Virus record (IMG/VR): IMGVR_UViG_3300027741_000029
Coordinates: 32,001-96,000 of that record
DNA: 64,000 bases
Reading direction: 5' to 3' (one strand)
Source: a virus
Shown: positions 1-64,000 of the stretch, one piece after another
How the letters are laid out: the number at the start of each line of letters is the position of its first letter
Numbering within the stretch: position 1 is the first letter of the stretch
The notes under the pieces: model-generated
What the model was told of the DNA's origin: nothing
Database searches by the model: none
The model's input: the letters and a program-made list of their open reading frames with translations, nothing else
Program-made: the position numbers and the translations under genes

Positions 1-2
1 CA

Positions 3-3000
3 GTAGAACAACTTGCACACATTAGCGATAAGGCGTTGGACGATGCATATCATTATGGGTTATCTACACCAGGTGCTAACTTTGGTTGGTTAGCAAATAT
101 TGAAAGTGCAACCGCTGCCAAGCGTATGATTGATAGTGGTATTACCGATGTAGATGCAATTGCCAACGCTATCCACGATGGTTGGAACAAGACCGCAATG
201 GCTGATTATATGGGCAAGTTGCAGTTAGATGCGCCTACAATTCCCGATAAGAAAAAGAAGCGTTATGCACTTGCCCAACAAACTTATGGTCAGTTGCCAG
301 AAGTAGAAAAAGAAAAAGACCGTGTAGTTGCTCGTGCTATGTTGAAGGCAATGGGTATCGTTACCGAAGCGCCAGGTATTGGTGGCGATTGGGGCGATAA
401 TCCTAAACTTGTAAAGCGTGGTAGAGCACCGTATAAACCAAACATAGACAATACCTATTATGGTTCTACGCACGGAGTTGATCTTGACCTATACGGTTTA
501 CCAAAGTATGAATTAGACGAAGACCTAACACCAGACCAATGGGCAGAGTTGCGCATTGCTGATCCAAAAGCCTATATGGGCAATAAGGATTATACTAATC
601 GTCGTTGGTGGACTCTACAGTTTAAGAAGGCTCGTGCTGCTGCTCGTGAGAAGGGTGCGCAACGCTTTGAGTTCCCACCAGGTTCCAAGAACAGTTATAT
701 GGTTGCACCTGACTTGGCAAACGAAGATACTGATCAACCAGATAGCAGCAACAATTCTGTTCGTAATCAGTTGAATGCTTGGATGGATCAAGACCAAAAA
801 ATTAAAAACCCAACACAGCGGTTGTCACTGCAGAATAAGGCTTGGCAATATATTACCAAAAATATGGATGCCATCCTTGCTGACAAAGGTGCGGATGGTA
901 AGGGAAGTTATCCTGCGGCACCATATGCGGCTTGGTTGCTAGTTCAACATATGGATGCTTATCCACAAAATCAAAGCAAGTTTCTACAACAACTGGAACA
1001 GTCAGGACTTGATCCTGCACCCAATCCTGGCGAAAAAGGAAAGTTACAGTTCTTAAAAGACCGTGTAGCAGTCAATAATGAAATTATAAAATTATGGAAT
1101 GCTGACAAGAATGCTTATAAAGATAAGAATGGACAATTACTTACTAATCCAACAGTAGATGTTCGTGATCCATCAAAGTTTGATGATGCTGATGAAAGTA
1201 AGATTGAAACATCTCGTAATGCGGCATTAAAAAATGCAGTAGAGGCTGGCAATACGCTACTTGTTGCCGCAGTAAATGCTACTAACGCACAAACACAACC
1301 ATCATACCAACAAGAAAGTGTAAGCGAAGGCAAAGTAACACTTTATACTGATCCAGATTATTTTGGTGCAGAAGTAGATGATAGTGGCTTTGATGCATTA
1401 CCGATCATCAATATTCCTACAAACAAACTTGTTGGGTTTGAACCCGATGATAAGATGAAATTACCAAAAGCCCAAGCAAATGTTGCGAAAATTATAGATG
1501 GTCTAGAGAAGAATGAAAATATACCACCTATTTTAGTTCGAAAATATAAGAGTGGTTATCAAGTATTAGATGGACATCATAGATTCTGGGCTTATAAAAC
1601 ACTTAAAAAAGATAGTATACCTGCACGATTAGTTCCTGATAGTGATATTGAAGAAATTAGCAAAAACAAAGTCAATGAAGCAGCAGATGGAACGCAACCT
1701 GAATATCTATGGCATGGTTCAAGAAATAAAATTCCTGTATTAAGCCCAAGACAAGCAGTTGATACTGGTGGTGCAACAGGTAGTAATAAAAATGCTATCT
1801 ATGCTACTGATAATAAAAATTTTGCTATTTTAATGGGTATGACAGAACCTAATAGTGATGTTGCTACTTTTCACACACCTGGCGAACCAATCCAAGGAGT
1901 TTTGTTTAGTGGTAAAATAAGACATGGGCAAAGTATGTATTTGCATATGTTGCCAACAAAAGATGCAGAAGGTAAAGATATTTTTATGCGTGGTTCTGCC
2001 GATGGCGAATATTATAGCAGACCAGATATTGAAGAATTAAAACCTTTAAAAATTATTGTTGTTCCAGTAGATGAACATTTGAATTTAATCAGAAAACCTA
2101 CAAAGAAAGATTTAGAATTACGACAATATTATCTTAATAGAGCAAACCAAAAACAAGAAAGCGTAAGCGAAGCCGCAGAAAAATCAACCAAAGCCGAGGC
2201 AAAGTATCAGGCAATGCCTCGCAATGGTCAACGCTGTGATCATTGCACTATGTGGCGACCACCACACGGTTGTTCGGCTGTTAGTGGCAAGATTGCGGCA
2301 AATGGTTGGTGTTCATATTATAAGCGCAGTCATCGTAAAGATTTAGAAGAAGACAGTGATAAAAGTGAAATCTTCAAATCATTAATTAAAAAATATCAAC
2401 TTGCTGGCAAAAGTGATGAAGAAGCACGAGACGCTGCTATAATTGATTTTGATAAAAGATTTGGTTGGCATAGAACGCTTACACCAGACCAATTAAAATC
2501 ATTAACGGGTGTAAAAAAATTAGAACTTGATGAGGCAGCATCACCAGTGTTGTTCCACTATACAGGTAGTTTGGGTGCAGCACTAAACATTCTTAAGAAC
2601 AATCAGTTTATGTTGAGCATTTCTACTGGTTCGGTAGAAGATCAGTATGCACCAAAAGGTTATGAGTATTTCCTATCTACAACACGCAGTAAGGCAGGCG
2701 GATATCATCAAATAGTTGGCGACACTGGCGTTATGTTTAACCTTGATGGCAATTGGTTTAATCGTCGTTATCCTGTGAAGGCAATTGATTATTGGGCAGG
2801 AATGTATAGAGGAGACCGTCATAGCGAAAGCGAAGACCGTGTATTCTCTCGTGAGCCATCTATGTCAGCAGATGCTATTACTGCTATTCATATCTTGTTA
2901 AAAGAAAAGGGTGAATATGCTAGTCCAAATACTCGTCAGTTGATGATTCTTGCCAAGAAGCGTGGCTTGCCAACCTATCTTTATAGTGATGAAAATGCTT

Positions 3001-5714
3001 GGAGATTACAAAATACTAAGCAAGCAGTACCAGTAAGTGGTGCTCAAGATTTACTGCGTGGTCAGAAGAAAACAGGTTATATCAGCAGCAGTAATTTTGG
3101 CAAGCGAATGTTAAGACCATGGTTAGAACTGATATTCAAGAAAAACCGCAGTGAGTTATCAAAGAAGGCAAATGAACTTCGCTATGGTTTAACATACTGG
3201 AACGGTGGTCAGTTTAGTGATGATCTTGGACTGCGTAATGAAATTTCAAATGCTCGTAAACCTGGTAGTAGTGGTTATCCAGAGGCTACTAAAATTATCG
3301 CAGCAATGCGCAAAATTGGTGCCAATAATGTAAAAGATTTACTAACATTCTTGCACAAGAAGTGGGATGCAGAAGCACAACAACCACTTAAAAGCGACAA
3401 TGATGCACAACGAGCAATTGCTAAAATCCGTGCCGATAGTGCTAAAAAAGAAAGTGTTGAAGAAGCACTTGATCCAAATGAAACACATGGTTGGATTTTG
3501 CCTAACCGCAAAGTTGTTTATGTTGAGAAGGAAGAACATCTGTCGTGGCTTTATAGTAATGACATTGATGGATATGAAGAAGCATTTACCCAAGGATATG
3601 TTCGTTTTGTAAATCTTCCCAATACATTTTTTCTAGAAGGAACATCAAGTGGTCTTAAAAAATTATACAGAGTATATGCAGCATCTGCACTATCAAGACC
3701 AAATATTGCCGTAGATGTTTATTATGGCAATAGAGGAAATGCAACTTCAAGTTATGATTTTACCATGCCACAAGAAAAAACAAAGTTTATGCGCTTACTT
3801 GGACCAAGTTCTGTTGGCGAACACGCTGGCAGCATTATTGGCACAGTAGGCGGCGGTAATGATTATCCTGACCGTCAGGTAGCCACTTTTCCATGGGACC
3901 GTTGGATACAGCCAGATACTGGCAACAGTAAATTAGCGTATGTTGATGACCTTGATGAAGTAAACATGAGTCCATCGGCTCTATCAAAGTTTGCTGCTAC
4001 TCCACAAGCACAGGCAATGACTATTGGTTTTGAAGCAGAAATGCTGGTGCCAGGTTTGGATTACGAAGATGAAGATGCAGACTATGGTGGTGTAAGCCGT
4101 GTGCAGTATGAGTTTCGCAGAGACCCAAGCAATTGGGATTTGAGTAAGGACGCTCCATTTCCAACTGAAAAAGATTGGGCTATACAAGTAGCAGCATGGG
4201 CAAGTAAAAGCGATATGCTTGATTCTGAGGATGTTGGCAATATTCGTGTTGAACTTCGTGATATAAACAAAAATTTTATCGCATATGTGGAAAAGAATAA
4301 AGATGTATCAACTGAAATAGTTAAACCAGAAAATTTAAAATGGATTGCTAATTACATTGACAAGAATACTGCGTGGATGTTAACTAAAAAAGAAATAAAA
4401 CAAGCAATCATAGATAACCCAAATGATTCCGATAGATATAGTGTTGTTTGGGACGCTCGCACAATCTTTATTGAAAAGATGCTAGAAGATTCAACACCAC
4501 AAGAATATGAAGAGTTATGGAAGGCTTATCTTAAAAGATATAATATTAAAAACATAAGTGATTGGTTTATGAGATGGGGACAACCACAAAATGATTATGT
4601 ATTTTACCCATACCTAAAAGGAACCCCACCACAAGACTCTACTGCGATAACCGTAAAAGAACTTGCCGTTAGTTGGAAGGCAGTGATTGGAGCAAATGTA
4701 AAGTATGGCGGTGGATATCATGGCATAAAGCGTGATGGCACTAGTTGGATTCTTGAGCCTGATAGCAGTATTAGTGGTGATGATAACGGTATTGAACTTA
4801 TATCACCGCCTATGCCGCTACAACAAGGCATGGCGGCACTTGATAAGTTCTTCCAATGGGCAGGTCAAAACGGATATTATGGCAATGAATCAACTGGATT
4901 CCATGTTGGTGTTAGCCTACCAGAAGAACTACAATCAAAAATTGACCCACTTAAAGTAGTAATGTTGCTTGGTGATCAATATGTGTTAGACCTATTTGAT
5001 CGTGGCAGCAATGAATATACCAAGAGCAGTCTTGGTGCAGTTCAAAAACTATTTAAATCACGCAGTAGTAATGTGCGACCAGAAGATTATGCTAAATTAT
5101 TGCGTAAAGATTTAGCAAGAACAGCACAAGCAATTGTCAATCGCACGATGAATGGCGGCAACAAGTATGTATCCGTTTATCTTAAATCTAATTATATTGA
5201 GTTCCGCAGTGCTGGCGGAAACTTTATGGAACACATAGACGATATCAAGAATACTGTGCTGCGTTATGTTCAGGTAATGGCAATTGCTGCTGATCCACAA
5301 GCATATCGTGAAGAATATGCCAAGAAACTTTATAAAGTGATTGCTAAAAATATTCCACGAGATGATGACCAACTGTCAAACTTTGCTATGTATGCCAGTG
5401 GTTTAATTGACCAAAATGTGTTGAAGATGCGTTTACAGAAGCGTCAGACCGATAAGGCAGATGCAGCAGCAAGAGCAGCATTTGTTGCTAGCACAAAGAT
5501 TTATAGAGTATGGCTTGGCGACCCACCATATGGTTCTAATCTCTCTGACCCAAAACGCTTTGCTACGCCAAGTGAAGCATATGCTTGGGCAAAATCTTAT
5601 GCAGTTCGTCTTTCAAGCACCTTTGATGCTAAAAGTTTATACTTAGAGCCAGATGATCATAGCATACCACCAATCGTGCTTGACCAACCTGCTTCTGGTC
5701 CATGGCTACAATAA
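3..5714 (+). CDS. Giant multidomain polyprotein, 5'-truncated, probable internal head protein (RyR-like, DUF6624-like, ParB-like, two ART-like, HiPIP-like, amidoligase domains)
   Basis: Frame is open from position 3 (VEQLAHISDKALDD...). Motifs: AAWLLVQHMD..FLKDRV; PPILV..VLDGHHR; LWHGS..IYAT; CDHC..C..GWC; FHYT..STTR..ESEDR; IGFEAE..EPDSS..ELISPP..TGFHV..IEFR. Domains are separated by xxE|A/G linkers. Confidence 0.8.
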   Translation, partial: VEQLAHISDKALDDAYHYGLSTPGANFGWLANIESATAAKRMIDSGITDVDAIANAIHDGWNKTAMADYMGKLQLDAPTIPDKKKKRYALAQQTYGQLPEVEKEKDRVVARAMLKAMGIVTEAPGIGGDWGDNPKLVKRGRAPYKPNIDNTYYGSTHGVDLDLYGLPKYELDEDLTPDQWAELRIADPKAYMGNKDYTNRRWWTLQFKKARAAAREKGAQRFEFPPGSKNSYMVAPDLANEDTDQPDSSNNSVRNQLNAWMDQDQKIKNPTQRLSLQNKAWQYITKNMDAILADKGADGKGSYPAAPYAAWLLVQHMDAYPQNQSKFLQQLEQSGLDPAPNPGEKGKLQFLKDRVAVNNEIIKLWNADKNAYKDKNGQLLTNPTVDVRDPSKFDDADESKIETSRNAALKNAVEAGNTLLVAAVNATNAQTQPSYQQESVSEGKVTLYTDPDYFGAEVDDSGFDALPIINIPTNKLVGFEPDDKMKLPKAQANVAKIIDGLEKNENIPPILVRKYKSGYQVLDGHHRFWAYKTLKKDSIPARLVPDSDIEEISKNKVNEAADGTQPEYLWHGSRNKIPVLSPRQAVDTGGATGSNKNAIYATDNKNFAILMGMTEPNSDVATFHTPGEPIQGVLFSGKIRHGQSMYLHMLPTKDAEGKDIFMRGSADGEYYSRPDIEELKPLKIIVVPVDEHLNLIRKPTKKDLELRQYYLNRANQKQESVSEAAEKSTKAEAKYQAMPRNGQRCDHCTMWRPPHGCSAVSGKIAANGWCSYYKRSHRKDLEEDSDKSEIFKSLIKKYQLAGKSDEEARDAAIIDFDKRFGWHRTLTPDQLKSLTGVKKLELDEAASPVLFHYTGSLGAALNILKNNQFMLSISTGSVEDQYAPKGYEYFLSTTRSKAGGYHQIVGDTGVMFNLDGNWFNRRYPVKAIDYWAGMYRGDRHSESEDRVFSREPSMSADAITAIHILLKEKGEYASPNTRQLMILAKKRGLPTYLYSDENAWRLQNTKQAVPVSGAQDLLRGQKKTGYISSSNFGKRMLRPWLELIFKKNRSELSKKANELRYGLTYWNGGQFSDDLGLRNEISNARKPGSSGYPEATKIIAAMRKIGANNVKDLLTFLHKKWDAEAQQPLKSDNDAQRAIAKIRADSAKKESVEEALDPNETHGWILPNRKVVYVEKEEHLSWLYSNDIDGYEEAFTQGYVRFVNLPNTFFLEGTSSGLKKLYRVYAASALSRPNIAVDVYYGNRGNATSSYDFTMPQEKTKFMRLLGPSSVGEHAGSIIGTVGGGNDYPDRQVATFPWDRWIQPDTGNSKLAYVDDLDEVNMSPSALSKFAATPQAQAMTIGFEAEMLVPGLDYEDEDADYGGVSRVQYEFRRDPSNWDLSKDAPFPTEKDWAIQVAAWASKSDMLDSEDVGNIRVELRDINKNFIAYVEKNKDVSTEIVKPENLKWIANYIDKNTAWMLTKKEIKQAIIDNPNDSDRYSVVWDARTIFIEKMLEDSTPQEYEELWKAYLKRYNIKNISDWFMRWGQPQNDYVFYPYLKGTPPQDSTAITVKELAVSWKAVIGANVKYGGGYHGIKRDGTSWILEPDSSISGDDNGIELISPPMPLQQGMAALDKFFQWAGQNGYYGNESTGFHVGVSLPEELQSKIDPLKVVMLLGDQYVLDLFDRGSNEYTKSSLGAVQKLFKSRSSNVRPEDYAKLLRKDLARTAQAIVNRTMNGGNKYVSVYLKSNYIEFRSAGGNFMEHIDDIKNTVLRYVQVMAIAADPQAYREEYAKKLYKVIAKNIPRDDDQLSNFAMYASGLIDQNVLKMRLQKRQTDKADAAARAAFVASTKIYRVWLGDPPYGSNLSDPKRFATPSEAYAWAKSYAVRLSSTFDAKSLYLEPDDHSIPPIVLDQPASGPWLQ

Positions 5715-5719
5715 ACAGG

Positions 5720-5725
5720 TAAATA
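5720..5725 (+). promoter_or_regulatory. T4-like late promoter motif TAAATA (first of a recurring set)
   Basis: TAAATA lies just upstream of gene starts at 5720, 10454, 11565, 12493, 15738, 18666, 29654, 35668, 45056 and 50543 (+), and at 20183-20188, 57949-57954 and 59226-59231 (-). It resembles the T4 late TATAAATA box. Confidence 0.65.
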
Positions 5726-5730
5726 TATAA

Positions 5731-8700
5731 ATGAAAAACAACAAAGACCTGATCCTTGAAGAAATCCTAAACGAAGTAAACATGAGTCCAGCAGCCCTTC
5801 GTGCGGCGGTGGCAAAGATTCCAAATGCAAAAGCAGGTTTAGAGTTTGAACTTATCGTCACTAATCTTGACGAAGAAGATGATGAAGATTATGATCCATA
5901 TGAGGATTTTGAATCCGAACCAGATTATGACCAAGATGAGCGTGTTTCTACCGCAAGTTTTGGTGCATTGTCGCAAGATGTTATGCAGTTCTTCGCTGGC
6001 GATCACAATAGTCGTCGTGAAGTAAATCGTGCGATTGATTTAATCCGTGAAGCATGGTATGAGTATTTGGATGGACCACTATGGGACACATGGGCAGGCG
6101 ACCGCATACAAGACTTTATTGACAAGCGTTATGGTCGTGATTATAAAAACCAGCAAGAACTGTTCAGTGAAATAGACAGAATTGATCCATATGAAGCGTT
6201 TAGAAAAGAATATTTTGAAGAATGGCGTGATAATATTGAAGATGATGATAATATTGACAGTTATCTTGAACAATTTTTAGAAGATACCTATGGTAACACT
6301 GCTATGAGTGGTTTGGCAAATGATAGCAGTCTTGGTCTATCTTGGCCAAACTGGACTGAACCTGATTATGATTACCGTCCAACTCGTTCTACGGTTGATG
6401 TAGGTGATTTCCGCCGTGCAACAGGTATAAGAACTATCAAGAGCGGCTCTTATCACGGCATTGCAAAGCCAAACGATGCATATGTTATTGAACCAGATAG
6501 CAGCCTATCACCTACTCGTGGCAAAGGCGGCGAAGGTTTAGAGTTTGTATCACCACCGCTAGATATTCCAACAATGATTGACCAAATCAATAAGGTCAAG
6601 GCGTGGGCAAAAGATGGCAATGCTTATACCAATGATAAAACTGGTTTGCATATGAATATTAGTATACCAGGTTATAAGTTAGACAAACTTGATTATGTTA
6701 AACTTGCACTATTTTTAGGTGACAAGTATATTTTAGAAAAGTTTGGTCGTCTTGGCAATTCTTATGCTCGCAGTGCTTTTGACCAGATTGCTTCATTCAT
6801 TAAACAAAATCCAGGCAAGGCAGACCAAGCCGTAGATGCTATGCGTAAGAACTTGAATACGGTTGCATCCAAACTTATTCATAATGGTTATACTGATAAA
6901 TTCACCTCTATCAATACAAAAGATAACCGTGTAGAGTTTCGTTCACCAGGCGGTAATTGGATTGATATGGATACTGATGAAGTAGTGAATACGCTGCTTC
7001 GTGTTGTATATGCTATGAACATTGCTCTGCATCCAGAAATGGAACGCAAAGAATATCAAAAGAAATTTGCAAAACTACTTACTGCTGATAAAAAAGACGA
7101 AACCGATACTATCAAGTATTTTACACAGTTTGCTACTGGAAATATGCCTCGCACAGCACTTGTAAGTTATATTAAAAATGCACAAAGCAAGCGTGATTTT
7201 GCCAAGAAAGCAAAAGCACCGCAACCAAATGTTGTTGGTGGTGACGATGATGATACACCGTATGTAGATTACGATGGGATTGGTGGTATTACATTTCAGA
7301 TTATCAGTCGTATAACTGGCAACCCATGGCAATCATTTGTAGTATCTCCAAGAATGACTTACAGTGATGTATATGATATTGCCACACGCATAGTGCGAGC
7401 AAGTGGTCGTTCATTTGACCTAGTAGCGTTAAGAGATACTCGTGATCGTGATGGTCAAGCAGATGATATTCTAACACGCCAACCATTATCAATTGGCGGT
7501 GATCGAACTGTATCATCTATTCAACCTATGTATGTTATCCGCACATCAAACAATCAAATGGCGGTTACACAGTTTCGTGCGCCAGATAATGAGCAAGCAC
7601 GAGACATTGCTACTCGTTTAACAAGAGAATATGGCTATCGTGATATTGATTGGTTCTTGTCCCTTGCAAACGATGATACGAATACACCAATACCTGGTGC
7701 AGGTACACAGGCACTACAATTGCCCCAAGCAGCAGCGCAACCACCTCGCCAATATTCACAAATAGAAATTGATCGTGGTTATGATATTGCGGGCAATGCT
7801 ATTCCAGCAAATGCAACCGCCACATCTTCTAACATTACTGCTACAAATGGCACAACATATAATATTTTGGATAGTGAAAGTCGTGTTGTTCATACATTTA
7901 ACGCTGCAAGTGTAACTGGTGCTCGTCGTTATGCTGTAAGTTATGCCGAGGAACATAATTTGGCAGCACCTTGGCAATTGGCAGAAGTTCCAAATAGAGA
8001 CGAAAGCCTTGAAGAAAGTATCCTAAACGAAATCAATATGAGTCCTACATCTCTTGAAAAGTTTGCCGATACACCATTTGCCAAGAGTATGAAGGTTGGT
8101 TTTGAAACCGAAATGTATATTCCTGGGCTTGGCGGTGAAGAAGGCGAAGAGGAAGAAGAAGAGGATATGGATGCAAACGAAGAGTTTCCAAGCAGCGCAT
8201 CCTATCGTGATCGTCAGCGTGATGTTATGAACTTCTTTACTGGTGGTAGTGATATCAATACCCGCAGTGATGTTGAAAGTGCATTAGAATCGTTCTATGA
8301 AGCATTTAGTGAATACCAATATGAAACCTATGATAATGAATTTGAAGGCACTGATGATTACAATGACGCAGTTCAAGAAGAATTAGGCGATACTCCTGCG
8401 GACGAAGCAAGTGAGCGAGAACTTGATGATGCCAAAGATAATGTTCGCACCAATTGGATGGAAGAAAACGAAGAATATACTTGGGGCAGATTCATAAGTC
8501 GCAATAGCATTGATGATATGTATGACTTTATGCGTTGGGTAAATCGCAATACTCGTGAATCGCTATCTTGGCCATATTATACATTTAGCAGCAGTAGAGA
8601 AGAACCAACAACAGACATTGGCGATGTTGTAGATGATTTTAGACGCAATACTGGTTATAAGGCACGAGCAAGCGGCGGTTATCACGGAGCAACTCGTGAT

Positions 8701-10395
8701 GAAACAACTTGGATATTTGAACCAGATAGTTCGCTAGATAGTCCAAATGATGATGGCGATGGCGGTATTGAACTTGTATCACCTCCAATGAACCTAGAAG
8801 ATGCGCTGGCTGCGTTAGAGAATGTATTCAGTTGGGCAAAAAGCAATGATTATTATACTAACCGCACAACTGGTTTCCATATTGGTGTTAGTATCCCTAA
8901 CCAAACCTTAGAAAACATTGACCATCTTAAATTGATTATGTTGCTTGGCGATGAGTATGTGCTTAAAGCATTTGGTCGTGCTGGTTCTCGTTGGACAAAG
9001 AGTAGTTTTGACCAAGCAAAGCGTGAAGTGCGTGGCAGAAGTGGCAGAAAGAATGTGCCAGCAATCCTTGATAAGATGCGTGGTGGATTGGAAGATATTG
9101 CCAAAAAAGAAATCAATAAACTGTTGGTTCCTCGTGGCGACCGTTATGTTAGCGTGAATATTAAGCCAAACTATATTGAGTTCCGCAGTGCTGGTGGCAA
9201 TTACTTTGAGCAATATGAAGAAATTCGCAAGACTATGTTGCGCTATGTTCGTGTTATGGGAGCAGCCGCTGATACCGAAGATGCTCGTCAAGAATATCAA
9301 AAGAAACTGTATAAGTTTGTAAGCGGTGGCATTAGTGAAAAAGATAACACGATGCAACTGTTTGCCAAATATACTGCTGGCGCTATTGACAAAGAACAAC
9401 TTGTAAAAGAATTACGCACTGCTCAAGAGCGTCGTAAGCCTGTTGCACCACTTGGCAGTGGTCCAGTTGATGGTTTCTTGGAAAATGAAGACGGCGAGCA
9501 AGTTGTAAAAATCAAGGGAACTAACCCATATGAAATGATTGAACTTGGTGTAAAGTTTGCTAACACTCGCCAAATGCCATTGAGCGATGTCAACCTACGT
9601 TATCCTGGTTATAGTATGGTTCGTGTTCAATATTATACTACACATAACACTGAAACAGATAGTATAACACTGGTTTATATACCTGGCGTTGATTTATACA
9701 GTGCATACAGCAGTGAAATAACAAAGATGGCTGTTCCTGTTGCAGAAAAGCACTGGGGCGTAAGTAAATTACCAATAGAACGTTATGCTGTGCGAGTGTT
9801 AGATGAGTATTCACTACAATATATGCGTGATGAAATGTATTTTATTACATCTCGTGGTATAGACCGTGCACCATCACTGCCACCAACAGCACAATCAACA
9901 GATGCTGCGCCTGGCAATAATCAAACTGCTCAACGATATATTTTAAAATATACAGATAACGGCGAAGAAGTTTATAGATTTGGTGCGTCTACTCAACGAG
10001 ATGCAATAGACCGTGCCAATAGTTTCCAACGATCATATAGCAGTGTAATGCGCTGGGGCGGCACAATTGGTAATATTCGTGGTATTGCGCTATATTCAAT
10101 TGCGCCAAATACTGATGAACAAGAATTGTTCTATATGGGACCAGGCGAGGCTATTGTAAATCAACCTGCTTCTGGAACGCCAGATTGGGCAGATGATCCT
10201 AACATTGCTGTAACCAATAATACACCTAGAATTAGAAATCCTGGTGGCAGTGGCACGTATGCATTGTATAGTGGCGATGGTGAGCAGTTAACGGATGCAG
10301 CAGCATTCAATAACTATCAAAATGCGACAAGTTATTTTACAATTAATTATAGTAGTTCGTTGGGAACTGGTTGGACCGTAAGACAACTATCGTAA
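5731..10395 (+). CDS. Tandem double putative amidoligase (COOH-NH2 ligase, PF12224-like) polyprotein with acidic inserts and small C-terminal repeats
   Basis: Two complete motif sets: GLEFE/EPDSS/EFVSPP/TGLHM/VEFRS and GFETE/EPDSS/ELVSPP/TGFHI/IEFRS. Each is preceded by ILNE(V/I)NMSP. Confidence 0.8.
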   Translation: MKNNKDLILEEILNEVNMSPAALRAAVAKIPNAKAGLEFELIVTNLDEEDDEDYDPYEDFESEPDYDQDERVSTASFGALSQDVMQFFAGDHNSRREVNRAIDLIREAWYEYLDGPLWDTWAGDRIQDFIDKRYGRDYKNQQELFSEIDRIDPYEAFRKEYFEEWRDNIEDDDNIDSYLEQFLEDTYGNTAMSGLANDSSLGLSWPNWTEPDYDYRPTRSTVDVGDFRRATGIRTIKSGSYHGIAKPNDAYVIEPDSSLSPTRGKGGEGLEFVSPPLDIPTMIDQINKVKAWAKDGNAYTNDKTGLHMNISIPGYKLDKLDYVKLALFLGDKYILEKFGRLGNSYARSAFDQIASFIKQNPGKADQAVDAMRKNLNTVASKLIHNGYTDKFTSINTKDNRVEFRSPGGNWIDMDTDEVVNTLLRVVYAMNIALHPEMERKEYQKKFAKLLTADKKDETDTIKYFTQFATGNMPRTALVSYIKNAQSKRDFAKKAKAPQPNVVGGDDDDTPYVDYDGIGGITFQIISRITGNPWQSFVVSPRMTYSDVYDIATRIVRASGRSFDLVALRDTRDRDGQADDILTRQPLSIGGDRTVSSIQPMYVIRTSNNQMAVTQFRAPDNEQARDIATRLTREYGYRDIDWFLSLANDDTNTPIPGAGTQALQLPQAAAQPPRQYSQIEIDRGYDIAGNAIPANATATSSNITATNGTTYNILDSESRVVHTFNAASVTGARRYAVSYAEEHNLAAPWQLAEVPNRDESLEESILNEINMSPTSLEKFADTPFAKSMKVGFETEMYIPGLGGEEGEEEEEEDMDANEEFPSSASYRDRQRDVMNFFTGGSDINTRSDVESALESFYEAFSEYQYETYDNEFEGTDDYNDAVQEELGDTPADEASERELDDAKDNVRTNWMEENEEYTWGRFISRNSIDDMYDFMRWVNRNTRESLSWPYYTFSSSREEPTTDIGDVVDDFRRNTGYKARASGGYHGATRDETTWIFEPDSSLDSPNDDGDGGIELVSPPMNLEDALAALENVFSWAKSNDYYTNRTTGFHIGVSIPNQTLENIDHLKLIMLLGDEYVLKAFGRAGSRWTKSSFDQAKREVRGRSGRKNVPAILDKMRGGLEDIAKKEINKLLVPRGDRYVSVNIKPNYIEFRSAGGNYFEQYEEIRKTMLRYVRVMGAAADTEDARQEYQKKLYKFVSGGISEKDNTMQLFAKYTAGAIDKEQLVKELRTAQERRKPVAPLGSGPVDGFLENEDGEQVVKIKGTNPYEMIELGVKFANTRQMPLSDVNLRYPGYSMVRVQYYTTHNTETDSITLVYIPGVDLYSAYSSEITKMAVPVAEKHWGVSKLPIERYAVRVLDEYSLQYMRDEMYFITSRGIDRAPSLPPTAQSTDAAPGNNQTAQRYILKYTDNGEEVYRFGASTQRDAIDRANSFQRSYSSVMRWGGTIGNIRGIALYSIAPNTDEQELFYMGPGEAIVNQPASGTPDWADDPNIAVTNNTPRIRNPGGSGTYALYSGDGEQLTDAAAFNNYQNATSYFTINYSSSLGTGWTVRQLS

Positions 10396-10402
10396 TTAAG
10401 AC

Positions 10403-10430
10403 TTGACTTATCCACAGGATATGATACACT
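10403..10430 (+). promoter_or_regulatory. sigma70-like promoter
   Basis: TTGACT-N16-TACACT upstream of the nucleotidase gene. Confidence 0.5.
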
Positions 10431-10464
10431 TAAATTGTGTTCAATAATAGGGATAAATATTAGT

Positions 10465-10974
10465 ATGGCGTACCAAAAGTTCAGAGTTTACCTAGATATG
10501 GATGGCGTTCTTGCTGATTTTTTTGGTGAGTGGGCAAGATTAGATGGCAAAAGCCATTATAAAGATATTGATAATCCAGAAGCAAAACTTGACCTTGTGC
10601 GCCAACATCCTACATTTTGGGTAGATTTGCCGATGCTTCCTCATGCTCGTCAACTTGTTCAGCATGTTATGAAAGAGTTCGGTGAATATTATATTTGTTC
10701 AACACCGCTTACTGGCGATAGTCGCAGTGAAAGTGGTAAACTTGCATGGGTTCAAATGCATTTGAGCAGCATGCCACCAAAGCGTGTTATCCTAACACAT
10801 AATAAAGCAGAGTTTGCTACTGCTAATGGAACACCAGGTATTCTTGTAGATGATTATGGCAAAAATGTTAACGCTTGGCAAAGTGCAGGCGGCATTGCTA
10901 TCAAGTATGAAGATCAGAATTTCGCTAAAGTTCAGCAATTGCTCTCTAGTTACGCAAAATTAGGGAGAGATTAA
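10465..10974 (+). CDS. HAD-family 5'(3')-deoxyribonucleotidase
   Basis: VYLDMDGVLADF motif I, K-x-x-W and LVDD motif; start moved to the ATG at 10465. Confidence 0.85.
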   Translation: MAYQKFRVYLDMDGVLADFFGEWARLDGKSHYKDIDNPEAKLDLVRQHPTFWVDLPMLPHARQLVQHVMKEFGEYYICSTPLTGDSRSESGKLAWVQMHLSSMPPKRVILTHNKAEFATANGTPGILVDDYGKNVNAWQSAGGIAIKYEDQNFAKVQQLLSSYAKLGRD

Positions 10975-10989
10975 TATGGGGGGACTACA

Positions 10990-11271
10990 ATGTATGACAC
11001 AATTTCAATTACTCAAGCCGCTGCATGGGATGAAGTCACCGAACTCTGGGAAGAATTCCAACAATCTACCGAATACCAAGAGCCTGTCAGTTTAAAACGA
11101 CAGGCTTTATTTTTTCTCCGCAAGAAAATGAATAGAAAAATAACACGCAGCGACCTACGTCGATTGAGTGCAAAGATAAACAAAATCAAAAACAGCAAAA
11201 ACCTTGAAGAACGCTCACGCAGTACTAAATTATATAAGGAACTGCAGCGAGTGTTTAATTGTCCGAAGTAA
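10990..11271 (+). CDS. Hypothetical protein
   Basis: 93-aa ORF in operon context. Confidence 0.6.
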   Translation: MYDTISITQAAAWDEVTELWEEFQQSTEYQEPVSLKRQALFFLRKKMNRKITRSDLRRLSAKINKIKNSKNLEERSRSTKLYKELQRVFNCPK

Positions 11272-11567
11272 AAATAACCTTAATTCTTACACCAGAATCA
11301 TATGATTATGGCGCAGAAGATATTGTTTATAGAATAACTGTAAATGATCAACTAATATCTGAGCGTTCTATGCCACTGCTAGACCAAAATCAAGCAGTGG
11401 CTGATACATTTTTCTTAAACAACACATTGACAAAAAAGTATTATATATTAATTCAAAATTTAAAATTAAACAAAACAAAATATAAGGGTATTATCATTAA
11501 TGATAATAATCTTGGAACTATTAGAAATATACATACACGAGATTATATGATTAAAGTCAGTGAATAA
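11259..11567 (+). CDS. Hypothetical protein
   Basis: 102-aa ORF, GTG start overlapping the previous gene. Confidence 0.6.
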   Translation: MSEVKITLILTPESYDYGAEDIVYRITVNDQLISERSMPLLDQNQAVADTFFLNNTLTKKYYILIQNLKLNKTKYKGIIINDNNLGTIRNIHTRDYMIKVSE

Positions 11568-11589
11568 ATACTTCAAAGGACAATATGAA

Positions 11590-12495
11590 ATGGCTTATGA
11601 GTTAACAAATAGTTCCGTATATGGAAAAATATTATCTAAAAACGGAAAACCTGTCATAGAAAATTATGAAACAGCAGGCAAGTTAACAGAACGTTTTACT
11701 GGTTCACTTGTTAAAGTATTTGATGGTAGATATATGGTAAAATTACCAGAATCTGCAAATAGCATTGATGAATGTGATTGTGAGATCGTTGGACAAGAAG
11801 GCCCAAATGGTCAAATGATGCTATCATATAGCGAAGAACCTCGTGATAATGAAGTTCACATGGCACGTGCTGATCTTTATCGTACAGCAAAGTTAGCAAT
11901 CATGTTGCATGAGATGCTAAAGAATGTTGGTGAAGGACAGGGACTTGATGGATGGGTGCAGCGTAAACTAACTCGTGCTGCAGATTATATTGAAAGCGTA
12001 TTTGATTATATGGATTATGAAATGCGCTATCCAGAAGAAGGTATGATGGAAGCCGATACTCCTATTCAGGGAATGGCAGCAGCTTCACCAACACAACAAT
12101 CACAACAAACACCAGGCGGTGTTGCACCAAAGAAACCAGGTCTTACACAAACTCCTGGCATGGTAAAAATGGGCAAGATTGATACCAATGGCAATGTGCA
12201 AGGTGCTCCTATTATGGTACCAGCAGCGCAAGTTAAATCTAAACAACAAGCAGGTTTCCACGTAATTGGTGAAAGTGCAAGTGGCGGCGCAAGTTCGGCT
12301 GGCGGTATTGCTGTAGGTGCAATGAACGGTGGCATGGGCAGCAACAATGTTGGTTCGCTATTTGGTGGAACCTATAATCAGAAAAAGAAAAAACGTAAAG
12401 TAGAAGCCAAGGGCGAAACTGGTCCAAAGTTCACTGGATACTGGAAAGGCACCGACAAAGGTAAACCTGGTAAGAAGATGGTTGGCAGCAACTAA
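11590..12495 (+). CDS. Probable head-associated modular protein
   Basis: Start at MAYEL after TAAATA; segments separated by MMEA, IGES and VEAK; contains the phage motif MARADLY..A..L..ML..WVQ.K.T.A.DY. Confidence 0.65.
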   Translation: MAYELTNSSVYGKILSKNGKPVIENYETAGKLTERFTGSLVKVFDGRYMVKLPESANSIDECDCEIVGQEGPNGQMMLSYSEEPRDNEVHMARADLYRTAKLAIMLHEMLKNVGEGQGLDGWVQRKLTRAADYIESVFDYMDYEMRYPEEGMMEADTPIQGMAAASPTQQSQQTPGGVAPKKPGLTQTPGMVKMGKIDTNGNVQGAPIMVPAAQVKSKQQAGFHVIGESASGGASSAGGIAVGAMNGGMGSNNVGSLFGGTYNQKKKKRKVEAKGETGPKFTGYWKGTDKGKPGKKMVGSN

Positions 12496-12524
12496 ATAAT
12501 ATAAACATATTTTAGGAAATATAC

Positions 12525-14336
12525 ATGAAACAAGACATTGCAGAAATGAGAAAATTATCAGGACTTCCTTTATACGAAGCAGCAGAGTTTAATCCTTTAC
12601 TAGAAAGTTGGACTACTGTTGGTCGTGCAATTAGTGAAGCAAAGTTAAGTCCTGAGCAAGTTGCTGCAATATTTGGTTCAGTTGAACAGGGCGCACGTGC
12701 AAGTGGAACAAATCGCACTGCAATTGGTAAAGGTGCGGATGCAGTAGGTTCTGCTGCTGGCGCTGCTGCTGGTGCTTATAGTAATATTTCTTCTGCAGTA
12801 AACAATGCATATCAGGGTATCGTTGCTAAAATTGGTCAACTTGGACCAGTTAAAAACTTTGATGATGCTTTTGATAGCATGGCAAGTAAACTTAAAAGTG
12901 CAACAGGCGGAGACGAAGGTATTGCCAAGTATGTATATGCTTATCGTGCATTTGCTAAAAACCATCCTGTATTACAAAATTTAATATATGGTGCTTTAGT
13001 TGCTGGCGTTGGTTTAGCAACTAGTGGTGTTGGTCCGCTTGTTGTTTTAGGTTTGTTTAAAGCTACTGATCGTTTGCTTCAGGGTGACAGATTGAGTGCA
13101 GCATTGATTAAAGCTGGTGTAACTGTAGGTAAGGCTGTAATCGGTCGTGAATTACAAGATTATTTATCAGGTAAAACACCACAAGTTCCATCTGCTGCTC
13201 AACAACAAGGTATGGGTGGTCGTGGTTTACCCGATGACTCAAGTCGAGCAATTCCAAATTATGATCAGCAACAAGGAATGTTAGGTCGAGGTATTCAACC
13301 ACCCAAAGGACCATCATTGCCTACAGGTGCAAATCCAGGCGATATTGCAACTGGTGGATTTGGTGCGGCTACGAATGCTGCAGGTTTAGATATTGGATCG
13401 GTTGTCCAAATAAGACCAGGTGATAACATATATAATATTTTAAAAAGAGCGTTTGATAATAATACACTTAATGTTGATCCGTCTAAGAATTGGCCAGAAG
13501 TATCTAAAATGATAGCACAGGCAAACCCACAAATAACAGATTTAAATAAAGTTTTTCCTGGTCAACGTTTGGGCATTCCAGATGTTTTGTTATATAGACC
13601 ATCACTAGGTAATCGTTTAGGCGATAGTATTGAAAGGCAAAATCAAAAAAATATCAGTGAATACATTGATAGAGAAGCAACCATTAACAGTTGGTTCTTA
13701 AGTGAAGGTGTTCTTGATGATGGTAGCCGCAGCGTTTGGGTATATGAAACCGCAGTTCCTGTTATCTTCCAACAAATTGAAGAAGCAGGTTTTTTCCAAG
13801 GTCTTAAGGACATTGGTAGTTCAATTGGTAAAGGTATTGGAAGTGCGGCTAGTGCAGTTGGTAATTATGTAGGCACAGCGGCAAGTAATATTGCTAACAA
13901 AACTACTGCTGATAAGCTAAACACGGCTTGGCAGAAATCCACATATAGTCAGGGTAGTGGCAGTGTTGATAGTAAAACCGTTGTGCAGTTTCTACGTCAA
14001 ATGGGTGTAGAAGATGCGATAATTAAGTCTACCTTTAAGAACATGAAAATACCATTTCCTCGTGGTCCACGCAAGCCAAAAACAGTAGCACCACAAGCAG
14101 CAGCACCACAAGCAGCACCACAAGCAGCAGCGGCTAAGCCAAAAGTGCGTGTGCCCGCTGGTAGTAAACCATCCACTCCATTTAAAGGGTTTGGAGGTGC
14201 ATTACAATCAGCGCCAGAAAGCGTAAGCAATCAAGATATCATGCGTATGATTAGCGAAGCTAAAAATCTAGCACAGCAAGCAGCAATCGCTATCAATATG
14301 AAGAAGCGTGGAAAAAAACCAAAAGGCAAAAAATAA
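12525..14336 (+). CDS. Probable virion protein with LysM domain and hydrophobic helical region
   Basis: QIRPGDNIYNI...ANPQITDLNKVFPGQRLGIP is LysM-like; hydrophobic LIYGALVAGVGLATSGVGPLVVLGLF; several xxE|A sites. Confidence 0.7.
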   Translation: MKQDIAEMRKLSGLPLYEAAEFNPLLESWTTVGRAISEAKLSPEQVAAIFGSVEQGARASGTNRTAIGKGADAVGSAAGAAAGAYSNISSAVNNAYQGIVAKIGQLGPVKNFDDAFDSMASKLKSATGGDEGIAKYVYAYRAFAKNHPVLQNLIYGALVAGVGLATSGVGPLVVLGLFKATDRLLQGDRLSAALIKAGVTVGKAVIGRELQDYLSGKTPQVPSAAQQQGMGGRGLPDDSSRAIPNYDQQQGMLGRGIQPPKGPSLPTGANPGDIATGGFGAATNAAGLDIGSVVQIRPGDNIYNILKRAFDNNTLNVDPSKNWPEVSKMIAQANPQITDLNKVFPGQRLGIPDVLLYRPSLGNRLGDSIERQNQKNISEYIDREATINSWFLSEGVLDDGSRSVWVYETAVPVIFQQIEEAGFFQGLKDIGSSIGKGIGSAASAVGNYVGTAASNIANKTTADKLNTAWQKSTYSQGSGSVDSKTVVQFLRQMGVEDAIIKSTFKNMKIPFPRGPRKPKTVAPQAAAPQAAPQAAAAKPKVRVPAGSKPSTPFKGFGGALQSAPESVSNQDIMRMISEAKNLAQQAAIAINMKKRGKKPKGKK

Positions 14337-14863
14337 TGCGTATCGGTCAAATCACCAACGAAGCAGATAAGACTGATACCGTTAGTATGGATATCCCACT
14401 ATTACTTCGTATGATGGAATATGCTCGTGAAGATGCCAAGACTGATCTAGACTTGCATGATGTTGCTGAAAAGATGATTGAACTATCCAAGCATCATGAT
14501 TATCTGTGCATGGACAATTATAATGAAATCGTTGGCAGTGCTGGACATGATGACGTAGAAGAGTCCAATGCTTTCACTGATGCAAGAATGAATGCTATAA
14601 AGGCAGGTAAAAAATCATTCAATGTTGGTGGCAAAACATATCCCGTTACTGGTGATACAACGGATGAATTAGAAGCAGTTGAAGAAAGTTGCCCACACTG
14701 TGGTGGATTAATGTATGAAGCAAGTCTTATGAATGAGAAGAAAGATGCTTGCTATTATAAAGTAAAGAGCCGTTATAAAGTATGGCCAAGTGCTTATGCG
14801 AGTGGTGCGTTAGTTAAATGTCGCAAGGCAGGTGCTAAAAACTGGGGAAATAAATCCAAATGA
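14336..14863 (+). CDS. Probable internal head protein
   Basis: Leader MRIGQITNE|A; C-terminal basic module KKDACYYKVKSRYKVWPSAYASGALVKCRK typical of T4-like phage head proteins. Confidence 0.65.
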   Translation: MRIGQITNEADKTDTVSMDIPLLLRMMEYAREDAKTDLDLHDVAEKMIELSKHHDYLCMDNYNEIVGSAGHDDVEESNAFTDARMNAIKAGKKSFNVGGKTYPVTGDTTDELEAVEESCPHCGGLMYEASLMNEKKDACYYKVKSRYKVWPSAYASGALVKCRKAGAKNWGNKSK

Positions 14864-15261
14864 GCGACATGGATTTAAGATATTTCATCAATAAAATGGA
14901 TGCTATTATACTTGGTGAAGAATCAAAAGATGAAACCAAAGATAGTGGTGAAGTTAAAGTTGGAAAGTACCAAACACGACATTTTGATATGTGTCCAAGT
15001 GCTACAAAGCTATATAAAAACATTAGTGATAAAAATGTTGATATGGGTATAGCAGAACGCACTGCTAAAATGCAAGATTTACTTTTTTATCTTGAAAAAT
15101 ATGCTAATGAACGTGGTAGTATTGAACCAGAATTTGCAACAATGGCAGAAGTCCTTGGCGAGCAAATTATGAATATGGCAAGCATGATGGATTTGTATGA
15201 TGAACATCATTATATTATGGATACGCATGTAAAAGCAATTAAGGATTTAGTAAAGTCATGA
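14860..15261 (+). CDS. Hypothetical protein, probable head-associated
   Basis: Leader MSDMDLRYFINKMDAIILGEE; ATGA overlap with previous gene. Confidence 0.6.
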   Translation: MSDMDLRYFINKMDAIILGEESKDETKDSGEVKVGKYQTRHFDMCPSATKLYKNISDKNVDMGIAERTAKMQDLLFYLEKYANERGSIEPEFATMAEVLGEQIMNMASMMDLYDEHHYIMDTHVKAIKDLVKS

Positions 15262-15740
15262 AAATGGAAGATGTTCTTGGCGAAGCATGTTGGGCAGGCT
15301 ATCACAAAGAAGGCATGAAAACAATGTTTGGAAAAAAATATCCAAACTGTGTCAAGAATAAAAAGAAACGTAGCGAAAGCACAGAACTTAAATGTGACCC
15401 GATTACAGAAAGTGTGCTGCTTGAACAAGTTGATTATTGTATGCACTGCGGAAATCTTGTATTACCAGAAGCCAAGGGTAATCTACACAAGTGGTTCAAA
15501 GACAAGTGGGTTAACATCGGTAAAAAAGTAGGTGGCAAACATCCACCGTGCGGCACAAGTGGCAGCAAGAGTGGTTATGCTAAATGTGTACCAGCAGCCA
15601 AAGCACGTAGTATGAGTGCATCAGAAAAACGTAGTGCAACAACTCGCAAACGCAAAGCACAAAATGCAGCAGGTCGTGGTGGTAAAGATACAGGTGGTAA
15701 TGGCAAGGCACCAATTCGTGTAAGCACCAAAGCCAAATAA
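15258..15740 (+). CDS. Probable internal head protein with basic Cys-containing modules
   Basis: Leader MKMEDVLGE|A; modules CWAGY..GMK..GK.YPNCVK and LHKWFKDKWV..CG..KCVP. Confidence 0.65.
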   Translation: MKMEDVLGEACWAGYHKEGMKTMFGKKYPNCVKNKKKRSESTELKCDPITESVLLEQVDYCMHCGNLVLPEAKGNLHKWFKDKWVNIGKKVGGKHPPCGTSGSKSGYAKCVPAAKARSMSASEKRSATTRKRKAQNAAGRGGKDTGGNGKAPIRVSTKAK

Positions 15741-15762
15741 ATAATATATTAGGATTTATAAC

Positions 15763-16734
15763 ATGAGTGATATGCGTTCTTTAATTGAAAAACTTACTGC
15801 CATTAGTGAAGACCGTCCAACAATCGGTGATGGTGTATATTTGGAGTTTGGCAACATTCTACAAGTAGATACTGAGATTATGGAAATGAGTGAAGACAGT
15901 ATTACAATACTTGGTGATGAAAAATTATTTAAAGTTCTTGAAAGTTTAAATGAAATTGAAAGTCGTCCAGTTCGTAAAATTACAGAAAATGCACAGACAG
16001 TAAGAGATGCACTAATAAAAGGATTTAATACAAAACAATTCTCTGGTGATCGTTCTGCCGCAGTACATATTATGGATATTAAACCAGATGGAACTATTGT
16101 GGTAGATCGTCGAGAAAGTATTCAAGATGTACGCTACATGTTAATGAAAGGTGGTTTACCTGGTGTAAAAGTTGTTGCAGCAGTAGAAAAGTGGAATCAA
16201 CCAACACCACCTGAGCAAAAACCATCAATTGTTCAACAAGTGTTAAAAGCAATAGGTATTGGCGAAAGCGTAACAGAAGGTGAAGTAGTTTCCTTACAAG
16301 ATAATCACCAAACACTAAAACGTTTGGCAAAGATGTGGTGGCACGGTGATGAAGGCAAGCATGCACAAGCTGTAAAAATGTTGGGCAATATGGGTTGGGA
16401 TATTGCAGAAGATGATGATGATATTGTTCTTAATAAAGATGGTAAGGAAATTCGCTTCTTTATGGATGATTTATATGAATCAATCGTAGCAGAAGCAGAA
16501 TATCATGGTCGTAAAGTTCAATTGAATAAACCCCATAGAGGGGATGTTAAAAAATTTGCTGTCTTCGTTAAAGACCCTAAAACAGGCAATGTAAAAAAGG
16601 TAAACTTCGGAGACCCAAATATGAGGATTAAAAAGTCAAATCCAAAACGCCGTAAGAGTTTCCGTGCTAGACACCACTGTGAGAATCCAGGTCCACGCAC
16701 AAAGGCAAGATATTGGTCTTGCCGTAAGTGGTGA
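15763..16734 (+). CDS. Probable internal head protein with C-terminal basic module (DUF6321-like)
   Basis: Leader MSDMRSLIEKLTAISE; VAE|AEYHGRKV..KVNFGDPNM..RRKSFRARH.C..ARYWSCRKW. Confidence 0.7.
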   Translation: MSDMRSLIEKLTAISEDRPTIGDGVYLEFGNILQVDTEIMEMSEDSITILGDEKLFKVLESLNEIESRPVRKITENAQTVRDALIKGFNTKQFSGDRSAAVHIMDIKPDGTIVVDRRESIQDVRYMLMKGGLPGVKVVAAVEKWNQPTPPEQKPSIVQQVLKAIGIGESVTEGEVVSLQDNHQTLKRLAKMWWHGDEGKHAQAVKMLGNMGWDIAEDDDDIVLNKDGKEIRFFMDDLYESIVAEAEYHGRKVQLNKPHRGDVKKFAVFVKDPKTGNVKKVNFGDPNMRIKKSNPKRRKSFRARHHCENPGPRTKARYWSCRKW

Positions 16735-16739
16735 TTTGA

Positions 16740-17372
16740 ATGTTATTAACAGAATTATTTGACCTTGATGAAGCCGCTGGTGTAGGTTTAGTTCGATTTA
16801 CTGGTAATACAATATTTGAAAGATTTGAACAGCATAAGAAAGATGCTTTGAAAATTCGTGACAATAGAAAATTTTATAATGCTATAAACAAGCATGGAGT
16901 TGATGTATGGAATATAGAATTATTAGAATCGGTTGAATCCGCAGAAATTGCCAAACAAAAAGAAATAGAATTTATAGAAAAATTTGATACCTATTATAAT
17001 GGATATAATTCTACAAAAGGTGGCGATGGCAATAATGGCATAATTATGTCAGAAGAGTCAAATGCAAAAAGAAGTAAAGCATTAAAAGGTATTGCTAAAA
17101 ATTATACAAGAATGCATGGTAAAATTCATTCAGAAGAATCTAAAAAGAAAATATCTGAATCACATAAGGGTAAGAAAAAACCTTGGGTAAAATGGGAAAA
17201 ATCTATTATAGAGAAACGGGCGATGACTCGTCGTGGCTTAACAAAGGAACAATTTGATTCCATCCATTTGTTAAAAAATGAAGGTTTAACAGCAAGAGAA
17301 ATATCAACCAACCTAAATTTATCACGGGATATGGTTAAAAAATGGTCCCTTAAAGAATGGGACTTCATGTAA
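16740..17372 (+). CDS. N-terminally truncated GIY-YIG/NUMOD3 endonuclease fused to a duplicated 16-codon leader
   Basis: ERFEQH..YNAINKHG..E..EIEFI..GYNSTKGGDG plus NUMOD3-like HSEESKKKISESHKG; the GIY/YIG tyrosines are absent. Confidence 0.75.
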   Translation: MLLTELFDLDEAAGVGLVRFTGNTIFERFEQHKKDALKIRDNRKFYNAINKHGVDVWNIELLESVESAEIAKQKEIEFIEKFDTYYNGYNSTKGGDGNNGIIMSEESNAKRSKALKGIAKNYTRMHGKIHSEESKKKISESHKGKKKPWVKWEKSIIEKRAMTRRGLTKEQFDSIHLLKNEGLTAREISTNLNLSRDMVKKWSLKEWDFM

Positions 17373-17419
17373 TGTTATTAACTGAATTATTTGACCTTGA
17401 TGAAGCCGCTGGTGTAGGT
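16740..17419 (+). repeat. 48-bp direct repeat (16740-16787 and 17372-17419) flanking the endonuclease
   Basis: ATGTTATTAAC(A/T)GAATTATTTGACCTTGATGAAGCCGCTGGTGTAGGT, one synonymous mismatch, encodes MLLTELFDLDEAAGVG. Confidence 0.95.
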
Positions 17420-17581
17420 GTAGTTCCTCCTACTAAGAAGGCTGCAAAAGACCCTCGTTATGCTAATGCGCTGACAGTTGATATTCATCCAGGCGAAACA
17501 CAAAAGCAAGCAGCAAAATTTGGCAATAAGACCGATAAAATTGGTCGCCCACCTATTATGAGTCCAAGTGGTAAGGTTTAA
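17372..17581 (+). CDS. Small probable internal head protein
   Basis: Starts MLLTELFDLDE|AAGVGVV at a TAATG overlap. Confidence 0.7.
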   Translation: MLLTELFDLDEAAGVGVVPPTKKAAKDPRYANALTVDIHPGETQKQAAKFGNKTDKIGRPPIMSPSGKV

Positions 17582-18672
17582 TGACTCAATTTACTGATAC
17601 ATTCTGTCGGCGTGCATTTACAGATTTAGTATTTGATTCTGGCATAATTAAACCTTGTTGTTATTTTTTATCAAATTTTACTAAAAAATTTCAAGATATT
17701 GAATCATCAAATCTGCAAGTTAGACAATATATCAAAGATAATAAATGGCACCCAGGCTGTGATAACTGTAAAAAAACCGAAAAAGACGGCAATAAAAAAA
17801 GTCATAGGTTGAATCACAAATATGATGATTTTGATTATGAATTATTTTATGAGAATAAATTTTCATTAAAAAATTTAGAGATTAGAGTTGACAATAATTG
17901 CAATATTGCTTGCATTACTTGTTTTAGTGATAGTAGTTCTCGTTGGTCTGCTGAATTAAAAAGAATGGGCGAACATGACCCATGTAAAAATAAAGTAAAC
18001 ACTGATATAGACAAACTTTTGACTTATGAAATTTGGAAAAATGTCGAAAAACTTACGATATATGGTGGTGAACCAATGTATAGTAAAAAAGTAGAAAAAA
18101 TACTATCATGGGCTGTAGAAAATAATTTAAGTGAAAAGATTGATGTACATTTTTTCAGCAATGGTACTATTATAAACAAAAATATTATTGATAAATTTGA
18201 AAGATTCAAATCAATTAATATTGGTTTTAGTATTGACGGAACATTTGACAGATACCATATTATAAGATGGCCAGCCAATTGGAATGAAACATTGGAAAAT
18301 TTTAATAAATTAAAATTAATGCCAAATGTTAATCTGTATATTATCTACACCTATAGTGTATTAAATGCTTACAATACCAAAGAAGATTTAGAAATTTTAA
18401 ATGAGTATTTTAATTGTCCTATTGTTCCTAATTTATTAATAAATCCATCATATTATGCCGCAAGAAATTTGCCAGAATCAATAAAGGAAAAATTAATAGA
18501 TCACTTAATTACGGTTCCTGAATTTTCATATCTCATAGCTGAATTACAACAACCAAGCAATGAGAAAGAATTAAAACAAGCTATCGAACGTGTTAAAAAA
18601 TTAGATAATTTTAGAAATACTGATAGTAGTATACTATTTGCATCAGAAGTATGGTCAATAGCCGATAAATAA
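17581..18672 (+). CDS. Radical SAM protein with N-terminal auxiliary Cys domain
   Basis: CNIACITC motif, GGEP; N-terminal FC..F/PCC/CDNC. Confidence 0.85.
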   Translation: MTQFTDTFCRRAFTDLVFDSGIIKPCCYFLSNFTKKFQDIESSNLQVRQYIKDNKWHPGCDNCKKTEKDGNKKSHRLNHKYDDFDYELFYENKFSLKNLEIRVDNNCNIACITCFSDSSSRWSAELKRMGEHDPCKNKVNTDIDKLLTYEIWKNVEKLTIYGGEPMYSKKVEKILSWAVENNLSEKIDVHFFSNGTIINKNIIDKFERFKSINIGFSIDGTFDRYHIIRWPANWNETLENFNKLKLMPNVNLYIIYTYSVLNAYNTKEDLEILNEYFNCPIVPNLLINPSYYAARNLPESIKEKLIDHLITVPEFSYLIAELQQPSNEKELKQAIERVKKLDNFRNTDSSILFASEVWSIADK

Positions 18673-18676
18673 TCTT

Positions 18677-19030
18677 ATGCGTATTAAAGAAATCCTAGAA
18701 GCAGCAATGAGCACGACAATTCAAGGACGCCGCCCTATCAGTGCTGGTGCTCGTGGTCTAATGGCTGCTCGTTGGAAATATGATACCATCGTTCAGGGAA
18801 GTGATGGCAAGAACATGATAAACGCTGTTGAGCGTCTTGCAAGCACACTTGATGGCGCAGAACGCACTGACTATGATGGTATTGATAGTATGATGCAACA
18901 AATCTGCCGTGAGTTTGAAGTTGATCCAAAAGACCTTCATAATGCGTTTATTGCAAAATATAAATTGACACCCGATGCGATGGCTGCTAAAATGAAGCAT
19001 GATCGTAAAAACCGTCCAAAATCCGTCTAA
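18677..19030 (+). CDS. Probable internal head protein
   Basis: Leader MRIKEILE|AA resembling a capsid-targeting sequence; TAAATA 5 nt upstream. Confidence 0.65.
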   Translation: MRIKEILEAAMSTTIQGRRPISAGARGLMAARWKYDTIVQGSDGKNMINAVERLASTLDGAERTDYDGIDSMMQQICREFEVDPKDLHNAFIAKYKLTPDAMAAKMKHDRKNRPKSV

Positions 19031-19412
19031 CACAACATTTATAACAACACCAATTGGTGCTGTTGGCGCAATTGGTTCATCTACAACATATACAATTTCT
19101 GGTGGCGGTGGCAATGGCGGCACTGGATATCTAACAAATAGCGGTTCTATGAGTTTGGCACCTACTGGAAGTCCATCAGTAACAATAACTGGTAAAGAAT
19201 TGCAAATTACACCAGTTGACAAAGGTGATGCAATTATTAGAACCAATCATAATGAAATAAATCTTGATAAATTGTATAAAACTGTTATGATGATTGCAGA
19301 TAAGATGATGATTATCGCAGATGATCCATATTTTACAGAAAAGTATCCTACTTTAAAGGATGCTTATAACCAATATCAAACCTTATTAGAACTTTATAAA
19401 AGTGATGAATAA
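18999..19412 (+). CDS. Hypothetical protein
   Basis: 137-aa ORF ending at the terminator. Confidence 0.55.
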   Translation: MIVKTVQNPSNTTFITTPIGAVGAIGSSTTYTISGGGGNGGTGYLTNSGSMSLAPTGSPSVTITGKELQITPVDKGDAIIRTNHNEINLDKLYKTVMMIADKMMIIADDPYFTEKYPTLKDAYNQYQTLLELYKSDE

Positions 19413-19414
19413 AA

Positions 19415-19442
19415 AAAAGAGCCACCGTGAAGTGGCTCTTTC
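19415..19442. terminator. Bidirectional intrinsic terminator
   Basis: AAAAGAGCCAC-CGTGAA-GTGGCTCTTTT between convergent genes. Confidence 0.85.
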
Positions 19443-19483
19443 GTATTAAAAAAACTTTTTAACCCAACGCAGAGCGTTGGTTA

Positions 19484-20134
19484 TTAGTTTCCCAAAAGTG
19501 AATCAACCTTTGTTTCAACAGTACCAAGACGTACTTCAATTGCATCAAGTGCTGGATCAGCAGGTGTAGCAACTGCTTCTGAAACCGCTGCAATAACTTC
19601 TGGTGCTACTTCATCAACGCCAGTTGCAGTTGCAATAATATCAGCAACTGCTGCTACTGCTGCTTCTACTGCTTCTGGAGTTGTTGGTGCTGGTGCATCT
19701 GCAACTGCTGCAGAGATAGCATCAGCGATAGCAACTGGATCAATTACAACTTCTGGGTCTGCACTAACAACTGCTGAAACAGCGGCTGCAATAATAACTG
19801 CTACTTCGCTATCAACAATAGCATCTGCTTCATGTTGATCTGCAACAACGTCAGCTACAATAGCTGCTGCTTCTGGAACATCTGCACTTGGTGAGAGAGC
19901 AACAACATCTTCAACTGCAACTGGTGCAGCGTCTGCTGGTGCTGCAACGATAGCATCAATGTGTTCTGCAGTCTTTGCAGCAATTAGGTGGTCAACTTGT
20001 GCTTCAACTACTGAAAGGCGAGCATCAAGTTCTTCTGTAGTAGTAGGCGCATCTGTATTAACTGTGGTGCCTGTTAGTGTTGCTAGTTTTGCTTCAACAG
20101 CAACTAAACGTGTGGCCAAATCGTCTAATCTCAT
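19484..20134 (-). CDS. Acidic Ala/Val/Pro-rich protein with coiled-coil ends
   Basis: 216-aa ORF with AAAGGA RBS and own TAAATA; three copies of an L..RL..VE.K/QV..L motif. Confidence 0.75.
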   Translation of the reverse strand: MRLDDLATRLVAVEAKLATLTGTTVNTDAPTTTEELDARLSVVEAQVDHLIAAKTAEHIDAIVAAPADAAPVAVEDVVALSPSADVPEAAAIVADVVADQHEADAIVDSEVAVIIAAAVSAVVSADPEVVIDPVAIADAISAAVADAPAPTTPEAVEAAVAAVADIIATATGVDEVAPEVIAAVSEAVATPADPALDAIEVRLGTVETKVDSLLGN

Positions 20135-20228
20135 GGGTTTTTCCTTTGGGTTTGAATTTTGTGTACCACCGTGGTACGCAACTATTTAAGTGCCGATCTA
20201 TGACGTTGTTGTGACAAAACTTAATATA

Positions 20229-20257
20229 TTGACTTATTTTAATAGGTAATATATACT
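20229..20257 (+). promoter_or_regulatory. sigma70-like promoter of the polymerase operon
   Basis: TTGACT-N17-TATACT. Confidence 0.6.
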
Positions 20258-20278
20258 AAACAATGAAAGGAAATATCT

Positions 20279-20548
20279 ATGGCAACCAGAAACTTTAGTG
20301 CAGAGGAACGCACGAAACTTAAACAATTGATGAGCGAAAGTATTTCAGTAATGACTGAGGTTGAAGTACTAACAGGCGGTCTTAACGATACCATTAGTGC
20401 AATTGCAGAAGAAATGAACATCAAGCCAAATCTACTTAAGAAGGCAATCAAGATGGCACAGAAGCGTGACTTTGATAAGGCTCGTGAAGACCTTGACATC
20501 ATTGAAAGCATTCTTAACAGCACAAACAACTTGGATAGCGAACAATAA
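20279..20548 (+). CDS. Small dsDNA-binding protein (T4 DsbA/GapR-like)
   Basis: 89-aa helical protein ..LNDTISAIAEEMNIKPNLLKKAIKMAQK.., directly upstream of the polymerase. Confidence 0.5.
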   Translation: MATRNFSAEERTKLKQLMSESISVMTEVEVLTGGLNDTISAIAEEMNIKPNLLKKAIKMAQKRDFDKAREDLDIIESILNSTNNLDSEQ

Positions 20549-23208
20549 TGGCATATGTAGATGCACTACTTGACCGACAGAAAGAAAAAGTATTCGTTGT
20601 TGAGCGAGTAGATGGAAAACGCATCTACAGAGACTATCCTATAAATTATGTATTTTACTATGAAGACGGCAACGGGAGTTTCAAAAGTATCTATGATACT
20701 CCTGTTCGTCGTGTATCGTGTCGCAGTAGCAAGGATTTTCGCAAGGAACTTGCAATACACAGTGGTAAGAAACTATATGAGGCTGATCTTAATCAGACAT
20801 TTCGTTGTTTGGCTGAGAATTACCTTGGCAAGGACTCGCCACAGTTACAAACAGCTTTCTTCGATATTGAGACGGACTTTGATAATGTCCGTGGCTATAG
20901 CACTCCAGACGATCCATTTACTAAAATTACAGCAATCACGTTATATCTTGATTGGTTAGACCAACTTATTACGCTTACCATACCGCCAAAAACAATGAGC
21001 ATTGATGAGGCTAATCGTATTGCCGCACGATTTGATAATACTTTTATCTTTGATAGTGAACGTGAGTTACTACTAACATTTCTTGAACTTATTGATGATG
21101 CTGATGTGCTAAGTGGTTGGAACAGTGAAGGGTTTGATATTCCTTATACCGTCAACCGTGTTGCTCGTGTGCTGAGCAAGGACGACACTCGTCGCTTCTG
21201 TCTTTGGGATCAGTTTCCTAAAGAACGTGAATACGAGAAGTATGGCAAGATGAGCAAGACATTTGATTTAGTTGGACGTGTCCATTTAGATTATATGTTG
21301 TTGTATCAAAAGTACACCTATGAAGAACGCCATTCCTATAGCCTTGATGCTATTGGCGAATATGAACTAAATGAACGCAAGACCGCATATGAAGGTTCAC
21401 TTGATCAGTTGTATAACCGTGATTTTGAAACATTCATTGCATACTCTCGTCAAGACGTTGCACTTCTTAATAAACTAGATAAGAAATTGCGGTTTCTTGA
21501 CCTAGCAAACGAAATTGCGCACGATAATACTGTGTTGTTGCAGACTACAATGGGTGCTGTTGCAGTGACAGATCAGGCAATCATTAATGAAGCGCATCGT
21601 CGTGGTATGGTTGTTCCTAGCCGCCGCCCACGCAGTGAAGAGGTTAATACACAGGTTGCTGGTGCCTATGTTGCATATCCTAAAAAGGGTTTGCATGATT
21701 ATATTGGTGCTATCGATATTAACTCACTGTATCCAAGTGTCATTCGTGCACTCAACATGGGACCAGAAACTATTATTGGTCAATTACGTCCCATTATGAC
21801 TGATGCTTACCTTTCAGCCAAGATTGCCGAAGGCAAAAGCATTGCTGCTGCGTGGGAAGGTTTGTTTGCTTCGCTAGAATATACTGCTGTAATGAACCGT
21901 GATATTGGTACGGAGATTACACTAGATTGGGCAAATGGTAGCAGCGAAGTTCACAGTGCTGCTGAAATCCATGATATGATCTTTGACAACTATGCGCCAT
22001 GGGCGTTGAGTGCCAATGGAACTATCTTTAACCTAGAACATCAAGGTATTATCCCAAGTTTGCTTGAGCGTTGGTATAGTGAACGTAAAGAATTACAAGC
22101 CAAGAAGAAAGATGCCAAGGATGCAAAGGAGATTGCGTTCTGGGATAAGCGTCAGTTGGTTAAGAAAATTAACTTGAACTCGCTATATGGTGCTATTCTT
22201 AATGCAGGTTGTCGTTTCTTTGACCAACGTATTGGACAAAGCACCACGCTATGTGGTCGCACGATTGCAAAGCATATGGATGCCACTGTCAATGAACTGA
22301 TTACAGGCGAGTATGATCACGTTGGTAAGTCAATCATTTATGGTGACACTGATTCCGTATACTTCTCTGCTTGGCCAGTTATCAAGGACGATGTTGAAGC
22401 TGGTCGTATGGAATGGAACAAAGAAATTTGTATCCAACTCTATGATTCTATTGGTGAACGAGTAAACGAAACGTTTCCAAAGTTTATGTATGAAGCATTT
22501 CATACAACGCCAGAACTTGGTGCTATCATCAAGGGTGGTCGTGAATTGATTGCGTCAAAAGGATTGTTTATTACAAAGAAACGTTATGCGGTTCTTATTT
22601 TTGATCTTGAAGGCAAACGTCTTGACGTGGAAGGCAAAACGGGCAAGGTTAAGGCAATGGGGCTTGATCTTAAACGCAGCGATACCCCAAAGATTGTGCA
22701 AGATTTCTTAAGTGATATTCTAAAGAAAGTGCTAGATGGTTCGCAACGTGAACAGATTATTGAAGAAGTTCGTCAGTTCAAATACACCTTCAAAGAGTTG
22801 CCAAGTTGGGAAAAGGGAACACCAAAGCGTGTTAATAAACTTACCTATTATGGTGCACTAGAAAAGAAGCAAGGCAAGGCAAATATGCCAGGTCATGTTC
22901 GTGCGGCGATAAACTGGAACAATCTTCGCAAAATGCACAGTGATTCTCGTTCAATTGAGATCGTAGATGGCATGAAGACCATTGTATGCAAGCTGCGTGA
23001 TAATCCACTTGGATTAACTAGTATTGGTTATCCAACTGATGAGTCACGCATACCACAATGGTTTAAGGATATGCCGTTTGACCAAGACCTAATGGAAGAT
23101 ACTATCGTTACACAGAAAGTAGAAAACTTACTTGATGTGTTGGATTGGGATATCACCAATACAACTAATATTACTAATACATTTACTAGTTTGTTCGAGA
23201 TAGAATAA
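20548..23208 (+). CDS. gp43: Family B DNA polymerase (T4 gp43-like)
   Basis: Exonuclease motifs FFDIET, GWNSEGFDIPY, YSRQD; polymerase motifs DINSLYPS, KINLNSLYG, YGDTDS; uninterrupted. Confidence 0.97.
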   Translation: MAYVDALLDRQKEKVFVVERVDGKRIYRDYPINYVFYYEDGNGSFKSIYDTPVRRVSCRSSKDFRKELAIHSGKKLYEADLNQTFRCLAENYLGKDSPQLQTAFFDIETDFDNVRGYSTPDDPFTKITAITLYLDWLDQLITLTIPPKTMSIDEANRIAARFDNTFIFDSERELLLTFLELIDDADVLSGWNSEGFDIPYTVNRVARVLSKDDTRRFCLWDQFPKEREYEKYGKMSKTFDLVGRVHLDYMLLYQKYTYEERHSYSLDAIGEYELNERKTAYEGSLDQLYNRDFETFIAYSRQDVALLNKLDKKLRFLDLANEIAHDNTVLLQTTMGAVAVTDQAIINEAHRRGMVVPSRRPRSEEVNTQVAGAYVAYPKKGLHDYIGAIDINSLYPSVIRALNMGPETIIGQLRPIMTDAYLSAKIAEGKSIAAAWEGLFASLEYTAVMNRDIGTEITLDWANGSSEVHSAAEIHDMIFDNYAPWALSANGTIFNLEHQGIIPSLLERWYSERKELQAKKKDAKDAKEIAFWDKRQLVKKINLNSLYGAILNAGCRFFDQRIGQSTTLCGRTIAKHMDATVNELITGEYDHVGKSIIYGDTDSVYFSAWPVIKDDVEAGRMEWNKEICIQLYDSIGERVNETFPKFMYEAFHTTPELGAIIKGGRELIASKGLFITKKRYAVLIFDLEGKRLDVEGKTGKVKAMGLDLKRSDTPKIVQDFLSDILKKVLDGSQREQIIEEVRQFKYTFKELPSWEKGTPKRVNKLTYYGALEKKQGKANMPGHVRAAINWNNLRKMHSDSRSIEIVDGMKTIVCKLRDNPLGLTSIGYPTDESRIPQWFKDMPFDQDLMEDTIVTQKVENLLDVLDWDITNTTNITNTFTSLFEIE

Positions 23209-24044
23209 TGGAACTATTAGAAAGCCAACAACATATCAATAACTTAAAAGCGGCACGAAACAGCTATCGTGCCAATGCTTCTTATTATAATGAAGTAGCA
23301 AATATGTTTACTGCTCTAATAGAAAAACTTGAGAATAATATAAAAATTGACAAGACTCAGTTAAAATCCAATACACAAAATTTAAGTTTCAAATTAAAAA
23401 GTCAAGATTTAGAAAATAGAAAGAATTTTATAAACCTTAACCCATTTAATGAACATGACATACAAAATTTGTCTAGCTTGTTATCAAATCAACTGGCAAA
23501 TAATTCACCAACACTAGAGTTATTTCCTGGTAGCGGTCAATTTTTGCCGCATGTAGTAGCTGCAGAACCGCTGTATGTTGCGGATAGATATATGGATATA
23601 TGCGTCAATGCTGCAACTTCGCTAAACAATGAATTTTATGCAACTCGTAGACTTAGAAAATATGAAATATCCGATAATGATATGACTAGTTTACCCCAAA
23701 ATGCATTTGGATTAGTTTATTGTTTTAATGAATTTTTTTACGCAGACGAAAACTATATCACTGATATTTCTAAACAAGTATTTGATCTGTTATATGATGG
23801 TGGTAAATGGATTTTTAATTTTCTACCAGATGACCAAATTTGGGCGCAGCAAGCAACCATGAAAAATGATTTAAGTTCAATAGATTATGATTTTGTAATT
23901 CAGAATTTAATATTAATCGGGTTTGAACTTGTTTCATATGAGATTAAACCACTTAAAAGCAGTTACATGGTATTCAAGAAACCAGGCGATGTTGCATCAC
24001 GATTAAAAATAGGCGGTGGTGTTGCAGAAATAATTGACATCTGA
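23208..24044 (+). CDS. Class I SAM-dependent methyltransferase-like protein
   Basis: LELFPGSG motif I-like, FGLVYC, L..GGKWIF. Confidence 0.55.
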   Translation: MELLESQQHINNLKAARNSYRANASYYNEVANMFTALIEKLENNIKIDKTQLKSNTQNLSFKLKSQDLENRKNFINLNPFNEHDIQNLSSLLSNQLANNSPTLELFPGSGQFLPHVVAAEPLYVADRYMDICVNAATSLNNEFYATRRLRKYEISDNDMTSLPQNAFGLVYCFNEFFYADENYITDISKQVFDLLYDGGKWIFNFLPDDQIWAQQATMKNDLSSIDYDFVIQNLILIGFELVSYEIKPLKSSYMVFKKPGDVASRLKIGGGVAEIIDI

Positions 24045-24062
24045 TTCAACATACAGTATAAT
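24034..24062 (+). promoter_or_regulatory. sigma70 promoter
   Basis: Perfect TTGACA-N17-TATAAT upstream of the clamp gene. Confidence 0.8.
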
Positions 24063-24085
24063 CAAAGAAAAGGTAAGGACAAAAT

Positions 24086-24814
24086 ATGAAAGATTTTCTC
24101 ACAGATATCGTTGCGCACACACAGGCACTTGGAGTCATTGATACTATCAAGGTTACTGGTACAGATCAATCTACCGTAATTGAAAGCGTGAGCGAAGATC
24201 GTAGTGTTATTCTTAATGCTACATTTAATACAGCAAATGCCGCATTTACTGGCGTATTTGGTATGCCTAATTTGAGCAAACTTAATACTATTCTTAACAT
24301 TCCTGAATATAAAGAAAATGAAAGAATTGGTGTGGTAACACAGCCCCGCAATGGCGAAAGCGTTCCTGTTGGATTGCACTTTGAAAATGCAAGCGGCGAT
24401 TTCAAGAACGACTATCGTTTTATGACAACCGAAACTGTCAACGAGAAGTTAAAGACTGTTAAGTTCAAGGGTGCCAATTGGAATATTACCATGCAGCCAA
24501 GCGTTACTAACATTCAACGTCTTAAGTTTCAGAGCCAGGCTAACAGTGAAGAAAAGATGTTTACTGTCAAGACCGAAGGTACCGACCTAAAGTTCTACTT
24601 TGGTGACCATTCAACTCATGCTGGTAACTTTGTATTCCAAAGTGGTGTTAGCGGCAAACTTACTAAGAATTGGTCGTGGCCAGTGGGTCTATTCTTATCA
24701 ATTCTTAACCTTCATGGCGATAAGAGCATTCAGTTCAGTGATGATGGCGTAGCCAAGATTACGGTTGATAGCGGTCTTATCAAGTATGAGTATCTTCTAC
24801 CTGCAAAGGCATAA
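24086..24814 (+). CDS. gp45: DNA polymerase sliding clamp (gp45-like)
   Basis: 242 aa, near the polymerase, beta-rich two-domain pattern, FGMPNLSKLNTIL and YEYLLPA C-terminus. Confidence 0.65.
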   Translation: MKDFLTDIVAHTQALGVIDTIKVTGTDQSTVIESVSEDRSVILNATFNTANAAFTGVFGMPNLSKLNTILNIPEYKENERIGVVTQPRNGESVPVGLHFENASGDFKNDYRFMTTETVNEKLKTVKFKGANWNITMQPSVTNIQRLKFQSQANSEEKMFTVKTEGTDLKFYFGDHSTHAGNFVFQSGVSGKLTKNWSWPVGLFLSILNLHGDKSIQFSDDGVAKITVDSGLIKYEYLLPAKA

Positions 24815-24816
24815 AA

Positions 24817-25140
24817 ATGAGCAATATTGAAGATATAACAGTTAAGCACGATGACTTTAAGGTATTTCTTTCTTGCGAATGTAGCAGTCCTGAACATACC
24901 ATTGTTGTCCAAGTTTTTGATTGGGGCGATAATTTGCCGTATAAACCAGATTTTATTGTCAACGTTCAGGCTTCAAATTACCGACCATTCTACAGGCGAG
25001 TTTGGGCAGCACTAAAGTATATTTTTGGCGCAGATTTGATATGGAATGATGTAATTGTAGATAGAAAAGATATTCCTAAACTACAAGCAGCAATTGATCA
25101 TTATAATAATTTACTTGACAAAGAAGTGAAAAACATCTAA
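24817..25140 (+). CDS. Hypothetical protein
   Basis: 107-aa ORF. Confidence 0.6.
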   Translation: MSNIEDITVKHDDFKVFLSCECSSPEHTIVVQVFDWGDNLPYKPDFIVNVQASNYRPFYRRVWAALKYIFGADLIWNDVIVDRKDIPKLQAAIDHYNNLLDKEVKNI

Positions 25141-25143
25141 TAT
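25115..25143 (+). promoter_or_regulatory. sigma70-like promoter
   Basis: TTGACA-N17-TAATAT. Confidence 0.6.
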
Positions 25144-25151
25144 AATAACTA

Positions 25152-25448
25152 TGGCACTGGCAGTTCCATAATAATTTTAACCTCTAAGAAAAAGAGAAAA
25201 ACAATGATTCGTAATTCAAACGTAAACCGTGTGTTCAATGACTTGGACGCATTTCGTAATTTCTGCCGTGAATATGGTTTTGTCTTTAACGAGGCAAACC
25301 TTTATCGTCGCAACAGCGAAGCCTATTATGCCTTTGAGCGTAAGCGCAAGGGAGAATACTTTAAAGATTTTAAGTGGGATGCTGATATTGGTCTTACCGA
25401 ACAGCTTCATGGAACTGCTCACTAATTAATCGGATTCTGCCAGTGCCA
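25152..25448. repeat. Split 18-bp inverted repeat flanking a small ORF
   Basis: TGGCACTGGCAG (25152-63) is the reverse complement of 25437-48; GCAGTTCCAT (25160-69) is the reverse complement of 25409-18. Confidence 0.8.
25204..25425 (+). CDS. Small hypothetical protein
   Basis: 73-aa ORF downstream of a promoter. Confidence 0.7.
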   Translation: MIRNSNVNRVFNDLDAFRNFCREYGFVFNEANLYRRNSEAYYAFERKRKGEYFKDFKWDADIGLTEQLHGTAH

Positions 25449-25721
25449 AACCTAGATGTTGCAGTTTATAATAAAGATGAATCTAAAATAGCAAAGTTTC
25501 CACTTGCATCGTTAAAAGGTTCACCAAGATATAATTTGTGGAATAAACGTAATGCAGCAATGCGTCAATTAAAAGATATTTTTAATCACCATGGGCTGCG
25601 CAATGGACAAGATTATGTTTTTCTTCAACTTGACAATGGACAAGAATTGCCTGTTATGTTTGCAGATGAACACCATGTAAGTTTTTTTATGTTGGCTTAT
25701 GAATGTCAAAAAAACCCTTAA
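25443..25721 (+). CDS. Hypothetical protein
   Basis: 92-aa ORF, GTG start. Confidence 0.55.
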   Translation: MPNLDVAVYNKDESKIAKFPLASLKGSPRYNLWNKRNAAMRQLKDIFNHHGLRNGQDYVFLQLDNGQELPVMFADEHHVSFFMLAYECQKNP

Positions 25722-26011
25722 TACTTGAATTTCCAAGTGCAGCACTTACCAAAAGACCTGTTTCAAACAGTTATGCAATTGGTCCCGGTGATTATGTAGA
25801 AGGCGGCGCACTCAACGCCAACTATCAGGATGTAGAGGCTGCTTGCATTATCTGCAATGCCATGGGCGAAGCAGGTTATAGATATAATGTAGATTTTACA
25901 TTTTTAACTTGCGGTTTAGATAAGGTTCATATACAATTTCATAATGATGAAGCAGCCGCATTTGCTGCTATGCGATTACCAATGAAGAGAGAAACTTATA
26001 ATGATTTATAA
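25703..26011 (+). CDS. Hypothetical protein
   Basis: 102-aa ORF. Confidence 0.55.
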   Translation: MSKKPLILEFPSAALTKRPVSNSYAIGPGDYVEGGALNANYQDVEAACIICNAMGEAGYRYNVDFTFLTCGLDKVHIQFHNDEAAAFAAMRLPMKRETYNDL

Positions 26012-26351
26012 TGAAGAAAGAATTTGGGGACATTTTACAGTGTTGCATGACGCTGGTAATGTCAAAGTAAAAGAACTTGTAGTAAAGCCAAGCCATTGCT
26101 TGAGTTACCAAAAACATAGTAAGCGCAGTGAATTTTGGGTTGTGCAAAGCGGTGTTGCCAGAGTTGTTACAAATCATAGCGATACAATGTACAATGACCG
26201 AACCGAAGTTTTACAGGCAGGTGAAACTATTACAATTTCAGTTGGTAACTGGCACCAAGTTATTAATATTGGCAATGAACCACTTGTTATTATTGAAACG
26301 CAATATGGTGAGGCATGTGATGAAGATGATATTGAAAGGCAGTTTCAATGA
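26001..26351 (+). CDS. Cupin, mannose-6-phosphate isomerase type II C-terminal-like
   Basis: ERIWGHF..VKELVVKP..LSYQKH..RSEFW..WHQ..N..IETQYG..EDDIER. Confidence 0.85.
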   Translation: MIYNEERIWGHFTVLHDAGNVKVKELVVKPSHCLSYQKHSKRSEFWVVQSGVARVVTNHSDTMYNDRTEVLQAGETITISVGNWHQVINIGNEPLVIIETQYGEACDEDDIERQFQ

Positions 26352-26650
26352 AATGGTTTGATCGGTGGTTTCAACGGCAAACAAAGCGGTCTTGGGAAGC
26401 AGAACAAAAAGCACAGCACAACTTGATATATATTGATTCTAATCCAAGATCAATAAGTTCAAACAAAATTGGTGCCGATGGTATCAATATGAAACTACAT
26501 GTTGCCAATGGTGGTTACATTGTAGAATTTCACCGTTATGATAATATCAAAGATCGTGGTCTTAATGAACTGCATGTTATCAATGATAGTGAAGAATTAG
26601 GCGAGCGGTTAAGTGAAATCATAGTTCAGTACGTACTAAGTAATCATTGA
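26348..26650 (+). CDS. Hypothetical protein
   Basis: 100-aa ORF, ATGA overlap. Confidence 0.6.
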   Translation: MKWFDRWFQRQTKRSWEAEQKAQHNLIYIDSNPRSISSNKIGADGINMKLHVANGGYIVEFHRYDNIKDRGLNELHVINDSEELGERLSEIIVQYVLSNH

Positions 26651-26889
26651 TGACCGAAGAAGAATTTTTAGAGATTGATATTACAGAAGAAGAAGTTGAG
26701 TATCTAATACTAAAGTACATTAGAGACCAAACTGCGTTAGGGCGAGACAAGATTCCTATTGCTGAAATCTATGAATATCTGGAGTCTGAACCGCCGGAAA
26801 TGGAAGATTTGGAAGAAACTTATGCGGTGCTGACCTCTAGTGCCGAACGGGTTATTGCCCAATTTGAGGCAAAAAATAGATTAAATTAG
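26647..26889 (+). CDS. Acidic hypothetical protein
   Basis: 80-aa ORF. Confidence 0.55.
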   Translation: MMTEEEFLEIDITEEEVEYLILKYIRDQTALGRDKIPIAEIYEYLESEPPEMEDLEETYAVLTSSAERVIAQFEAKNRLN

Positions 26890-26892
26890 CCC

Positions 26893-26920
26893 TTGACAAA
26901 CCCGATAAATATGTTATATT
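26893..26920 (+). promoter_or_regulatory. Early promoter cassette
   Basis: TTGACA-N16-TATATT followed by GTTATAGTCAATTGGAGAG, same subtype as 31416, 31990 and 33044. Confidence 0.75.
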
Positions 26921-26947
26921 GGTTATAGTCAATTGGAGAGAACCACC

Positions 26948-27268
26948 ATGCGTAAAACCCTAGCAATCTTACTCGCAGCCGCAACATTATTTACCGCAAC
27001 GGCAGTAAATGCTGACTGGAACGGGCATCGTCATTATGGCGGTGGTGGTGGCAATGGTGGCAATTGGGTTGCTCCTCTGGTTGGTGGGTTGATTGTTGGT
27101 GGTATTCTAGGCGGTATGGCGCAACAGAACCAACAACAGTATTATGGTCAACCACAATATTATCCACAACCACAATACTATCAGCCGCAGACGTTTTGTC
27201 GCTTGGTTCCTGTGTATGATGCATGGGGCAATTATGTAGGTCGTCAACGTCAGTGCTGGCAACAATAA
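26948..27268 (+). CDS. Secreted Gly/Gln/Tyr/Pro-rich small protein
   Basis: Signal peptide MRKTLAILLAAATLFTATAVNA, Gly-zipper GGLIVGGILGG, QPQYY repeats, C-terminal C...C pair. Confidence 0.75.
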   Translation: MRKTLAILLAAATLFTATAVNADWNGHRHYGGGGGNGGNWVAPLVGGLIVGGILGGMAQQNQQQYYGQPQYYPQPQYYQPQTFCRLVPVYDAWGNYVGRQRQCWQQ

Positions 27269-27276
27269 GGTGATAT

Positions 27277-27720
27277 ATGGGATTTCTCGACAAACTACTT
27301 GGTAAATCAACAAACAATGACGCTAACGCTTCTGCTGTTGTTACAGAAAGCGCACCACTAGCCTCTACTAAAACTAGCACAAAACCTAAGAAACCTCGTA
27401 AACCACGTGTGAAGAAGGTTGTTGAGGAAACAACTGCTTCACAAATTGAACCGCAAGTCAAGGTTATAAAGTTTGACTTTGATCCTGCTAATCCACAAAT
27501 TGGTTCTATGGAACTTGATTGGAATGCAGAGTTTATTGAGATGCTACGTCAAAACGGCTATCGTGGTGTAAATCCAGAGGCACTCGTTGATGCGTGGCTA
27601 AATGATGTTGCTCGCAATATCATTAATAGTTCACAGCCAAGTACACAACAAAATCCTGACGGCACAAGCCGTTATGTCAATCGCCGTGATTTAGGTGATG
27701 GACTCAGTGAATTCAGTTAA
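27277..27720 (+). CDS. Hypothetical protein
   Basis: 147-aa ORF. Confidence 0.7.
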   Translation: MGFLDKLLGKSTNNDANASAVVTESAPLASTKTSTKPKKPRKPRVKKVVEETTASQIEPQVKVIKFDFDPANPQIGSMELDWNAEFIEMLRQNGYRGVNPEALVDAWLNDVARNIINSSQPSTQQNPDGTSRYVNRRDLGDGLSEFS

Positions 27721-27723
27721 TAC

Positions 27724-27752
27724 TTGACAAACCCCTAACTAGGTATTATATT
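27724..27752 (+). promoter_or_regulatory. sigma70-like promoter, probably giving a leaderless transcript
   Basis: TTGACA-N17-TATATT with ATG 6 nt downstream. Confidence 0.65.
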
Positions 27753-27758
27753 AGTATT

Positions 27759-28760
27759 ATGAAATATCTTCTCGTAGATACAGCAAACCTGTTCGCTCGT
27801 GCACGTCACTCTACTGCACGTAGCGCAGATACTTGGCAAAAGATTGGATTGGCATTGCATATTATGTTCAATGTCATACAGAAAATGCATCGTCTGCATA
27901 AGCCAGACCACGTTATCTTTGCTCTTGAGGCACGTAGCTGGCGCAAAGATCATAACACAACTTATAAGGCAAATCGTGCTGTTGTTAAGTCTAAGATGAC
28001 AGTTCGTGAAGCAGAAGAAGATAAAGAGTTTTGGGAAGTTTATAGTGAATTTACCAAATGGATTGATGAACGCACAAACTGCAGCGTAATTCGTGTTGAA
28101 CGTGCAGAAGCAGATGATATCATCGCTCGTTGGACTGCGCTTCATCCTAATGATGAACACATCATCCTATCCAACGATACTGATTTTTATCAGTTGCTTA
28201 GCGATAAGGTTACCATTTATAATGGTATGACCAATCAATATATCACTCTACAAGGTTTCTTTGAAGATAACGGCAAGACTGTTATGGATAAACTTACTAA
28301 AGCACCAAAGACTGTCGGTGATCCTAAGTTTATCCTCTTTGAGAAATGTATGCGTGGTGACCCCACAGATAATATTATGACTGCAAATCCTGGCGTTCGT
28401 ACTAAGGGCAGTACCAAAAAGGTAGGTCTGGTAGAGGCTTATGCTGACCGTGATCGCAAAGGCTATGCATGGAATAATATGATGCTGCAACGTTGGGTTG
28501 ATCATAATGGTGCGGAACACCGTGTGCTTGACCGATATGAAGAAAACCGTGTGCTTGTTGATCTCACTGCACAGCCCGAAGAAATTCGTGATGCTATTGA
28601 CGCTGCACTAATTGGAATTAATCCTAAAGAAAACCGTCAGATTGGTACACAATTGATTAAGTTCTGCTCCAAGTATGAACTTATTAAACTTAGTGAGAAT
28701 GTTCAACCTATTGCTGAAATACTCAGCAAACCACTTGTAAAGGAATATCAATATGCGTAA
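27759..28760 (+). CDS. rnh: RNase H / 5'-3' exonuclease (T4 rnh-like, PIN fold)
   Basis: LLVDTANL, YKANR, EADDII, SNDTDFYQL, GDPTDNI. Confidence 0.9.
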   Translation: MKYLLVDTANLFARARHSTARSADTWQKIGLALHIMFNVIQKMHRLHKPDHVIFALEARSWRKDHNTTYKANRAVVKSKMTVREAEEDKEFWEVYSEFTKWIDERTNCSVIRVERAEADDIIARWTALHPNDEHIILSNDTDFYQLLSDKVTIYNGMTNQYITLQGFFEDNGKTVMDKLTKAPKTVGDPKFILFEKCMRGDPTDNIMTANPGVRTKGSTKKVGLVEAYADRDRKGYAWNNMMLQRWVDHNGAEHRVLDRYEENRVLVDLTAQPEEIRDAIDAALIGINPKENRQIGTQLIKFCSKYELIKLSENVQPIAEILSKPLVKEYQYA

Positions 28761-28962
28761 TTTTTTTGTAAAGTATTTTCCATGGGTAATTATCATTTTC
28801 TTTGGATATGAGATTTTTCACTATTGGAACCTTGACCAAGACCGTGTTCTAATGGATATCGTTGCTGCTATTGGTTGGGCTTCATTTATTGAAGTTCGTA
28901 GTGAATATAATTCATTTTTTGACATGATTGAAGGAAAGATTAAAGATGACACTCAAGGCTAA
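28753..28962 (+). CDS. Small membrane protein
   Basis: Two hydrophobic segments. Confidence 0.55.
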   Translation: MRNFFVKYFPWVIIIFFGYEIFHYWNLDQDRVLMDIVAAIGWASFIEVRSEYNSFFDMIEGKIKDDTQG

Positions 28963-29425
28963 AAACATTGTAGAAAATCGTTTCTGGATTATTGAAAACG
29001 ACAAAGGCGAACGCATTGGAAACATTGCGCAAACCAATAGCGGCGTTCGTTGCACAGTTAGTGATGTAGTAGAAGTATTTCCAAGTATGGCAGAAATGTC
29101 AGAAAAGAAAAATATCTCTATTGTTCGCAGAACTCGTGAACTTAAAACAAAAACAATTGATGGTGAAGTATATGGTTTTCCCACCAATCATACACCGCAC
29201 AATACGCTATGGAATGTAAAACTTAAACTTCCACTATACACTAAAAATGATAAGAGTAGTTCATTCTACTGTGCTGGTTATTATATTGTTAAGTATAATA
29301 AATCATTCGTAGCAGAATATGCACCTAAACTTATTACGCTACAACGATATGAATATGAAGGTCCATTTAAGACCAAGTTGGAACAGCAAGAACGTTTAAG
29401 GATCATGAATAGTGAGACCGCCTAG
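28946..29425 (+). CDS. Hypothetical protein
   Basis: Start MTLKAK with upstream AAGGA. Confidence 0.65.
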   Translation: MTLKAKNIVENRFWIIENDKGERIGNIAQTNSGVRCTVSDVVEVFPSMAEMSEKKNISIVRRTRELKTKTIDGEVYGFPTNHTPHNTLWNVKLKLPLYTKNDKSSSFYCAGYYIVKYNKSFVAEYAPKLITLQRYEYEGPFKTKLEQQERLRIMNSETA

Positions 29426-29636
29426 AACACATCATATTAGAGAATTTATTAATCGTGGACAAAACATTGTTGGCAATAACTTAGTTCTTGATAAGGAAAC
29501 CATTGCCAATGTTACAAAAGAACTTGCTGATGTTCTTGCACATGTGCTTGAACTTGAAAGTAAAATTGCAGAACTAGAAGAAAAAGTTCAGAATAACAAC
29601 GTTCTTACGGTTGAATTGGTAGGAGATAATTTTTAA
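29412..29636 (+). CDS. Small coiled-coil hypothetical protein
   Basis: 74-aa ORF, GTG start. Confidence 0.55.
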   Translation: MRPPRTHHIREFINRGQNIVGNNLVLDKETIANVTKELADVLAHVLELESKIAELEEKVQNNNVLTVELVGDNF

Positions 29637-29678
29637 ACCTAATTTCAATAGGCTAAATAATTTTAGCGAATACTCAAT

Positions 29679-29987
29679 ATGTCAAGACCTAAGCCTCAAG
29701 TACTACTTGAAATTACTAATAAACAAACATATAAGTCAGAACAAGTTTTGGCTAGCGAAGGCATATGGGCTATCTTCTTAGATAATAAGCCAGTTAATCT
29801 TAAAACTACAAGTATGTTAGCACAATATGCTGGTCCAAAATATAAGAAAAGTTCATTTTCAAATCCTGGTCACGCTATCAATCTTTGCAAGAAACTTAAT
29901 ACACAATTCAAAACAACTCGTTTCAGTGTAGTTCTACTTAATAGTGGACCATCGGTTTATCCTGCAAAAAATGACACAAAAGTCTAA
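29679..29987 (+). CDS. Hypothetical protein
   Basis: 102-aa ORF after TAAATA. Confidence 0.7.
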   Translation: MSRPKPQVLLEITNKQTYKSEQVLASEGIWAIFLDNKPVNLKTTSMLAQYAGPKYKKSSFSNPGHAINLCKKLNTQFKTTRFSVVLLNSGPSVYPAKNDTKV

Positions 29988-30351
29988 GACCGATTGGACA
30001 CATGAATTATATCATCTTGCACACGGTGAAGATGCGTTCATTCCACATATAAATCAAAAAAATATCTATATTCTTTATTGGTATAATAACAATAAAAATT
30101 TTGGTTTCAGGCTCAATAACACTGCATTTGAGATTATGCGCAATGCTGGTTATAAATTCTATGAGCATCAAATTGACAGACGGAAGTATCAAATCAATGG
30201 CAAAGAACTAGTGTTAATGGATCGCTATCATAACCACCCTTGGTTTTACCAAATGAGCAAAGGTGAACTATTCCTAATGGATAGCGAACTCTCTATGATG
30301 TTAGAACTTTGTGGTGGAAATTTAGGGCAAGCTATTCAAAATATGTCTTGA
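29971..30351 (+). CDS. Hypothetical protein
   Basis: Start MTQKSK overlapping previous gene. Confidence 0.6.
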   Translation: MTQKSKTDWTHELYHLAHGEDAFIPHINQKNIYILYWYNNNKNFGFRLNNTAFEIMRNAGYKFYEHQIDRRKYQINGKELVLMDRYHNHPWFYQMSKGELFLMDSELSMMLELCGGNLGQAIQNMS

Positions 30352-30401
30352 CAGATATATAATCCATGCTATATTCATAATATAAGCAATGGGGAAAGGC
30401 A

Positions 30402-30521
30402 ATGCGCAGCGCAGAAGCAAGAGAATTAGCGAAACCGCTGTACCGTCAGCGAATAGTTCTTGCCAAAAAAGGCAAAGGCAGTTATAATCGTAAGAAGCAA
30501 AAGGAAACTAGCAATGACTGA
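30402..30521 (+). CDS. arfA: ArfA-like alternative ribosome-rescue factor, 39 aa (not in ORF track)
   Basis: MRSAEARELAKPLYRQRIVLAKKGKGSYNRKKQKETSND matches the ArfA core PLFRQRV...KKGKGSY.RK; promoter and GGGG/AAAGG RBS upstream. Confidence 0.8.
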   Translation: MRSAEARELAKPLYRQRIVLAKKGKGSYNRKKQKETSND

Positions 30522-31161
30522 TACCATTTCTCTCAAAGATGCCATGACTGCCGCCGTAGCCGCCCAACGGGTTAATGGCAAGTATATCAAGCGTTATGAT
30601 GCCAAGGAAGGTGAACTTTCCAATGGCGCACTTATGCGTGAATTTCTCAATCCAGAAATGGTAAACTTTGACCATTTGCCACAAGACATTGAAATTGCTG
30701 ATCAAATTCTAGAGTATCTTGATAGCAAAATGATTGAACTTATTGCTGGCACTCTCCATGATTATTGGAAGAATCTTGTCCTATTGACAGAACAAAAGGC
30801 AATTAATGCCAAGGATTTCAAGACCTTAGCCTTGGTTGCCAGCGTTCCTAACTCCTATTTTAACGCAATTGGGCGTGAAAAAGCGCAGGATGAACTGCGT
30901 GTTATTGCCGAAAATAGCCGTCATATTGGCAAGGTTGGCGACAATATTGAAGCAGATTTGACCATCAAATCAGCGGTTTATAGTGCCAACTATAACAAAT
31001 GGTATCATACCGCCCTCACTGCTGACCAAAATTTGGTCTGTTTTCCGCTGTCAGAACAGTTAAATCGGGGCGATATTATCGCTATTTCGGCTAGAATTCA
31101 CAAGCATGATGACAATAATCAGACCCGTTTACACTATGTGCGGATCAAAAAAAGTGCTTGA
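30514..31161 (+). CDS. Hypothetical protein with C-terminal OB-fold-like domain
   Basis: Start moved to MTDTIS; HIGKVGD..I....Y..GD.I.I.A.I.KH..QTRL.YV. Confidence 0.6.
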   Translation: MTDTISLKDAMTAAVAAQRVNGKYIKRYDAKEGELSNGALMREFLNPEMVNFDHLPQDIEIADQILEYLDSKMIELIAGTLHDYWKNLVLLTEQKAINAKDFKTLALVASVPNSYFNAIGREKAQDELRVIAENSRHIGKVGDNIEADLTIKSAVYSANYNKWYHTALTADQNLVCFPLSEQLNRGDIIAISARIHKHDDNNQTRLHYVRIKKSA

Positions 31162-31215
31162 CAACCCTTAAATCTGTGTTATATTCATAATATAAGCAAT
31201 GGAAAGGTATACCCC

Positions 31216-31419
31216 ATGAACCACATCGAAGCCATCCGCATGGATTTAACCGCTCTTGAAGCCTCATATTCACTTTATATGGATACCGAATGTTATGATG
31301 AAGCCAATATGGTATCAAAAGCCATCGACATGCAGTGGGGCTTGCTAATTGCGGCAATCCGTGCAGAAGACCCCCATACCACAGAAGCCGATATCCGTTA
31401 CTTTGAAAATAATGCTTGA
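31216..31419 (+). CDS. Small early hypothetical protein
   Basis: Own promoter cassette and RBS. Confidence 0.7.
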   Translation: MNHIEAIRMDLTALEASYSLYMDTECYDEANMVSKAIDMQWGLLIAAIRAEDPHTTEADIRYFENNA

Positions 31420-31472
31420 CAACTCCTAAATCCATGTTATATTAAGTTATAGTCAATTGATGGAGAACACGG

Positions 31473-31643
31473 ATGCGCAATTCTTGGTCATTTTCTCAGT
31501 ATCTTGAAGAAATCATCACCCTAAGCGAAATCGTTGAAATTCCTGGCATTGAGGAATCCCGTGCTTCTCTTATCACAGAAATGTGGGCTAAATTTCCTAA
31601 AGAATGTGTGGCAATCGGTCTCACTGACGGGGTTAAAAAATAA
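31473..31643 (+). CDS. Small early hypothetical protein, 56 aa (not in ORF track)
   Basis: MRNSWSFSQYLEEIITLSEIVEIPGIEESRASLITEMWAKFPKECVAIGLTDGVKK; promoter at 31416 and GGAGA RBS. Confidence 0.75.
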   Translation: MRNSWSFSQYLEEIITLSEIVEIPGIEESRASLITEMWAKFPKECVAIGLTDGVKK

Positions 31644-31700
31644 CCCTTGACAGCCTCTAATTCTGTGTTATATTACTAATATAAGCAATGGAGCGGCGAA

Positions 31701-31979
31701 ATGGCACAAGTAAGCACCCGTAAGGCTAAGATTTCCACTATCCTTCATAACCGTTATTTTACCAAAGGTGTACAGGATGCGGTAGCAGGTCGCCCATTTG
31801 ACCCCGATTATGACAAGTGGGAAACTGCTTCTCACGGTGCCGCACAGTGGTGTTACGAGCGTGGTCGCCAATATGGTATTGCCACAGGCGGTAAAGTTCC
31901 TACTAAAACTGGTAAGCGAATTAACTATTTTGCTATTCGTGAGTTTAACCGTCTTTACCATGATGGTTCAATTATCTGA
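31701..31979 (+). CDS. Small early hypothetical protein
   Basis: Own promoter, GGAG RBS. Confidence 0.7.
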   Translation: MAQVSTRKAKISTILHNRYFTKGVQDAVAGRPFDPDYDKWETASHGAAQWCYERGRQYGIATGGKVPTKTGKRINYFAIREFNRLYHDGSII

Positions 31980-32047
31980 TAAAAAGTGCTTGACAACCCC
32001 TAAATCCGTGTTATATTAAGTTATAGTCAATTGATGGAGAGCGAGAC

Positions 32048-32293
32048 ATGACTGCCACCGATCTTACGATGTTTGGTATGACCAAAGCCGATATCCGTGA
32101 CCAATATATTAACAGTATCTCTGCCAAACTGGTTGGCGTGGAGATGGTCGTCATGGGTATTCTTTCCGATTGTCAGGAAATGATGGCTAGGCGGAATCCA
32201 ACAATTCCGCACCCAAATGTAGATGAATTTATCCGTCAGCAGATGAATATCGCTAAGTTTATTCTTAGCGAAATGATGCAAAAAACTGCTTGA
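32048..32293 (+). CDS. Small early hypothetical protein
   Basis: Own promoter, GGAGA RBS. Confidence 0.7.
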   Translation: MTATDLTMFGMTKADIRDQYINSISAKLVGVEMVVMGILSDCQEMMARRNPTIPHPNVDEFIRQQMNIAKFILSEMMQKTA

Positions 32294-32348
32294 CAAACCG
32301 CAATTCTGTGTTATTGTTATAATATAAACAGTGCAACGGAGAATTTAA

Positions 32349-32642
32349 ATGCAGTTGATCCCAACCAATCGCTTTGATAAAAAACTGTTCGTCACCACGG
32401 GTGATTATGTTTTTTATGGTGCTGAACGCCGTTTTGTTGCACGTTTTAAACATTCTAAAAGCCCCTTTACTAAAGCAAAGTTCATCAAGGAACTGATTGC
32501 CAACCATACTGTTGAAGGCTACTTCATGGCTCTTGAACACAACCATCAGGCACCGCTTAATATCCTTCGTGACAAAAACGAGGACTGGTATTTTGAAATT
32601 CTTGAGGAATTTTCTGGTCGTGATCTGCGGAAAGCAGCATAA
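32349..32642 (+). CDS. Small early hypothetical protein
   Basis: Own promoter, GGAGA RBS. Confidence 0.7.
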   Translation: MQLIPTNRFDKKLFVTTGDYVFYGAERRFVARFKHSKSPFTKAKFIKELIANHTVEGYFMALEHNHQAPLNILRDKNEDWYFEILEEFSGRDLRKAA

Positions 32643-32707
32643 TTTTTTGCTTGACATACCCCAATTCTGTGTTATTGTTATAATATAAACAGCAACGGAG
32701 ATTTCCC

Positions 32708-33034
32708 ATGGATATGCAATCTGGTCTCGCCGCTATCATTGAAAAGTCCAAAGCCGATTATCTTGCTTGGAATGGCAATCGTACTAATGATCCAATCGTC
32801 GCCAAGATGATTGAAGAATATAATGCCTCACTCCGCATTGAGGAAGGCAGCAAATATTTCAAGATTGTTCAGCGTAATTCGGTGCATTCCTTCGTGGTTA
32901 AGAAGGATGGTGGCAAGTTCCGTGCTGGCGATATCTTGAAGCCTGCTTCGTGGCGTTCGCCTGCTATAAACTTTGCTCGTGGCAATGTTCTAGACGGTAC
33001 TCTTGATTGCATTCGTTGGACGGGTGCGCTGTAA
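32708..33034 (+). CDS. Phage early hypothetical protein
   Basis: G.KY.KI..VH.FV..GDILKPASW..PA..ARGNV pattern; own promoter. Confidence 0.7.
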   Translation: MDMQSGLAAIIEKSKADYLAWNGNRTNDPIVAKMIEEYNASLRIEEGSKYFKIVQRNSVHSFVVKKDGGKFRAGDILKPASWRSPAINFARGNVLDGTLDCIRWTGAL

Positions 33035-33100
33035 AAAAAGTTCTTGACAGAACAAAATAATATGCTATATTAAATTATAGTCAACTGATGGAGAAACACA

Positions 33101-34231
33101 ATGGCTAAGAACACTGACAATGCACTTTCAGAAGTGCGCACGGTTACCCTCGCTGCTGCAAAGCGTGAGGTCATGGTTTGCGCTCGTCGCAAGCGTCCTG
33201 TATTCCTTTGGGGTGCGCCTGGTATCGGTAAGTCCGAACTCGTTGCAGACCTTTGCGAAAGCATGGGTGGCAAGTTGTATGACTTGCGTCTTGCACTCAT
33301 GGACCCTTCTGACTTGAAGGGCGTTCTCTACTACAATCCTACTGTTGGCAATGCTATGTGGAATGCGCCGCCTGATCTTCCTTCTAAGGAAGAGGCTGCT
33401 CAGTATCCTGTAGTGTTCCTGTTCCTTGACGAAATGAACTCTGCTGCACCAGCAACACAGGCTGCTGCATACCAGTTGGTTCTCAATCGTCGTGTTGGCA
33501 CCTATGAGTTGCCTGAGAACGTTGTTATCGTTGCCGCTGGTAACCGTGACACTGACCGTGGTGTAGTCTATCGTATGCCATCGCCACTTGCCAACCGTTT
33601 TGTTCACTTGAACTTGCGTGTTGACTTTGAGTCGTGGAATGATTGGGCTATCAACCATGCCATCAATCCTGATGTGGTTGCCTATGTCACCTGCAACAAG
33701 AACGACTTGTTCAACTTTGATCCTCGCTCGTCAGGTGCATCGTTTGCTACGCCTCGTTCGTGGTCGTTTGTCAGTGAGTTGCTGCAAGAAGACCTTAACG
33801 ATACCGAACTCAATGACCTTGTATCTGGTACGGTTGGCGAAGGTGTTGCACTCAAGTTTGCTGCCCATCGTAAGGTTGCAAGCCAGATGCCTAACCCTAG
33901 TGACATTTTGTCTGGCAAGGTCAAGGATTTGCGTACTAAGGAAATCGGTGCCAAGTATTCTCTCACGGTCTCTTGCTGCTATGAGTTGAAGGACTCGTTT
34001 GACAAGCGTGGCGGCGAGCGTATGAAGGAAAACGATATCGTTGCATGGCACGAAGAACTTGACAACGTGTTCCGTTTCTACCTTGACAACATGGACACCG
34101 AGTTGCAAGTTATGATGCTTGCTACTATCCTTCGTAACTACAAGCTGCCTATGAAGACTAGCCGCTTGAAGAACTACAAGGATTACCATGCAAAGAACGG
34201 TGACTACATCCTCGCCGCTGTGCGTGACTAA
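33101..34231 (+). CDS. MoxR-like AAA+ ATPase
   Basis: Walker A GAPGIGKS, Walker B FLFLDE, AAGNR, Arg-finger LANRF. Confidence 0.9.
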   Translation: MAKNTDNALSEVRTVTLAAAKREVMVCARRKRPVFLWGAPGIGKSELVADLCESMGGKLYDLRLALMDPSDLKGVLYYNPTVGNAMWNAPPDLPSKEEAAQYPVVFLFLDEMNSAAPATQAAAYQLVLNRRVGTYELPENVVIVAAGNRDTDRGVVYRMPSPLANRFVHLNLRVDFESWNDWAINHAINPDVVAYVTCNKNDLFNFDPRSSGASFATPRSWSFVSELLQEDLNDTELNDLVSGTVGEGVALKFAAHRKVASQMPNPSDILSGKVKDLRTKEIGAKYSLTVSCCYELKDSFDKRGGERMKENDIVAWHEELDNVFRFYLDNMDTELQVMMLATILRNYKLPMKTSRLKNYKDYHAKNGDYILAAVRD

Positions 34232-34234
34232 TTC

Positions 34235-34269
34235 TCTCGCCCCATCGTTCTCCATCAGTGAGGGCGAGA
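34235..34269 (+). ncRNA. 3'-UTR hairpin with anti-Shine-Dalgarno loop (candidate regulatory RNA)
   Basis: Stem TCTCGCCC/GGGCGAGA; loop region TTCTCCATCAGT is the reverse complement of 33084-33095. Confidence 0.45.
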
Positions 34270-34271
34270 CT

Positions 34272-34303
34272 ATAGGGGGGTAAATTACCCCCCTATTTTT
34301 TTT
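34272..34303 (+). terminator. Intrinsic terminator
   Basis: ATAGGGGGGTA-AAT-TACCCCCCTAT followed by a T-run. Confidence 0.9.
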
Positions 34304-34359
34304 CTTGACAACCTATATAATTGTGGTATTATAAATTATAAACATTGGAGAACGCAATT

Positions 34360-35625
34360 ATGGCTAAGATCAAACAAGGTGCTGGCAAACTCAGCGAGAC
34401 GATTGATGCGGTTCAGGACGAGGCAGCACGTCAGGCTATTCTTAAAGCCCGTATTGCCCTTGTGCTCAAGCAACCTTTCTTTGGCAATCTTGCCATGCGT
34501 CTTACCCTTAAGAACGCTGACAGTTGGTTGACGACTGCTGCTACCGATGGTCGCCACTTCTACTACAACAGTGAGTTTATCCTTAAACTTCCTACTAATC
34601 AAATGATGTTCCTATTCTGCCATGAGTTGCTTCACTGCGCTTATGACCATATGAACCGTGGTCGTGGTTATAACCGTGACCTTGCTAACATTGCAATGGA
34701 CTATGTAGTCAATGCCGATTGCATCAAGTACAACCTTGGTCAAAAGATTACGGTTGTGCCTGTTCTTTATGATCGCAAGTATGACGAATGGAACTTTGAA
34801 CAGGTCTATGATGACCTTATCAAGAATGCTAAGCAGATCAACATTGAAGATTTGCTTGACCAGTTGCTTGACGAACACATGGATGGTTCGCAAGGCAAGG
34901 GTAATGGCGAAGATGGCAAGGATGAGAAGGATGGCAAGGGCAACGGTCGTCCTAACCCGCTGACACCAGAAGAACGTCAGGCTATCAAGGACGAGTTCAA
35001 AGAAGCTATGCTTGCTGCTGCACAGTCTGCAGGTGCTGGCAATACGCCTGGCAACATCAAGCGTATGATCAATGAACTCACGCAGCCTAAGATCAACTGG
35101 CGTGAACTCATTACACAGCAAATCCAATCTACCATCAAGAACGATTACACATGGACTATTCCTAACAAGAAAATGTTCTCACAAGGTTTCGTTCTGCCTA
35201 ACATGCGCAAGGATCAAGCTATCGATGTTTGCATCGCCATTGATACCAGTGGTTCTATTGGCAATGATCAGTTGAATAACTTCTTTAGTGAAATCAACGG
35301 TATCATGCAATCCTATGATGACTACAAGGTCAAAATTTGGTGCTTTGATACGCAAGTTCATAATCCAGTAGACTATACTACTGCTGATGGTGATGACCTT
35401 ATCAACTATGAAGCAGCAGGTTTTGGTGGCACTGATTTTGACGTAAATTGGAAGTGGATGAAGCATGAAGATGTAAATCCAAAACTCTTCATTGTGTTTA
35501 CTGATGGCGAACCATATGGTTCGTGGGGTGATGAAAACTATTGTGATACGGTGTGGATTATCCATAACAAGTATAACAAGAACATCGAACCACCATTTGG
35601 TATCCATGCCTACTACGAAGATTGA
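34360..35625 (+). CDS. Metallopeptidase (HExxH) plus VWA-like domain protein (DUF2201-like)
   Basis: TAATDG, CHELLH, MIDAS-like IDTSGS, GGTDF, VFTDG; start at MAKIK after TGGAGAACG. Confidence 0.85.
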   Translation: MAKIKQGAGKLSETIDAVQDEAARQAILKARIALVLKQPFFGNLAMRLTLKNADSWLTTAATDGRHFYYNSEFILKLPTNQMMFLFCHELLHCAYDHMNRGRGYNRDLANIAMDYVVNADCIKYNLGQKITVVPVLYDRKYDEWNFEQVYDDLIKNAKQINIEDLLDQLLDEHMDGSQGKGNGEDGKDEKDGKGNGRPNPLTPEERQAIKDEFKEAMLAAAQSAGAGNTPGNIKRMINELTQPKINWRELITQQIQSTIKNDYTWTIPNKKMFSQGFVLPNMRKDQAIDVCIAIDTSGSIGNDQLNNFFSEINGIMQSYDDYKVKIWCFDTQVHNPVDYTTADGDDLINYEAAGFGGTDFDVNWKWMKHEDVNPKLFIVFTDGEPYGSWGDENYCDTVWIIHNKYNKNIEPPFGIHAYYED

Positions 35626-35629
35626 TACG

Positions 35630-35658
35630 AAAGGGCTAGAAAATTTCTAGCCCTTTTT
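35630..35658 (+). terminator. Intrinsic terminator
   Basis: AAAGGGCTAGA-AAATT-TCTAGCCCTTT followed by TT. Confidence 0.85.
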
Positions 35659-35695
35659 CTTTATAGTTAAATACTAATATAATACGGAGATTAAT

Positions 35696-35920
35696 ATGAC
35701 TGACACAACAACCACAGAAGTATCTGCTGAGCAAACACCACCAAGCATTGCCATTAATGACATTGCTTTTCTTGTACAAATTGTGGAGATTGTTGCACAG
35801 CGTGGCGCTTTCCGTGCCGAAGAATTAACCAGCGTTGGTGCTGTATACGACAAGGTAAAGGCATTTATTGTTGCTAATACCCCACAACCTGCACCAGCAG
35901 TTCAATCAACAGAGGAATAA
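35696..35920 (+). CDS. Small hypothetical protein
   Basis: TAAATA and GGAG upstream. Confidence 0.7.
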   Translation: MTDTTTTEVSAEQTPPSIAINDIAFLVQIVEIVAQRGAFRAEELTSVGAVYDKVKAFIVANTPQPAPAVQSTEE

Positions 35921-35925
35921 AATCA

Positions 35926-36615
35926 ATGAGTTTTTTTAAACACGTAGGAACTGTCAATAACAAGAAGGTAATCATTGTTCAACGCCAGTTGAACGGCGAT
36001 GAAGCGCATATGGCAGTAGTAATTTATAGTGGTATTATGCCAAGCAAGTACCATGATGATGTTATGAAATTGCTAGAAAGTCCAGAAGGACAGGCTGCTT
36101 ATGAGTTTCGTGATATCCTAGAACGTCGCATGATGGCAGATGGTCAAAACATGCTACAAGCCCTAAGTCACGAAAATTATCTAAAGCGTGTACCAGCGAA
36201 CAATGTTATTGTTACACCAAACAGCAAGAGCAGCATGCGTCTTGACGAACTTACCAAATTGTTAAACCAAGTTGGTAGAGGAGATGAGGCAGTTAAACAA
36301 CTTGACCGTATGGAAAATCAATTAGGCTATGCTGATCCAGCAAAGGCAGCTTTGACTGATAGTCAAGTTGCAGAAAGTGTTTCACTTGCTGATATGGGCA
36401 TTGATGTAGCAGCAGAGAATGCTAAGTTAAGTGCTCCAGTTGCTGCTGCACCAGCACCAATCGATCAAACTGCACTTATGATGCAGATGATGCAAACTAT
36501 GCAAGCGATGCAACAACAGATTGCTTCACTATCTGGTAACAAGGCACCAGCACCTGCTAAGGCAGCACCGAAGGCTGCTAAGGCAAAGACTGCTAAGACC
36601 GCAGCACGTGCCTAA
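35926..36615 (+). CDS. Hypothetical protein with Ala/Lys-rich tail
   Basis: 229 aa, GAGG RBS. Confidence 0.7.
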   Translation: MSFFKHVGTVNNKKVIIVQRQLNGDEAHMAVVIYSGIMPSKYHDDVMKLLESPEGQAAYEFRDILERRMMADGQNMLQALSHENYLKRVPANNVIVTPNSKSSMRLDELTKLLNQVGRGDEAVKQLDRMENQLGYADPAKAALTDSQVAESVSLADMGIDVAAENAKLSAPVAAAPAPIDQTALMMQMMQTMQAMQQQIASLSGNKAPAPAKAAPKAAKAKTAKTAARA

Positions 36616-36916
36616 TAACACGAAGTTCAGTGATGAATTTTATGAGCGATGGGAACATCTGATTTCAACAGTTGAGATTTCAGAAGTTCCCATGCGTTTT
36701 ATAAAAGAAGTATGTGTAAAACTTGATACAGGTGAAACTCATAGTTTTGATATTGGATTAATGTTAAATCGTGGATATGATCCAGAAACACTTGAAGAAA
36801 TTGTTCAAGAATATCTGGATGCCCACGATGATTTAATTGATGTAGTAGACTTCCATCTTAACCTACCTGCAATTGCCGAAGAGGTTGAAGGTAGAACTAA
36901 CGAATTATTGGACTAA
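36608..36916 (+). CDS. Acidic hypothetical protein
   Basis: Probable GTG start (VPNNTK) overlapping previous stop. Confidence 0.6.
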   Translation: MPNNTKFSDEFYERWEHLISTVEISEVPMRFIKEVCVKLDTGETHSFDIGLMLNRGYDPETLEEIVQEYLDAHDDLIDVVDFHLNLPAIAEEVEGRTNELLD

Positions 36917-37413
36917 TGATTAAAGCTATCTTTGCTGTGGATCGTAATGGCGGCTTGGGGCATGGCGGAACACTGCCATGGCCTCACGATAAACAAGATA
37001 TGCAATGGTTCTCTTCTAATACTCGCAATCATATCGTTGTAATGGGCAGCAACACCTGGTTAGACCCAAAGATGCCCAAACCGCTACCAGATCGTCATTG
37101 TTGTGTTGTGACCAATCAACCTGTTGATAGTTTTCGTGATGCGCATACTATTATTCATGGAAACTATATTGAACAAAGTTTAGCAGTTATCAAAGCACAA
37201 AATTCCGATAAAGATATATGGATTATTGGTGGTGGTAAACTCATAAACAGCACCAAACACCTTTTCAAAGAAATATATCTTACAGTATTTGATGATGATT
37301 ATAATTGCGATGTAAGCATAGATGTGGTAGAATTACTACAGAATTTCCAAATGGATTGGGAAACCTACGGCAAAGATAAAGTATTTCAGGTGTGGAAACG
37401 TGCAAAATTATAA
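36916..37413 (+). CDS. folA: Dihydrofolate reductase
   Basis: IFAVD..GGLG..GTLPW..D..F..VMGSNTW..PLPDR..IIGGG. Confidence 0.93.
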   Translation: MIKAIFAVDRNGGLGHGGTLPWPHDKQDMQWFSSNTRNHIVVMGSNTWLDPKMPKPLPDRHCCVVTNQPVDSFRDAHTIIHGNYIEQSLAVIKAQNSDKDIWIIGGGKLINSTKHLFKEIYLTVFDDDYNCDVSIDVVELLQNFQMDWETYGKDKVFQVWKRAKL

Positions 37414-38284
37414 TGAATTATGTAAGAAAATTATTTTAACTGGACCACAAAGCATTGACAGAACCGGCGTTGGAACTGTCAGTTTATTTGGTGAACAGCT
37501 ACGATTTAATCTACAAGAAGGATTTCCAGCAGTTACAACAAAGCGTCTTGCGTGGAAAAGTGTAGTTAGCGAACTGCTGTGGTTTATAGAAGGTAGTGGC
37601 GATGAACGACGATTGGCAGAGATATTACACGGCACGAGAGATGAAGCAAAGAAAACCATATGGACTGCAAATGCTCGTGCAAGCTATTGGCTTCCAAAGT
37701 CTCGTTATCCTGGCGATTTGGGTCGTGTATATGGTGTACAATGGCGTCATTGGCGTTATGTAGATGAGAATACTCCCCCATTTAAAGAAGGTGCATTAAA
37801 AAGAAACTATGACGAAGTTGATCAGTTAAAAGAATTAATTGATGGTTTGATTGCAGAACCTACTGGTCGCCGTCATATTTTAACAGCATGGAATCCCGGT
37901 GAACTAAAGGAAATGGCGCTACCACCTTGCCATATGTTTGCACAGTTTTATATTCGCAATAACATACTGTCTTGTCAAATGTATCAACGCAGTGCAGATT
38001 TGTTTTTGGGTGTGCCATTTAACATTGCAAGTTATGCGCTACTCACGCACCTAGTTGCCAAAACTATCGGTGTACAAGTAGGTGAACTTATCTTAACATT
38101 CGGTGATGTTCATATCTACAATAACCATGTTGAACAGGTTATGGAACAGTTACGTCGTGAACCATATCCTCTTCCATTTCTTGATTTAAGTGATGTCAAG
38201 GATATTTGGAGTGCACAAATGGAAGATATTCGTTTGATGAATTACCAACATCATCCAGCAATTGTAGCAGAAATGGCGGTCTAA
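37400..38284 (+). CDS. thyA: Thymidylate synthase (canonical dUMP type)
   Basis: DRTGVGT, LPPCH, YQRSADLFLGVPFNIASY, GDVHIY. Confidence 0.96.
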   Translation: MQNYNELCKKIILTGPQSIDRTGVGTVSLFGEQLRFNLQEGFPAVTTKRLAWKSVVSELLWFIEGSGDERRLAEILHGTRDEAKKTIWTANARASYWLPKSRYPGDLGRVYGVQWRHWRYVDENTPPFKEGALKRNYDEVDQLKELIDGLIAEPTGRRHILTAWNPGELKEMALPPCHMFAQFYIRNNILSCQMYQRSADLFLGVPFNIASYALLTHLVAKTIGVQVGELILTFGDVHIYNNHVEQVMEQLRREPYPLPFLDLSDVKDIWSAQMEDIRLMNYQHHPAIVAEMAV

Positions 38285-38285
38285 C

Positions 38286-39161
38286 ATGCACGTATTAGTT
38301 ACAGGCGGCTTTGGTTTTATTGGGCATCATGTTGTAAAACGTTTAAAGGATGGTGGTCATCAGGTTACTATCATTGATGATTTGCGTTTTATCAACACTG
38401 AACTTTATATGGCACGTGGGCGATATATGGATTTTGCATATGATGATTGGATCAATGCAGACTGTACGAGCACTATTATTCAGGATGTAGACGTGATTGT
38501 TCACCTTGCTTGCCACCCCAATCAAGCATCCTTTGCCAGAGATGGCGTAGCAGCATGGAAGAACGCTATCCAAAGCACCTTACATATGCTGACTGCCTAC
38601 CCTAATGCAAAGATGGTGTATATTTCTAGCAGCATGGTTTATAGTGATTGGAGCGGTGTAATTGGTGAAGATGCGCCACTAAAACCTATCAATGATTATG
38701 GCAAGGCTAAACAAGAATGTGAGCAATTAGTCAGGGTTATTGCTAAACGTTGGGTAATTATTCGTCCAACTGCTGTATATGGTAATCGTGATGATGGCAA
38801 TCGTGTTATCTCTAAATGGGTTAAAGCTGCAGCAAATCAAGAACCAATTCATGTAGATGATCCACATGCTACACTTGATTTTACCTACGTAGAAGACACT
38901 GCACAGGCAATTGCCAATGCTGCAATGTTTGATACCAATAATTTAATTGCCAATGTAAGTTATGGTCAAGCAAGAACTCTGCAAGACGCAATTGATATTA
39001 TCAAAGGTTGGACCAACACACAGAGTGAAATCGTGTATGGTGATGGTATACCATTTAATATGCCAAGGCGTGGTGCTATGGATATTCGCCGTGCTGTGCA
39101 GTATCTTGGATACACACCAAAGGTTAGTCTAGAAGACGGTATACAGAAACTTATTAAATGA
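38286..39161 (+). CDS. NAD-dependent epimerase/dehydratase
   Basis: VTGGFGFIG, SSS, YGKAK (YxxxK), RPTAVYG, DFTYVED. Confidence 0.9.
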   Translation: MHVLVTGGFGFIGHHVVKRLKDGGHQVTIIDDLRFINTELYMARGRYMDFAYDDWINADCTSTIIQDVDVIVHLACHPNQASFARDGVAAWKNAIQSTLHMLTAYPNAKMVYISSSMVYSDWSGVIGEDAPLKPINDYGKAKQECEQLVRVIAKRWVIIRPTAVYGNRDDGNRVISKWVKAAANQEPIHVDDPHATLDFTYVEDTAQAIANAAMFDTNNLIANVSYGQARTLQDAIDIIKGWTNTQSEIVYGDGIPFNMPRRGAMDIRRAVQYLGYTPKVSLEDGIQKLIK

Positions 39162-40225
39162 ATATTCCATTTACAGATTTACAATCACAATATCAGGAAG
39201 CCAAGAGTAGCATTGATGCAGCGATTGCGCACACGATTGCTACCAACAGCTTTATCACTGGTCCTGATGTAATCAAGTTTGAAACTACCCTAGCTGAATA
39301 TCTTGGTGTGCCAGCCGTTGCTAGCACAGGTAGTTGCACAACCGCCCTACAAGTGGCTCTTAAAGCATGTGATATAGGCATCGGTGACGAAGTTATAACC
39401 ACCAGCCATACATTTGTAAGTACCGTAGAGGCTATTGTTAATATTGGTGCCATACCTGTTATGATCGATATTGATGAATTTTATCAATTATCGCCTTACG
39501 AGTTAAAGAAACATATTACTCCAAAAACAAAAGCCATACTTGCAATGGATGCGTATGGACAAAGCTGCGATATTCATGCTCTTCGCTATTATGCAGACGA
39601 GTATGGATTAAAACTTATCAATGATAGTGCACACAGTTTTGGTAGTGCTATTATGAATATTGCTGATCTTAACTGCTTCTCGTTTAATCCTATCAAGAAC
39701 TTTGGAGCAATGGGCGATGCTGGTGCGGTTGTGGGCAAACCTGAACTAATAGAACGTGCCAGAATGTTCCGTGATCACGGACGCAATACCAAGTTTGTGT
39801 TTGAAGAAATTGGATACAATGCTAGAATTGATAACTTACAAGCCAACATTCTTCTTGCTAAACTTCCATACTTGAAAGAATGGAATGAAGGTCGCAAACG
39901 TGTTGCCGCAAGATATGATGTTGAATTAAACCATGTTGTGAAGACACCAAAGAAATCTGGATTAAGTGATCATGTTTATTATGTATATGTCATTGAAGTT
40001 GAAAACCGTGATGACTTTGCAGCATACTTAAAAGAATGCGGTATAGCAACCAATATCCATTATCCTATACCGTGTCATATGCAACCAGCATTTAGCAAGT
40101 ATAACGCATCTCTGCCCAACTGTGAAAGTGCAAGCAAGCGTATCCTAAGTTTGCCATGCTATCATACGCTAACAGAAGCACAACAAGATTATATTATCGA
40201 CAAAATTTGGGAGTGGCAAGCATGA
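39158..40225 (+). CDS. DegT/DnrJ/EryC1/StrS PLP-dependent sugar aminotransferase
   Basis: SCTTAL, DSAH, FSFNPIKNFGAMGDAG, GYNARID. Confidence 0.92.
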   Translation: MNIPFTDLQSQYQEAKSSIDAAIAHTIATNSFITGPDVIKFETTLAEYLGVPAVASTGSCTTALQVALKACDIGIGDEVITTSHTFVSTVEAIVNIGAIPVMIDIDEFYQLSPYELKKHITPKTKAILAMDAYGQSCDIHALRYYADEYGLKLINDSAHSFGSAIMNIADLNCFSFNPIKNFGAMGDAGAVVGKPELIERARMFRDHGRNTKFVFEEIGYNARIDNLQANILLAKLPYLKEWNEGRKRVAARYDVELNHVVKTPKKSGLSDHVYYVYVIEVENRDDFAAYLKECGIATNIHYPIPCHMQPAFSKYNASLPNCESASKRILSLPCYHTLTEAQQDYIIDKIWEWQA

Positions 40226-41097
40226 AGATTTGGTTAGTAGGTTCGGGTTATTGGGGAAGTAAGATTGCAACCAAGTTGGAAAAACTACAAATAGATTACT
40301 CTATCATTGATATTAAAAATGGTCAAACGATAAATGACATTGACACTCTTGATCCTGTTATGTTGGCAACACCGCTATGGGATCACTATGAACAAGCAAA
40401 GTATCTTATTGATCGTGGACATGATGTTTATATTGAAAAACCAGCCGCTGAAAACTATGACCAAATAGCAGAACTTGTTAAACTGACAAAAGATAATATT
40501 GTAATGGTTGGACACATTTATATGTATAATCCAATCCTACATAAACTCAAAGACCTTATTGATAGCGGTAGACTTGGCGAGGTTCAATTTGTTAATAGCG
40601 TTCGCACTAATCTTGGCATTTACCAAACTAAGACAACTCCGCTGCTAAGTTTAGCACCACATGATTTTACTATTGTAAGTTATCTGTTAGGCGATTTGCA
40701 TGTTCGTAGTGCACAAGGATTTAAGTACAGTCCTAACAGTCCATATCCTGACCGTGTGCTAGTTAATGGAACAAACTGGCATATTGATGTTAGTTGGCTG
40801 CATCCTGAACGCAAACGTGAGGTCACTGTTATCGGTGATAAGGCACAAGCAATATGGAATGATGACACAAGAACACTGCGTATATATGAGAACAATATTG
40901 TAGGTGCCAAACTCCATTTAAATGATCCAGATGAGTATTGGGATTTTAATAATTTACCAGACCCACTAGAAAATGAATTAGCACATTTTATTAATTGTGT
41001 TGAAACTCGTGCTACGCCAGATAGTGATTTAAAATATGCTAGAAAAATTGCAGATTATATTGATATTGCACACTTTTTATTGGACATCACCATATAA
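40222..41097 (+). CDS. Gfo/Idh/MocA family oxidoreductase
   Basis: VGSGYWG, ATP..H, HDVYIEKP, MVGH, LAPHD; start at MKIWLV. Confidence 0.88.
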   Translation: MKIWLVGSGYWGSKIATKLEKLQIDYSIIDIKNGQTINDIDTLDPVMLATPLWDHYEQAKYLIDRGHDVYIEKPAAENYDQIAELVKLTKDNIVMVGHIYMYNPILHKLKDLIDSGRLGEVQFVNSVRTNLGIYQTKTTPLLSLAPHDFTIVSYLLGDLHVRSAQGFKYSPNSPYPDRVLVNGTNWHIDVSWLHPERKREVTVIGDKAQAIWNDDTRTLRIYENNIVGAKLHLNDPDEYWDFNNLPDPLENELAHFINCVETRATPDSDLKYARKIADYIDIAHFLLDITI

Positions 41098-42630
41098 TTG
41101 AGTAAAGTGATTGCGCAACCATTCCCAACGAAATGTGTTGCGACGAATCTCTGGCGTATCCATGTTATCTTCATAGAAACGTACACCATCATTAGCACCA
41201 CGTAATGCCCATTCAGCATAATTACCATTAGCAATCGTGTGCCAAATATGTAATCTATATTGTGTTTCAACGTTTGGCATTGTATCTGTAAATTCACGAA
41301 GTTTGTGTGCTTCACGAAACGCTGTTCTCCAAGTATGATAAGGAGAAGCATTGAAAGAACCATAGCAAGAAACAATAGGCACAACTTCGTGATCAAAACT
41401 CAAGGTATAATCAGTGCCAAACTCGCCAAATGGTGGAGCATTTAGCACCATATCCCGATTATATAATACGATTCCCATGTGACCATAACGCAAACCATTA
41501 ACAGTGTTCTCACTATAAAATATATAGTGTTTGGGTTTTTGCCAATAGTCAGCACCAATGTCAAAATTAAATGTTGGATGAATTTCAGTCTTGGCAAATA
41601 CAGCATAGAAGTACGGCGTATCAGATTTGCCTGCTGCTGCTTTAAGAGCATTTTCCATTCCGCTAACACCATGAACTCGTTTAGCACGTGGAAATTTTTC
41701 TACTAGTTTATACCAGTTGGCATCTGCTTCTGGTTCATCATAGGATATAAAAATAATATCATTGAGTGCATCAAACCCATATTGCGGATAACGTAGCAGA
41801 TGTGGGTATTCATATAGTTCATCTTTTACAATGCAATCTCGTGGCACAAGCGTGGTGCTATTGTTTTTATTGATGCTAATTACTGGTCTTTTATCCCATA
41901 AGCAAACATCTGGATAATCAACAAATCCAGTATGCGAGTAAACAGTGTATATGGCATTTAATCTGTTAGTTAGATTAAGTTCTCTTGCCAAACTATCTTG
42001 TGTAATTTTAATATTTGGCCAACGTTTGCGTTTTATTGGCACATGATCAAAATTATAATTTTGTTCGCCTCTCTTATAAGCATCTGCATTTATTAAAAAG
42101 GTATCGCCCTTCTCACAGGTTCCACTTGGCCAACAATGGATATAGTTCATATCATGATTGCTAGGCAACCAACTAAAATCAAATCCATCATAATCACAGC
42201 AATCTGCTATAATCCATAACCAAGGTTTTGTGCATTTATTAACAGCAGAATCAATCGCTGCTTGCATGGTGGTTATTAAACGAACTTGAAAATCTACCGA
42301 ATGTGTATTATCAAAACTATTAGTGTTTAACAAACATGTATCATAATATTTGTTATCACTTGCAGACAATATTTCATCGTGATGTACGGTTCCGTTATCA
42401 TTATCTACTGGTATCAACCATGTTGAATAATGTTGCGCATTGTTATGGCTTGGCCAAGCATGTTTATATTGTAACTGATGGCGGTTAGGCATCCAACGAA
42501 AATTAAACTTGCTATAATCTACATCACGATTAGCAAGCCATACATATTCTGTTTTGCTACATTGTTTTGCTTTCGCAATTAAAATTTCAATATCACCATC
42601 ACTATAATCATACCAAACTATATCAAACAT
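41077..42630 (-). CDS. Glycosyltransferase-like protein with three degenerate repeats
   Basis: C-terminal domain paralogous to 53898-54836 (IFISYDEP..NW..AKRVHGV); repeated W..D..F.F.W.P...H.W. Confidence 0.55.
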   Translation of the reverse strand: MFDIVWYDYSDGDIEILIAKAKQCSKTEYVWLANRDVDYSKFNFRWMPNRHQLQYKHAWPSHNNAQHYSTWLIPVDNDNGTVHHDEILSASDNKYYDTCLLNTNSFDNTHSVDFQVRLITTMQAAIDSAVNKCTKPWLWIIADCCDYDGFDFSWLPSNHDMNYIHCWPSGTCEKGDTFLINADAYKRGEQNYNFDHVPIKRKRWPNIKITQDSLARELNLTNRLNAIYTVYSHTGFVDYPDVCLWDKRPVISINKNNSTTLVPRDCIVKDELYEYPHLLRYPQYGFDALNDIIFISYDEPEADANWYKLVEKFPRAKRVHGVSGMENALKAAAGKSDTPYFYAVFAKTEIHPTFNFDIGADYWQKPKHYIFYSENTVNGLRYGHMGIVLYNRDMVLNAPPFGEFGTDYTLSFDHEVVPIVSCYGSFNASPYHTWRTAFREAHKLREFTDTMPNVETQYRLHIWHTIANGNYAEWALRGANDGVRFYEDNMDTPEIRRNTFRWEWLRNHFTQLYGDVQ

Positions 42631-43735
42631 GGCTATTATAACCAGGCATCAAATAATCAATTTGACGTTGTTCATGGTCTGCATCAGCCCAACTATAATC
42701 ATATATTGCCTTGATGCCATCCACTTCTATAGAATAGATATCAAGTTTATCACCCATAACATCCCAAATTTTGAAAATATCATGTGTTCCAAAACTGCGT
42801 TCTAAATCAATATGTCCAAGTTCAAGATAACCTAGACTTAGATTAGTATCTTGTGGATCATAACCTTCACGAACTAACCATTCATTAAATTTAACCACTT
42901 CTTCTCGTAGCCAAGGACTTAAATTCATCGTAACATCACGACCCCACTCAATATCAAACTCACCGCTATAATATTGTAAATGTGTGATAGCATCACAGGT
43001 TGCTTGGTCTAATACGGGAGCGCCTTCATCACGAAATACTTCCATAAGTGTTTTGCCAATCTGTGTCCAATGCATATAAACATGTGCAAACCTGCGATCA
43101 TGTCCATTTACAGTAAATCCTTCACGATGCTCTGCAGTTAGATTATAACGAGTAGCATTTAAAAAAGTAGTAATTTGAGATGGACGAATCCATTCAGGTT
43201 TAAATCTTTGCTTGCGTAAACTTAAACAAAGTGTTTCAATTTCATGACACAGATTGTTAACTTGCCTAATACTATATTTTACATTTGGAGGCGCAAGTTT
43301 ATAGTACAAACTTAAATTTTCAACCGTGCCTTGTAAGTGTTCAAAATAATTATGGACTTCATTCATTACTTCGTGATTTGGTCCACCGCTACTAGGATCA
43401 TCTGTTAATGGTAGCATTACAGTTGCGGGTGTGTAGAAAGTTTTAATGTTTATACTATCTAATCCAGCCGATTGCCATACACCAATTTCGTTAAAGGTGT
43501 AAATTCTAAGTGTATGCTTGCGCAATTCTTTGCATAGATAATTAAGGTCACGTGCACCGTTTGGCCAACCATGCCAACAATAATTTTTTTCAAGTTCACT
43601 ATTTTTTTGTAATTCTAATTTAAGAGCAGTAACCCAATCACGTGCTAATCCAGTATCATTTGGTTTAATATAATATGTTAATTTTTCTTCTTTGCGCATG
43701 GGATTGCGCAGCGTTACAGCAATTTCACTCATCAA
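42623..43735 (-). CDS. Hypothetical protein in the radical SAM cluster
   Basis: 370-aa ORF overlapping both neighbours. Confidence 0.7.
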   Translation of the reverse strand: MMSEIAVTLRNPMRKEEKLTYYIKPNDTGLARDWVTALKLELQKNSELEKNYCWHGWPNGARDLNYLCKELRKHTLRIYTFNEIGVWQSAGLDSINIKTFYTPATVMLPLTDDPSSGGPNHEVMNEVHNYFEHLQGTVENLSLYYKLAPPNVKYSIRQVNNLCHEIETLCLSLRKQRFKPEWIRPSQITTFLNATRYNLTAEHREGFTVNGHDRRFAHVYMHWTQIGKTLMEVFRDEGAPVLDQATCDAITHLQYYSGEFDIEWGRDVTMNLSPWLREEVVKFNEWLVREGYDPQDTNLSLGYLELGHIDLERSFGTHDIFKIWDVMGDKLDIYSIEVDGIKAIYDYSWADADHEQRQIDYLMPGYNSHV

Positions 43736-45047
43736 TATTTTTCCACCAATTCAAAACATCTCCAGTTAAGATGTCTTCCATTTTTATTTTAACATCTTTT
43801 CTTAGAGATTCCAATTTTAAAAGATGTGCTTTGCCTTTTATTGCCTCTTGTTTATAATTGTTAGGAAACTGCTCAGCAAACGTAGGGCGAGTTTTAAGAT
43901 GTTCTAACACATCCCAAAGACTTTGTGTACGACGAGTGATGAGCGGTTTAATACGCTCCTGTATGCCCTCTAGGAGTGGTTCTAGGACCGTTCTAGGCAG
44001 CGCAAGAGGGCTGAGTAGTATATCAGGAGAGAAAGCAAATACAACCTTGCTCAACAGTTCTACATTCAGTTCATCGGATAAATTGATAATGCTCTCAAGG
44101 TCGTAAAGACCAGGTAAAGTAAGAGTAAAATCAATACGCATTTGTCTAGGGGTTTTTGAAGATTCAATCCCCCGTCGAAAGCTATTATACCACTCGCTAT
44201 AATTAAGGCCAGTCCTAACATATTCGCCAATTGCTCCTGTTCCATCTAAACTTGCGCATATTTCCCAATGTGGGAAATTTTCAAGAAGTTCCCATAGGGT
44301 TCCTTCTTTATCCTGACAATAACTCAAGTTTGTATTATATCTTACACGAACTTGGTCAGCATAGTCAAGTTCTATTATTCGCCGCATGAATGTCCAATGC
44401 TCATCGTAGAGTAATGGTTCGCCACCTACCCAATAGATTTCACGCACACTTTTATTTTCAATAGCTTCACGAAACTCTGGTATTACTACATCACGAGTAA
44501 AGTCACGAATAGCATGACGGTTTTTAGGTTGCATCCAGTGATTTTTTGGGTTAGACAAATCAACCATATTGTTTTTACGAACTTCAACTTCCCATGCACT
44601 ACTCAACATATCGCCACACATACGGCACTTGAAGTTACATACATTGCTATAGCGATAGTCCCAAGAGATAGGTTCTAAGGTTGTGTAGCCATTGCTATCT
44701 GTAGAAGAAACAATGTCCCCTCGTAAATGCCCAAAGAGGTTCCCAAAATAATCACGATATACAGAAGTGTTAAGCAACTTTTTATCACATACTTCGCAAG
44801 CAGAAGGAACCACACCAGCCAACCACTGTTTTCTAATTTCTCTAATATGTTCGCCATTCCACCAATCTTTTAATGTAAGTGGCGTAAACTTACCATCGCC
44901 ACCAGCAGTATCGATATACTGTTGAAAATTTTGTGCAGGTTCACGAGAAGCACAGCATAGGCGTCTTTCACCGACAGGAGAAATAAATGTGTGCGTAAAT
45001 GGGGCTAGGCAGAAGTCCATAAATTGTTCTTTATTATTTTCTGTCAT
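43725..45047 (-). CDS. Radical SAM protein, N-terminal SPASM/twitch-like domain
   Basis: CNFKCRMC, GGEPL; FCLAPF/LCC/CEVC. Confidence 0.9.
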   Translation of the reverse strand: MTENNKEQFMDFCLAPFTHTFISPVGERRLCCASREPAQNFQQYIDTAGGDGKFTPLTLKDWWNGEHIREIRKQWLAGVVPSACEVCDKKLLNTSVYRDYFGNLFGHLRGDIVSSTDSNGYTTLEPISWDYRYSNVCNFKCRMCGDMLSSAWEVEVRKNNMVDLSNPKNHWMQPKNRHAIRDFTRDVVIPEFREAIENKSVREIYWVGGEPLLYDEHWTFMRRIIELDYADQVRVRYNTNLSYCQDKEGTLWELLENFPHWEICASLDGTGAIGEYVRTGLNYSEWYNSFRRGIESSKTPRQMRIDFTLTLPGLYDLESIINLSDELNVELLSKVVFAFSPDILLSPLALPRTVLEPLLEGIQERIKPLITRRTQSLWDVLEHLKTRPTFAEQFPNNYKQEAIKGKAHLLKLESLRKDVKIKMEDILTGDVLNWWKNIDE

Positions 45048-45066
45048 TATTTGCCTAAATAATAGT

Positions 45067-45116
45067 GTAGGCCACGGACTGCAATCCCGCCTACTCTATG
45101 TTGAAAAGGAACACAG
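45067..45116 (+). promoter_or_regulatory. Two-hairpin leader of the endonuclease gene, second hairpin over the RBS
   Basis: GTAGGC/GCCTAC with inner GGA-CTGCAA-TCC; CTATGTT/AACACAG around GAAAAGG. Confidence 0.55.
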
Positions 45117-45118
45117 CA

Positions 45119-45727
45119 ATGGTATTTAATACCCAACAATTCCCACAAAATTATTATGTCTATGCGTTTTTACGAGAAACTGATTTAACTCCATATTATA
45201 TTGGCAAAGGCATTGGTAAAAGAGCATTTGCAACACACGGCAGAAGAGTTTCTGCCCCCAAAGACAAAAATAGAATAATAATATTATATCAAAATCTTAC
45301 AGAAAATCAAGCATATAATATAGAAATATTGTTGATTGATTTTTATGGACGAGAAGACCTTGGGACTGGTCGTTTATTAAACATGACAAGTGGGGGCGAT
45401 GGTAGAAGTAAAATTATTGTCAAGGAAGAAACAAGAGAAAAACTCAGCAATGCGAGCAAAGGAAAAAATAATCCAATGTTTGGAAAAACTGCATGGAATA
45501 GAGGACAGACAAAAGAAACTAATCAAAAATTAGCAGAGATTGGAAATAAATTGAAGGGGCATAAAGCATGGAATGTTGGAGTTCCACACACCGATGAGGC
45601 AAAAAATAAAATGTCAATTTCCAGAAAGGGTAGAAAATTATCAGAAGAACACAAAAGAAAGTTAAGTGAAAGCAAACGAGGAGATAAAAATCCAAACTTT
45701 GGAAAAATACCGTGGAATAAAAAATAA
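45119..45727 (+). mobile_element. Free-standing GIY-YIG-like homing endonuclease with NUMOD3 repeats, opposite strand to host operon
   Basis: YYVY..PYYIGKG..R..E..LI..G..L.NMTSGGDG; NUMOD3 HTDEAKNKMS and LSEEHKRKLS. Confidence 0.85.
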
Positions 45728-45728
45728 A

Positions 45729-46892
45729 TCATTCATAACCTATCGCCGCTGCTACTTCTGGATGATGATCACTAAATTTTTGATTGCGTTGAATGTCACT
45801 ATTCTTTAATGCTTCTACAAGTTTAGTACAATCACTGCCTTCACCTTGCATCATAAACTGCAATAAATTAACAACTTCGTCATTATATGGACCGCTATAA
45901 TTTTTAAGTTTATTATTAATAAGTTCTTTTGCAGCAGCATTTAATCGTGAAATACTGAAATGCCAAGCATCATGTAGCACATTAAAATATACATAATCAA
46001 AACGTTGTTGGGCAATCCATTCACACATTTCATCAATATAATAGAAGTTTTGTACATTTGAAGTCATACATAATTGTAATTTAATATTTGTATTAGTATC
46101 ACGGAGATCATAAAGACGTTGGAGATTATCCATCGCCTTATCCCAATTAGAACCATAACGTTGATATTCAAAGCGTGGACCAATATCATCTACACTAACT
46201 GCTATTTCAACTAATTTAAAATGAGGCCAAATTTCTAATCCACGTTTTGGAAATGTAGTTAAATTGGTATTATAATGTATTTCAATGTCTTTGGCATATC
46301 CCATTTCAACTGCTATTTCCAATAGAGTAAAGTGCTCATCAATAAGAAATGGTTCACCGCCTGTAAACTCAAAATATTTTGAATTTGCTAGAAGTTCAGT
46401 TAAATCTGACCAAAAACGCTGAGCCTCACGAGGCCAACGACCTTTTTCAAGGTTTTCACGAGCAGTTGTATTGCCAGGATGAATATCAATTTCTTCTTGC
46501 GCCCATTTTGAACTGCTGAAACTGCCACATATACGACATTTTAAATTACAAATGTTACCAAGTTTTAAATCAAGAAATGCAAGACTGCCATCGCTACTAC
46601 TAGTAAATTTTTTGTCACCTATAATTTGCCGTAATCTAGAAATGCTATGCATACGTTTGCTTGTGCGTCCGCTATCTTCTTCTGCCCAACATCGATTACA
46701 GTTAGCAGGTTTTTCACCATCTAAGAAACTTTGACGAAGCGCAACCATATAAGAACTATTAAATGCTTCGGTTAGCGTATTTGTTTTTAAATCAATATCT
46801 GGAATAGTTTCATAACTTAAACAACATACTTTGCATTTACCCATTGGGTCTGCTTCAATACTTACAAAAGGTAATACACAAAAGTTATCCAT
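45729..46892 (-). CDS. Radical SAM protein, N-terminal SPASM/twitch-like domain
   Basis: CNLKCRIC, GGEPF; FCVLPF/VCC/CNRC. Confidence 0.9.
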   Translation of the reverse strand: MDNFCVLPFVSIEADPMGKCKVCCLSYETIPDIDLKTNTLTEAFNSSYMVALRQSFLDGEKPANCNRCWAEEDSGRTSKRMHSISRLRQIIGDKKFTSSSDGSLAFLDLKLGNICNLKCRICGSFSSSKWAQEEIDIHPGNTTARENLEKGRWPREAQRFWSDLTELLANSKYFEFTGGEPFLIDEHFTLLEIAVEMGYAKDIEIHYNTNLTTFPKRGLEIWPHFKLVEIAVSVDDIGPRFEYQRYGSNWDKAMDNLQRLYDLRDTNTNIKLQLCMTSNVQNFYYIDEMCEWIAQQRFDYVYFNVLHDAWHFSISRLNAAAKELINNKLKNYSGPYNDEVVNLLQFMMQGEGSDCTKLVEALKNSDIQRNQKFSDHHPEVAAAIGYE

Positions 46893-48192
46893 TTAACATT
46901 CCTAACTCTGGAACAATGTCAAGTAATTTTTCAGTGCGTATTGCATCCATCTTATTTGTACGATCCCAAAACTTTGGTATTAAATTAGTTTTATCATCTG
47001 CCATCATAAAATTAATAGCACTTTCAAACCCTGTCGTGGCACGTCTTAAACTATCTAAAGGCGTTAACCATTCAATATGCTCTAGATACATTGATTTAAT
47101 ATCAGATTTACACTTTTGTGGTAGTATATCGATTCTAAAAAATGGCGGGTCTTGTAGAATATTAACATTTAAATCTTGTGGTTTTAAAAAACCTTTTTGT
47201 ACCCAATCTTTATGAAATTTAGGTAACTGCCATATGTTCATAACACTTAATGTTGGACTAATATAAAAGTCAACCTGTGGACATACACGCAACATTTCTT
47301 CACGATTGCGCTCAGTTTGTGACCAGTCAGTTCCTTTGCGTACTAATTCTGCAAGTGGTCCCATGGCATCTAGGCTAGCACCAACACATACATTACTAAA
47401 CTCATTCCAAAGTTCTAACACGTTTTGTTTTTTATAACGCAATTCACTAAAGTTAGTATTATAGATAAGTCTTACATCATTTTTGCCTTTCTTTAGCAAC
47501 GCATTAAGAATACGATAGTGTTCTTCCATAATAAGCGGTTCACCACCAGCAAAATAGATATGTTCAACATAATCAAGATGCGGCTCTAGTTGCTCCCAAA
47601 CATCTAATTGTGTACGTCCAGCATATTCAATTCTTTTATTATGTTTCTTAAAATATTCTGAATCATTTCCTTCAACTTCGAGCAATTTAACCTGGTCATC
47701 ATACCAATTTGAACTAAAAATATGACCACAACTACGGCAACGAAAATTACATAGATTACTAAAACGAATATCCCAATAAGACAATGTTAATTCTTCAAGA
47801 TGTCCTTCGCCGGTAGTACTGTCAACTCTGCCGATATGGTGACCAAATCTTTTATTGCTACTATTACGCATACTAAAAAATCCAGCATCTTCTTGTTCAT
47901 AACATTTTTTACAAGCCCCACATGATTTTTCGGTAAGCATGTTTGTTCTAGTTTGCCGCATAGCATCACTATTCCAAACTTCTTTAATTGTAGATTCTCG
48001 CAAATTGCCAACTGGATGATCCATTTCAGCAGCGCAACAAATATATGCTGGTCCTGTTGGGAATGCATGCAAATGCGTCCAAGGCAACATACAAAAAGTT
48101 TTACTTTCCATAAGCAAAAATTTTTGTCGTTCGTCTAGTTTTTCTAGTTCAATAAACTCTGGAGTTCTTTCATTATAATTATAAACTGTCAT
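46885..48192 (-). CDS. Radical SAM protein, N-terminal SPASM/twitch-like domain
   Basis: CNFRCRSC, GGEPL; FCMLPW/ICC/CKKC; probable start MTVYNY. Confidence 0.9.
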   Translation of the reverse strand: MTVYNYNERTPEFIELEKLDERQKFLLMESKTFCMLPWTHLHAFPTGPAYICCAAEMDHPVGNLRESTIKEVWNSDAMRQTRTNMLTEKSCGACKKCYEQEDAGFFSMRNSSNKRFGHHIGRVDSTTGEGHLEELTLSYWDIRFSNLCNFRCRSCGHIFSSNWYDDQVKLLEVEGNDSEYFKKHNKRIEYAGRTQLDVWEQLEPHLDYVEHIYFAGGEPLIMEEHYRILNALLKKGKNDVRLIYNTNFSELRYKKQNVLELWNEFSNVCVGASLDAMGPLAELVRKGTDWSQTERNREEMLRVCPQVDFYISPTLSVMNIWQLPKFHKDWVQKGFLKPQDLNVNILQDPPFFRIDILPQKCKSDIKSMYLEHIEWLTPLDSLRRATTGFESAINFMMADDKTNLIPKFWDRTNKMDAIRTEKLLDIVPELGMLNG

Positions 48193-49525
48193 ACCAATCA
48201 CTCAATTCTGGAAATGTTTTTGTAAAATTTTTATCACGGCGTTGGTCATACTGAGTATAAAATGTCTTAAAATCTTGCTGCAATATATCCATTGAACTAG
48301 CACCAGCATGTGGCGATTCCACACTATTTAAGTATTCAATCAGACGACGAATATGTTCTATCTCCATCTGATGCAACCAATGGCTATCACTCCAACGATC
48401 AAGAAACTGTTGTAGTTGTTCTTTACAACGTTGTTTAACTTCGCTAGGCATTACCAACGGGCTTTGAAAACTAGGGAAACGTAAGATATTAAGCGTGATG
48501 GTAAGACTATCACGACCATATGCTTGCTTAAAATCAATCATATGTTCAAGGAAGTTGGGAAGTTTAGGCAAGCACAATCCATTAATAGTTGCCATAACAT
48601 GCATCTGTTTTACAGCACCACTCTTATAAAGTTTAACCATATTATCAAACCATTGGTAATAATTTAAACCATCACGAATATATTCTGCTTGACCATTCAA
48701 ACTTTCACAACTGGTATAAACTTCAACATCTAAACCACAAACAGCATCAATGAACTCATCAATTTTCTTTGTTTCTAAACCAAGGTTACTATTGATGGCA
48801 AGTTTGGTTTGACTCTTACCACGATTTTCTTTAAACCATTTTAGTAGTTTCCATGTATGTCCACTCATAAGTGGCTCGCCACCCGTGATGCGAAGTTCAC
48901 GCAGCGTTTTGTGTAGGTCACTTTCCCACCACTTAAAGAATGCTTCTACATAAGGATTGGTATCGGTATATCCATAGACTTGGCTACTGTCGTGAGGATG
49001 TGTAAAATGATTACGCCCATCGCTAACCAACCCGCTATAACCGCCATTCGTTTTAATATCTCGGACCCAGGTCGTGCTAAATGCAGGATTACAATAGCTA
49101 CAGGCAAAATTGCAAGTACGGTCAAAGGCTATCTCCAAGGTTCTAAGGTTTACATCACTATCAGGTGGAAGATTAAACGCATCATTGAGTTCTTCTTCAC
49201 TAAATATCATACTTTTATAAGGTCTATCACTGATAGCAGTAGCACTGGTATCTTCAATCTTCCAACAATATTCACAACCAGTAGGTCGTTCTCCTCGCTG
49301 CATTTGTGCACGTTGTTTTTTCTTTTCAGGTGTGTTGTGCAGAGCAGAGGGGTTGGTTAACACTTGTTCAACACTGACTTGATGTGGTAGAGGGTGATGG
49401 CAACTAGTAGTTTGCCCACTGCCCAACCAAATAGTTGCGTTATACCATTTAGCTCCACAAAAAGAAGCACTTTTGCTATCTAGAACACGTTTCTTATATT
49501 CTGAATAAAAGTTATTTTCTACCAT
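48179..49525 (-). CDS. Radical SAM protein, N-terminal Cys domain
   Basis: CNFACSYC, GGEPL; FCGAKW/SCHH/CEYC. Confidence 0.9.
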   Translation of the reverse strand: MVENNFYSEYKKRVLDSKSASFCGAKWYNATIWLGSGQTTSCHHPLPHQVSVEQVLTNPSALHNTPEKKKQRAQMQRGERPTGCEYCWKIEDTSATAISDRPYKSMIFSEEELNDAFNLPPDSDVNLRTLEIAFDRTCNFACSYCNPAFSTTWVRDIKTNGGYSGLVSDGRNHFTHPHDSSQVYGYTDTNPYVEAFFKWWESDLHKTLRELRITGGEPLMSGHTWKLLKWFKENRGKSQTKLAINSNLGLETKKIDEFIDAVCGLDVEVYTSCESLNGQAEYIRDGLNYYQWFDNMVKLYKSGAVKQMHVMATINGLCLPKLPNFLEHMIDFKQAYGRDSLTITLNILRFPSFQSPLVMPSEVKQRCKEQLQQFLDRWSDSHWLHQMEIEHIRRLIEYLNSVESPHAGASSMDILQQDFKTFYTQYDQRRDKNFTKTFPELSDWYDSL

Positions 49526-50559
49526 TTAGTTGAATATTCCTGTGTAACAATGTGTGATGCGCATTTATTTAAGCATTCAGAAATTGATCCAAATTTATTA
49601 AACATGTCAGTCCAACCATCCCAATTTAATACAGTTTCCATATTAAAAGTATTTAAATTTAACTCAGATCGTATGAACAAGTTATATGTATTCATATCAT
49701 AACGATTTCCCATCCAACAACAAGGAAAGAAAATTCCTTGACTATTAATATATAAACCCTTGTTGCCAATCCAACATAATGGTGTTAAATTTCCAATACT
49801 ACTACGATTTTCATAGTACATTAAATTTGCAGCAAGACTATGTGTAATATCAGGTGTTCTGTCAGTAAAGTTTATCACATCTCGTGTAAAACGACCATTT
49901 GTTATATATTGCTCTTCGGGTTGAAGTTCGTCTATGCCATTGGTATTATAATTATCATAGTTAATTCCAAATTTAGAACTACGAGTAAGTTGGAAACTAT
50001 CAAATCCTAATTGTTGTGCAATATTTTGCATATTTTCAATTTTATGTTGATTATATTTGAATACAATCGCTGCCCAACGAATCGTTACTTTAGTATTTTT
50101 TCTTAATTCAATAACACCATCAATAATGCTCTGCCAATTACTATTTTTTCTATATGTTGAATTACTTTCTTGGTTCCATCCATCCAAGCTAAAATGAATT
50201 TCATCATATTCATTCAATAGCGTGGATAACTTACTCCACCAATCAATTGTTTTATAACTACCATTAGTTACTATCAATAAATTAATAGATGGCTTACATT
50301 TTTTAATATATTCAATGATTTTTAAGAAATCTTTTGCGTATATCGGATCACCATCATCACCACAAAAACTCATTCGTGTGACATGAGTTTGTAAAAAATG
50401 TGGAGTAAAATTTCTTTCAAAAAATTTCAAACTTAAACTAGTTTGTATAAGTGTATCTGGTAATTCTGTACGAGGACAACGAGGGCATTGCAGAGTGCAA
50501 ATACTACTTGCCTCAAAATGCCAGTGCCACAATGGCCACCGATAAATATTTTTCACCAT
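49519..50559 (-). CDS. Radical SAM protein with C-terminal twitch domain
   Basis: CTLQCPRC, GDDGDP; C-terminal LC..PCC..CLNKC; start taken at MVKNIY. Confidence 0.85.
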   Translation of the reverse strand: MVKNIYRWPLWHWHFEASSICTLQCPRCPRTELPDTLIQTSLSLKFFERNFTPHFLQTHVTRMSFCGDDGDPIYAKDFLKIIEYIKKCKPSINLLIVTNGSYKTIDWWSKLSTLLNEYDEIHFSLDGWNQESNSTYRKNSNWQSIIDGVIELRKNTKVTIRWAAIVFKYNQHKIENMQNIAQQLGFDSFQLTRSSKFGINYDNYNTNGIDELQPEEQYITNGRFTRDVINFTDRTPDITHSLAANLMYYENRSSIGNLTPLCWIGNKGLYINSQGIFFPCCWMGNRYDMNTYNLFIRSELNLNTFNMETVLNWDGWTDMFNKFGSISECLNKCASHIVTQEYSTKW

Positions 50560-52027
50560 GATAGATTTAATTCTCCTCAATGTACCTGCTGTTAGTTTGT
50601 CATATCCACTGGCAGGCACTGCAATCTTAAAAGCAGCCGTAGAAAAAAATGGCTATACAAGTAAGATTATTGATCTTAATTATAACCTAATGCATGACAT
50701 AAATCAAGATTATTCAGTTGCATTAGAAAGTTATTTTACACTTGGTCATTCATTAGACGAAGTGTTTAATTTAATCTATCAACAGTTTTTAGAAGAAAGT
50801 GTAAACACTATACTATCATTAAACCCAAGATTTATAGGAATAAGTGTTTTTACATTTGAATGTCAAAAATTTACGGTTGATATCTGCAATACATTACATG
50901 ATAAAAGCTATAGTGGAAAGATAGTTATAGGTGGTGCTGGATTGAGCACAACTGGAATAGCAACAAAAGTTAATGATTTTGGCAATAAAATGGTTAATAT
51001 TGGATTAGTAGATTATTATATAAGAGGCGAAGCCGATATTGCTATTGTTGAATTATTAAATGGTAATACTACATTTGCTGGTATAAACAACGATGATTTT
51101 AAACAAATTGACGATTTAAATGTTAATTATGTTCCTGATTATGTTGATATATTGGGCAATCAGTATGCCTGGCCATACGGTAAACCAGTTATTCCTATAA
51201 CTGGAAGCCGTGGATGCGTTAGAGAATGCACATTCTGTGATATTCATAAGTTTTGGCATAAATTTAGATTTCGTACTGGTGATAATATTGCTGCAGAAAT
51301 GATAAAACAATATCAGAAATATGGCATTAGAGATTTTTACTTTACTGACAGTTTAATCAATGGAAGCATGCGAGCATTCAGGAATCTATGTGAAAGTTTG
51401 ATTAATTACTATGCAGAAAATAACTTACCAAACAAATATTTTAGTTGGGGTGGACAATTTATTATTCGTAGTTCACTGCAAATGTCCGCAGAAGATTATA
51501 AACTAGCATCAAAAGCAGGACTAAACGGTGTTGCCATAGGTATTGAAAGTGGCAGCGATTCGGTTCGTGAACATATGAAAAAGAAATTTAGCAACGTTGA
51601 TATTGATTTTGCAATTGAAAATCTTAGTAAAAACAATATAAACTGTTATTTTTTAATCATAGTTGGATATCCTACCGAAACAGAACAAGATTTTCAAGAT
51701 ACAATTAATATGTTTGAAAGATATCAACCATATAGTGTTGATGGAACTATATTTGGTGTAAACTTAGGCGGTACTTTAAGCATAGACGAGGGTACTGAAA
51801 TTTATGAAAAACAAGTTGAACTTGGAATGTCAGAATTAGATAATAATTTATTTGGTTTAAATTGGGTTTCAAAGTATAATGAAACACTTACCATTGAAGA
51901 AAGAATACGCCGTCGCATTGTATTACAAGAAAAACTTATGGATATGAACTATCAAGTATGGAATGGCGATCATCAATTGAAGAGATTAATAAAAAGTTAT
52001 GAACGAATTGCAAACAGAACATATTGA
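50558..52027 (+). CDS. Cobalamin-binding radical SAM protein (methyltransferase-like)
   Basis: N-terminal B12-binding-like domain (IGISVF..IGGAG..GEAD), GSRGCVRECTFC, GIESGS. Confidence 0.88.
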   Translation: MIDLILLNVPAVSLSYPLAGTAILKAAVEKNGYTSKIIDLNYNLMHDINQDYSVALESYFTLGHSLDEVFNLIYQQFLEESVNTILSLNPRFIGISVFTFECQKFTVDICNTLHDKSYSGKIVIGGAGLSTTGIATKVNDFGNKMVNIGLVDYYIRGEADIAIVELLNGNTTFAGINNDDFKQIDDLNVNYVPDYVDILGNQYAWPYGKPVIPITGSRGCVRECTFCDIHKFWHKFRFRTGDNIAAEMIKQYQKYGIRDFYFTDSLINGSMRAFRNLCESLINYYAENNLPNKYFSWGGQFIIRSSLQMSAEDYKLASKAGLNGVAIGIESGSDSVREHMKKKFSNVDIDFAIENLSKNNINCYFLIIVGYPTETEQDFQDTINMFERYQPYSVDGTIFGVNLGGTLSIDEGTEIYEKQVELGMSELDNNLFGLNWVSKYNETLTIEERIRRRIVLQEKLMDMNYQVWNGDHQLKRLIKSYERIANRTY

Positions 52028-52499
52028 GTTAGTAATTAATTATAGAAGTCAGGCAAATAATGGCTGGCCAATTATTAGTTTCTATGTAAATGATATCTTA
52101 ATTGATACGATACATGCAGATAATGATAAAGTTAATTTATCATTTAACGTACCCATTGGAGATTGGAAATTTAGTGCAATTCATTGGGGCAAGAACCCGC
52201 ACAATGAGTCAAGCCCAGATAAATTTTTTGAAATTACGGATATAACTATCAATAAAGTAAACATTAGTAGAATAATTCACCGTGGTATACAATATCCACA
52301 ATTGCCCCCGTGGGAAAAAGCACAGGTATCGTGGGTGGGAAATTTATATATGGGACATAATGGCAAGATTGAATGGAATTTTACTAGTCCAATATATGAT
52401 TATTTGCGCCAAGAATTTAATACAGTGGTAAAACCAATTGTTGGACAAGAAACAACAAGAGAAGTATTAGAGCAGACAAAGAAATTCTTTAATCTTTAA
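51999..52499 (+). CDS. Hypothetical protein coupled to the B12 radical SAM gene
   Basis: 166-aa ORF overlapping upstream gene. Confidence 0.65.
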   Translation: MNELQTEHIELVINYRSQANNGWPIISFYVNDILIDTIHADNDKVNLSFNVPIGDWKFSAIHWGKNPHNESSPDKFFEITDITINKVNISRIIHRGIQYPQLPPWEKAQVSWVGNLYMGHNGKIEWNFTSPIYDYLRQEFNTVVKPIVGQETTREVLEQTKKFFNL

Positions 52500-53941
52500 C
52501 CCTTATCCGCCCAATACTTACAATTATTATACCAATCTACCATTTCTGGAAATGTCGCAAGGAAATTTGTCTTACGGCGAGCATCATGTTCACTAAAGAA
52601 ACGATAGAAATCTGCCGCTGCATTAGTATCTTCACGGTGATGTTCGTGCATCCAATCTACCACACGTTGAAGTTTAGCAATTTCATAATCCTTGAACCCA
52701 TTGAAGCGTGTAGCAACTGTTTCTGCTTGTGGTTTCATCCAATGGACAATATTTTGCAAGAACCAAGCATAACTTGGCGGTAGTATATCAATACACTGCC
52801 ATTGAGGTTCACGAAGAATTGGAGTATCAAACCAAATGCGCTGATAGGTCTTGCTATACTTGGCACGAAGTTGTAGTATCCATTGCATCAATTCTTGAAG
52901 ACTTGTGATGTTTAGCACGTTCATCGTAATGATAAATGTCACGCTATTACGACTTGGAACTTCTTCCAAGAAACGCTCAACATTTCGTTTCATAAGTTCA
53001 AATTCAAGACCATGGCGAGCATATTCAGCACGTTCTCCGTATCCGTCGATAGAGACAAACTGCATGAAATGCTCTAGCACATGGTTACCACACATATGTT
53101 TAACATAGGTTAGATACTTGTCAAACACATATTCATCTTGACTAAAGTTAGAGGTTACATTAAGATGTAAATCTTTCTTTGGGTTTTCTAATACGTAGTC
53201 AAATACACGATAAGTATTGCGATCCATAAGAGGCTCGCCGCCTGTCATACGGAAGTGTTTTAGGTTAGGGTAGAGTTCTGGCCACCATCTCCAGAACGCA
53301 TCAACATAAGGATTATCTTCCCGATTCGGTATAGGTTTACGATCACCCCGAAAGTAAGCAGGACTATTATGACTATTAGAGGTAGGATAAGCACCAAAAT
53401 CATTGATTTCCTTCATCCACGAACTACTAAACTGTGGACTGCAATATGAACAACTTAAATTACAAGCACTGTTAAAGTTTACTTCAACATAACTTGGATT
53501 TGGATTCCACGTTAGTGGGTCTTGAACCAAAATCTCGCTAAACTTCTCAGCAGCCCAAGGTTCTCCACTGCGGTAATGTCGGTCAGATAAGTTTCCCGTG
53601 GCTTCAACTCGCCAGCAATATGAACATTCTTCTGGCTTTTCTCCACCAAGCATTCTTGCTCTCTGGGTCTTTTTATGAGCGGTGTTATGGAGCGCACTGG
53701 GGTTATCTTGTAACTCATTGGCATCAATCCTATGTAGTGGTGGGTGGTAACAACTGTTGGTATGACCTGTTGTTAGGTGTATACTGGTCTGCTGCCACTT
53801 TGCAAGGCAAAGAGCGGGTCCAAGTTTTGTTTGCATTTGTTCAGCAGAGAACATAAAGTCGCTGTGAAGATTGCCTTCATTATCAGCAACTGCCCGATCA
53901 CCACTGTTGTCTAGCCGCACTTCTGATGACACTATGGACAT
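52496..53941 (-). CDS. Radical SAM protein, N-terminal Cys domain (paralog of 48179-49525)
   Basis: CNLSCSYC, GGEPL; LCLAKW/SCYH/CSYC; start uncertain. Confidence 0.88.
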   Translation of the reverse strand: MSIVSSEVRLDNSGDRAVADNEGNLHSDFMFSAEQMQTKLGPALCLAKWQQTSIHLTTGHTNSCYHPPLHRIDANELQDNPSALHNTAHKKTQRARMLGGEKPEECSYCWRVEATGNLSDRHYRSGEPWAAEKFSEILVQDPLTWNPNPSYVEVNFNSACNLSCSYCSPQFSSSWMKEINDFGAYPTSNSHNSPAYFRGDRKPIPNREDNPYVDAFWRWWPELYPNLKHFRMTGGEPLMDRNTYRVFDYVLENPKKDLHLNVTSNFSQDEYVFDKYLTYVKHMCGNHVLEHFMQFVSIDGYGERAEYARHGLEFELMKRNVERFLEEVPSRNSVTFIITMNVLNITSLQELMQWILQLRAKYSKTYQRIWFDTPILREPQWQCIDILPPSYAWFLQNIVHWMKPQAETVATRFNGFKDYEIAKLQRVVDWMHEHHREDTNAAADFYRFFSEHDARRKTNFLATFPEMVDWYNNCKYWADKG

Positions 53942-54836
53942 CCCTTTCTGGTAACATGATATCAATATTTTGATATGCTCGCTGATGCTTTTTATACCAA
54001 GCACTTTGTTCAGGAGACATGCTTATTATATCAAGATTAAGACGTTTACGCAATATGTTTGCATACTGCTCACTTTGTTGTAAACCTTTATCTATTGTAA
54101 AGTTCCACAATATATCTAGTTTTTTGAAATCACGAACTTCACGATAATCCCAATCATCGTCAAACATAGTCATATAGGCACCTTGTCTGGCACCCATTAT
54201 TGCCCATTTGCCGAACTCAACATCGCTACCAACAGTACACCAAATAACAAGATTCGCACGATTCCCAATCCAAGTGGCATTTTCAAACTCCTCTGGCGTA
54301 GGTCTACGACCACGATCTAAACATAATTTAACTCCTTCACGGAATCCTGCTTGCCATGCTTGCTGTGGACTGCCATTTGGATCGGTTGTACTCCACACAT
54401 CATGCATAGCCCAATAACGATTATCAAAACAAAACTCAACAGCGGTATGATTACTGCCATCGGTTGCTTCATGTGTGCGCATATTGTTTACAAAATCTTT
54501 TGTCCAACTACTAATGCCACCATTTCCATAACAAAGACCATTAATAATATTCTTTGCTCTCCAACGAAATACACAATCCCTGTTACGATCATCAATGCGT
54601 AATTGTTGATTAAAAAATTCTGGGTTTGGTAGATTGTCAGCATCAATAAGAATAAATCGTTCTGTGTCACTGGCAGCAGCCGCTGCCTTGTGTGCAGCAT
54701 CCGAACCTTCTATACCATCAACTCGTTTTGCCCATGGAGCAAATGAACGCACATATGACCAATTTGCATCAGCATTTGGTTCTTTGTAACTTAGAAAGAT
54801 ACAATCTAATTCACTAATATCAATAATCTCAGACAC
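53898..54836 (-). CDS. GT-A fold glycosyltransferase-like protein
   Basis: IFLSYKEP, DxD motif in LIDADN; probable GTG start overlapping upstream stop. Confidence 0.65.
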   Translation of the reverse strand: MSEIIDISELDCIFLSYKEPNADANWSYVRSFAPWAKRVDGIEGSDAAHKAAAAASDTERFILIDADNLPNPEFFNQQLRIDDRNRDCVFRWRAKNIINGLCYGNGGISSWTKDFVNNMRTHEATDGSNHTAVEFCFDNRYWAMHDVWSTTDPNGSPQQAWQAGFREGVKLCLDRGRRPTPEEFENATWIGNRANLVIWCTVGSDVEFGKWAIMGARQGAYMTMFDDDWDYREVRDFKKLDILWNFTIDKGLQQSEQYANILRKRLNLDIISMSPEQSAWYKKHQRAYQNIDIMLPERDVHSVIRSAARQQW

Positions 54837-55062
54837 TTTTCCATCCTTGTGCATTGGGATAATCAACATCTACAGGAAACTGATAATCATCATGCAGCGT
54901 ATAAACTTCGCTTCCACCACGTTTATAAACAATCTGTGTGGGAAAATTATATGTTGGTGGCGGAGGAGGAACAAATTTAGGCATTTCTGGCAGAACTTGT
55001 TTTGCTAACTCACGTTCTACTTCATCCCACCAAGCCTTGATCTCTTCTTCTGTTAAACTCAT
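54829..55062 (-). CDS. Small hypothetical protein
   Basis: Start MSLTEEE; Pro-rich centre. Confidence 0.55.
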   Translation of the reverse strand: MSLTEEEIKAWWDEVERELAKQVLPEMPKFVPPPPPTYNFPTQIVYKRGGSEVYTLHDDYQFPVDVDYPNAQGWKSV

Positions 55063-55879
55063 GTGTATATCTATCCAATAATTCATCCGTTGCAAAGGTT
55101 TTTTCAACATAATGTAGCGGTCTTGACTGCTTATAATGACCAATAGTGGGAGTAAAATCGTTTTGAATGTCCCAGTTTAATTGTTCATGCCATGGTTGTG
55201 TGCTAAAACAATTCTGCAATTTTGATTTCATATGAACAAAACCAAATCCTGTATCCTGCGGTTTTACATCTAATATCTTTAGCGCAAGCGCATATACTTC
55301 ATCTGTGCGTGGTTCATCATAGCGACAATTGACAAGATAGTTATCACGATAATAATCCCAATCATCTGTAATCATACGCATAGTATCATAAATTTCTTTA
55401 CATGCGGTATCATAGGTGAAATAAGTCCAAGCACTATAAATGTTTGGCATTAGATTTTCATCAAATTGTTGACGATATTTGCGATTGTCAATTGCGTGTC
55501 CATCATAGGTATAAACGCTTTGTGTAAAACTATATGTAAATTGTGCATATGTATTCCATAACCAACTTAAATTGGTTGTGAATAACATATCACATTCTGT
55601 TTTAATCGTGCTTTTGTAAGGACTATATGCAAATGCCTGACATTCATTTTGCATCTTGATCTTGCTGCTTTGTGCAAGGTCATGTTTTAGCACGATAACT
55701 TTATCAAAAACTGCAAGATGCGCATCTGTTACTTGTTCATATGTTTCTTTATCTACAATAACGCTGAAATTATTATCTAGGCTTTGCGTAAGTTTGCAAC
55801 TTAAGGCTTGTAGATAAGCCATTCGTAAATAATCCACGTCTCCGCTGTTCTGTGCAATACAAAGATAACCGTTGCTCAT
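55022..55879 (-). CDS. Glycosyltransferase-like protein (GT8-like)
   Basis: DYLRMA, TIKTECDMLF (ExD), RTDEVYAL, FVHMK. Confidence 0.6.
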   Translation of the reverse strand: MSNGYLCIAQNSGDVDYLRMAYLQALSCKLTQSLDNNFSVIVDKETYEQVTDAHLAVFDKVIVLKHDLAQSSKIKMQNECQAFAYSPYKSTIKTECDMLFTTNLSWLWNTYAQFTYSFTQSVYTYDGHAIDNRKYRQQFDENLMPNIYSAWTYFTYDTACKEIYDTMRMITDDWDYYRDNYLVNCRYDEPRTDEVYALALKILDVKPQDTGFGFVHMKSKLQNCFSTQPWHEQLNWDIQNDFTPTIGHYKQSRPLHYVEKTFATDELLDRYTHEFNRRRDQGLVG

Positions 55880-56637
55880 TGTAATTGTCCCTTATTCATC
55901 AAATGCAAATCTAAATTTTGTAGTTTATTTGCGCATAGTTTTGTTGTTTCGTAATGGTAAACTAACTTATCGTTTTCAAAACTAATATACTTTGTAAAAT
56001 TATCGCAATTAACAAGCGGATACTTCACAAATCCATAATTTTTTGAACCATATCCGCCGATAATATGGCAAGCAATGGTAAAGATATAATCATTGCGTAC
56101 TGGAATACGCTTAAACCCATACAACTCGCTATAATATACATAATGTTTTTGAACATGCTTTGCCATTTCAAATATGTTCTTTGCTTCCTCACACTTGTTG
56201 AAGATAGCAACAGTTGCCCAATACATGTCTATTTGGGTGTTGCCAAGTTTATATCGCTCAACCGTGCCAGTTCGTACATTATACACATCACGAGTCATAA
56301 TAAAATCTGTGTTACTGTTTATATGAGCAAGCAGGTTAGGGGTGCAAATATAATAATCACTATCTATGAGTAGCGTTCTGTTATATGGACTAATATCATA
56401 TAGATCGGTTCTTGAAAGATTATACCATGTAAAATCTTTGCGTAAATTTGCTGTTGGTTTTATGGCAACAATACGATTATGTGATCCAACATTGGCGGTT
56501 TCATCATCTGTTATAATTGTTACAGGTATGTTTAAGTGCTGCACAACACGGTCAGCCGCAGCCACCGCCATCTTTAGATGGTCATGTTTTTCATTATTAA
56601 ATGCGGTAATTATGCATCCATTAGAGTTGACGAGCAT
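55876..56637 (-). CDS. Glycosyltransferase-like protein (GT8-like)
   Basis: SPYNRTLLIDSDY (DxD), RNDYIF; paralog of the adjacent gene. Confidence 0.65.
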   Translation of the reverse strand: MLVNSNGCIITAFNNEKHDHLKMAVAAADRVVQHLNIPVTIITDDETANVGSHNRIVAIKPTANLRKDFTWYNLSRTDLYDISPYNRTLLIDSDYYICTPNLLAHINSNTDFIMTRDVYNVRTGTVERYKLGNTQIDMYWATVAIFNKCEEAKNIFEMAKHVQKHYVYYSELYGFKRIPVRNDYIFTIACHIIGGYGSKNYGFVKYPLVNCDNFTKYISFENDKLVYHYETTKLCANKLQNLDLHLMNKGQLQ

Positions 56638-56962
56638 TTCTAACTTTTGTAAACTCTTCGTATTCTGCTGCAAACTCGTTCATTACTTCATACCAACGGC
56701 GCTGACAAATATATAACAGTTCATGCGGAATAACTTTAACTGGAACATCATAGGCATCCATCATAAAAATTACACCATCCCAATCTTTCCAATTTGGGCC
56801 AAACCATGAATGTAAGAAAGCAATAAGTTCTTGGGTTACGATAAACATACCACCATTATAATTCACGGTCATTCGTGATTCAATGGCAGTATTGATATTT
56901 TGTTTTGCCAGTTCACGATCATATGCTACTCTGGCTGCATCACGCAATTCTTCTGTGTTCAT
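56621..56962 (-). CDS. Hypothetical protein
   Basis: 113-aa first gene of the minus-strand modification operon. Confidence 0.7.
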   Translation of the reverse strand: MNTEELRDAARVAYDRELAKQNINTAIESRMTVNYNGGMFIVTQELIAFLHSWFGPNWKDWDGVIFMMDAYDVPVKVIPHELLYICQRRWYEVMNEFAAEYEEFTKVRNARQL

Positions 56963-56968
56963 ATTACG

Positions 56969-56997
56969 ATTATAATAGAAAAGATAGGAAATGTCAA
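56969..56997 (-). promoter_or_regulatory. Consensus sigma70 promoter
   Basis: TTGACA-N17-TATAAT on the minus strand, ATG 6 nt downstream. Confidence 0.8.
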
Positions 56998-57003
56998 ATA
57001 ATA

Positions 57004-57927
57004 TTAGGCTTGAGTATTAACGTTACCGCTGAAGTTTACTACACCCCAAGTGTTTGCCAAGTTTGATGCTTCTGGATAAACAACAAATGGTGTTGCAGTA
57101 GTTGTTCCAGTATTAGTTTGACCAAACGTATTCGTATCATTATCATACAATCTTAAAGTAAGAATAATAACAGAACCTTTGTCGCCGTTCGCACCGAACG
57201 GTGCACCACCAGCAACTTTGACATCAATTACGTTATTGTTATAATTTGCATTACCAGTTCCGGTTTCAACAAGTGTCAAAAATGAAGTTGGAGTAGTAGT
57301 TAAATTATAATAACCACTGGTACTTGTATAAACGTTACGAGTATATGTTCCAACTGTACCCGCATGAACGCTGGCATTTGAACCCATATAAAAATAGTTG
57401 TATCCAGTATCAACAAAAGTATCCCACGCAGTACCAGCACTTGGACTTGTTATGGTATTTGTATTACTTTGTAGACCAATTCTTCCACCAGCATTGAAGA
57501 AATATCTTGCTTGGTCTGCGCTTGCAAAGGTATATGTAAATGTTTTGGTACTGAGTGATGACCAAGCTGTAGCATTTGTATTTGCAGTAGCATTTACGGT
57601 GCTACCACTGCTAGCATAGGTATATTTGCTGTTAATCATATTTGTAATAAATGAGTCAACTGTGTTCAAATATGTAATAACCGCACCACTGGTTGGCGAA
57701 GTAATACCAGTACCGCTGCCATATTGGTGGTTCTGTATTGAGTTCATACGAGCAACGAGTGTTGACCAATCAGTTGCAGGCACAACAGTACCAGCACTGG
57801 TTGTAGCAATAGTAGTGCTTTGTCCATATCCGTTGCCAGCATTACCCGTTCCCCAAAGAGCGTTTATTTGGTTTACACGAAGATTGAAATCAGTTGCTTC
57901 AATTATACCGCCGCTGCTATATGCCAT
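57004..57927 (-). CDS. Virion structural protein (tail/baseplate-associated)
   Basis: Thr/Gly/Asn-rich; MAYSSGGIIEATDFN..GNGYGQ; TF.F.SADQARYFFNAGG.I. Confidence 0.65.
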   Translation of the reverse strand: MAYSSGGIIEATDFNLRVNQINALWGTGNAGNGYGQSTTIATTSAGTVVPATDWSTLVARMNSIQNHQYGSGTGITSPTSGAVITYLNTVDSFITNMINSKYTYASSGSTVNATANTNATAWSSLSTKTFTYTFASADQARYFFNAGGRIGLQSNTNTITSPSAGTAWDTFVDTGYNYFYMGSNASVHAGTVGTYTRNVYTSTSGYYNLTTTPTSFLTLVETGTGNANYNNNVIDVKVAGGAPFGANGDKGSVIILTLRLYDNDTNTFGQTNTGTTTATPFVVYPEASNLANTWGVVNFSGNVNTQA

Positions 57928-57982
57928 ATTTTATAGTTCCCACACTTCTATTTATTTAATCTGTCTAAGTATTTAGAATTTG

Positions 57983-59203
57983 TTATGGGGCAATGTTTGC
58001 CATACTATAAGCACCAAGATAACTGCTGCCTCCATCATATGTAATAAATGATACAACATCACGATATGATACAGTAGTAGTTAAAGTAGGAGCCTGACCA
58101 TAACTCCAACGAACAGAAGCTGGATATGTAAGGTTATAACCACCGCTACCACCCTGTGTGGCTACAATAGTAACAGTTTGTGCCTTACCACTTGCTGGTG
58201 GATTGGTAAATGAAAGTGTACAATTTGTTGTTAACGTAATCGTATGAACATCGCTTGCACTCCAATCAACTGTATAAGTTGATCCAACACTGCCAGCAAC
58301 GTAAACATTTTCTATAATACGATTATTAATGGTAGCACTTGTAAATGTAGCAGAATTTGGCGTAACCCCACCAACAATACCGTTTAACGCACCAACATGA
58401 TTAACTGCAGTAATTGTGCCACTGCTTGTAAGACTTGTTAATGTTCCTGTGCTTGTGATATTTGGTTGACTTGCGCCTGTTACGTTCGTTGCATTATAGA
58501 TACTACCAATAATTGGTGTTGAAACTGTTAAACCAGTTAGCGTACCAAGACTAGTAATATAAGGTTGTGCATTTGTAATAAGTTGACCACTTAGTGGAAT
58601 AGCGCCAGTAAAAATATTTACGTTAATATTATAGCCTGGATTAATAGTAGAGAAACCAGGATAACTGGATACCCATGTAGAAGTAGGAGTAAATGAAGGG
58701 TCTTTACTTAATATACCAGTAAGTTGATTACCAACAAATAGCGCAAGAACTACGTGAGTTGCACTTGTGACATCAGTAATACTCATAGCAATAGCAGTTG
58801 TTTGTTGCTGTGAACTTGAATAAGTTGGACCAACTACTAACCATCCACTACCACTATAAATGTATAGTTGCTGATCATCGCTCTTATACCATAAATCGCC
58901 CTGAATAGCAGTAGAAGTAGGCGCAGTTACTGCAACAGTTGCTCCGCCGACAGTTTTAAAAGTTGAACCAGTATAAATTTGCAGTGAATTTGATGTAGTG
59001 TTCCACCATAGTTGACCAGTAATCGCATTAGACGGCTGAGAAGAACCTGCCCAACTTTGTAGCATGCTAACTAAATCTTGTTGCAGCAACTGTCCATAGT
59101 TTGGATAATTTTTACCAACAAGAGTAATACTTGTTGTAGTATCAGTAGTGCCGTCAAGAATAGTTATTGGCGAGTGATTGACTACAGTAATTGTATAAGA
59201 CAT
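57983..59203 (-). CDS. Tail fibre/baseplate wedge-like structural protein
   Basis: TSITLVGKNYPNYG..P..GQLWW; ITSLGTLTGL fibre repeats; C-terminal beta domain. Confidence 0.7.
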   Translation of the reverse strand: MSYTITVVNHSPITILDGTTDTTTSITLVGKNYPNYGQLLQQDLVSMLQSWAGSSQPSNAITGQLWWNTTSNSLQIYTGSTFKTVGGATVAVTAPTSTAIQGDLWYKSDDQQLYIYSGSGWLVVGPTYSSSQQQTTAIAMSITDVTSATHVVLALFVGNQLTGILSKDPSFTPTSTWVSSYPGFSTINPGYNINVNIFTGAIPLSGQLITNAQPYITSLGTLTGLTVSTPIIGSIYNATNVTGASQPNITSTGTLTSLTSSGTITAVNHVGALNGIVGGVTPNSATFTSATINNRIIENVYVAGSVGSTYTVDWSASDVHTITLTTNCTLSFTNPPASGKAQTVTIVATQGGSGGYNLTYPASVRWSYGQAPTLTTTVSYRDVVSFITYDGGSSYLGAYSMANIAP

Positions 59204-59224
59204 ATTTACAACCTAGTTTATAAC

Positions 59225-59452
59225 TTATTTATTAGAAATAACTGCGGTACTTGTATCCTTGTCTATATGCATGTAACCTTCGCATGCAATGTTCCAATCT
59301 TGACCATCAGTTTCATCCCAACAAGGCACATTTATCTGTACATGCTTTACAATAAATTCCTTGCCATTTTCAAAGATCCGCCACACGTGCTCTAACGAAC
59401 CACGCCCCTCACTTCCACGAGATTTATTAAAACGTATATGATACTTGTTCAT
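59225..59452 (-). CDS. Small hypothetical protein
   Basis: 75-aa ORF. Confidence 0.6.
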   Translation of the reverse strand: MNKYHIRFNKSRGSEGRGSLEHVWRIFENGKEFIVKHVQINVPCWDETDGQDWNIACEGYMHIDKDTSTAVISNK

Positions 59453-60063
59453 ACAATATTCGCAGTTTTATAAATGGCACTAACATTAAAATGCAGCATT
59501 TTAAAAAATTCTTTGCTACTATTCTTTGTGAAAGTATGTGGCAAATATGCGTTAGTAATAATTAATTGGCCAGCCACTGGATTAAAATTAATAGCCTCAC
59601 TAGCATCTGTTCCGTTATTGACATCTTTCTCTGGTAAATAATTTCCAAATTCTTTTGCTGGTCTAGGATCATGAATAACTAATTTACAACTATCTTCTGG
59701 ACATTCTAAAAAATAAAATCCAGTTAATATATTGCCATTACCATGAACATGTCGTTCTTGTCCACCACCATACTGATGTTCTTGAACCCAAAATTCGGTA
59801 AATACTAGTTCATAATTACTCATATCATATCCTTGATTATCTAACACCGTATTACAGGTTTTGATTATCTCAGTTGCCAATGTTGCAATTCTATGATCTT
59901 CGTTGAAATTTTCAGTATTGTAGTATGGAAATAAATCGCTAAACTCGACTATTGTTTTAATTTTTTCAATATATTCATTGCTAACCTCTTTAGCATTTTC
60001 AAGATATTCTGGCAACATTTTACTGTAAACAGGGCTGCTAAAATAAAACCAACTATCCATCAT
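59449..60063 (-). CDS. Putative 2OG-Fe(II) oxygenase
   Basis: FW..HVH..LTGFY..DPR..G.L......LPH. Confidence 0.8.
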   Translation of the reverse strand: MMDSWFYFSSPVYSKMLPEYLENAKEVSNEYIEKIKTIVEFSDLFPYYNTENFNEDHRIATLATEIIKTCNTVLDNQGYDMSNYELVFTEFWVQEHQYGGGQERHVHGNGNILTGFYFLECPEDSCKLVIHDPRPAKEFGNYLPEKDVNNGTDASEAINFNPVAGQLIITNAYLPHTFTKNSSKEFFKMLHFNVSAIYKTANIV

Positions 60064-60779
60064 TTCTTTATTGCAACCTCATCTCTATAGTAACTTTCAT
60101 GTGCTTTTAATTTTCGTGAAGCAATATCTACTTTTTTATAATCTGATTCTGAAAATTTTTCAATTTTTGATTTACTTAATATATCATCTCGTTTAATAGG
60201 AATAGCCTGAACTAGTGGTGTTCCAGCAGGTATAATTCCTGTAAAATTTGGTTGAGTGAACATAAATGGGAAATTAATAAAATTATCATAAACATCTGTA
60301 TCAACCAAACCACCAATGCAAGCAAATCGTGTGTCTTCTCTATTGATTGGTGGTATGAACAGTGTACTCCAACCCGGCGGAGTTTGTATTAGCCAAGGAT
60401 TAATAAATTTTAATGGCGGAATATGTTCACGTGGATGTGGCGATTTTTGACTTGTAATTTGTGCTTTGCCATGTTTATCGATGATATTTTTATAAAATTT
60501 ACTATCCCACTCTATGCCACTTGCATCGTCATTTGTTTTAATTTCAACATCTGCTGCCAATGGTATAATATAACCCACACTCATAGCATCAAGAAAAGGA
60601 ACACATCTTTTAACTGTGCTATTGTTCAATCGTTCAACATTATCAATGCGCATAGGCAAAGCCTTGAACCATTCAGGTATATATTTTCTTGCGCTATATG
60701 GTTTTGGAATAACATTCCAATCTTCTTCCATGCAAGCAAACTTAATTTGATTGTTTATTCCAAAAAACGATTTAAACAT
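60060..60779 (-). CDS. Hypothetical beta-rich protein, often beside phage oxygenases
   Basis: KRCVPFLDAM..GY.I..KF.NPW...TPPGWS..G.VDTD..GTPLVQ.IP. Confidence 0.55.
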   Translation of the reverse strand: MFKSFFGINNQIKFACMEEDWNVIPKPYSARKYIPEWFKALPMRIDNVERLNNSTVKRCVPFLDAMSVGYIIPLAADVEIKTNDDASGIEWDSKFYKNIIDKHGKAQITSQKSPHPREHIPPLKFINPWLIQTPPGWSTLFIPPINREDTRFACIGGLVDTDVYDNFINFPFMFTQPNFTGIIPAGTPLVQAIPIKRDDILSKSKIEKFSESDYKKVDIASRKLKAHESYYRDEVAIKK

Positions 60780-60988
60780 TAATTTTGTCCATTGCCCTTA
60801 TAGTATCTTATCTCGCCAGCATTATCCACATAAATTTTACAGTTTCTCACTTCCCGTTCACCACGAAGTATATGATCGTCATGAAGTGAAAAATGTAAAT
60901 TTGCTATCCACTGACGCAATTCAAAGGGTAATTTATCAAAGCAACTCATGACAATCTGCATTCTGCGGATGTCAATGTCATTGTTCAT
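60779..60988 (-). CDS. Small hypothetical protein
   Basis: 69-aa ORF. Confidence 0.55.
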   Translation of the reverse strand: MNNDIDIRRMQIVMSCFDKLPFELRQWIANLHFSLHDDHILRGEREVRNCKIYVDNAGEIRYYKGNGQN

Positions 60989-61296
60989 TATAATTTGCTT
61001 AGTTCAACTATATTGCTGCGTGTGATTTCATCAAGACCAACAAGAACAACACCAGTAATATTATACTGATCATCTACTTCATGATAATGAAGAATTGGAA
61101 ATGTATCTATCGCTTTGTCGTGAACCCAAGTTTGAAGACTTGCAAACACATCTGCATGTTGATTGATATCCCAATACGCAAGATGTTTAAAATCTACACC
61201 TTGTTCTGTTAACCAATCATATGCACTGCGATTTTCATTGTTGTCTTTAACTAAACCAGTGCATAAACATATATCTTTAATTTTTACAATACTCAT
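60988..61296 (-). CDS. Glutaredoxin/thioredoxin-fold-like small protein
   Basis: ..AYDWL...GVDF..L.Y..FPI..; GGAG RBS. Confidence 0.45.
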   Translation of the reverse strand: MSIVKIKDICLCTGLVKDNNENRSAYDWLTEQGVDFKHLAYWDINQHADVFASLQTWVHDKAIDTFPILHYHEVDDQYNITGVVLVGLDEITRSNIVELSKL

Positions 61297-61310
61297 TTTT
61301 ATCTCCGTGT

Positions 61311-62609
61311 TTATAGACCCTGATTAGGCCAAGAAATTGTAATTGTTCCAGTGTTGCCAGAGGTACCACTTGAACCTGAACTTCCGCTGCTGCCAGTAGA
61401 ACCAGTAGACCCACCTGTTCCACCACTGCCACCACTCCCAGCACCGCCACCGCTACCGCCTGTTCCGCCATTTCCAACAGTAATACTATAAGTCGTAAAC
61501 GGTGCAACAGTTGCACTAGCGTTGCTTGTATTATTTAATGTTGCAGTACCACCAGCATTACCGCTACCGCCAGCATTTCCAGATGCACCAGTATTTCCTG
61601 CATTGCCACTGCCAGCACCAGTACCACTATTGCCACTATTACCACTTGCACCAGTGCCGCCAGCATTGCCTGGACTTCCTGCTGAATTATTAGGAGCGTT
61701 TGGATTTCCGCTTGCGCCACCATTGCCTGGACTAGTACCACCAGTTCCAGCACTTCCATTTGTGTTACCATTTAAATTACGATCACGCCAGTCGCTTCCA
61801 CCGCCACTTCCACCGCCGCCGCCTGCTCCGCCAGTTCCACCTGCGTTACCGCTATTTCCTGCATTACCCGCTGCTCCGCCAGTACCGCCGTTACCACCAG
61901 CACCGCCATTACCACCAGCACCGCCATTACCACCAGCACCGCCATTACCACCAGAAAAATTAACTATATTGCTAAATTGTGTTGCATTTCCCACATTGCC
62001 GCTGCTGCCTACGCTGCCGCTTGCTCCTGTTCCGCCAGAATTACCCGCAGCACCGCTATTGCCCGCAGCACCGCTATTGCCGCTATTGCCTGCGTTGCCT
62101 GCTGTGCCATAACCACCTCCGCCACCACTGCCCCCCGATGAAGTAGTATATCCACCGCAACTATTAGGTGCGTTGTTCGTAGCGTGTCCGCCAGTACCAC
62201 CAGTTGTGCCACAGCCGCTGCCACCAGCGCCGCCGCTTGGTCCGTTACTTCCACGTCCCTTAGTGCCATTTCCACCGGCACTGCCACCAGGTGTTCCAGC
62301 AGAACCAGCAGTGCCCGGACTAGTACAATTACCGCTGCCGGTTCCTTGATTCCCACCACCACCGCCATTGCCGCCAGCACCGCCAGTGCCGCCATTACCG
62401 CCTGTGCCTACGTTGCCGCTGTTTCCACTAACACCTTGTCCGCCTTGTCCACCTTGTCCACCGTTTCCGCCAGCACCGCCATTGCCGCCATTTCCGCCAT
62501 AACCACTTATAGTGACTCTGCGAACACCGAAAGGTGCCTTCCAAGTAGTGCTGCTGTTAAAGGTTGCTGAGCCTGCATTTATTCTTGTGTTGAGTAATAA
62601 TGCTCTCAT
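61311..62609 (-). CDS. Glycine-rich (G-G-X / G-X-X) structural protein
   Basis: Long GGNGGA and GNSGAA runs bracketed by short beta domains; GGAG RBS. Confidence 0.8.
   Translation of the reverse strand: MRALLLNTRINAGSATFNSSTTWKAPFGVRRVTISGYGGNGGNGGAGGNGGQGGQGGQGVSGNSGNVGTGGNGGTGGAGGNGGGGGNQGTGSGNCTSPGTAGSAGTPGGSAGGNGTKGRGSNGPSGGAGGSGCGTTGGTGGHATNNAPNSCGGYTTSSGGSGGGGGYGTAGNAGNSGNSGAAGNSGAAGNSGGTGASGSVGSSGNVGNATQFSNIVNFSGGNGGAGGNGGAGGNGGAGGNGGTGGAAGNAGNSGNAGGTGGAGGGGGSGGGSDWRDRNLNGNTNGSAGTGGTSPGNGGASGNPNAPNNSAGSPGNAGGTGASGNSGNSGTGAGSGNAGNTGASGNAGGSGNAGGTATLNNTSNASATVAPFTTYSITVGNGGTGGSGGGAGSGGSGGTGGSTGSTGSSGSSGSSGTSGNTGTITISWPNQGL
61891..61953. repeat. 18-bp tandem repeat, 3.5 copies (encodes GGAGGN)
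   Basis: TTACCACCAGCACCGCCA repeated. Confidence 0.9.
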
Positions 62610-62618
62610 TTTTACTCC

Positions 62619-64000
62619 TTACAGAATTACTGCCTCAATTATAGTTTGGATTTGGTCTGCAATTGTTTCCATTGCAATAGCAAATGTATATGGGCTGCTT
62701 TGTTCTTCTGCAATAGCTACACCCCATGGTGATCCACGCAGTGATTGTCCTTTTAATACAGGACCGCTTACACGAACAGGAACTCGTCCCTTAAGTGCAA
62801 TATAAGTTCCACCATCAAGATCATCATTCATTTTAAAAGCTGGATTTTGACTGACTGTTCCAATAGCACGAACCGCACGACCATCATGTTGAGTAACTTC
62901 AGCATCGCCGCCTACCATAACAACAGTTCCAACAGGATATTCCGTATCTGTTAAGTATTTTTCGGCCAAGTCGGCGTATTTTGCGGTGGTTGATGTACCA
63001 TAGAAACTTGTTCCATAGAAATTATTAGCAAAACTGTAACTAAACATTGTATTGATATTGCCAATATTTGCAGTTAAATTGCCGTTTGTTAAAAATATAT
63101 TACCAATACCAAGATTTCCAGTATATGTTGGAAGATATGCAGCAACTTGTGTATTGCCATAGGAACTAGTAGTGCCGAATACTGTACCATTTGCCCAATA
63201 ATAAGCAGCACTATAAGTTGCGGTGTTAGCAACATGATTAGCGGCATACATATTTGCGCTTTGTGCAGTAATGTTGCCGCTTGCAACAACTGTTGTAAAT
63301 GAACCAGTATTTGCTGTATTAGCACCAATTGCACCAGTTAGGTAACCAATATGTTGTCCGCCACCGCTCGTAGTAAAACTTGGGCTTGTTAGCGAACCAG
63401 TACTTGTTATATTAGTTTGTGCATTAGTTATTAAGGTTCCACTTAAACCGCTATTTGCTACTACATAAGCAGCATATACGTTAGCGGTCTGTGCAGTAAT
63501 ATTGCCGCTTGATATAACTGTAGTGAATGTACCACTGTTTGCGGCATTAGCACCAATTGCGCCATTATGATAACCAATAATTTGTCCAGCGCCAGTGATA
63601 GTTCCTTGTGAAACTATTGTACTTGTTGCAGTAACTGTTGTAAATGCACCCGTATTGGCAGTGTTTGCACCAATAGCACCAGTGTGATAGCCGATTAATT
63701 GCCCACCACCGCTGGCTGTTAAAGCACTAGCCGTTAAAGCACTAGCCGTTAAACTACTAGCCAACGTTACTGCACTGTTAACATTTAAGGTTTCTAAATT
63801 ACCATATACGGTTTTCCAAGCACTATTATCATAAACGTTAAGAAATTTATAAGTGCTATCCCACCATAGTTGTCCTTGAACAGGATATGCAGGTGGATTA
63901 CTACTTGTATTACTAAAATTTTCTAAAAGATAAACAAAGTTTTCATTGAGAGCCGTGCCATAATTTGCCAAACTCTTACCGATAAGAGTCAAACTTATTG
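62619..64000 (-). CDS. Tail fibre protein, 5'-truncated, with C-terminal peptidase G2/chaperone-like domain
   Basis: Frame open to window end; three GQ.IGY..GAIGAN.AN.G.FTTV repeats; YADLAEKY..GTV..NP..IALKGRVPV. Confidence 0.75.
   Translation of the reverse strand, partial: ISLTLIGKSLANYGTALNENFVYLLENFSNTSSNPPAYPVQGQLWWDSTYKFLNVYDNSAWKTVYGNLETLNVNSAVTLASSLTASALTASALTASGGGQLIGYHTGAIGANTANTGAFTTVTATSTIVSQGTITGAGQIIGYHNGAIGANAANSGTFTTVISSGNITAQTANVYAAYVVANSGLSGTLITNAQTNITSTGSLTSPSFTTSGGGQHIGYLTGAIGANTANTGSFTTVVASGNITAQSANMYAANHVANTATYSAAYYWANGTVFGTTSSYGNTQVAAYLPTYTGNLGIGNIFLTNGNLTANIGNINTMFSYSFANNFYGTSFYGTSTTAKYADLAEKYLTDTEYPVGTVVMVGGDAEVTQHDGRAVRAIGTVSQNPAFKMNDDLDGGTYIALKGRVPVRVSGPVLKGQSLRGSPWGVAIAEEQSSPYTFAIAMETIADQIQTIIEAVIL
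63718..63762. repeat. 15-bp tandem repeat, 3 copies (encodes ASALT)
   Basis: GTTAAAGCACTAGCC x2 plus GTTAAACTACTAGCC. Confidence 0.9.

Follow-up and report, generated by a model that had tools for sequence, protein, structure and literature searches.

Two adjacent genes at one end of a 64,000-nucleotide stretch of viral DNA (the window) probably encode cargo polyproteins, which would be targeted to the phage head, cut there by a protease, packaged and injected into the host with the DNA. The first gene (P0001) is a single frame that stays open from window base 3 to base 5714 (1903 codons), with its 5′ end beyond the window edge. Its window portion is split by 11 junction sites of the type hydrophobic-x-Glu into 12 segments (M1-M12; Table 1), among which are unrelated effector-type domains: two ADP-ribosyltransferase (ART) folds, a ParB-like domain, a HiPIP domain and an amidoligase. 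The original prediction, made from the sequence alone, was that one open reading frame chains unrelated modules at protease-like linkers, and this layout, with the sites at the junctions, bears it out.

Since the 5′ part of the frame lies beyond the window edge, the real protein is longer. In relatives, the corresponding chains carry 209-272 extra residues upstream, made up of an N-terminal leader and an NMNAT-like module. The cargo unit is therefore larger than first drawn, with this upstream module and a second polyprotein gene downstream. We propose that the phage, which is uncultured, is a jumbo phage belonging to the T4 superfamily; by its DNA polymerase it is Rak2/Atu_ph07-like. A DNA-level search with the window against a phage collection gave no match.

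Table 1 Features of the two polyprotein genes and of downstream genes. Positions are window bases; for junction sites they are P0001 residue / last base of the Glu codon. Arrows mark predicted cuts.
Feature	Position	Strand	Remarks
M1, RyR-like	3..368	+	residues 1-122; ends IVTE↓A; ORF extends upstream
M2	369..521	+	residues 123-173, 51 aa; no function assigned; ends ELDE↓D
M3	522..725	+	residues 174-241, 68 aa; no function assigned; ends LANE↓D
M4	726..1328	+	residues 242-442, 201 aa; no function assigned; ends ESVSE↓G
M5, ParB/Srx-like, DGHHR motif	1329..1679	+	residues 443-559, 117 aa; ends KVNE↓A
M6, ART fold (model)	1680..2171	+	residues 560-723, 164 aa; ends ESVSE↓A
M7, HiPIP-type four-cysteine iron-sulfur domain	2172..2351	+	residues 724-783, 60 aa; ends DLEE↓D
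M8	2352..2534	+	residues 784-844, 61 aa; no function assigned; ends LELDE↓A
M9, N-terminal ART fold (model) and helical C-terminal half	2535..3464	+	residues 845-1154, 310 aa; ends ESVEE↓A
M10	3465..3821	+	residues 1155-1273, 119 aa; no function assigned; ends SVGE↓H
M11	3822..3959	+	residues 1274-1319, 46 aa; no function assigned; ends DLDE↓V
M12, amidoligase-like and C-terminal tail	3960..5714	+	residues 1320-1903, 584 aa; starts VNMSP
VTE↓A	122/368		site in original prediction
VSE↓G	442/1328		site in original prediction
VNE↓A	559/1679		site in original prediction
VSE↓A	723/2171		site in original prediction
LDE↓A	844/2534		site in original prediction
VEE↓A	1154/3464		site in original prediction
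LDE↓V	1319/3959		site in original prediction
LDE↓D	173/521		extra site
ANE↓D	241/725		extra site
LEE↓D	783/2351		extra site
VGE↓H	1273/3821		extra site
P0002 leader MKNNKDLILE↓EILNE↓V	5731..5775	+	resembles T4 CTS MKTYQEFIAE; conserved in relatives
P0002 body	5776..10395	+	two amidoligase modules; Pfam Amidoligase_2 2e-11, two stretches
Downstream genes with short Glu-terminated leaders	12525..17581	+	candidate further cargo
Candidate cargo leader	12525	+	MKQDIAE↓
Candidate cargo leader	14336	+	MRIGQITNE↓A
Candidate cargo leader	15258	+	MKMEDVLGE↓A
Candidate cargo leader	15763	+	MSDMRSLIE↓K; internal ESVTE↓G and SIVAE↓A
Candidate cargo leaders	16740 and 17372	+	MLLTELFDLDE↓A

Junction sites coincide with breaks in homology

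All seven sites that had been named at module boundaries were located, and four more were added. Homology break points among 25 related polyproteins peak at [LIVM]xE, with 51 at distance 0 against 5.8 expected. In P0001 itself, 8 of 16 break clusters lie no more than 3 residues from a site (permutation p~3e-4), as do 7 of the 9 clusters with at least two supporting endpoints. Enrichment of the linker motif at module boundaries, the lack of which was to count against the original prediction, is observed. Inside the P0001 modules the motif is rarer than chance (10 observed, 18.8 expected, P=0.008); 13 other window proteins, taken as a control, show no such depletion (95 observed, 75 expected). 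The total motif count in P0001 (20) is not above that of shuffles (21). It is the placement of the motif, not its overall number, that is non-random in P0001. In P0002, the association between junctions and sites was not significant, as there were too few junctions.

The LDE sites of P0001 use differing synonymous codons (TTA GAC GAA, CTT GAT GAG and CTT GAT GAA), which points to selection on the peptide rather than on the DNA. In the AlphaFold models of M6 and M9 the sites directly adjoin C-terminal helices, without long disordered linkers, so that accessibility to a protease is an assumption.

Modules are exchanged as cassettes

Comparison of homologous frames across 15 or more related metagenomic phages, another check proposed at the outset, shows that segments come and go, or are swapped, precisely at the E↓ positions (permutation p~3e-4). 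Relatives L001-L027 stem from freshwater lakes. M1 is kept or lost as one unit, and in relatives the preceding junction (...SIITE↓SLS) lies just upstream of it. M2 is an independent cassette: relative L016 keeps it but lacks M1, and L004 lacks it but keeps both M1 and M3. Depending on the relative, three different modules come after the end of M3 (...DLANE↓), and at least seven different continuations after that of M7 (...KRSHRKDL[DE]E↓). In place of M8, relatives have other inserts, 55-201 aa long, or short spacers (TELDE↓, SENLDE↓). M10 is deleted in L004 exactly between its two sites, which leaves the junction KKESVGE↓HAGS. M4 is missing from most relatives and complete in none, with L018, L027 and L010 matching only its first part. 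M11 is conserved in relatives, and a short way past it the first gene of L005 and of L012 comes to its end.

The same modules recur well outside this gene. More than 100 representative clusters hold one of the P0001-type modules, in differing chains; two-module intermediate proteins exist (P0007, P0057, P0098), and in cultured jumbo phages modules are found as separate genes, e.g., Lu11_0206 and JA13_139. The 145 representative homologs of M6 occupy any position in proteins that range from 85 to 1670 aa, and an [LIVMA]xE site (consensus Q-G-V-A-E↓G) directly precedes 71 of the 75 internal copies, against a background of 21%. A site conserved along with its module could also be a plain part of the domain.

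Domain identities of the modules

Structural models carry the assignment of M6 and M9. Both had been called ART-like (~1680-2150 and ~2535-3440), and an ART fold is confirmed for each in its AlphaFold model. For M6 (pLDDT 92.4), nearly all of the top 50 structural matches are ADP-ribosyltransferases (best Z 7.6, rmsd 2.6, 83 aligned). For M9 (pLDDT 87.6), residues 1-160 match Tpt1 (Z 11.6, rmsd 2.2, 109 aligned) and DarT (Z 10.3 and 9.9; Foldseek 1e-3). Conserved M6 strands H-G-S and Y-A-T, and M9 residues H8 and E98/E100/D101, which are invariant or nearly so, are putative active-site elements. No sequence-level match of M6 or M9 to ART families was found; DUF6886 matches 13 of 33 M6 homologs. 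Alignment profiles of M9, M6 and M4 against PDB sequences yielded nothing useful, and the ESM Atlas returned only sub-threshold unnamed clusters for M6 and no usable match for M4.

The HiPIP assignment (predicted at ~2175-2325) holds. As an isolated module, M7 matches Pfam HIPIP (PF01355) at 28.4 bits, above the cut-off of 22, carries four cysteines (C-x2-C ... C ... C) and matches the NCBIfam iron oxidase Iro at 7.5e-8. The amidoligase call (~3960-5450) probably holds as well. M12 itself stays just below the cut-off of Pfam Amidoligase_2 (PF12224; 21.0 bits, cut-off 22) and reaches 1e-11 against phrog_33777, and its P0002 paralogs, 33-35% identical to M12 (E about 1e-77), reach 44.6 bits. For the ParB-like segment (~1330-1670) the DGHHR motif and PHROG ParB-like families (down to 3e-6) agree with the prediction, as does NCBIfam parB_part (1e-4), but the Pfam ParB_N (PF02195) match is weak, at 22.7 bits (E 1e-4) below the 26.3 cut-off. 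The RyR-like call (~36-360) is similarly left with a weak match of M1 to Pfam RyR (PF02026), with an E-value of 8e-4 but a score of 20 bits, below the cut-off of 27.4. The proposed DUF6624-like domain (~730-1300) is not supported. M4 has no match in Pfam, which finds no DUF6624 at E≤1 for this module, nor at E≤0.1 among 19 members of its family (this copy and 18 homologs).

A second polyprotein and putative capsid-targeting leaders

The second gene (P0002, ORF 5731..10395) opens with the leader MKNNKDLILEEILNE. It encodes amidoligase module A with a tail (residues 16-752) and module B with a tail (768-1554), separated by the triple site QLAE↓..SLEE↓SILNE↓ (residues 753-767). Genes 1 and 2 are fused as one ORF in L016 (2851 aa) and in L013. 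Farther downstream, a family search of the leader-bearing candidate cargo genes gave nothing informative except DUF5872 (weak) and NUMOD3.

The capsid targeting sequence (CTS) of T4, MKTYQEFIAE, is experimentally defined, and the rules for gp21 sites are likewise established; in T4 Alt the cuts fall at ITE-6 and LTE-619. Gene 2 bears a leader about 10 residues long with (L/I)-x-E at its end; that of gene 1 of this phage lies outside the window. Among homologs of M4, M6 and M9, 135 of 284 proteins begin with a CTS-like leader ending in a site, in a set made up of stand-alone proteins for M4 and M9 and of single-module proteins plus longer chains for M6. The leader consensus of stand-alone homologs is of the M-R-A-x-E-F-I-x-E↓ kind, seen for M6 by examples. 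M4 has 33 homologs of like length, the stand-alone forms of which begin MRAREFLLE↓, and M9 has 242 stand-alone homologs of about 290 aa; of the M9 leaders given in full, most fit M-[RK]-x-x-E-[FIL]-[IL]-x-E↓. The gene 1 leader of relatives, MTLSHRTIFNE↓A with F or L at P3, bears little likeness to M-R-A-x-E-F-I-x-E, and it is missing in L025.

Head protease, virion data and gene context

Two related contigs (G001 and G002) carry the polyprotein together with a T4-like head module, which comprises portal, acidic core protein, S77 protease, scaffold and major capsid protein (MCP). The protease (in G001 at L031:7940-8566, minus strand) matches the gp21-type family Peptidase_S77 (PF03420) at 90-92 bits, the acidic core protein begins MRSQYEQLIE↓, and the relatives' scaffold holds 27 [LIVM]xE sites against 11 expected. 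A tblastn search of the 64-kb window with the relatives' protease and its neighbours gave no match. The polyprotein gene lies outside the head cluster and adjoins nucleotide-metabolism and replication genes; in G001 and G002 some 90 kb separate it from the protease gene. A conserved upstream gene for a 744-aa protein, named 'ATP-dependent protease' in PHROG, was considered as the source of the processing enzyme and rejected because the protein, a ClpA/B-type double AAA+ unfoldase, has no protease domain.

Virion data come from the cultured phage Atu_ph07, whose gp196 was detected in virions by proteomics (14 unique peptides, 30.2% coverage; PMC6102473). These data were obtained from a PEG-purified stock and speak to virion presence, not to cleavage (PMC6102473). 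Gp196 is an M12 amidoligase homolog (30% identical) encoded two genes from the portal gene, and its predicted 13-residue leader ends KLTE↓, in register with LDE↓VNMSP of P0001. RsoM2USA also has an amidoligase homolog; its virion data comprise ten major bands only and are silent on this protein.

In 13 of 15 relatives, a conserved ATAAATA-containing element lies 25 nt upstream of the start, and ATAAATA is otherwise avoided in the window (9 against 29.6 expected). The exact T4 late-promoter octamer TATAAATA occurs 0 times in the window against 7.9 expected, and the G001 head genes have no ATAAATA upstream, just looser TAAATA variants, which makes the late-promoter argument a weak one.

Proposed mechanism and alternatives

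We infer late expression, targeting, cleavage, retention, ejection and enzyme roles in the host as follows. Both cargo genes would be expressed late, and each chain would be drawn into the assembling prohead core by a short leader at its N terminus, of the kind that targets T4 proteins to the capsid. The activated gp21-type (Peptidase_S77) protease would then cut after Glu at the hydrophobic-x-Glu sites exposed between folded modules, so that gene 1 would give ~13 free proteins (NMNAT-like, RyR-like, ParB-like, two ART-fold enzymes, HiPIP, amidoligase and others) and gene 2 at least two amidoligase proteins. The freed proteins would stay inside the head once it is filled with DNA and would be delivered to the host along with that DNA, as T4 Alt and the internal proteins are, and the same sites would serve as evolutionary joints for module insertion, deletion and exchange. 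Support for packaging and release, the reading first offered for this gene, is indirect: the motifs fall at independently defined junctions and are depleted inside modules, related phages have a gp21-type S77 protease and a site-rich scaffold, gene 2 and about half of the 284 homolog proteins bear CTS-like leaders, and gp196 of Atu_ph07 is in the virion proteome. Each computational test that was able to refute this reading came out in its favour.

It is unlikely that P0001 is instead an uncut polyvalent protein, that is, a giant multidomain chain delivered intact or cut by an unrecognised embedded peptidase, with the x-x-E joints being domain ends favoured as recombination points. Such proteins are an established class of 2-15 domains, including ART and ParB-like ones (PMC5512222), and the six segments without an assigned fold (M2, M3, M4, M8, M10 and M11) could hide a peptidase; yet Pfam, PHROGs and NCBIfam find no peptidase family in either ORF. 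That sites travel together with modules, and that the L004 deletion has its crossover inside two ESV-x-E motifs, would fit recombination at domain ends, but the differing site codons leave DNA microhomology a weak explanation. Moreover, the motif is avoided inside modules and also ends the leaders of stand-alone homologs, where an inter-domain joint is impossible, and a folded 240-kDa chain would be hard to thread through a tail tube.

Very improbable, in our estimate, is a polyprotein that stays unpackaged and is cut in the infected cell, by the same or another Glu-specific protease, to obtain many enzymes from one late message. That the gene sits with metabolism and replication genes, and not with the head genes, suits this account, as do the atypical gene 1 leader, missing altogether in one relative, and the use that intracellular metabolism could make of NMNAT-like, amidoligase and HiPIP activities. 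T4-type prohead proteases, however, work only within the prohead, and no other protease was seen near the genes, the 744-aa neighbour being the unfoldase described above. Gene 2 and the stand-alone homologs also have leaders that match the T4 CTS, and Atu_ph07 gp196 is virion-associated. We regard as extremely unlikely a structural or scaffolding part of the head interior, of inner-body or core type, whose enzyme-like domains are inactive relics, cut and largely expelled at maturation. T4 core and phiKZ-type inner-body proteins are indeed cut at many x-x-E sites, and the ART-fold modules may lack catalytic competence, but motif density in P0001 is low (1.05%, against 7.4% in the scaffold), the modules are well folded and globular with conserved putative active-site residues (H-G-S and Y-A-T in M6, E98/E100/D101 in M9), and their content is highly variable among close relatives, which would not be expected of a structural component.

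Discussion

The closest precedent for the proposed packaging and release lies in T4 itself. IPI, IPII, IPIII and Alt likewise carry a short N-terminal leader ending in hydrophobic-x-Glu and are processed by the same prohead protease family (S77, found here in the relatives' contigs). Alt is an ART-fold enzyme flanked by cut sites, as the ART modules here would be, and in both systems the cargo set looks non-essential and is highly variable. T4 cargo, however, consists of separate genes whose products are cut once or twice, whereas here ~13 unrelated modules are concatenated, with a dozen internal cuts predicted from sequence, and the putative NMNAT-like, HiPIP, amidoligase and ParB-like cargo represents enzyme types not known from T4 heads. 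In phiKZ, 201phi2-1 and SPN3US, a protease related to gp21 recognises a three-residue motif and cleaves after its Glu, as proposed here, and some packaged proteins of phiKZ-like phages are cut at several sites, with fragments kept in the head and ejected. The phiKZ-like motif is S/A/G-x-E rather than L/I/V-x-E, these phages belong to a different lineage, and their substrates are paralogous structural and ejection proteins instead of chains of unrelated enzymes.

Polyvalent proteins (Iyer, Burroughs, Anand, de Souza and Aravind 2017, PMC5512222) offer the same mix of unrelated conflict-type domains (ART, ParB-like), and for them, too, host entry with DNA, processing into units and extensive domain shuffling were predicted. 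Their release was ascribed to an embedded zincin-like (MPTase) or other peptidase, and they are often tied to MuF or portal-associated domains; neither kind of domain turned up here, and the joints suit instead a prohead protease acting in trans, together with a leader of T4 type. In polyproteins of eukaryotic RNA viruses and retroviruses, a viral protease that recognises short consensus sites divides one translation product into functional proteins, in retroviruses inside the assembled particle. Their proteases and domains are unrelated to those here, and they supply a replication or structural core as opposed to the accessory cargo of a tailed dsDNA phage.

More tentatively, and with slightly less than even confidence, we suggest that T4-superfamily jumbo phages arm their capsids with arbitrary enzymes, either through a portable leader of ~9 residues or by splicing at prohead-protease sites, so that the same site acts as processing signal and cassette joint. 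In this phage the cargo would begin with an NMNAT-like enzyme, followed by two ART-fold enzymes, and would then be a self-supplied NAD/ADP-ribosylation kit that is injected before genes are expressed and may counter host defences that deplete NAD or target nucleic acids. This mode of arming the capsid may be widespread in these phages and has so far gone undescribed.

The natural grammar of leader plus joint offers a design rule for multi-cargo protein delivery with existing T4 packaging platforms. Should cleavage and packaging prove real, tailed phages would be using a polyprotein strategy that has so far been tied to RNA viruses and retroviruses, and would fill the capsid with a dozen enzymes, in fixed ratio, to act ahead of all phage gene expression. 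The computationally defined polyvalent proteins would gain a concrete mechanism of release in trans, and the T4 internal-protein paradigm, so far a matter of a few small proteins, would come to include large arsenals that are reshuffled rapidly. Many of the unannotated giant ORFs of environmental jumbo phages would be accounted for.

Cleavage-like sites coincide with module boundaries

The original prediction described P0001, the polyprotein encoded by gene 1, as a chain of unrelated modules joined at prohead-protease-like x-x-E linkers. All seven motifs that it named are present, with Glu at residues 122, 442, 559, 723, 844, 1154, and 1319, and four further junction sites were located at 173 (LDE/D), 241 (ANE/D), 783 (LEE/D), and 1273 (VGE/H; slashes mark predicted cuts). 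In the window, these 11 sites delimit 12 segments of 46–584 residues (M1–M12), in close agreement with the module coordinates first proposed. Boundaries were also assessed independently of the motif, as the points where homology to relatives begins or ends. Across 25 polyproteins, the distribution of homology breakpoints has its maximum right at [LIVM]xE (51 at distance 0 versus 5.8 expected), and 211 of 384 internal breakpoints fall within 5 residues of such a motif. In P0001, nine break clusters have at least two endpoints, and for seven of them a site is no more than 3 residues away (permutation p ~3e-4, computed over all 16 break clusters); P0002, the gene 2 product, has few junctions and shows no significant association.

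Enrichment of the linker motifs relative to shuffled sequence held for placement, which is non-random, but not for overall count, as the 20 [LIVM]xE motifs of P0001 do not exceed the number in shuffles (21). Within its modules the motif is depleted (10 observed versus 18.8 expected, P 0.008); 13 other window proteins, taken as a control, contain 95 versus 75 expected. In AlphaFold models of M9 and M6, the sites are predicted to abut C-terminal helices, not long disordered linkers.

A site that constantly travels with its module could simply be part of that domain. Comparison of homologous ORFs places module gain, loss, and swapping at the x-x-E linkers: the sequence DLANE/ is followed by M4 in the window, by a ParB-like module in related locus L001, and by a HiPIP module in L005, and KRSHRKDL[DE]E/ leads into no fewer than seven different sequences among relatives. 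Locus L004 lacks M10 precisely from site to site, leaving the junction KKESVGE/HAGS, and double sites arise from the short spacers NLDE/, TELDE/, and SENLDE/. Codons differ among site copies, and constraint therefore acts on the peptide.

Related loci and phage lineage

Scanning IMG/VR yielded 28 related loci, with first ORFs of 975–2851 aa that always begin 209–272 residues farther upstream than the window's portion. This extension opens with a short leader, typically M-T-L-S-H-R-T-I-F-N-E/A, continues with a cytidylyl/adenylyltransferase-like module carrying HxGH and TSATNAR motifs (Pfam CTP_transf_like, E 8e-4; NCBIfam cyt_tran_rel, 2.5e-3), and ends in ESVEE/SIITE/SLS, abutting the window's first residues. 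Where the N-terminus is visible, this NMNAT-like module always comes first. Nearly all loci share the HiPIP module and the large ART module, and all others are variable; the window version is the richest in modules, with M6 and M8 absent from the other loci and M4 there only as partial copies. Judged by gene content, the window belongs to a jumbo phage of the T4 superfamily; no near-identical record was found among cultured phages.

A perfect, conserved palindrome, CCAGATAAATATTTTATCTGG, lies at −25 of the gene 1 start codon in 13 of 15 relatives and could be a promoter, operator, or RNA hairpin. Its core, ATAAATA, is strongly avoided across the window (9 versus 29.6 expected), the remaining copies lying mostly 15–45 nt upstream of start codons; TAAATA is frequent in the same interval, likely structural genes included. 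The ATAAATA element is consistent with a T4-like late promoter, a reading to which we give little weight. The exact T4 octamer TATAAATA occurs 0 times in the window (7.9 expected), and head genes of related contig G001 are preceded only by looser variants of the element.

Features in the window and in related loci (positions refer to the window unless a locus or accession is named)
Feature	Position	Strand	Remarks
Gene 1 (P0001)	3..5714	+	Single open frame, 1903 codons; stop at 5714; runs off the window's 5′ end
Gene 2 (P0002)	5731..10395	+	Giant ORF, 1554 aa; begins 16 bases after gene 1
Tails behind amidoligase cores	5450-5711, ~7200-7990, 9450-10390		Apparent repeats of a ~35-residue motif, by eye
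Downstream genes with short Glu-terminated leaders	12525, 14336, 15258, 15763, 16740/17372		
NUMOD3-containing homing-endonuclease-like ORF	16740..17372		
Radical SAM protein	17581-18672		phrog_14086, E 2e-16; directly 3′ of the leader-bearing gene cluster
Family-B DNA polymerase	20548..23208		45-49% identity to homologs of Sinorhizobium phage Phosso, Agrobacterium phage Atu_ph07, Vibrio phage 2.275.O, and Serratia phage BF
1561-aa ORF of G001	L031:524-5209	-	Directly 3′ of the major capsid gene; PHROG match none; Gly/Thr-rich by eye; 9 [LIVM]xE versus 4.2 expected
ClpA/ClpB-type double AAA+ unfoldase	L012:2992-5226		Clp_N, AAA, AAA_lid_9, AAA_2, ClpB_D2-small; in most relatives conserved, ~6 kb 5′ of the polyprotein
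Pseudomonas phage Lu11 genes (L033)	JQ768459.1 156980-163007		At least six adjacent genes share a leader

Module identities

The isolated HiPIP module, with four cysteines, scores 28.4 bits in Pfam against a cut-off of 22. The P0001 amidoligase reaches 21.0 bits against the same cut-off, but shares 33–35% identity with two P0002 modules scoring 44.6 bits. The ParB-like module has a DGHHR motif and PHROG ParB-like matches, although Pfam ParB_N (E 1e-4) falls short of its cut-off, as does the Pfam RyR match (E 8e-4) of the RyR-like module. M9 (845–1154; model pLDDT 87.6) is predicted to adopt the ART fold, its first 160 residues matching Tpt1 (Z 11.6) and DarT (Z 10.3 and 9.9). For M6 (560–723; pLDDT 92.4), nearly all of the top 50 structural matches of the model are ADP-ribosyltransferases, with modest Z of 7.6 or less. 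On these models both are ART-fold modules, with putative catalysis. The DUF6624-like label for M4 (242–442) is unsupported because no family was detected. No label was assigned to M2, M3, M8, M10, or M11. The apparent motif in the amidoligase tails reads Y-x-[IV]-x followed by a short helix, in several copies with no cut sites between them.

Leaders and stand-alone homologs

Single-module homologs provide the strongest new evidence. M9 has 242 homologs of ~290 aa; among the 120 listed, most leaders printed in full read M-R-A-N-E-F-L-T-E/, M-K-I-N-E-I-L-T-E/, or M-R-A-Q-E-F-I-T-E/A-I-L-G-E/ and sit immediately N-terminal to the first ART-fold strand. Stand-alone M4 proteins begin MRAREFLLE/. 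M6 (145 representative clusters) occupies every possible position in proteins of 85–1670 aa; 71 of 75 internal copies have a site within 14 residues upstream (background 21%; consensus Q-G-V-A-E/G), and many M6-containing chains open with the same leader type. Overall, 135 of the 284 M4, M6, and M9 homolog proteins carry such a leader. Two-module intermediates also occur, for example leader, ASCH or GNAT domain, LDE/, ART. T4-style single cargo proteins therefore grade without a break into chains of more than 13 modules.

Gene 2 begins MKNNKDLILE/EILNE/VNMSP, which is kept in relatives; the leader of gene 1 lies beyond the window edge, and in relatives it differs from the usual consensus and is absent in locus L025. 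One downstream leader-bearing gene holds the internal joints ESVTE/G and SIVAE/A. The first 16 residues of the endonuclease-like ORF, MLLTELFDLDEAAGVG, are those of the small gene at ~17372, and it looks as if an endonuclease gene was inserted just behind a leader, which was then duplicated (16740–17581). In phage Lu11, the shared leader is MKIQLAVA (one MRIQLAVA, one MKIQLALA), Glu is absent, and several of the genes are M9 homologs; the same cargo family may thus carry another tag for targeting or processing in this lineage.

Prohead protease and virion association

In T4, gp21 cleaves behind the Glu of (L/I)-x-E, the capsid targeting sequence MKTYQEFIAE (10 residues) brings whatever protein is fused to it into the prohead before being removed, and Alt, a packaged ADP-ribosyltransferase, is trimmed at ITE-6 and LTE-619 (PMC9026906, PMC5694885, PMC8442874). 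No prohead protease gene was found in the 64 kb window. Related contigs G001 and G002 (111 and 117 kb, about one-third of a genome by CheckV) both encode the polyprotein and a Peptidase_S77 protein (90–92 bits). The S77 gene lies ~90 kb from the polyprotein gene, in a T4-ordered head module of portal, acidic core-like protein (MRSQYEQLIE/), protease, scaffold, and major capsid protein. The scaffold contains 27 [LIVM]xE versus 11.0 expected (P<0.001), and 9 versus 4.1 are present in the protease, as would be expected if the lineage retains T4 specificity. The L012 unfoldase is an "ATP-dependent protease" in PHROGs; a search of it for a protease domain found none.

The amidoligase module matches a 500-aa protein of cultured Atu_ph07 (30% identity, E 5e-24), encoded two genes from the portal gene, whose 13-residue leader, ending KLTE/, is in register with LDE/VNMSP. 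Its exact mass of 57.93 kDa and the order of the genes identify this protein as gp196, for which the published Atu_ph07 virion proteome lists 14 unique peptides (30.2% coverage; PMC6102473 Table S5). This shows virion association for one module family, the amidoligases, and says nothing on cleavage.

Comparison with known systems

The working principle proposed for the polyprotein is that of T4 internal proteins and Alt; unlike these, it concatenates many unrelated enzymes and would need a dozen cuts. It also meets the operational definition of polyvalent proteins, whose release is predicted to occur via embedded metallopeptidases (PMC5512222); Pfam, PHROG, and NCBIfam searches found no embedded peptidase in either ORF. 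Packaged proteins of phiKZ-like phages are likewise cut at multiple x-x-E, but with another motif and in paralogous, structural substrates. Full-text literature searches pairing polyprotein with capsid targeting, or with prohead protease in jumbo phages, turned up no account of such a design. A head cargo polyprotein released by the prohead protease, as originally predicted, is the best-supported reading and probably the right one. The design is recurrent in environmental jumbo phages of the T4 superfamily.

Follow-up and report, generated by a model that had tools for sequence, protein, structure and literature searches.

Among the systems most like the locus reported here are those of PBCV-1 A64R, the mimivirus fibril and mycobacteriophage virion glycosylation, in which, as here, soluble GT-A enzymes and nucleotide-amino-sugar enzymes are encoded near structural genes. 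To our knowledge, none of the chlorovirus, mimivirus and mycobacteriophage glycosylation systems includes radical SAM enzymes, whereas the putative glycosylation cluster of the phage is dominated by five to eight of them. Radical SAM enzymes that carry an auxiliary cluster or a cobalamin domain and tailor sugars or sugar-like natural products include the twitch sugar dehydrogenase BtrN and the class-B B12 methyltransferases GenK, Fom3 and PhpK. In the host recognition cluster of pelagimyophages and cyanomyophages, tail fibres, GT8-type glycosyltransferases and variable radical SAM cassettes occur together, and the glycosyltransferases were read by the authors as modifiers of the host O-chain (PMC7029224). 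Both groups are T4-like and ~150-200 kb in size, whereas the present cluster has a fixed core of five paralogs and resides in ~340-kb phages related to Rak2 and Atu_ph07; the pelagimyophages combine fibres, GT8 enzymes and radical SAM cassettes independently of these phages.

We analysed a 64,000-nt stretch of IMGVR_UViG_3300027741_000029 (the window, in whose coordinates all positions are given), which comes from an uncultured, Rak2/Atu_ph07-like jumbo phage. The minus strand of 41077-56997 forms a single transcription unit of closely packed genes (Table 1), located 3' of fibre genes on the same strand and convergent with genes for an SDR enzyme, a DegT-type aminotransferase and a Gfo/Idh/MocA oxidoreductase. 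This orientation towards fibre and amino-sugar genes had been noted in a preliminary description of the DNA and was confirmed, and profile matches located all seven of the radical SAM genes listed there, six on the minus and one on the plus strand. The gene order is shared by at least 25 related environmental jumbo-phage contigs, so that the cluster is not a chance assembly; its standing as a co-inherited functional unit is supported. A minimal version of the module is present in the cultured, distantly related soil phage RsoM2USA of Ralstonia. A sugar gene occupies the position next to the 3' end of the operon in all relatives; in the window the best NCBIfam matches of the aminotransferase and the oxidoreductase were PseC-like and UDP-GlcNAc 3-dehydrogenase-like, respectively, both below cut-off. 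At the other end, where 57983-59203 matches tail-fibre PHROGs, both fibre genes directly precede the operon in every relative whose contig is long enough (20 contigs). The RsoM2USA module likewise has a fibre N-terminal domain encoded on its 5' side, and near this module ORF356, ORF359 and ORF361 are virion proteins (PMC8504454). The adjacency to fibre genes may nevertheless be inherited synteny within one phage superclade and not independent evidence.

Table 1. Features of the operon and its flanks, listed from the 5' to the 3' end of the operon (window coordinates).
Feature	Position	Strand	Match or note
Upstream fibre genes: 307-aa Ser/Thr/Asn-rich protein and 406-aa tail fibre	57004..59203	-	
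Sigma70-type promoter, TTGACA-17-TATAAT	56969..56997	-	12/12 match
First operon gene, conserved 113-aa protein	56621..56962	-	
Candidate glycosyltransferase 1, GT-A/GT8-like, DxD	55876..56673	-	
Candidate glycosyltransferase 2, GT-A/GT8-like, ExD	55022..55879	-	
Conserved small 77-aa protein	54832..55062	-	Same two flanking genes in all relatives
GT-A fold glycosyltransferase-like protein, DxD, C-terminal helical domain	53898..54869	-	
N-twitch radical SAM P1, type B	52496..54004	-	NF033640, 337.7 bits
Inverted accessory block: B12-type radical SAM (50558-52027) and 166-aa ORF (51999-52499)	50558..52499	+	
Accessory radical SAM, conventional domain order, C-terminal Cys	49519..50619	-	Radical_SAM, 30.6 bits
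N-twitch radical SAM P2, type B	48179..49525	-	NF033640, 300.3 bits
N-twitch radical SAM P3, type A	46885..48201	-	NF033640, 394.9 bits
N-twitch radical SAM P4, type A	45729..46892	-	NF033640, 340.9 bits
GIY-YIG/NUMOD3 homing endonuclease	45098..45727	+	NUMOD3, 88 bits
N-twitch radical SAM P5, type A	43725..45047	-	NF033640, 264.1 bits
Conserved 370-aa soluble protein, many invariant His, Cys, Asp and Trp	42623..43735	-	
Last operon gene: N-terminal repeated W.P/HCWPSG domains, C-terminal GT-A paralog	41077..42630	-	
Convergent nucleotide-sugar genes: SDR epimerase/dehydratase, DegT-type aminotransferase, Gfo/Idh/MocA oxidoreductase	38286..41097	+	Pfam

PF04055 matched all seven radical SAM genes of the cluster, four of them slightly below the gathering score. 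Five of the encoded enzymes (P1-P5) belong to NCBIfam NF033640 (N_Twi_rSAM, twitch domain-containing radical SAM protein; curated cut-off 170 bits), a sixth member of which lies in the window outside the cluster (17581-18672, 209.3 bits). The cysteines of the CX3CX2C motif (C137, C141, C144) and the GGEP motif are invariant in alignment A5, which places the proteins in the radical SAM superfamily. Four further cysteines upstream of the core (C22, C41, C83, C86) are invariant in P1-P5, the Pfam SPASM match falls on N-terminal residues, and the N-terminal twitch domain is a predicted auxiliary Fe-S site. The four N-terminal cysteines, CX3CX2C and GGEP are kept in all six proteins. The family is a sequence model whose membership assigns no reaction, and no member with a characterised reaction was found in the literature or the PDB. 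The closest solved relative by sequence was a marginal PDB match to MoaA. An earlier likening of these enzymes to BtrN had rested on the word 'twitch'; BtrN has its twitch domain at the C-terminus while in this uncharacterised family the auxiliary domain is N-terminal; with the domain order reversed and no BtrN match in PDB searches with the N-twitch enzymes, we rejected a BtrN-type twitch sugar dehydrogenase for P1-P5.

The five paralogs diverged anciently and each forms its own orthologous clade across phages; they therefore seem to have distinct roles. P2 is 51% identical to RsoM2USA gene 202, while orthologs of P3 and of P4 fall into two identity classes each (~60% and ~85% for P3, ~55% and 73-88% for P4). 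Two architectures of natural fusion protein (P0287; P0288/P0291/P0292) combine a complete N-twitch radical SAM of type B with a GT2 or GT-A domain, and P1 shares 37% identity with the radical SAM portion of P0287, an rSAM-GT2 fusion. On Bdellovibrionota chromosomes, arrays of up to eight N-twitch radical SAM genes occur without the phage glycosyltransferase families.

The other two radical SAM genes are accessory. The B12-type enzyme matched Radical_SAM with 66.3 bits and the B12-binding domain weakly (21.7 bits, below the 32.1 cut-off), and its best model, the PhpK subfamily, scored 110.7 bits against a cut-off of 600. By sequence it is class-B-like but generic, with scores that stay well under the cut-off of each equivalog model. 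The inverted block that encodes it is missing from L003-L022, while in L025 and L099/L100 it lies within the same cluster, co-oriented and at other positions; all recurrences of the B12 radical SAM fall within this cluster. The second accessory enzyme, whose true start is probably the ATG at 50559, is found in about half of the relatives and resembles SPASM peptide maturases weakly (best NCBIfam score 46.9 bits, cut-off 380); the Pfam SPASM domain was not matched, and all maturase scores were far below cut-off. The homing endonuclease gene is an insertion outside the pathway, of which L009 has an identical copy in the corresponding place, while L005, L006 and L008 have related copies elsewhere, at another site. 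The 370-aa protein is 60-75% identical in every relative; it gave no match in family, PDB and Atlas searches, and its AF2 model had a pLDDT of 56.8.

Four glycosyltransferase-like genes had been proposed, of which three encode putative GT-A-type proteins with an intact DxD or ExD motif, one of them with a GT-A fold by structure comparison; the fourth encodes a degenerate paralog that has lost DxD, and Pfam, PHROGs and NCBIfam searches assigned none of the four to a curated family. Candidate glycosyltransferases 1 and 2 are paralogs (hhalign 96.5%, E 8.5e-10) with invariant D103 and D105 in the alignment of the former and E94 and D96 in that of the latter, which is 31% identical to RsoM2USA gene 352. 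Their nearest named ESM Atlas clusters were PF03407/PF01501 at 0.96, a language-model lead, while Pfam gave no match to GT8/PF03407 at E <= 0.01 and PDB profile searches gave none at all; we regard both as candidate GT8-like glycosyltransferases by sequence. For the GT-A fold protein (AF2 pLDDT 79.7), all Foldseek matches listed (rank 49 and above of ~500) were glycosyltransferases, with E-values down to 2.4e-4. VIA aligned residues 1-165 with Z 8-9.4, the matches listed also including nucleotidyltransferases, which have the same fold. With D75 and D77 invariant, both the GT-A fold and the DxD motif are present. Its family comprises 1158 clusters at 50% identity, with some relatives fused to a GT-B domain. 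The C-terminal half of the last operon gene product is a paralog of this protein in which, in this clade, DxD is replaced by FAK (alignment A7), while RsoM2USA gene 348, its counterpart, retains DGD. The glycosyltransferase-like proteins may be active sugar transferases.

A link of the operon to sugars is supported by the GT-A fold, the DxD motifs, the adjoining nucleotide-amino-sugar genes and the rSAM-GT2 fusions. No transmembrane segment was predicted in any cluster protein, and the acceptor should therefore be cytoplasmic. We consider it quite possible, though short of probable, that the operon combines sugar transfer to such an acceptor with radical tailoring of the resulting glycoconjugate, the likeliest acceptor being an upstream virion host-recognition protein. 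A self-contained set of soluble enzymes, expressed from its own host-type sigma70 promoter, would act as follows. The SDR, DegT and Gfo gene products would supply a nucleotide-activated amino sugar; the two GT8-like paralogs and the GT2/SunS-like GT-A enzyme would transfer sugars onto the acceptor, most likely the host-recognition protein encoded directly upstream; and the five non-redundant N-twitch enzymes, each with a predicted, fully Cys-ligated auxiliary cluster suited to electron transfer, would carry out successive radical C-H chemistry on the glycoconjugate, to which the B12-type and C-terminal-Cys radical SAMs could add steps in some phages. In favour of this reading are the fold matches of the GT-A fold protein: SunS/ThuS, which glycosylate peptides, and PBCV-1 A64R, which glycosylates a capsid, are among them, besides ArnC and mimivirus R699. 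The glycocin S-glycosyltransferases SunS/ThuS were its best Foldseek matches and share its layout, with the GT-A catalytic domain first and a helical domain behind it, but identity is only 13-15% and the TM-score ~0.3, and no glycocin-like Cys-containing precursor was found. It is gene position alone that points to the virion as the target.

The radical SAMs may act on the sugar or else on a polypeptide. Of the glycan assembly line envisaged in the preliminary description, the sugar link held, while sugar as the substrate of the radical SAM enzymes did not gain comparable standing. Several points count against the glycoconjugate reading: no NF033640 reaction is known, peptides are the usual SPASM/twitch substrates, the Bdellovibrionota arrays lack the phage glycosyltransferase families, and one GT-A paralog is without DxD. 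In a rival explanation the radical SAMs are protein or peptide maturases that introduce crosslinks, epimerisations or side-chain oxidations in the fibre or in the 113-aa or 77-aa protein, with the glycosyltransferases glycosylating the same protein independently. Both small proteins are conserved. For the first, all related loci and RsoM2USA (gene 354) encode an ortholog, at 39-96% identity, and family searches gave nothing apart from a weak match to phrog_14957 (E 0.0071, 17.3 bits, no single stretch passing alone); the second (73-122 aa among relatives) consists of an N-terminal helix, a Pro-rich linker and a C-terminal motif, YTL.(N/D)D.QF.V...GW. The invariant C-terminal motif with conserved Thr/Ser would suit a maturase substrate, as would the peptide glycosyltransferases among the best fold matches and the secondary NCBIfam matches of the cluster radical SAMs to peptide maturases, all far below cut-off. 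However, both small proteins lack the Cys-rich or repeated core that RiPP substrates of radical SAM enzymes typically have, neither an RRE nor a leader-binding domain was detected, and the N-twitch fusions join glycosyltransferase rather than peptide-binding domains. A pilin-like protein follows the radical SAM array of one Bdellovibrionales chromosome, but this match is weak (E 3e-4) and occurs once. We judge the maturase explanation unlikely. A more specific form of the glycoconjugate reading, in which P1-P5 perform a fixed radical C-H series on a tail-fibre adhesin glycan or on the adhesin polypeptide itself, is possible but doubtful; the chemistry could be epimerisation, dehydrogenation or the formation of C-C or C-S bonds.

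The operon promoter ends 6 nt upstream of the first ATG, and the transcript should therefore start leaderless or nearly so. Both hexamers occupy the same place in 18 of 18 phage relatives (L003-L022), with a variable spacer sequence. Promoters of this class precede early-type genes, which suggests early expression of the operon, whereas the fibre genes are preceded by a TAAATAA-type motif; co-expression with virion proteins therefore stays a supposition. Early timing and the solubility of every cluster protein would also fit an operon that makes an aminoglycoside-like or other glycosidic small molecule early in infection, directed against host or competitors or serving as a cofactor, with the virion left undecorated. 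Clusters for aminoglycosides and nucleoside antibiotics have a similar enzyme set, in which a DegT aminotransferase and a Gfo/Idh-type dehydrogenase are joined by glycosyltransferases and by radical SAMs of the twitch and B12 kinds, and neighbouring DegT-family, amidinotransferase and radical SAM genes of a cyanomyovirus have been termed 'antibiotic synthesis genes' (PMC12801897). We nevertheless find this quite unlikely, as genes for a cyclitol synthase, a core-scaffold enzyme, an exporter or self-resistance were not seen in the window, and the persistent adjacency to fibre genes in different phage groups would be left unexplained.

The early-type promoter is likewise compatible with remodelling of a host envelope glycan (LPS or capsule) that blocks superinfection or aids release, the role proposed for the GT8 genes of pelagimyophage host-recognition clusters (PMC7029224), and LPS is a frequent target of GT8-like enzymes. 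Yet the cluster has no membrane-bound transferase, flippase, polymerase, ligase or transmembrane segment, and the top fold matches are GT-A enzymes that are soluble or act on proteins, which makes an envelope target very unlikely. Radical SAM enzymes participate in some known phage base hypermodifications, and with the early-type promoter and the DHFR-ThyA genes close to the operon, a glycosylated modified base with subsequent radical tailoring could be envisaged, as in the DNA-glycan alternative first offered. The thyA gene of the window is, as already described, canonical, with PCH and PFN motifs kept (the PFN Asn being of dUMP type); the complete 338-kb relative G001 gave a single ThyA-family match and none to TGT/DpdA, and no hydroxymethylase, base kinase or transglycosylase was seen. 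This weakens the alternative, and we regard DNA hypermodification as highly improbable.

Decoration of the virion host-recognition apparatus, the reading we prefer, would bring radical chemistry into virion glycosylation and might account for some of the hypervariable "host recognition clusters" found in marine phages. If the tail-fibre adhesin or its glycan is the substrate of P1-P5, the outcome would be a virion glycoprotein that radical chemistry has hardened or diversified. Virion proteins would then have a post-translational modification of a new class and NF033640 a first function, and swapping of single paralog cassettes would tune host range. Hundreds of aquatic jumbo-phage contigs carry related operons, with radical SAMs making up a large share of the present one, and the enzymes would offer new radical chemistry on sugars or proteins. 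The minimal module in the cultured phage RsoM2USA makes the question directly testable.

The dense run of radical SAM and glycosyltransferase (GT)-like genes is a real feature, and its operon is conserved and coherent. The window comes from an uncultured jumbo phage: its PHROG and Pfam matches, among them fibre genes, DHFR and ThyA, point to a large myovirus, and its DNA polymerase shares 45-49% identity with the polymerases of Sinorhizobium phage Phosso, Agrobacterium phage Atu_ph07 and the GAP32/BF group. When the whole cluster was compared with 50,697 phage records by megablast, nothing matched. The minus-strand genes of 41077-56962 form a run in which the ends overlap or abut. Using the GT-A protein (53898; genes are named by start coordinate), we scanned IMG/VR and retrieved 20 loci, 18 of which had an identical gene order throughout: a fibre gene, a relative of 57004 (a 307-aa Ser/Thr/Asn-rich protein), the 113-aa protein, two GT8-like genes, a small ORF, the GT-A gene and P1, the first of five N-twitch radical SAM genes (P1-P5), followed by (the radical SAM with C-terminal Cys), P2-P5, the 370-aa gene, a relative of 41077 and the convergent sugar-nucleotide gene. 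The cultured Ralstonia soil phage RsoM2USA carries a minimal module (genes 354-348, with 350 as the GT-A gene and 349 as a radical SAM gene) that adjoins a fibre-type gene, and has a further radical SAM gene, 202; its ORF356, ORF359 and ORF361, directly upstream of the module, are virion proteins (PMC8504454). The shared order and this module show the cluster to be inherited as a unit, as the reading in the preliminary description requires. Cluster-bearing jumbo-phage contigs, one of them of 335 kb, also occur in MAG bins of unrelated phyla (L023-L026, L050, L051, L068) labelled Haliscomenobacter, Verrucomicrobia, Legionellales, Rickettsiales, Neomarinimicrobiota and Fischerella, which is probably binning contamination. 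Our literature search found no paper that deals with NF033640 or with the cluster. In pelagimyophages, "host recognition clusters" bring together fibres, GT8 genes and radical SAM cassettes (PMC7029224), and 12 radical SAM genes are present in a T4-like genome from TARA (PMC5332604).

Features of the cluster and its surroundings (window coordinates)
Feature	Position	Strand	Remark
Eighth radical SAM, sixth N-twitch	17581-18672	+	NF033640, 209 bits; 24 kb from cluster; long branch in family tree
DNA polymerase	20548-23208		
MoxR-type AAA ATPase, then DUF2201 metallopeptidase-like/VWA protein	33101-35625	+	sigma70-type promoter before each
41077, last gene	41077-42630	-	
42623, 370-aa protein	42623-43735	-	
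P5	43725-45047	-	N-twitch radical SAM
GIY-YIG/NUMOD3 homing endonuclease	45098-45727	+	inserted between two radical SAM genes
P4	45729-46892	-	N-twitch radical SAM
P3	46885-48201	-	N-twitch radical SAM
P2	48179-49525	-	N-twitch radical SAM
Radical SAM, ordinary domain order	49519-50619	-	C-terminal Cys
Radical SAM core + B12-binding match	50558-52027	+	B12 match sub-threshold (Pfam)
P1	52496-54004	-	N-twitch radical SAM
53898, GT-A protein	53898-54869	-	
55022, GT8-like	55022-55879	-	
55876, GT8-like	55876-56673	-	
Gly-rich protein, 432 aa	61311-62609	-	almost all GGN/GGA/GNS-type repeats; between two fibre genes
SDR epimerase/dehydratase			convergent gene
DegT aminotransferase			convergent gene
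Gfo/Idh/MocA oxidoreductase			convergent gene

All seven radical SAM genes described earlier were recovered, six on the minus and one on the plus strand. Five score 264-395 bits, above the cut-off of 170, with the NCBIfam model NF033640 ("twitch domain-containing radical SAM protein"), and in these a SPASM-like Cys domain sits N-terminal to the radical SAM core according to Pfam. Four N-terminal Cys, CX3CX2C and GGEP are invariant in the alignment of P1-P5 with their orthologs. In a quick IQ-TREE analysis each of the five forms its own orthologous clade (SH-aLRT 98-100), with a deep division between type A (P3-P5) and type B (P1, P2); the five are old paralogs and not redundant ones. Pooling every radical SAM paralog gave an alignment too diverse for genome scanning. 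Across the related loci L003-L022, orthologs of P3 and P4 split into two identity classes relative to the window (about 60% and 85% for P3, about 55% and 73-88% for P4) and the flanking genes are of uniform identity, which suggests that single-gene cassettes are exchanged within the operon. At the same site L009 has a copy of the homing endonuclease with 100% identity; in L005, L006 and L008, related copies (41-48%) lie at a second site, flanked by the small ORF and a GT8-like gene. The complete 338-kb relative carries one additional N-twitch radical SAM copy outside its cluster. For the plus-strand B12 radical SAM, the best NCBIfam model is the PhpK subfamily, at 110 bits (cut-off 600). This gene shares the CATG at 50557-50560 with its minus-strand neighbour 49519-50619, whose true start is probably the ATG at 50559, preceded by GAGGAG; as both divergent genes use this CATG, there is zero intergenic space and the inverted block divides the operon. 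The block of B12 radical SAM and 166-aa ORF is absent in the closest relatives and recurs within the cluster, co-oriented, at two other positions (L025, L099/L100); it is thus an accessory of this system, and its inversion in the window is incidental.

The GT-like and other unassigned cluster ORFs had no matches in Pfam, PHROGs or NCBIfam, and single-sequence and profile searches of the PDB with 55876, 55022, 53898 and 42623 returned nothing significant. The AF2 model of the GT-A protein (pLDDT 79.7, pTM 0.78) was informative in Foldseek, where every match listed (rank 49 and above, of about 500) was a glycosyltransferase, headed by the glycocin S-glycosyltransferases SunS/ThuS and the capsid-glycosylating PBCV-1 A64R; VIA-align of residues 1-165 gave Z ≤9.4, with same-fold nucleotidyltransferases also among the listed matches. 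Its DxD (D75, D77) is invariant in the alignment, its family comprises 1158 clusters at 50% identity, and in some members a GT-B (GT28/EryCIII-like) domain is present at the N-terminus. The genes 55876 and 55022 are mutual paralogs (hhalign 96.5%) with an invariant DxD and ExD, respectively; the nearest ESM Atlas clusters of 55876 are PF03407/PF01501 at 0.96, a lead only. Between the GT-A and GT8-like families hhalign aligned the DxD segment alone, not significantly. The C-terminal half of 41077 is a paralog of the GT-A protein in which DxD has become FAK in the window clade and is DGD in RsoM2USA. Thus, of the four GT-like genes first proposed, three look catalytic from their motifs, one is degenerate, and fold-level support was obtained for one only. 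Allele co-variation between 57004 and 55876 was considered and set aside, a single locus (L004) being its whole basis. The 370-aa protein had only chance-level hits in the ESM Atlas, its AF2 model (pLDDT 56.8) was too poor for structure search, and no fused relatives of greater length were found when looked for.

Natural fusions of radical SAM and GT domains, found by a search limited to longer proteins, connect the two enzyme classes. P0287 joins an entire type-B N-twitch radical SAM (37% identity with P1 over residues 3-447, twitch motif kept) to a GT2 domain that follows it (PF00535, 90 bits), and in three further proteins (P0288, P0291, P0292) a GT-A domain (PF10111/PF02709) comes first and the radical SAM last; the two architectures imply independent fusion events. 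These proteins are the strongest evidence in this analysis that the N-twitch family works with glycosyl transfer. Of the convergent genes, all below equivalog cut-offs, DegT is best matched by a PseC-like and Gfo/Idh/MocA by a UDP-GlcNAc 3-dehydrogenase-like NCBIfam model. Type-B members at 31-48% identity also occur on Bdellovibrionota chromosomal contigs of up to 2.4 Mb, and arrays of four to eight N-twitch paralogs were found in Bdellovibrionota and in one Bacteroidota MAG (L090 1-11400, L082, L087, L093). Beside the Bdellovibrionota arrays lie a UDPGP-like nucleotidyltransferase and a methyltransferase, and in one case a pilin-like protein; most of the neighbours that recur are housekeeping genes retained through shared synteny. 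The phage GT families are absent beside these arrays, and the commonest partner, a 322-aa family found next to the type-B gene at 20 of 67 loci, lacks Pfam matches and resembles none of the phage cluster proteins at profile level; possibly, therefore, the radical SAMs need not work with these particular glycosyltransferases. Radical SAM chemistry directed at proteins is the first-ranked rival to glycoconjugate synthesis, and we consider it unlikely.

A sigma70 promoter (12/12; 56969-56997) lies 6 nt before the first ATG of the operon, and both hexamers are kept in 18 of 18 phage relatives, with a drifting spacer. The same type (TTGACA-17-TAtAAT) precedes early-type genes at 24086, 27759, 33101 and 34345, whereas a TAAATAA-type motif stands 20-35 nt before the structural genes at 57927, 59203, 12525 and 15763; since the latter include the adjacent fibre genes, the operon is a separate unit. 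The T4-type late promoter TATAAATA had 0 matches in the 64-kb window against 7.9 ± 2.9 expected. Downstream of the Gly-rich gene on the minus strand lie a 102-aa ORF, a DUF6065 protein and a 2OG-Fe(II) oxygenase (PF13759). Judged by its promoter, the operon is probably transcribed early, which fits pre-loading of the enzymes and fits equally a soluble glycosidic metabolite as product, the second-ranked rival and a rather improbable one, or remodelling of host glycans, ranked third. The last we regard as quite improbable, as no protein of 36-62.7 kb has a transmembrane-like segment and a flippase, a polymerase and a lipid-carrier transferase are all lacking; for the same reasons the acceptor should be cytoplasmic.

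DNA as the modified target ranks last and seems very improbable. ThyA is canonical, as had been stated, with PCH and PFN motifs kept, and the complete relative (338 kb, direct terminal repeats, CheckV 100%) has a single ThyA-family gene and no TGT/DpdA, thus known base-hypermodification routes are unsupported. The best-supported reading, which we favour tentatively, is that the operon would build and radically tailor a glycoconjugate on a cytoplasmic acceptor, for which the leading candidate is a virion protein, such as a fibre.
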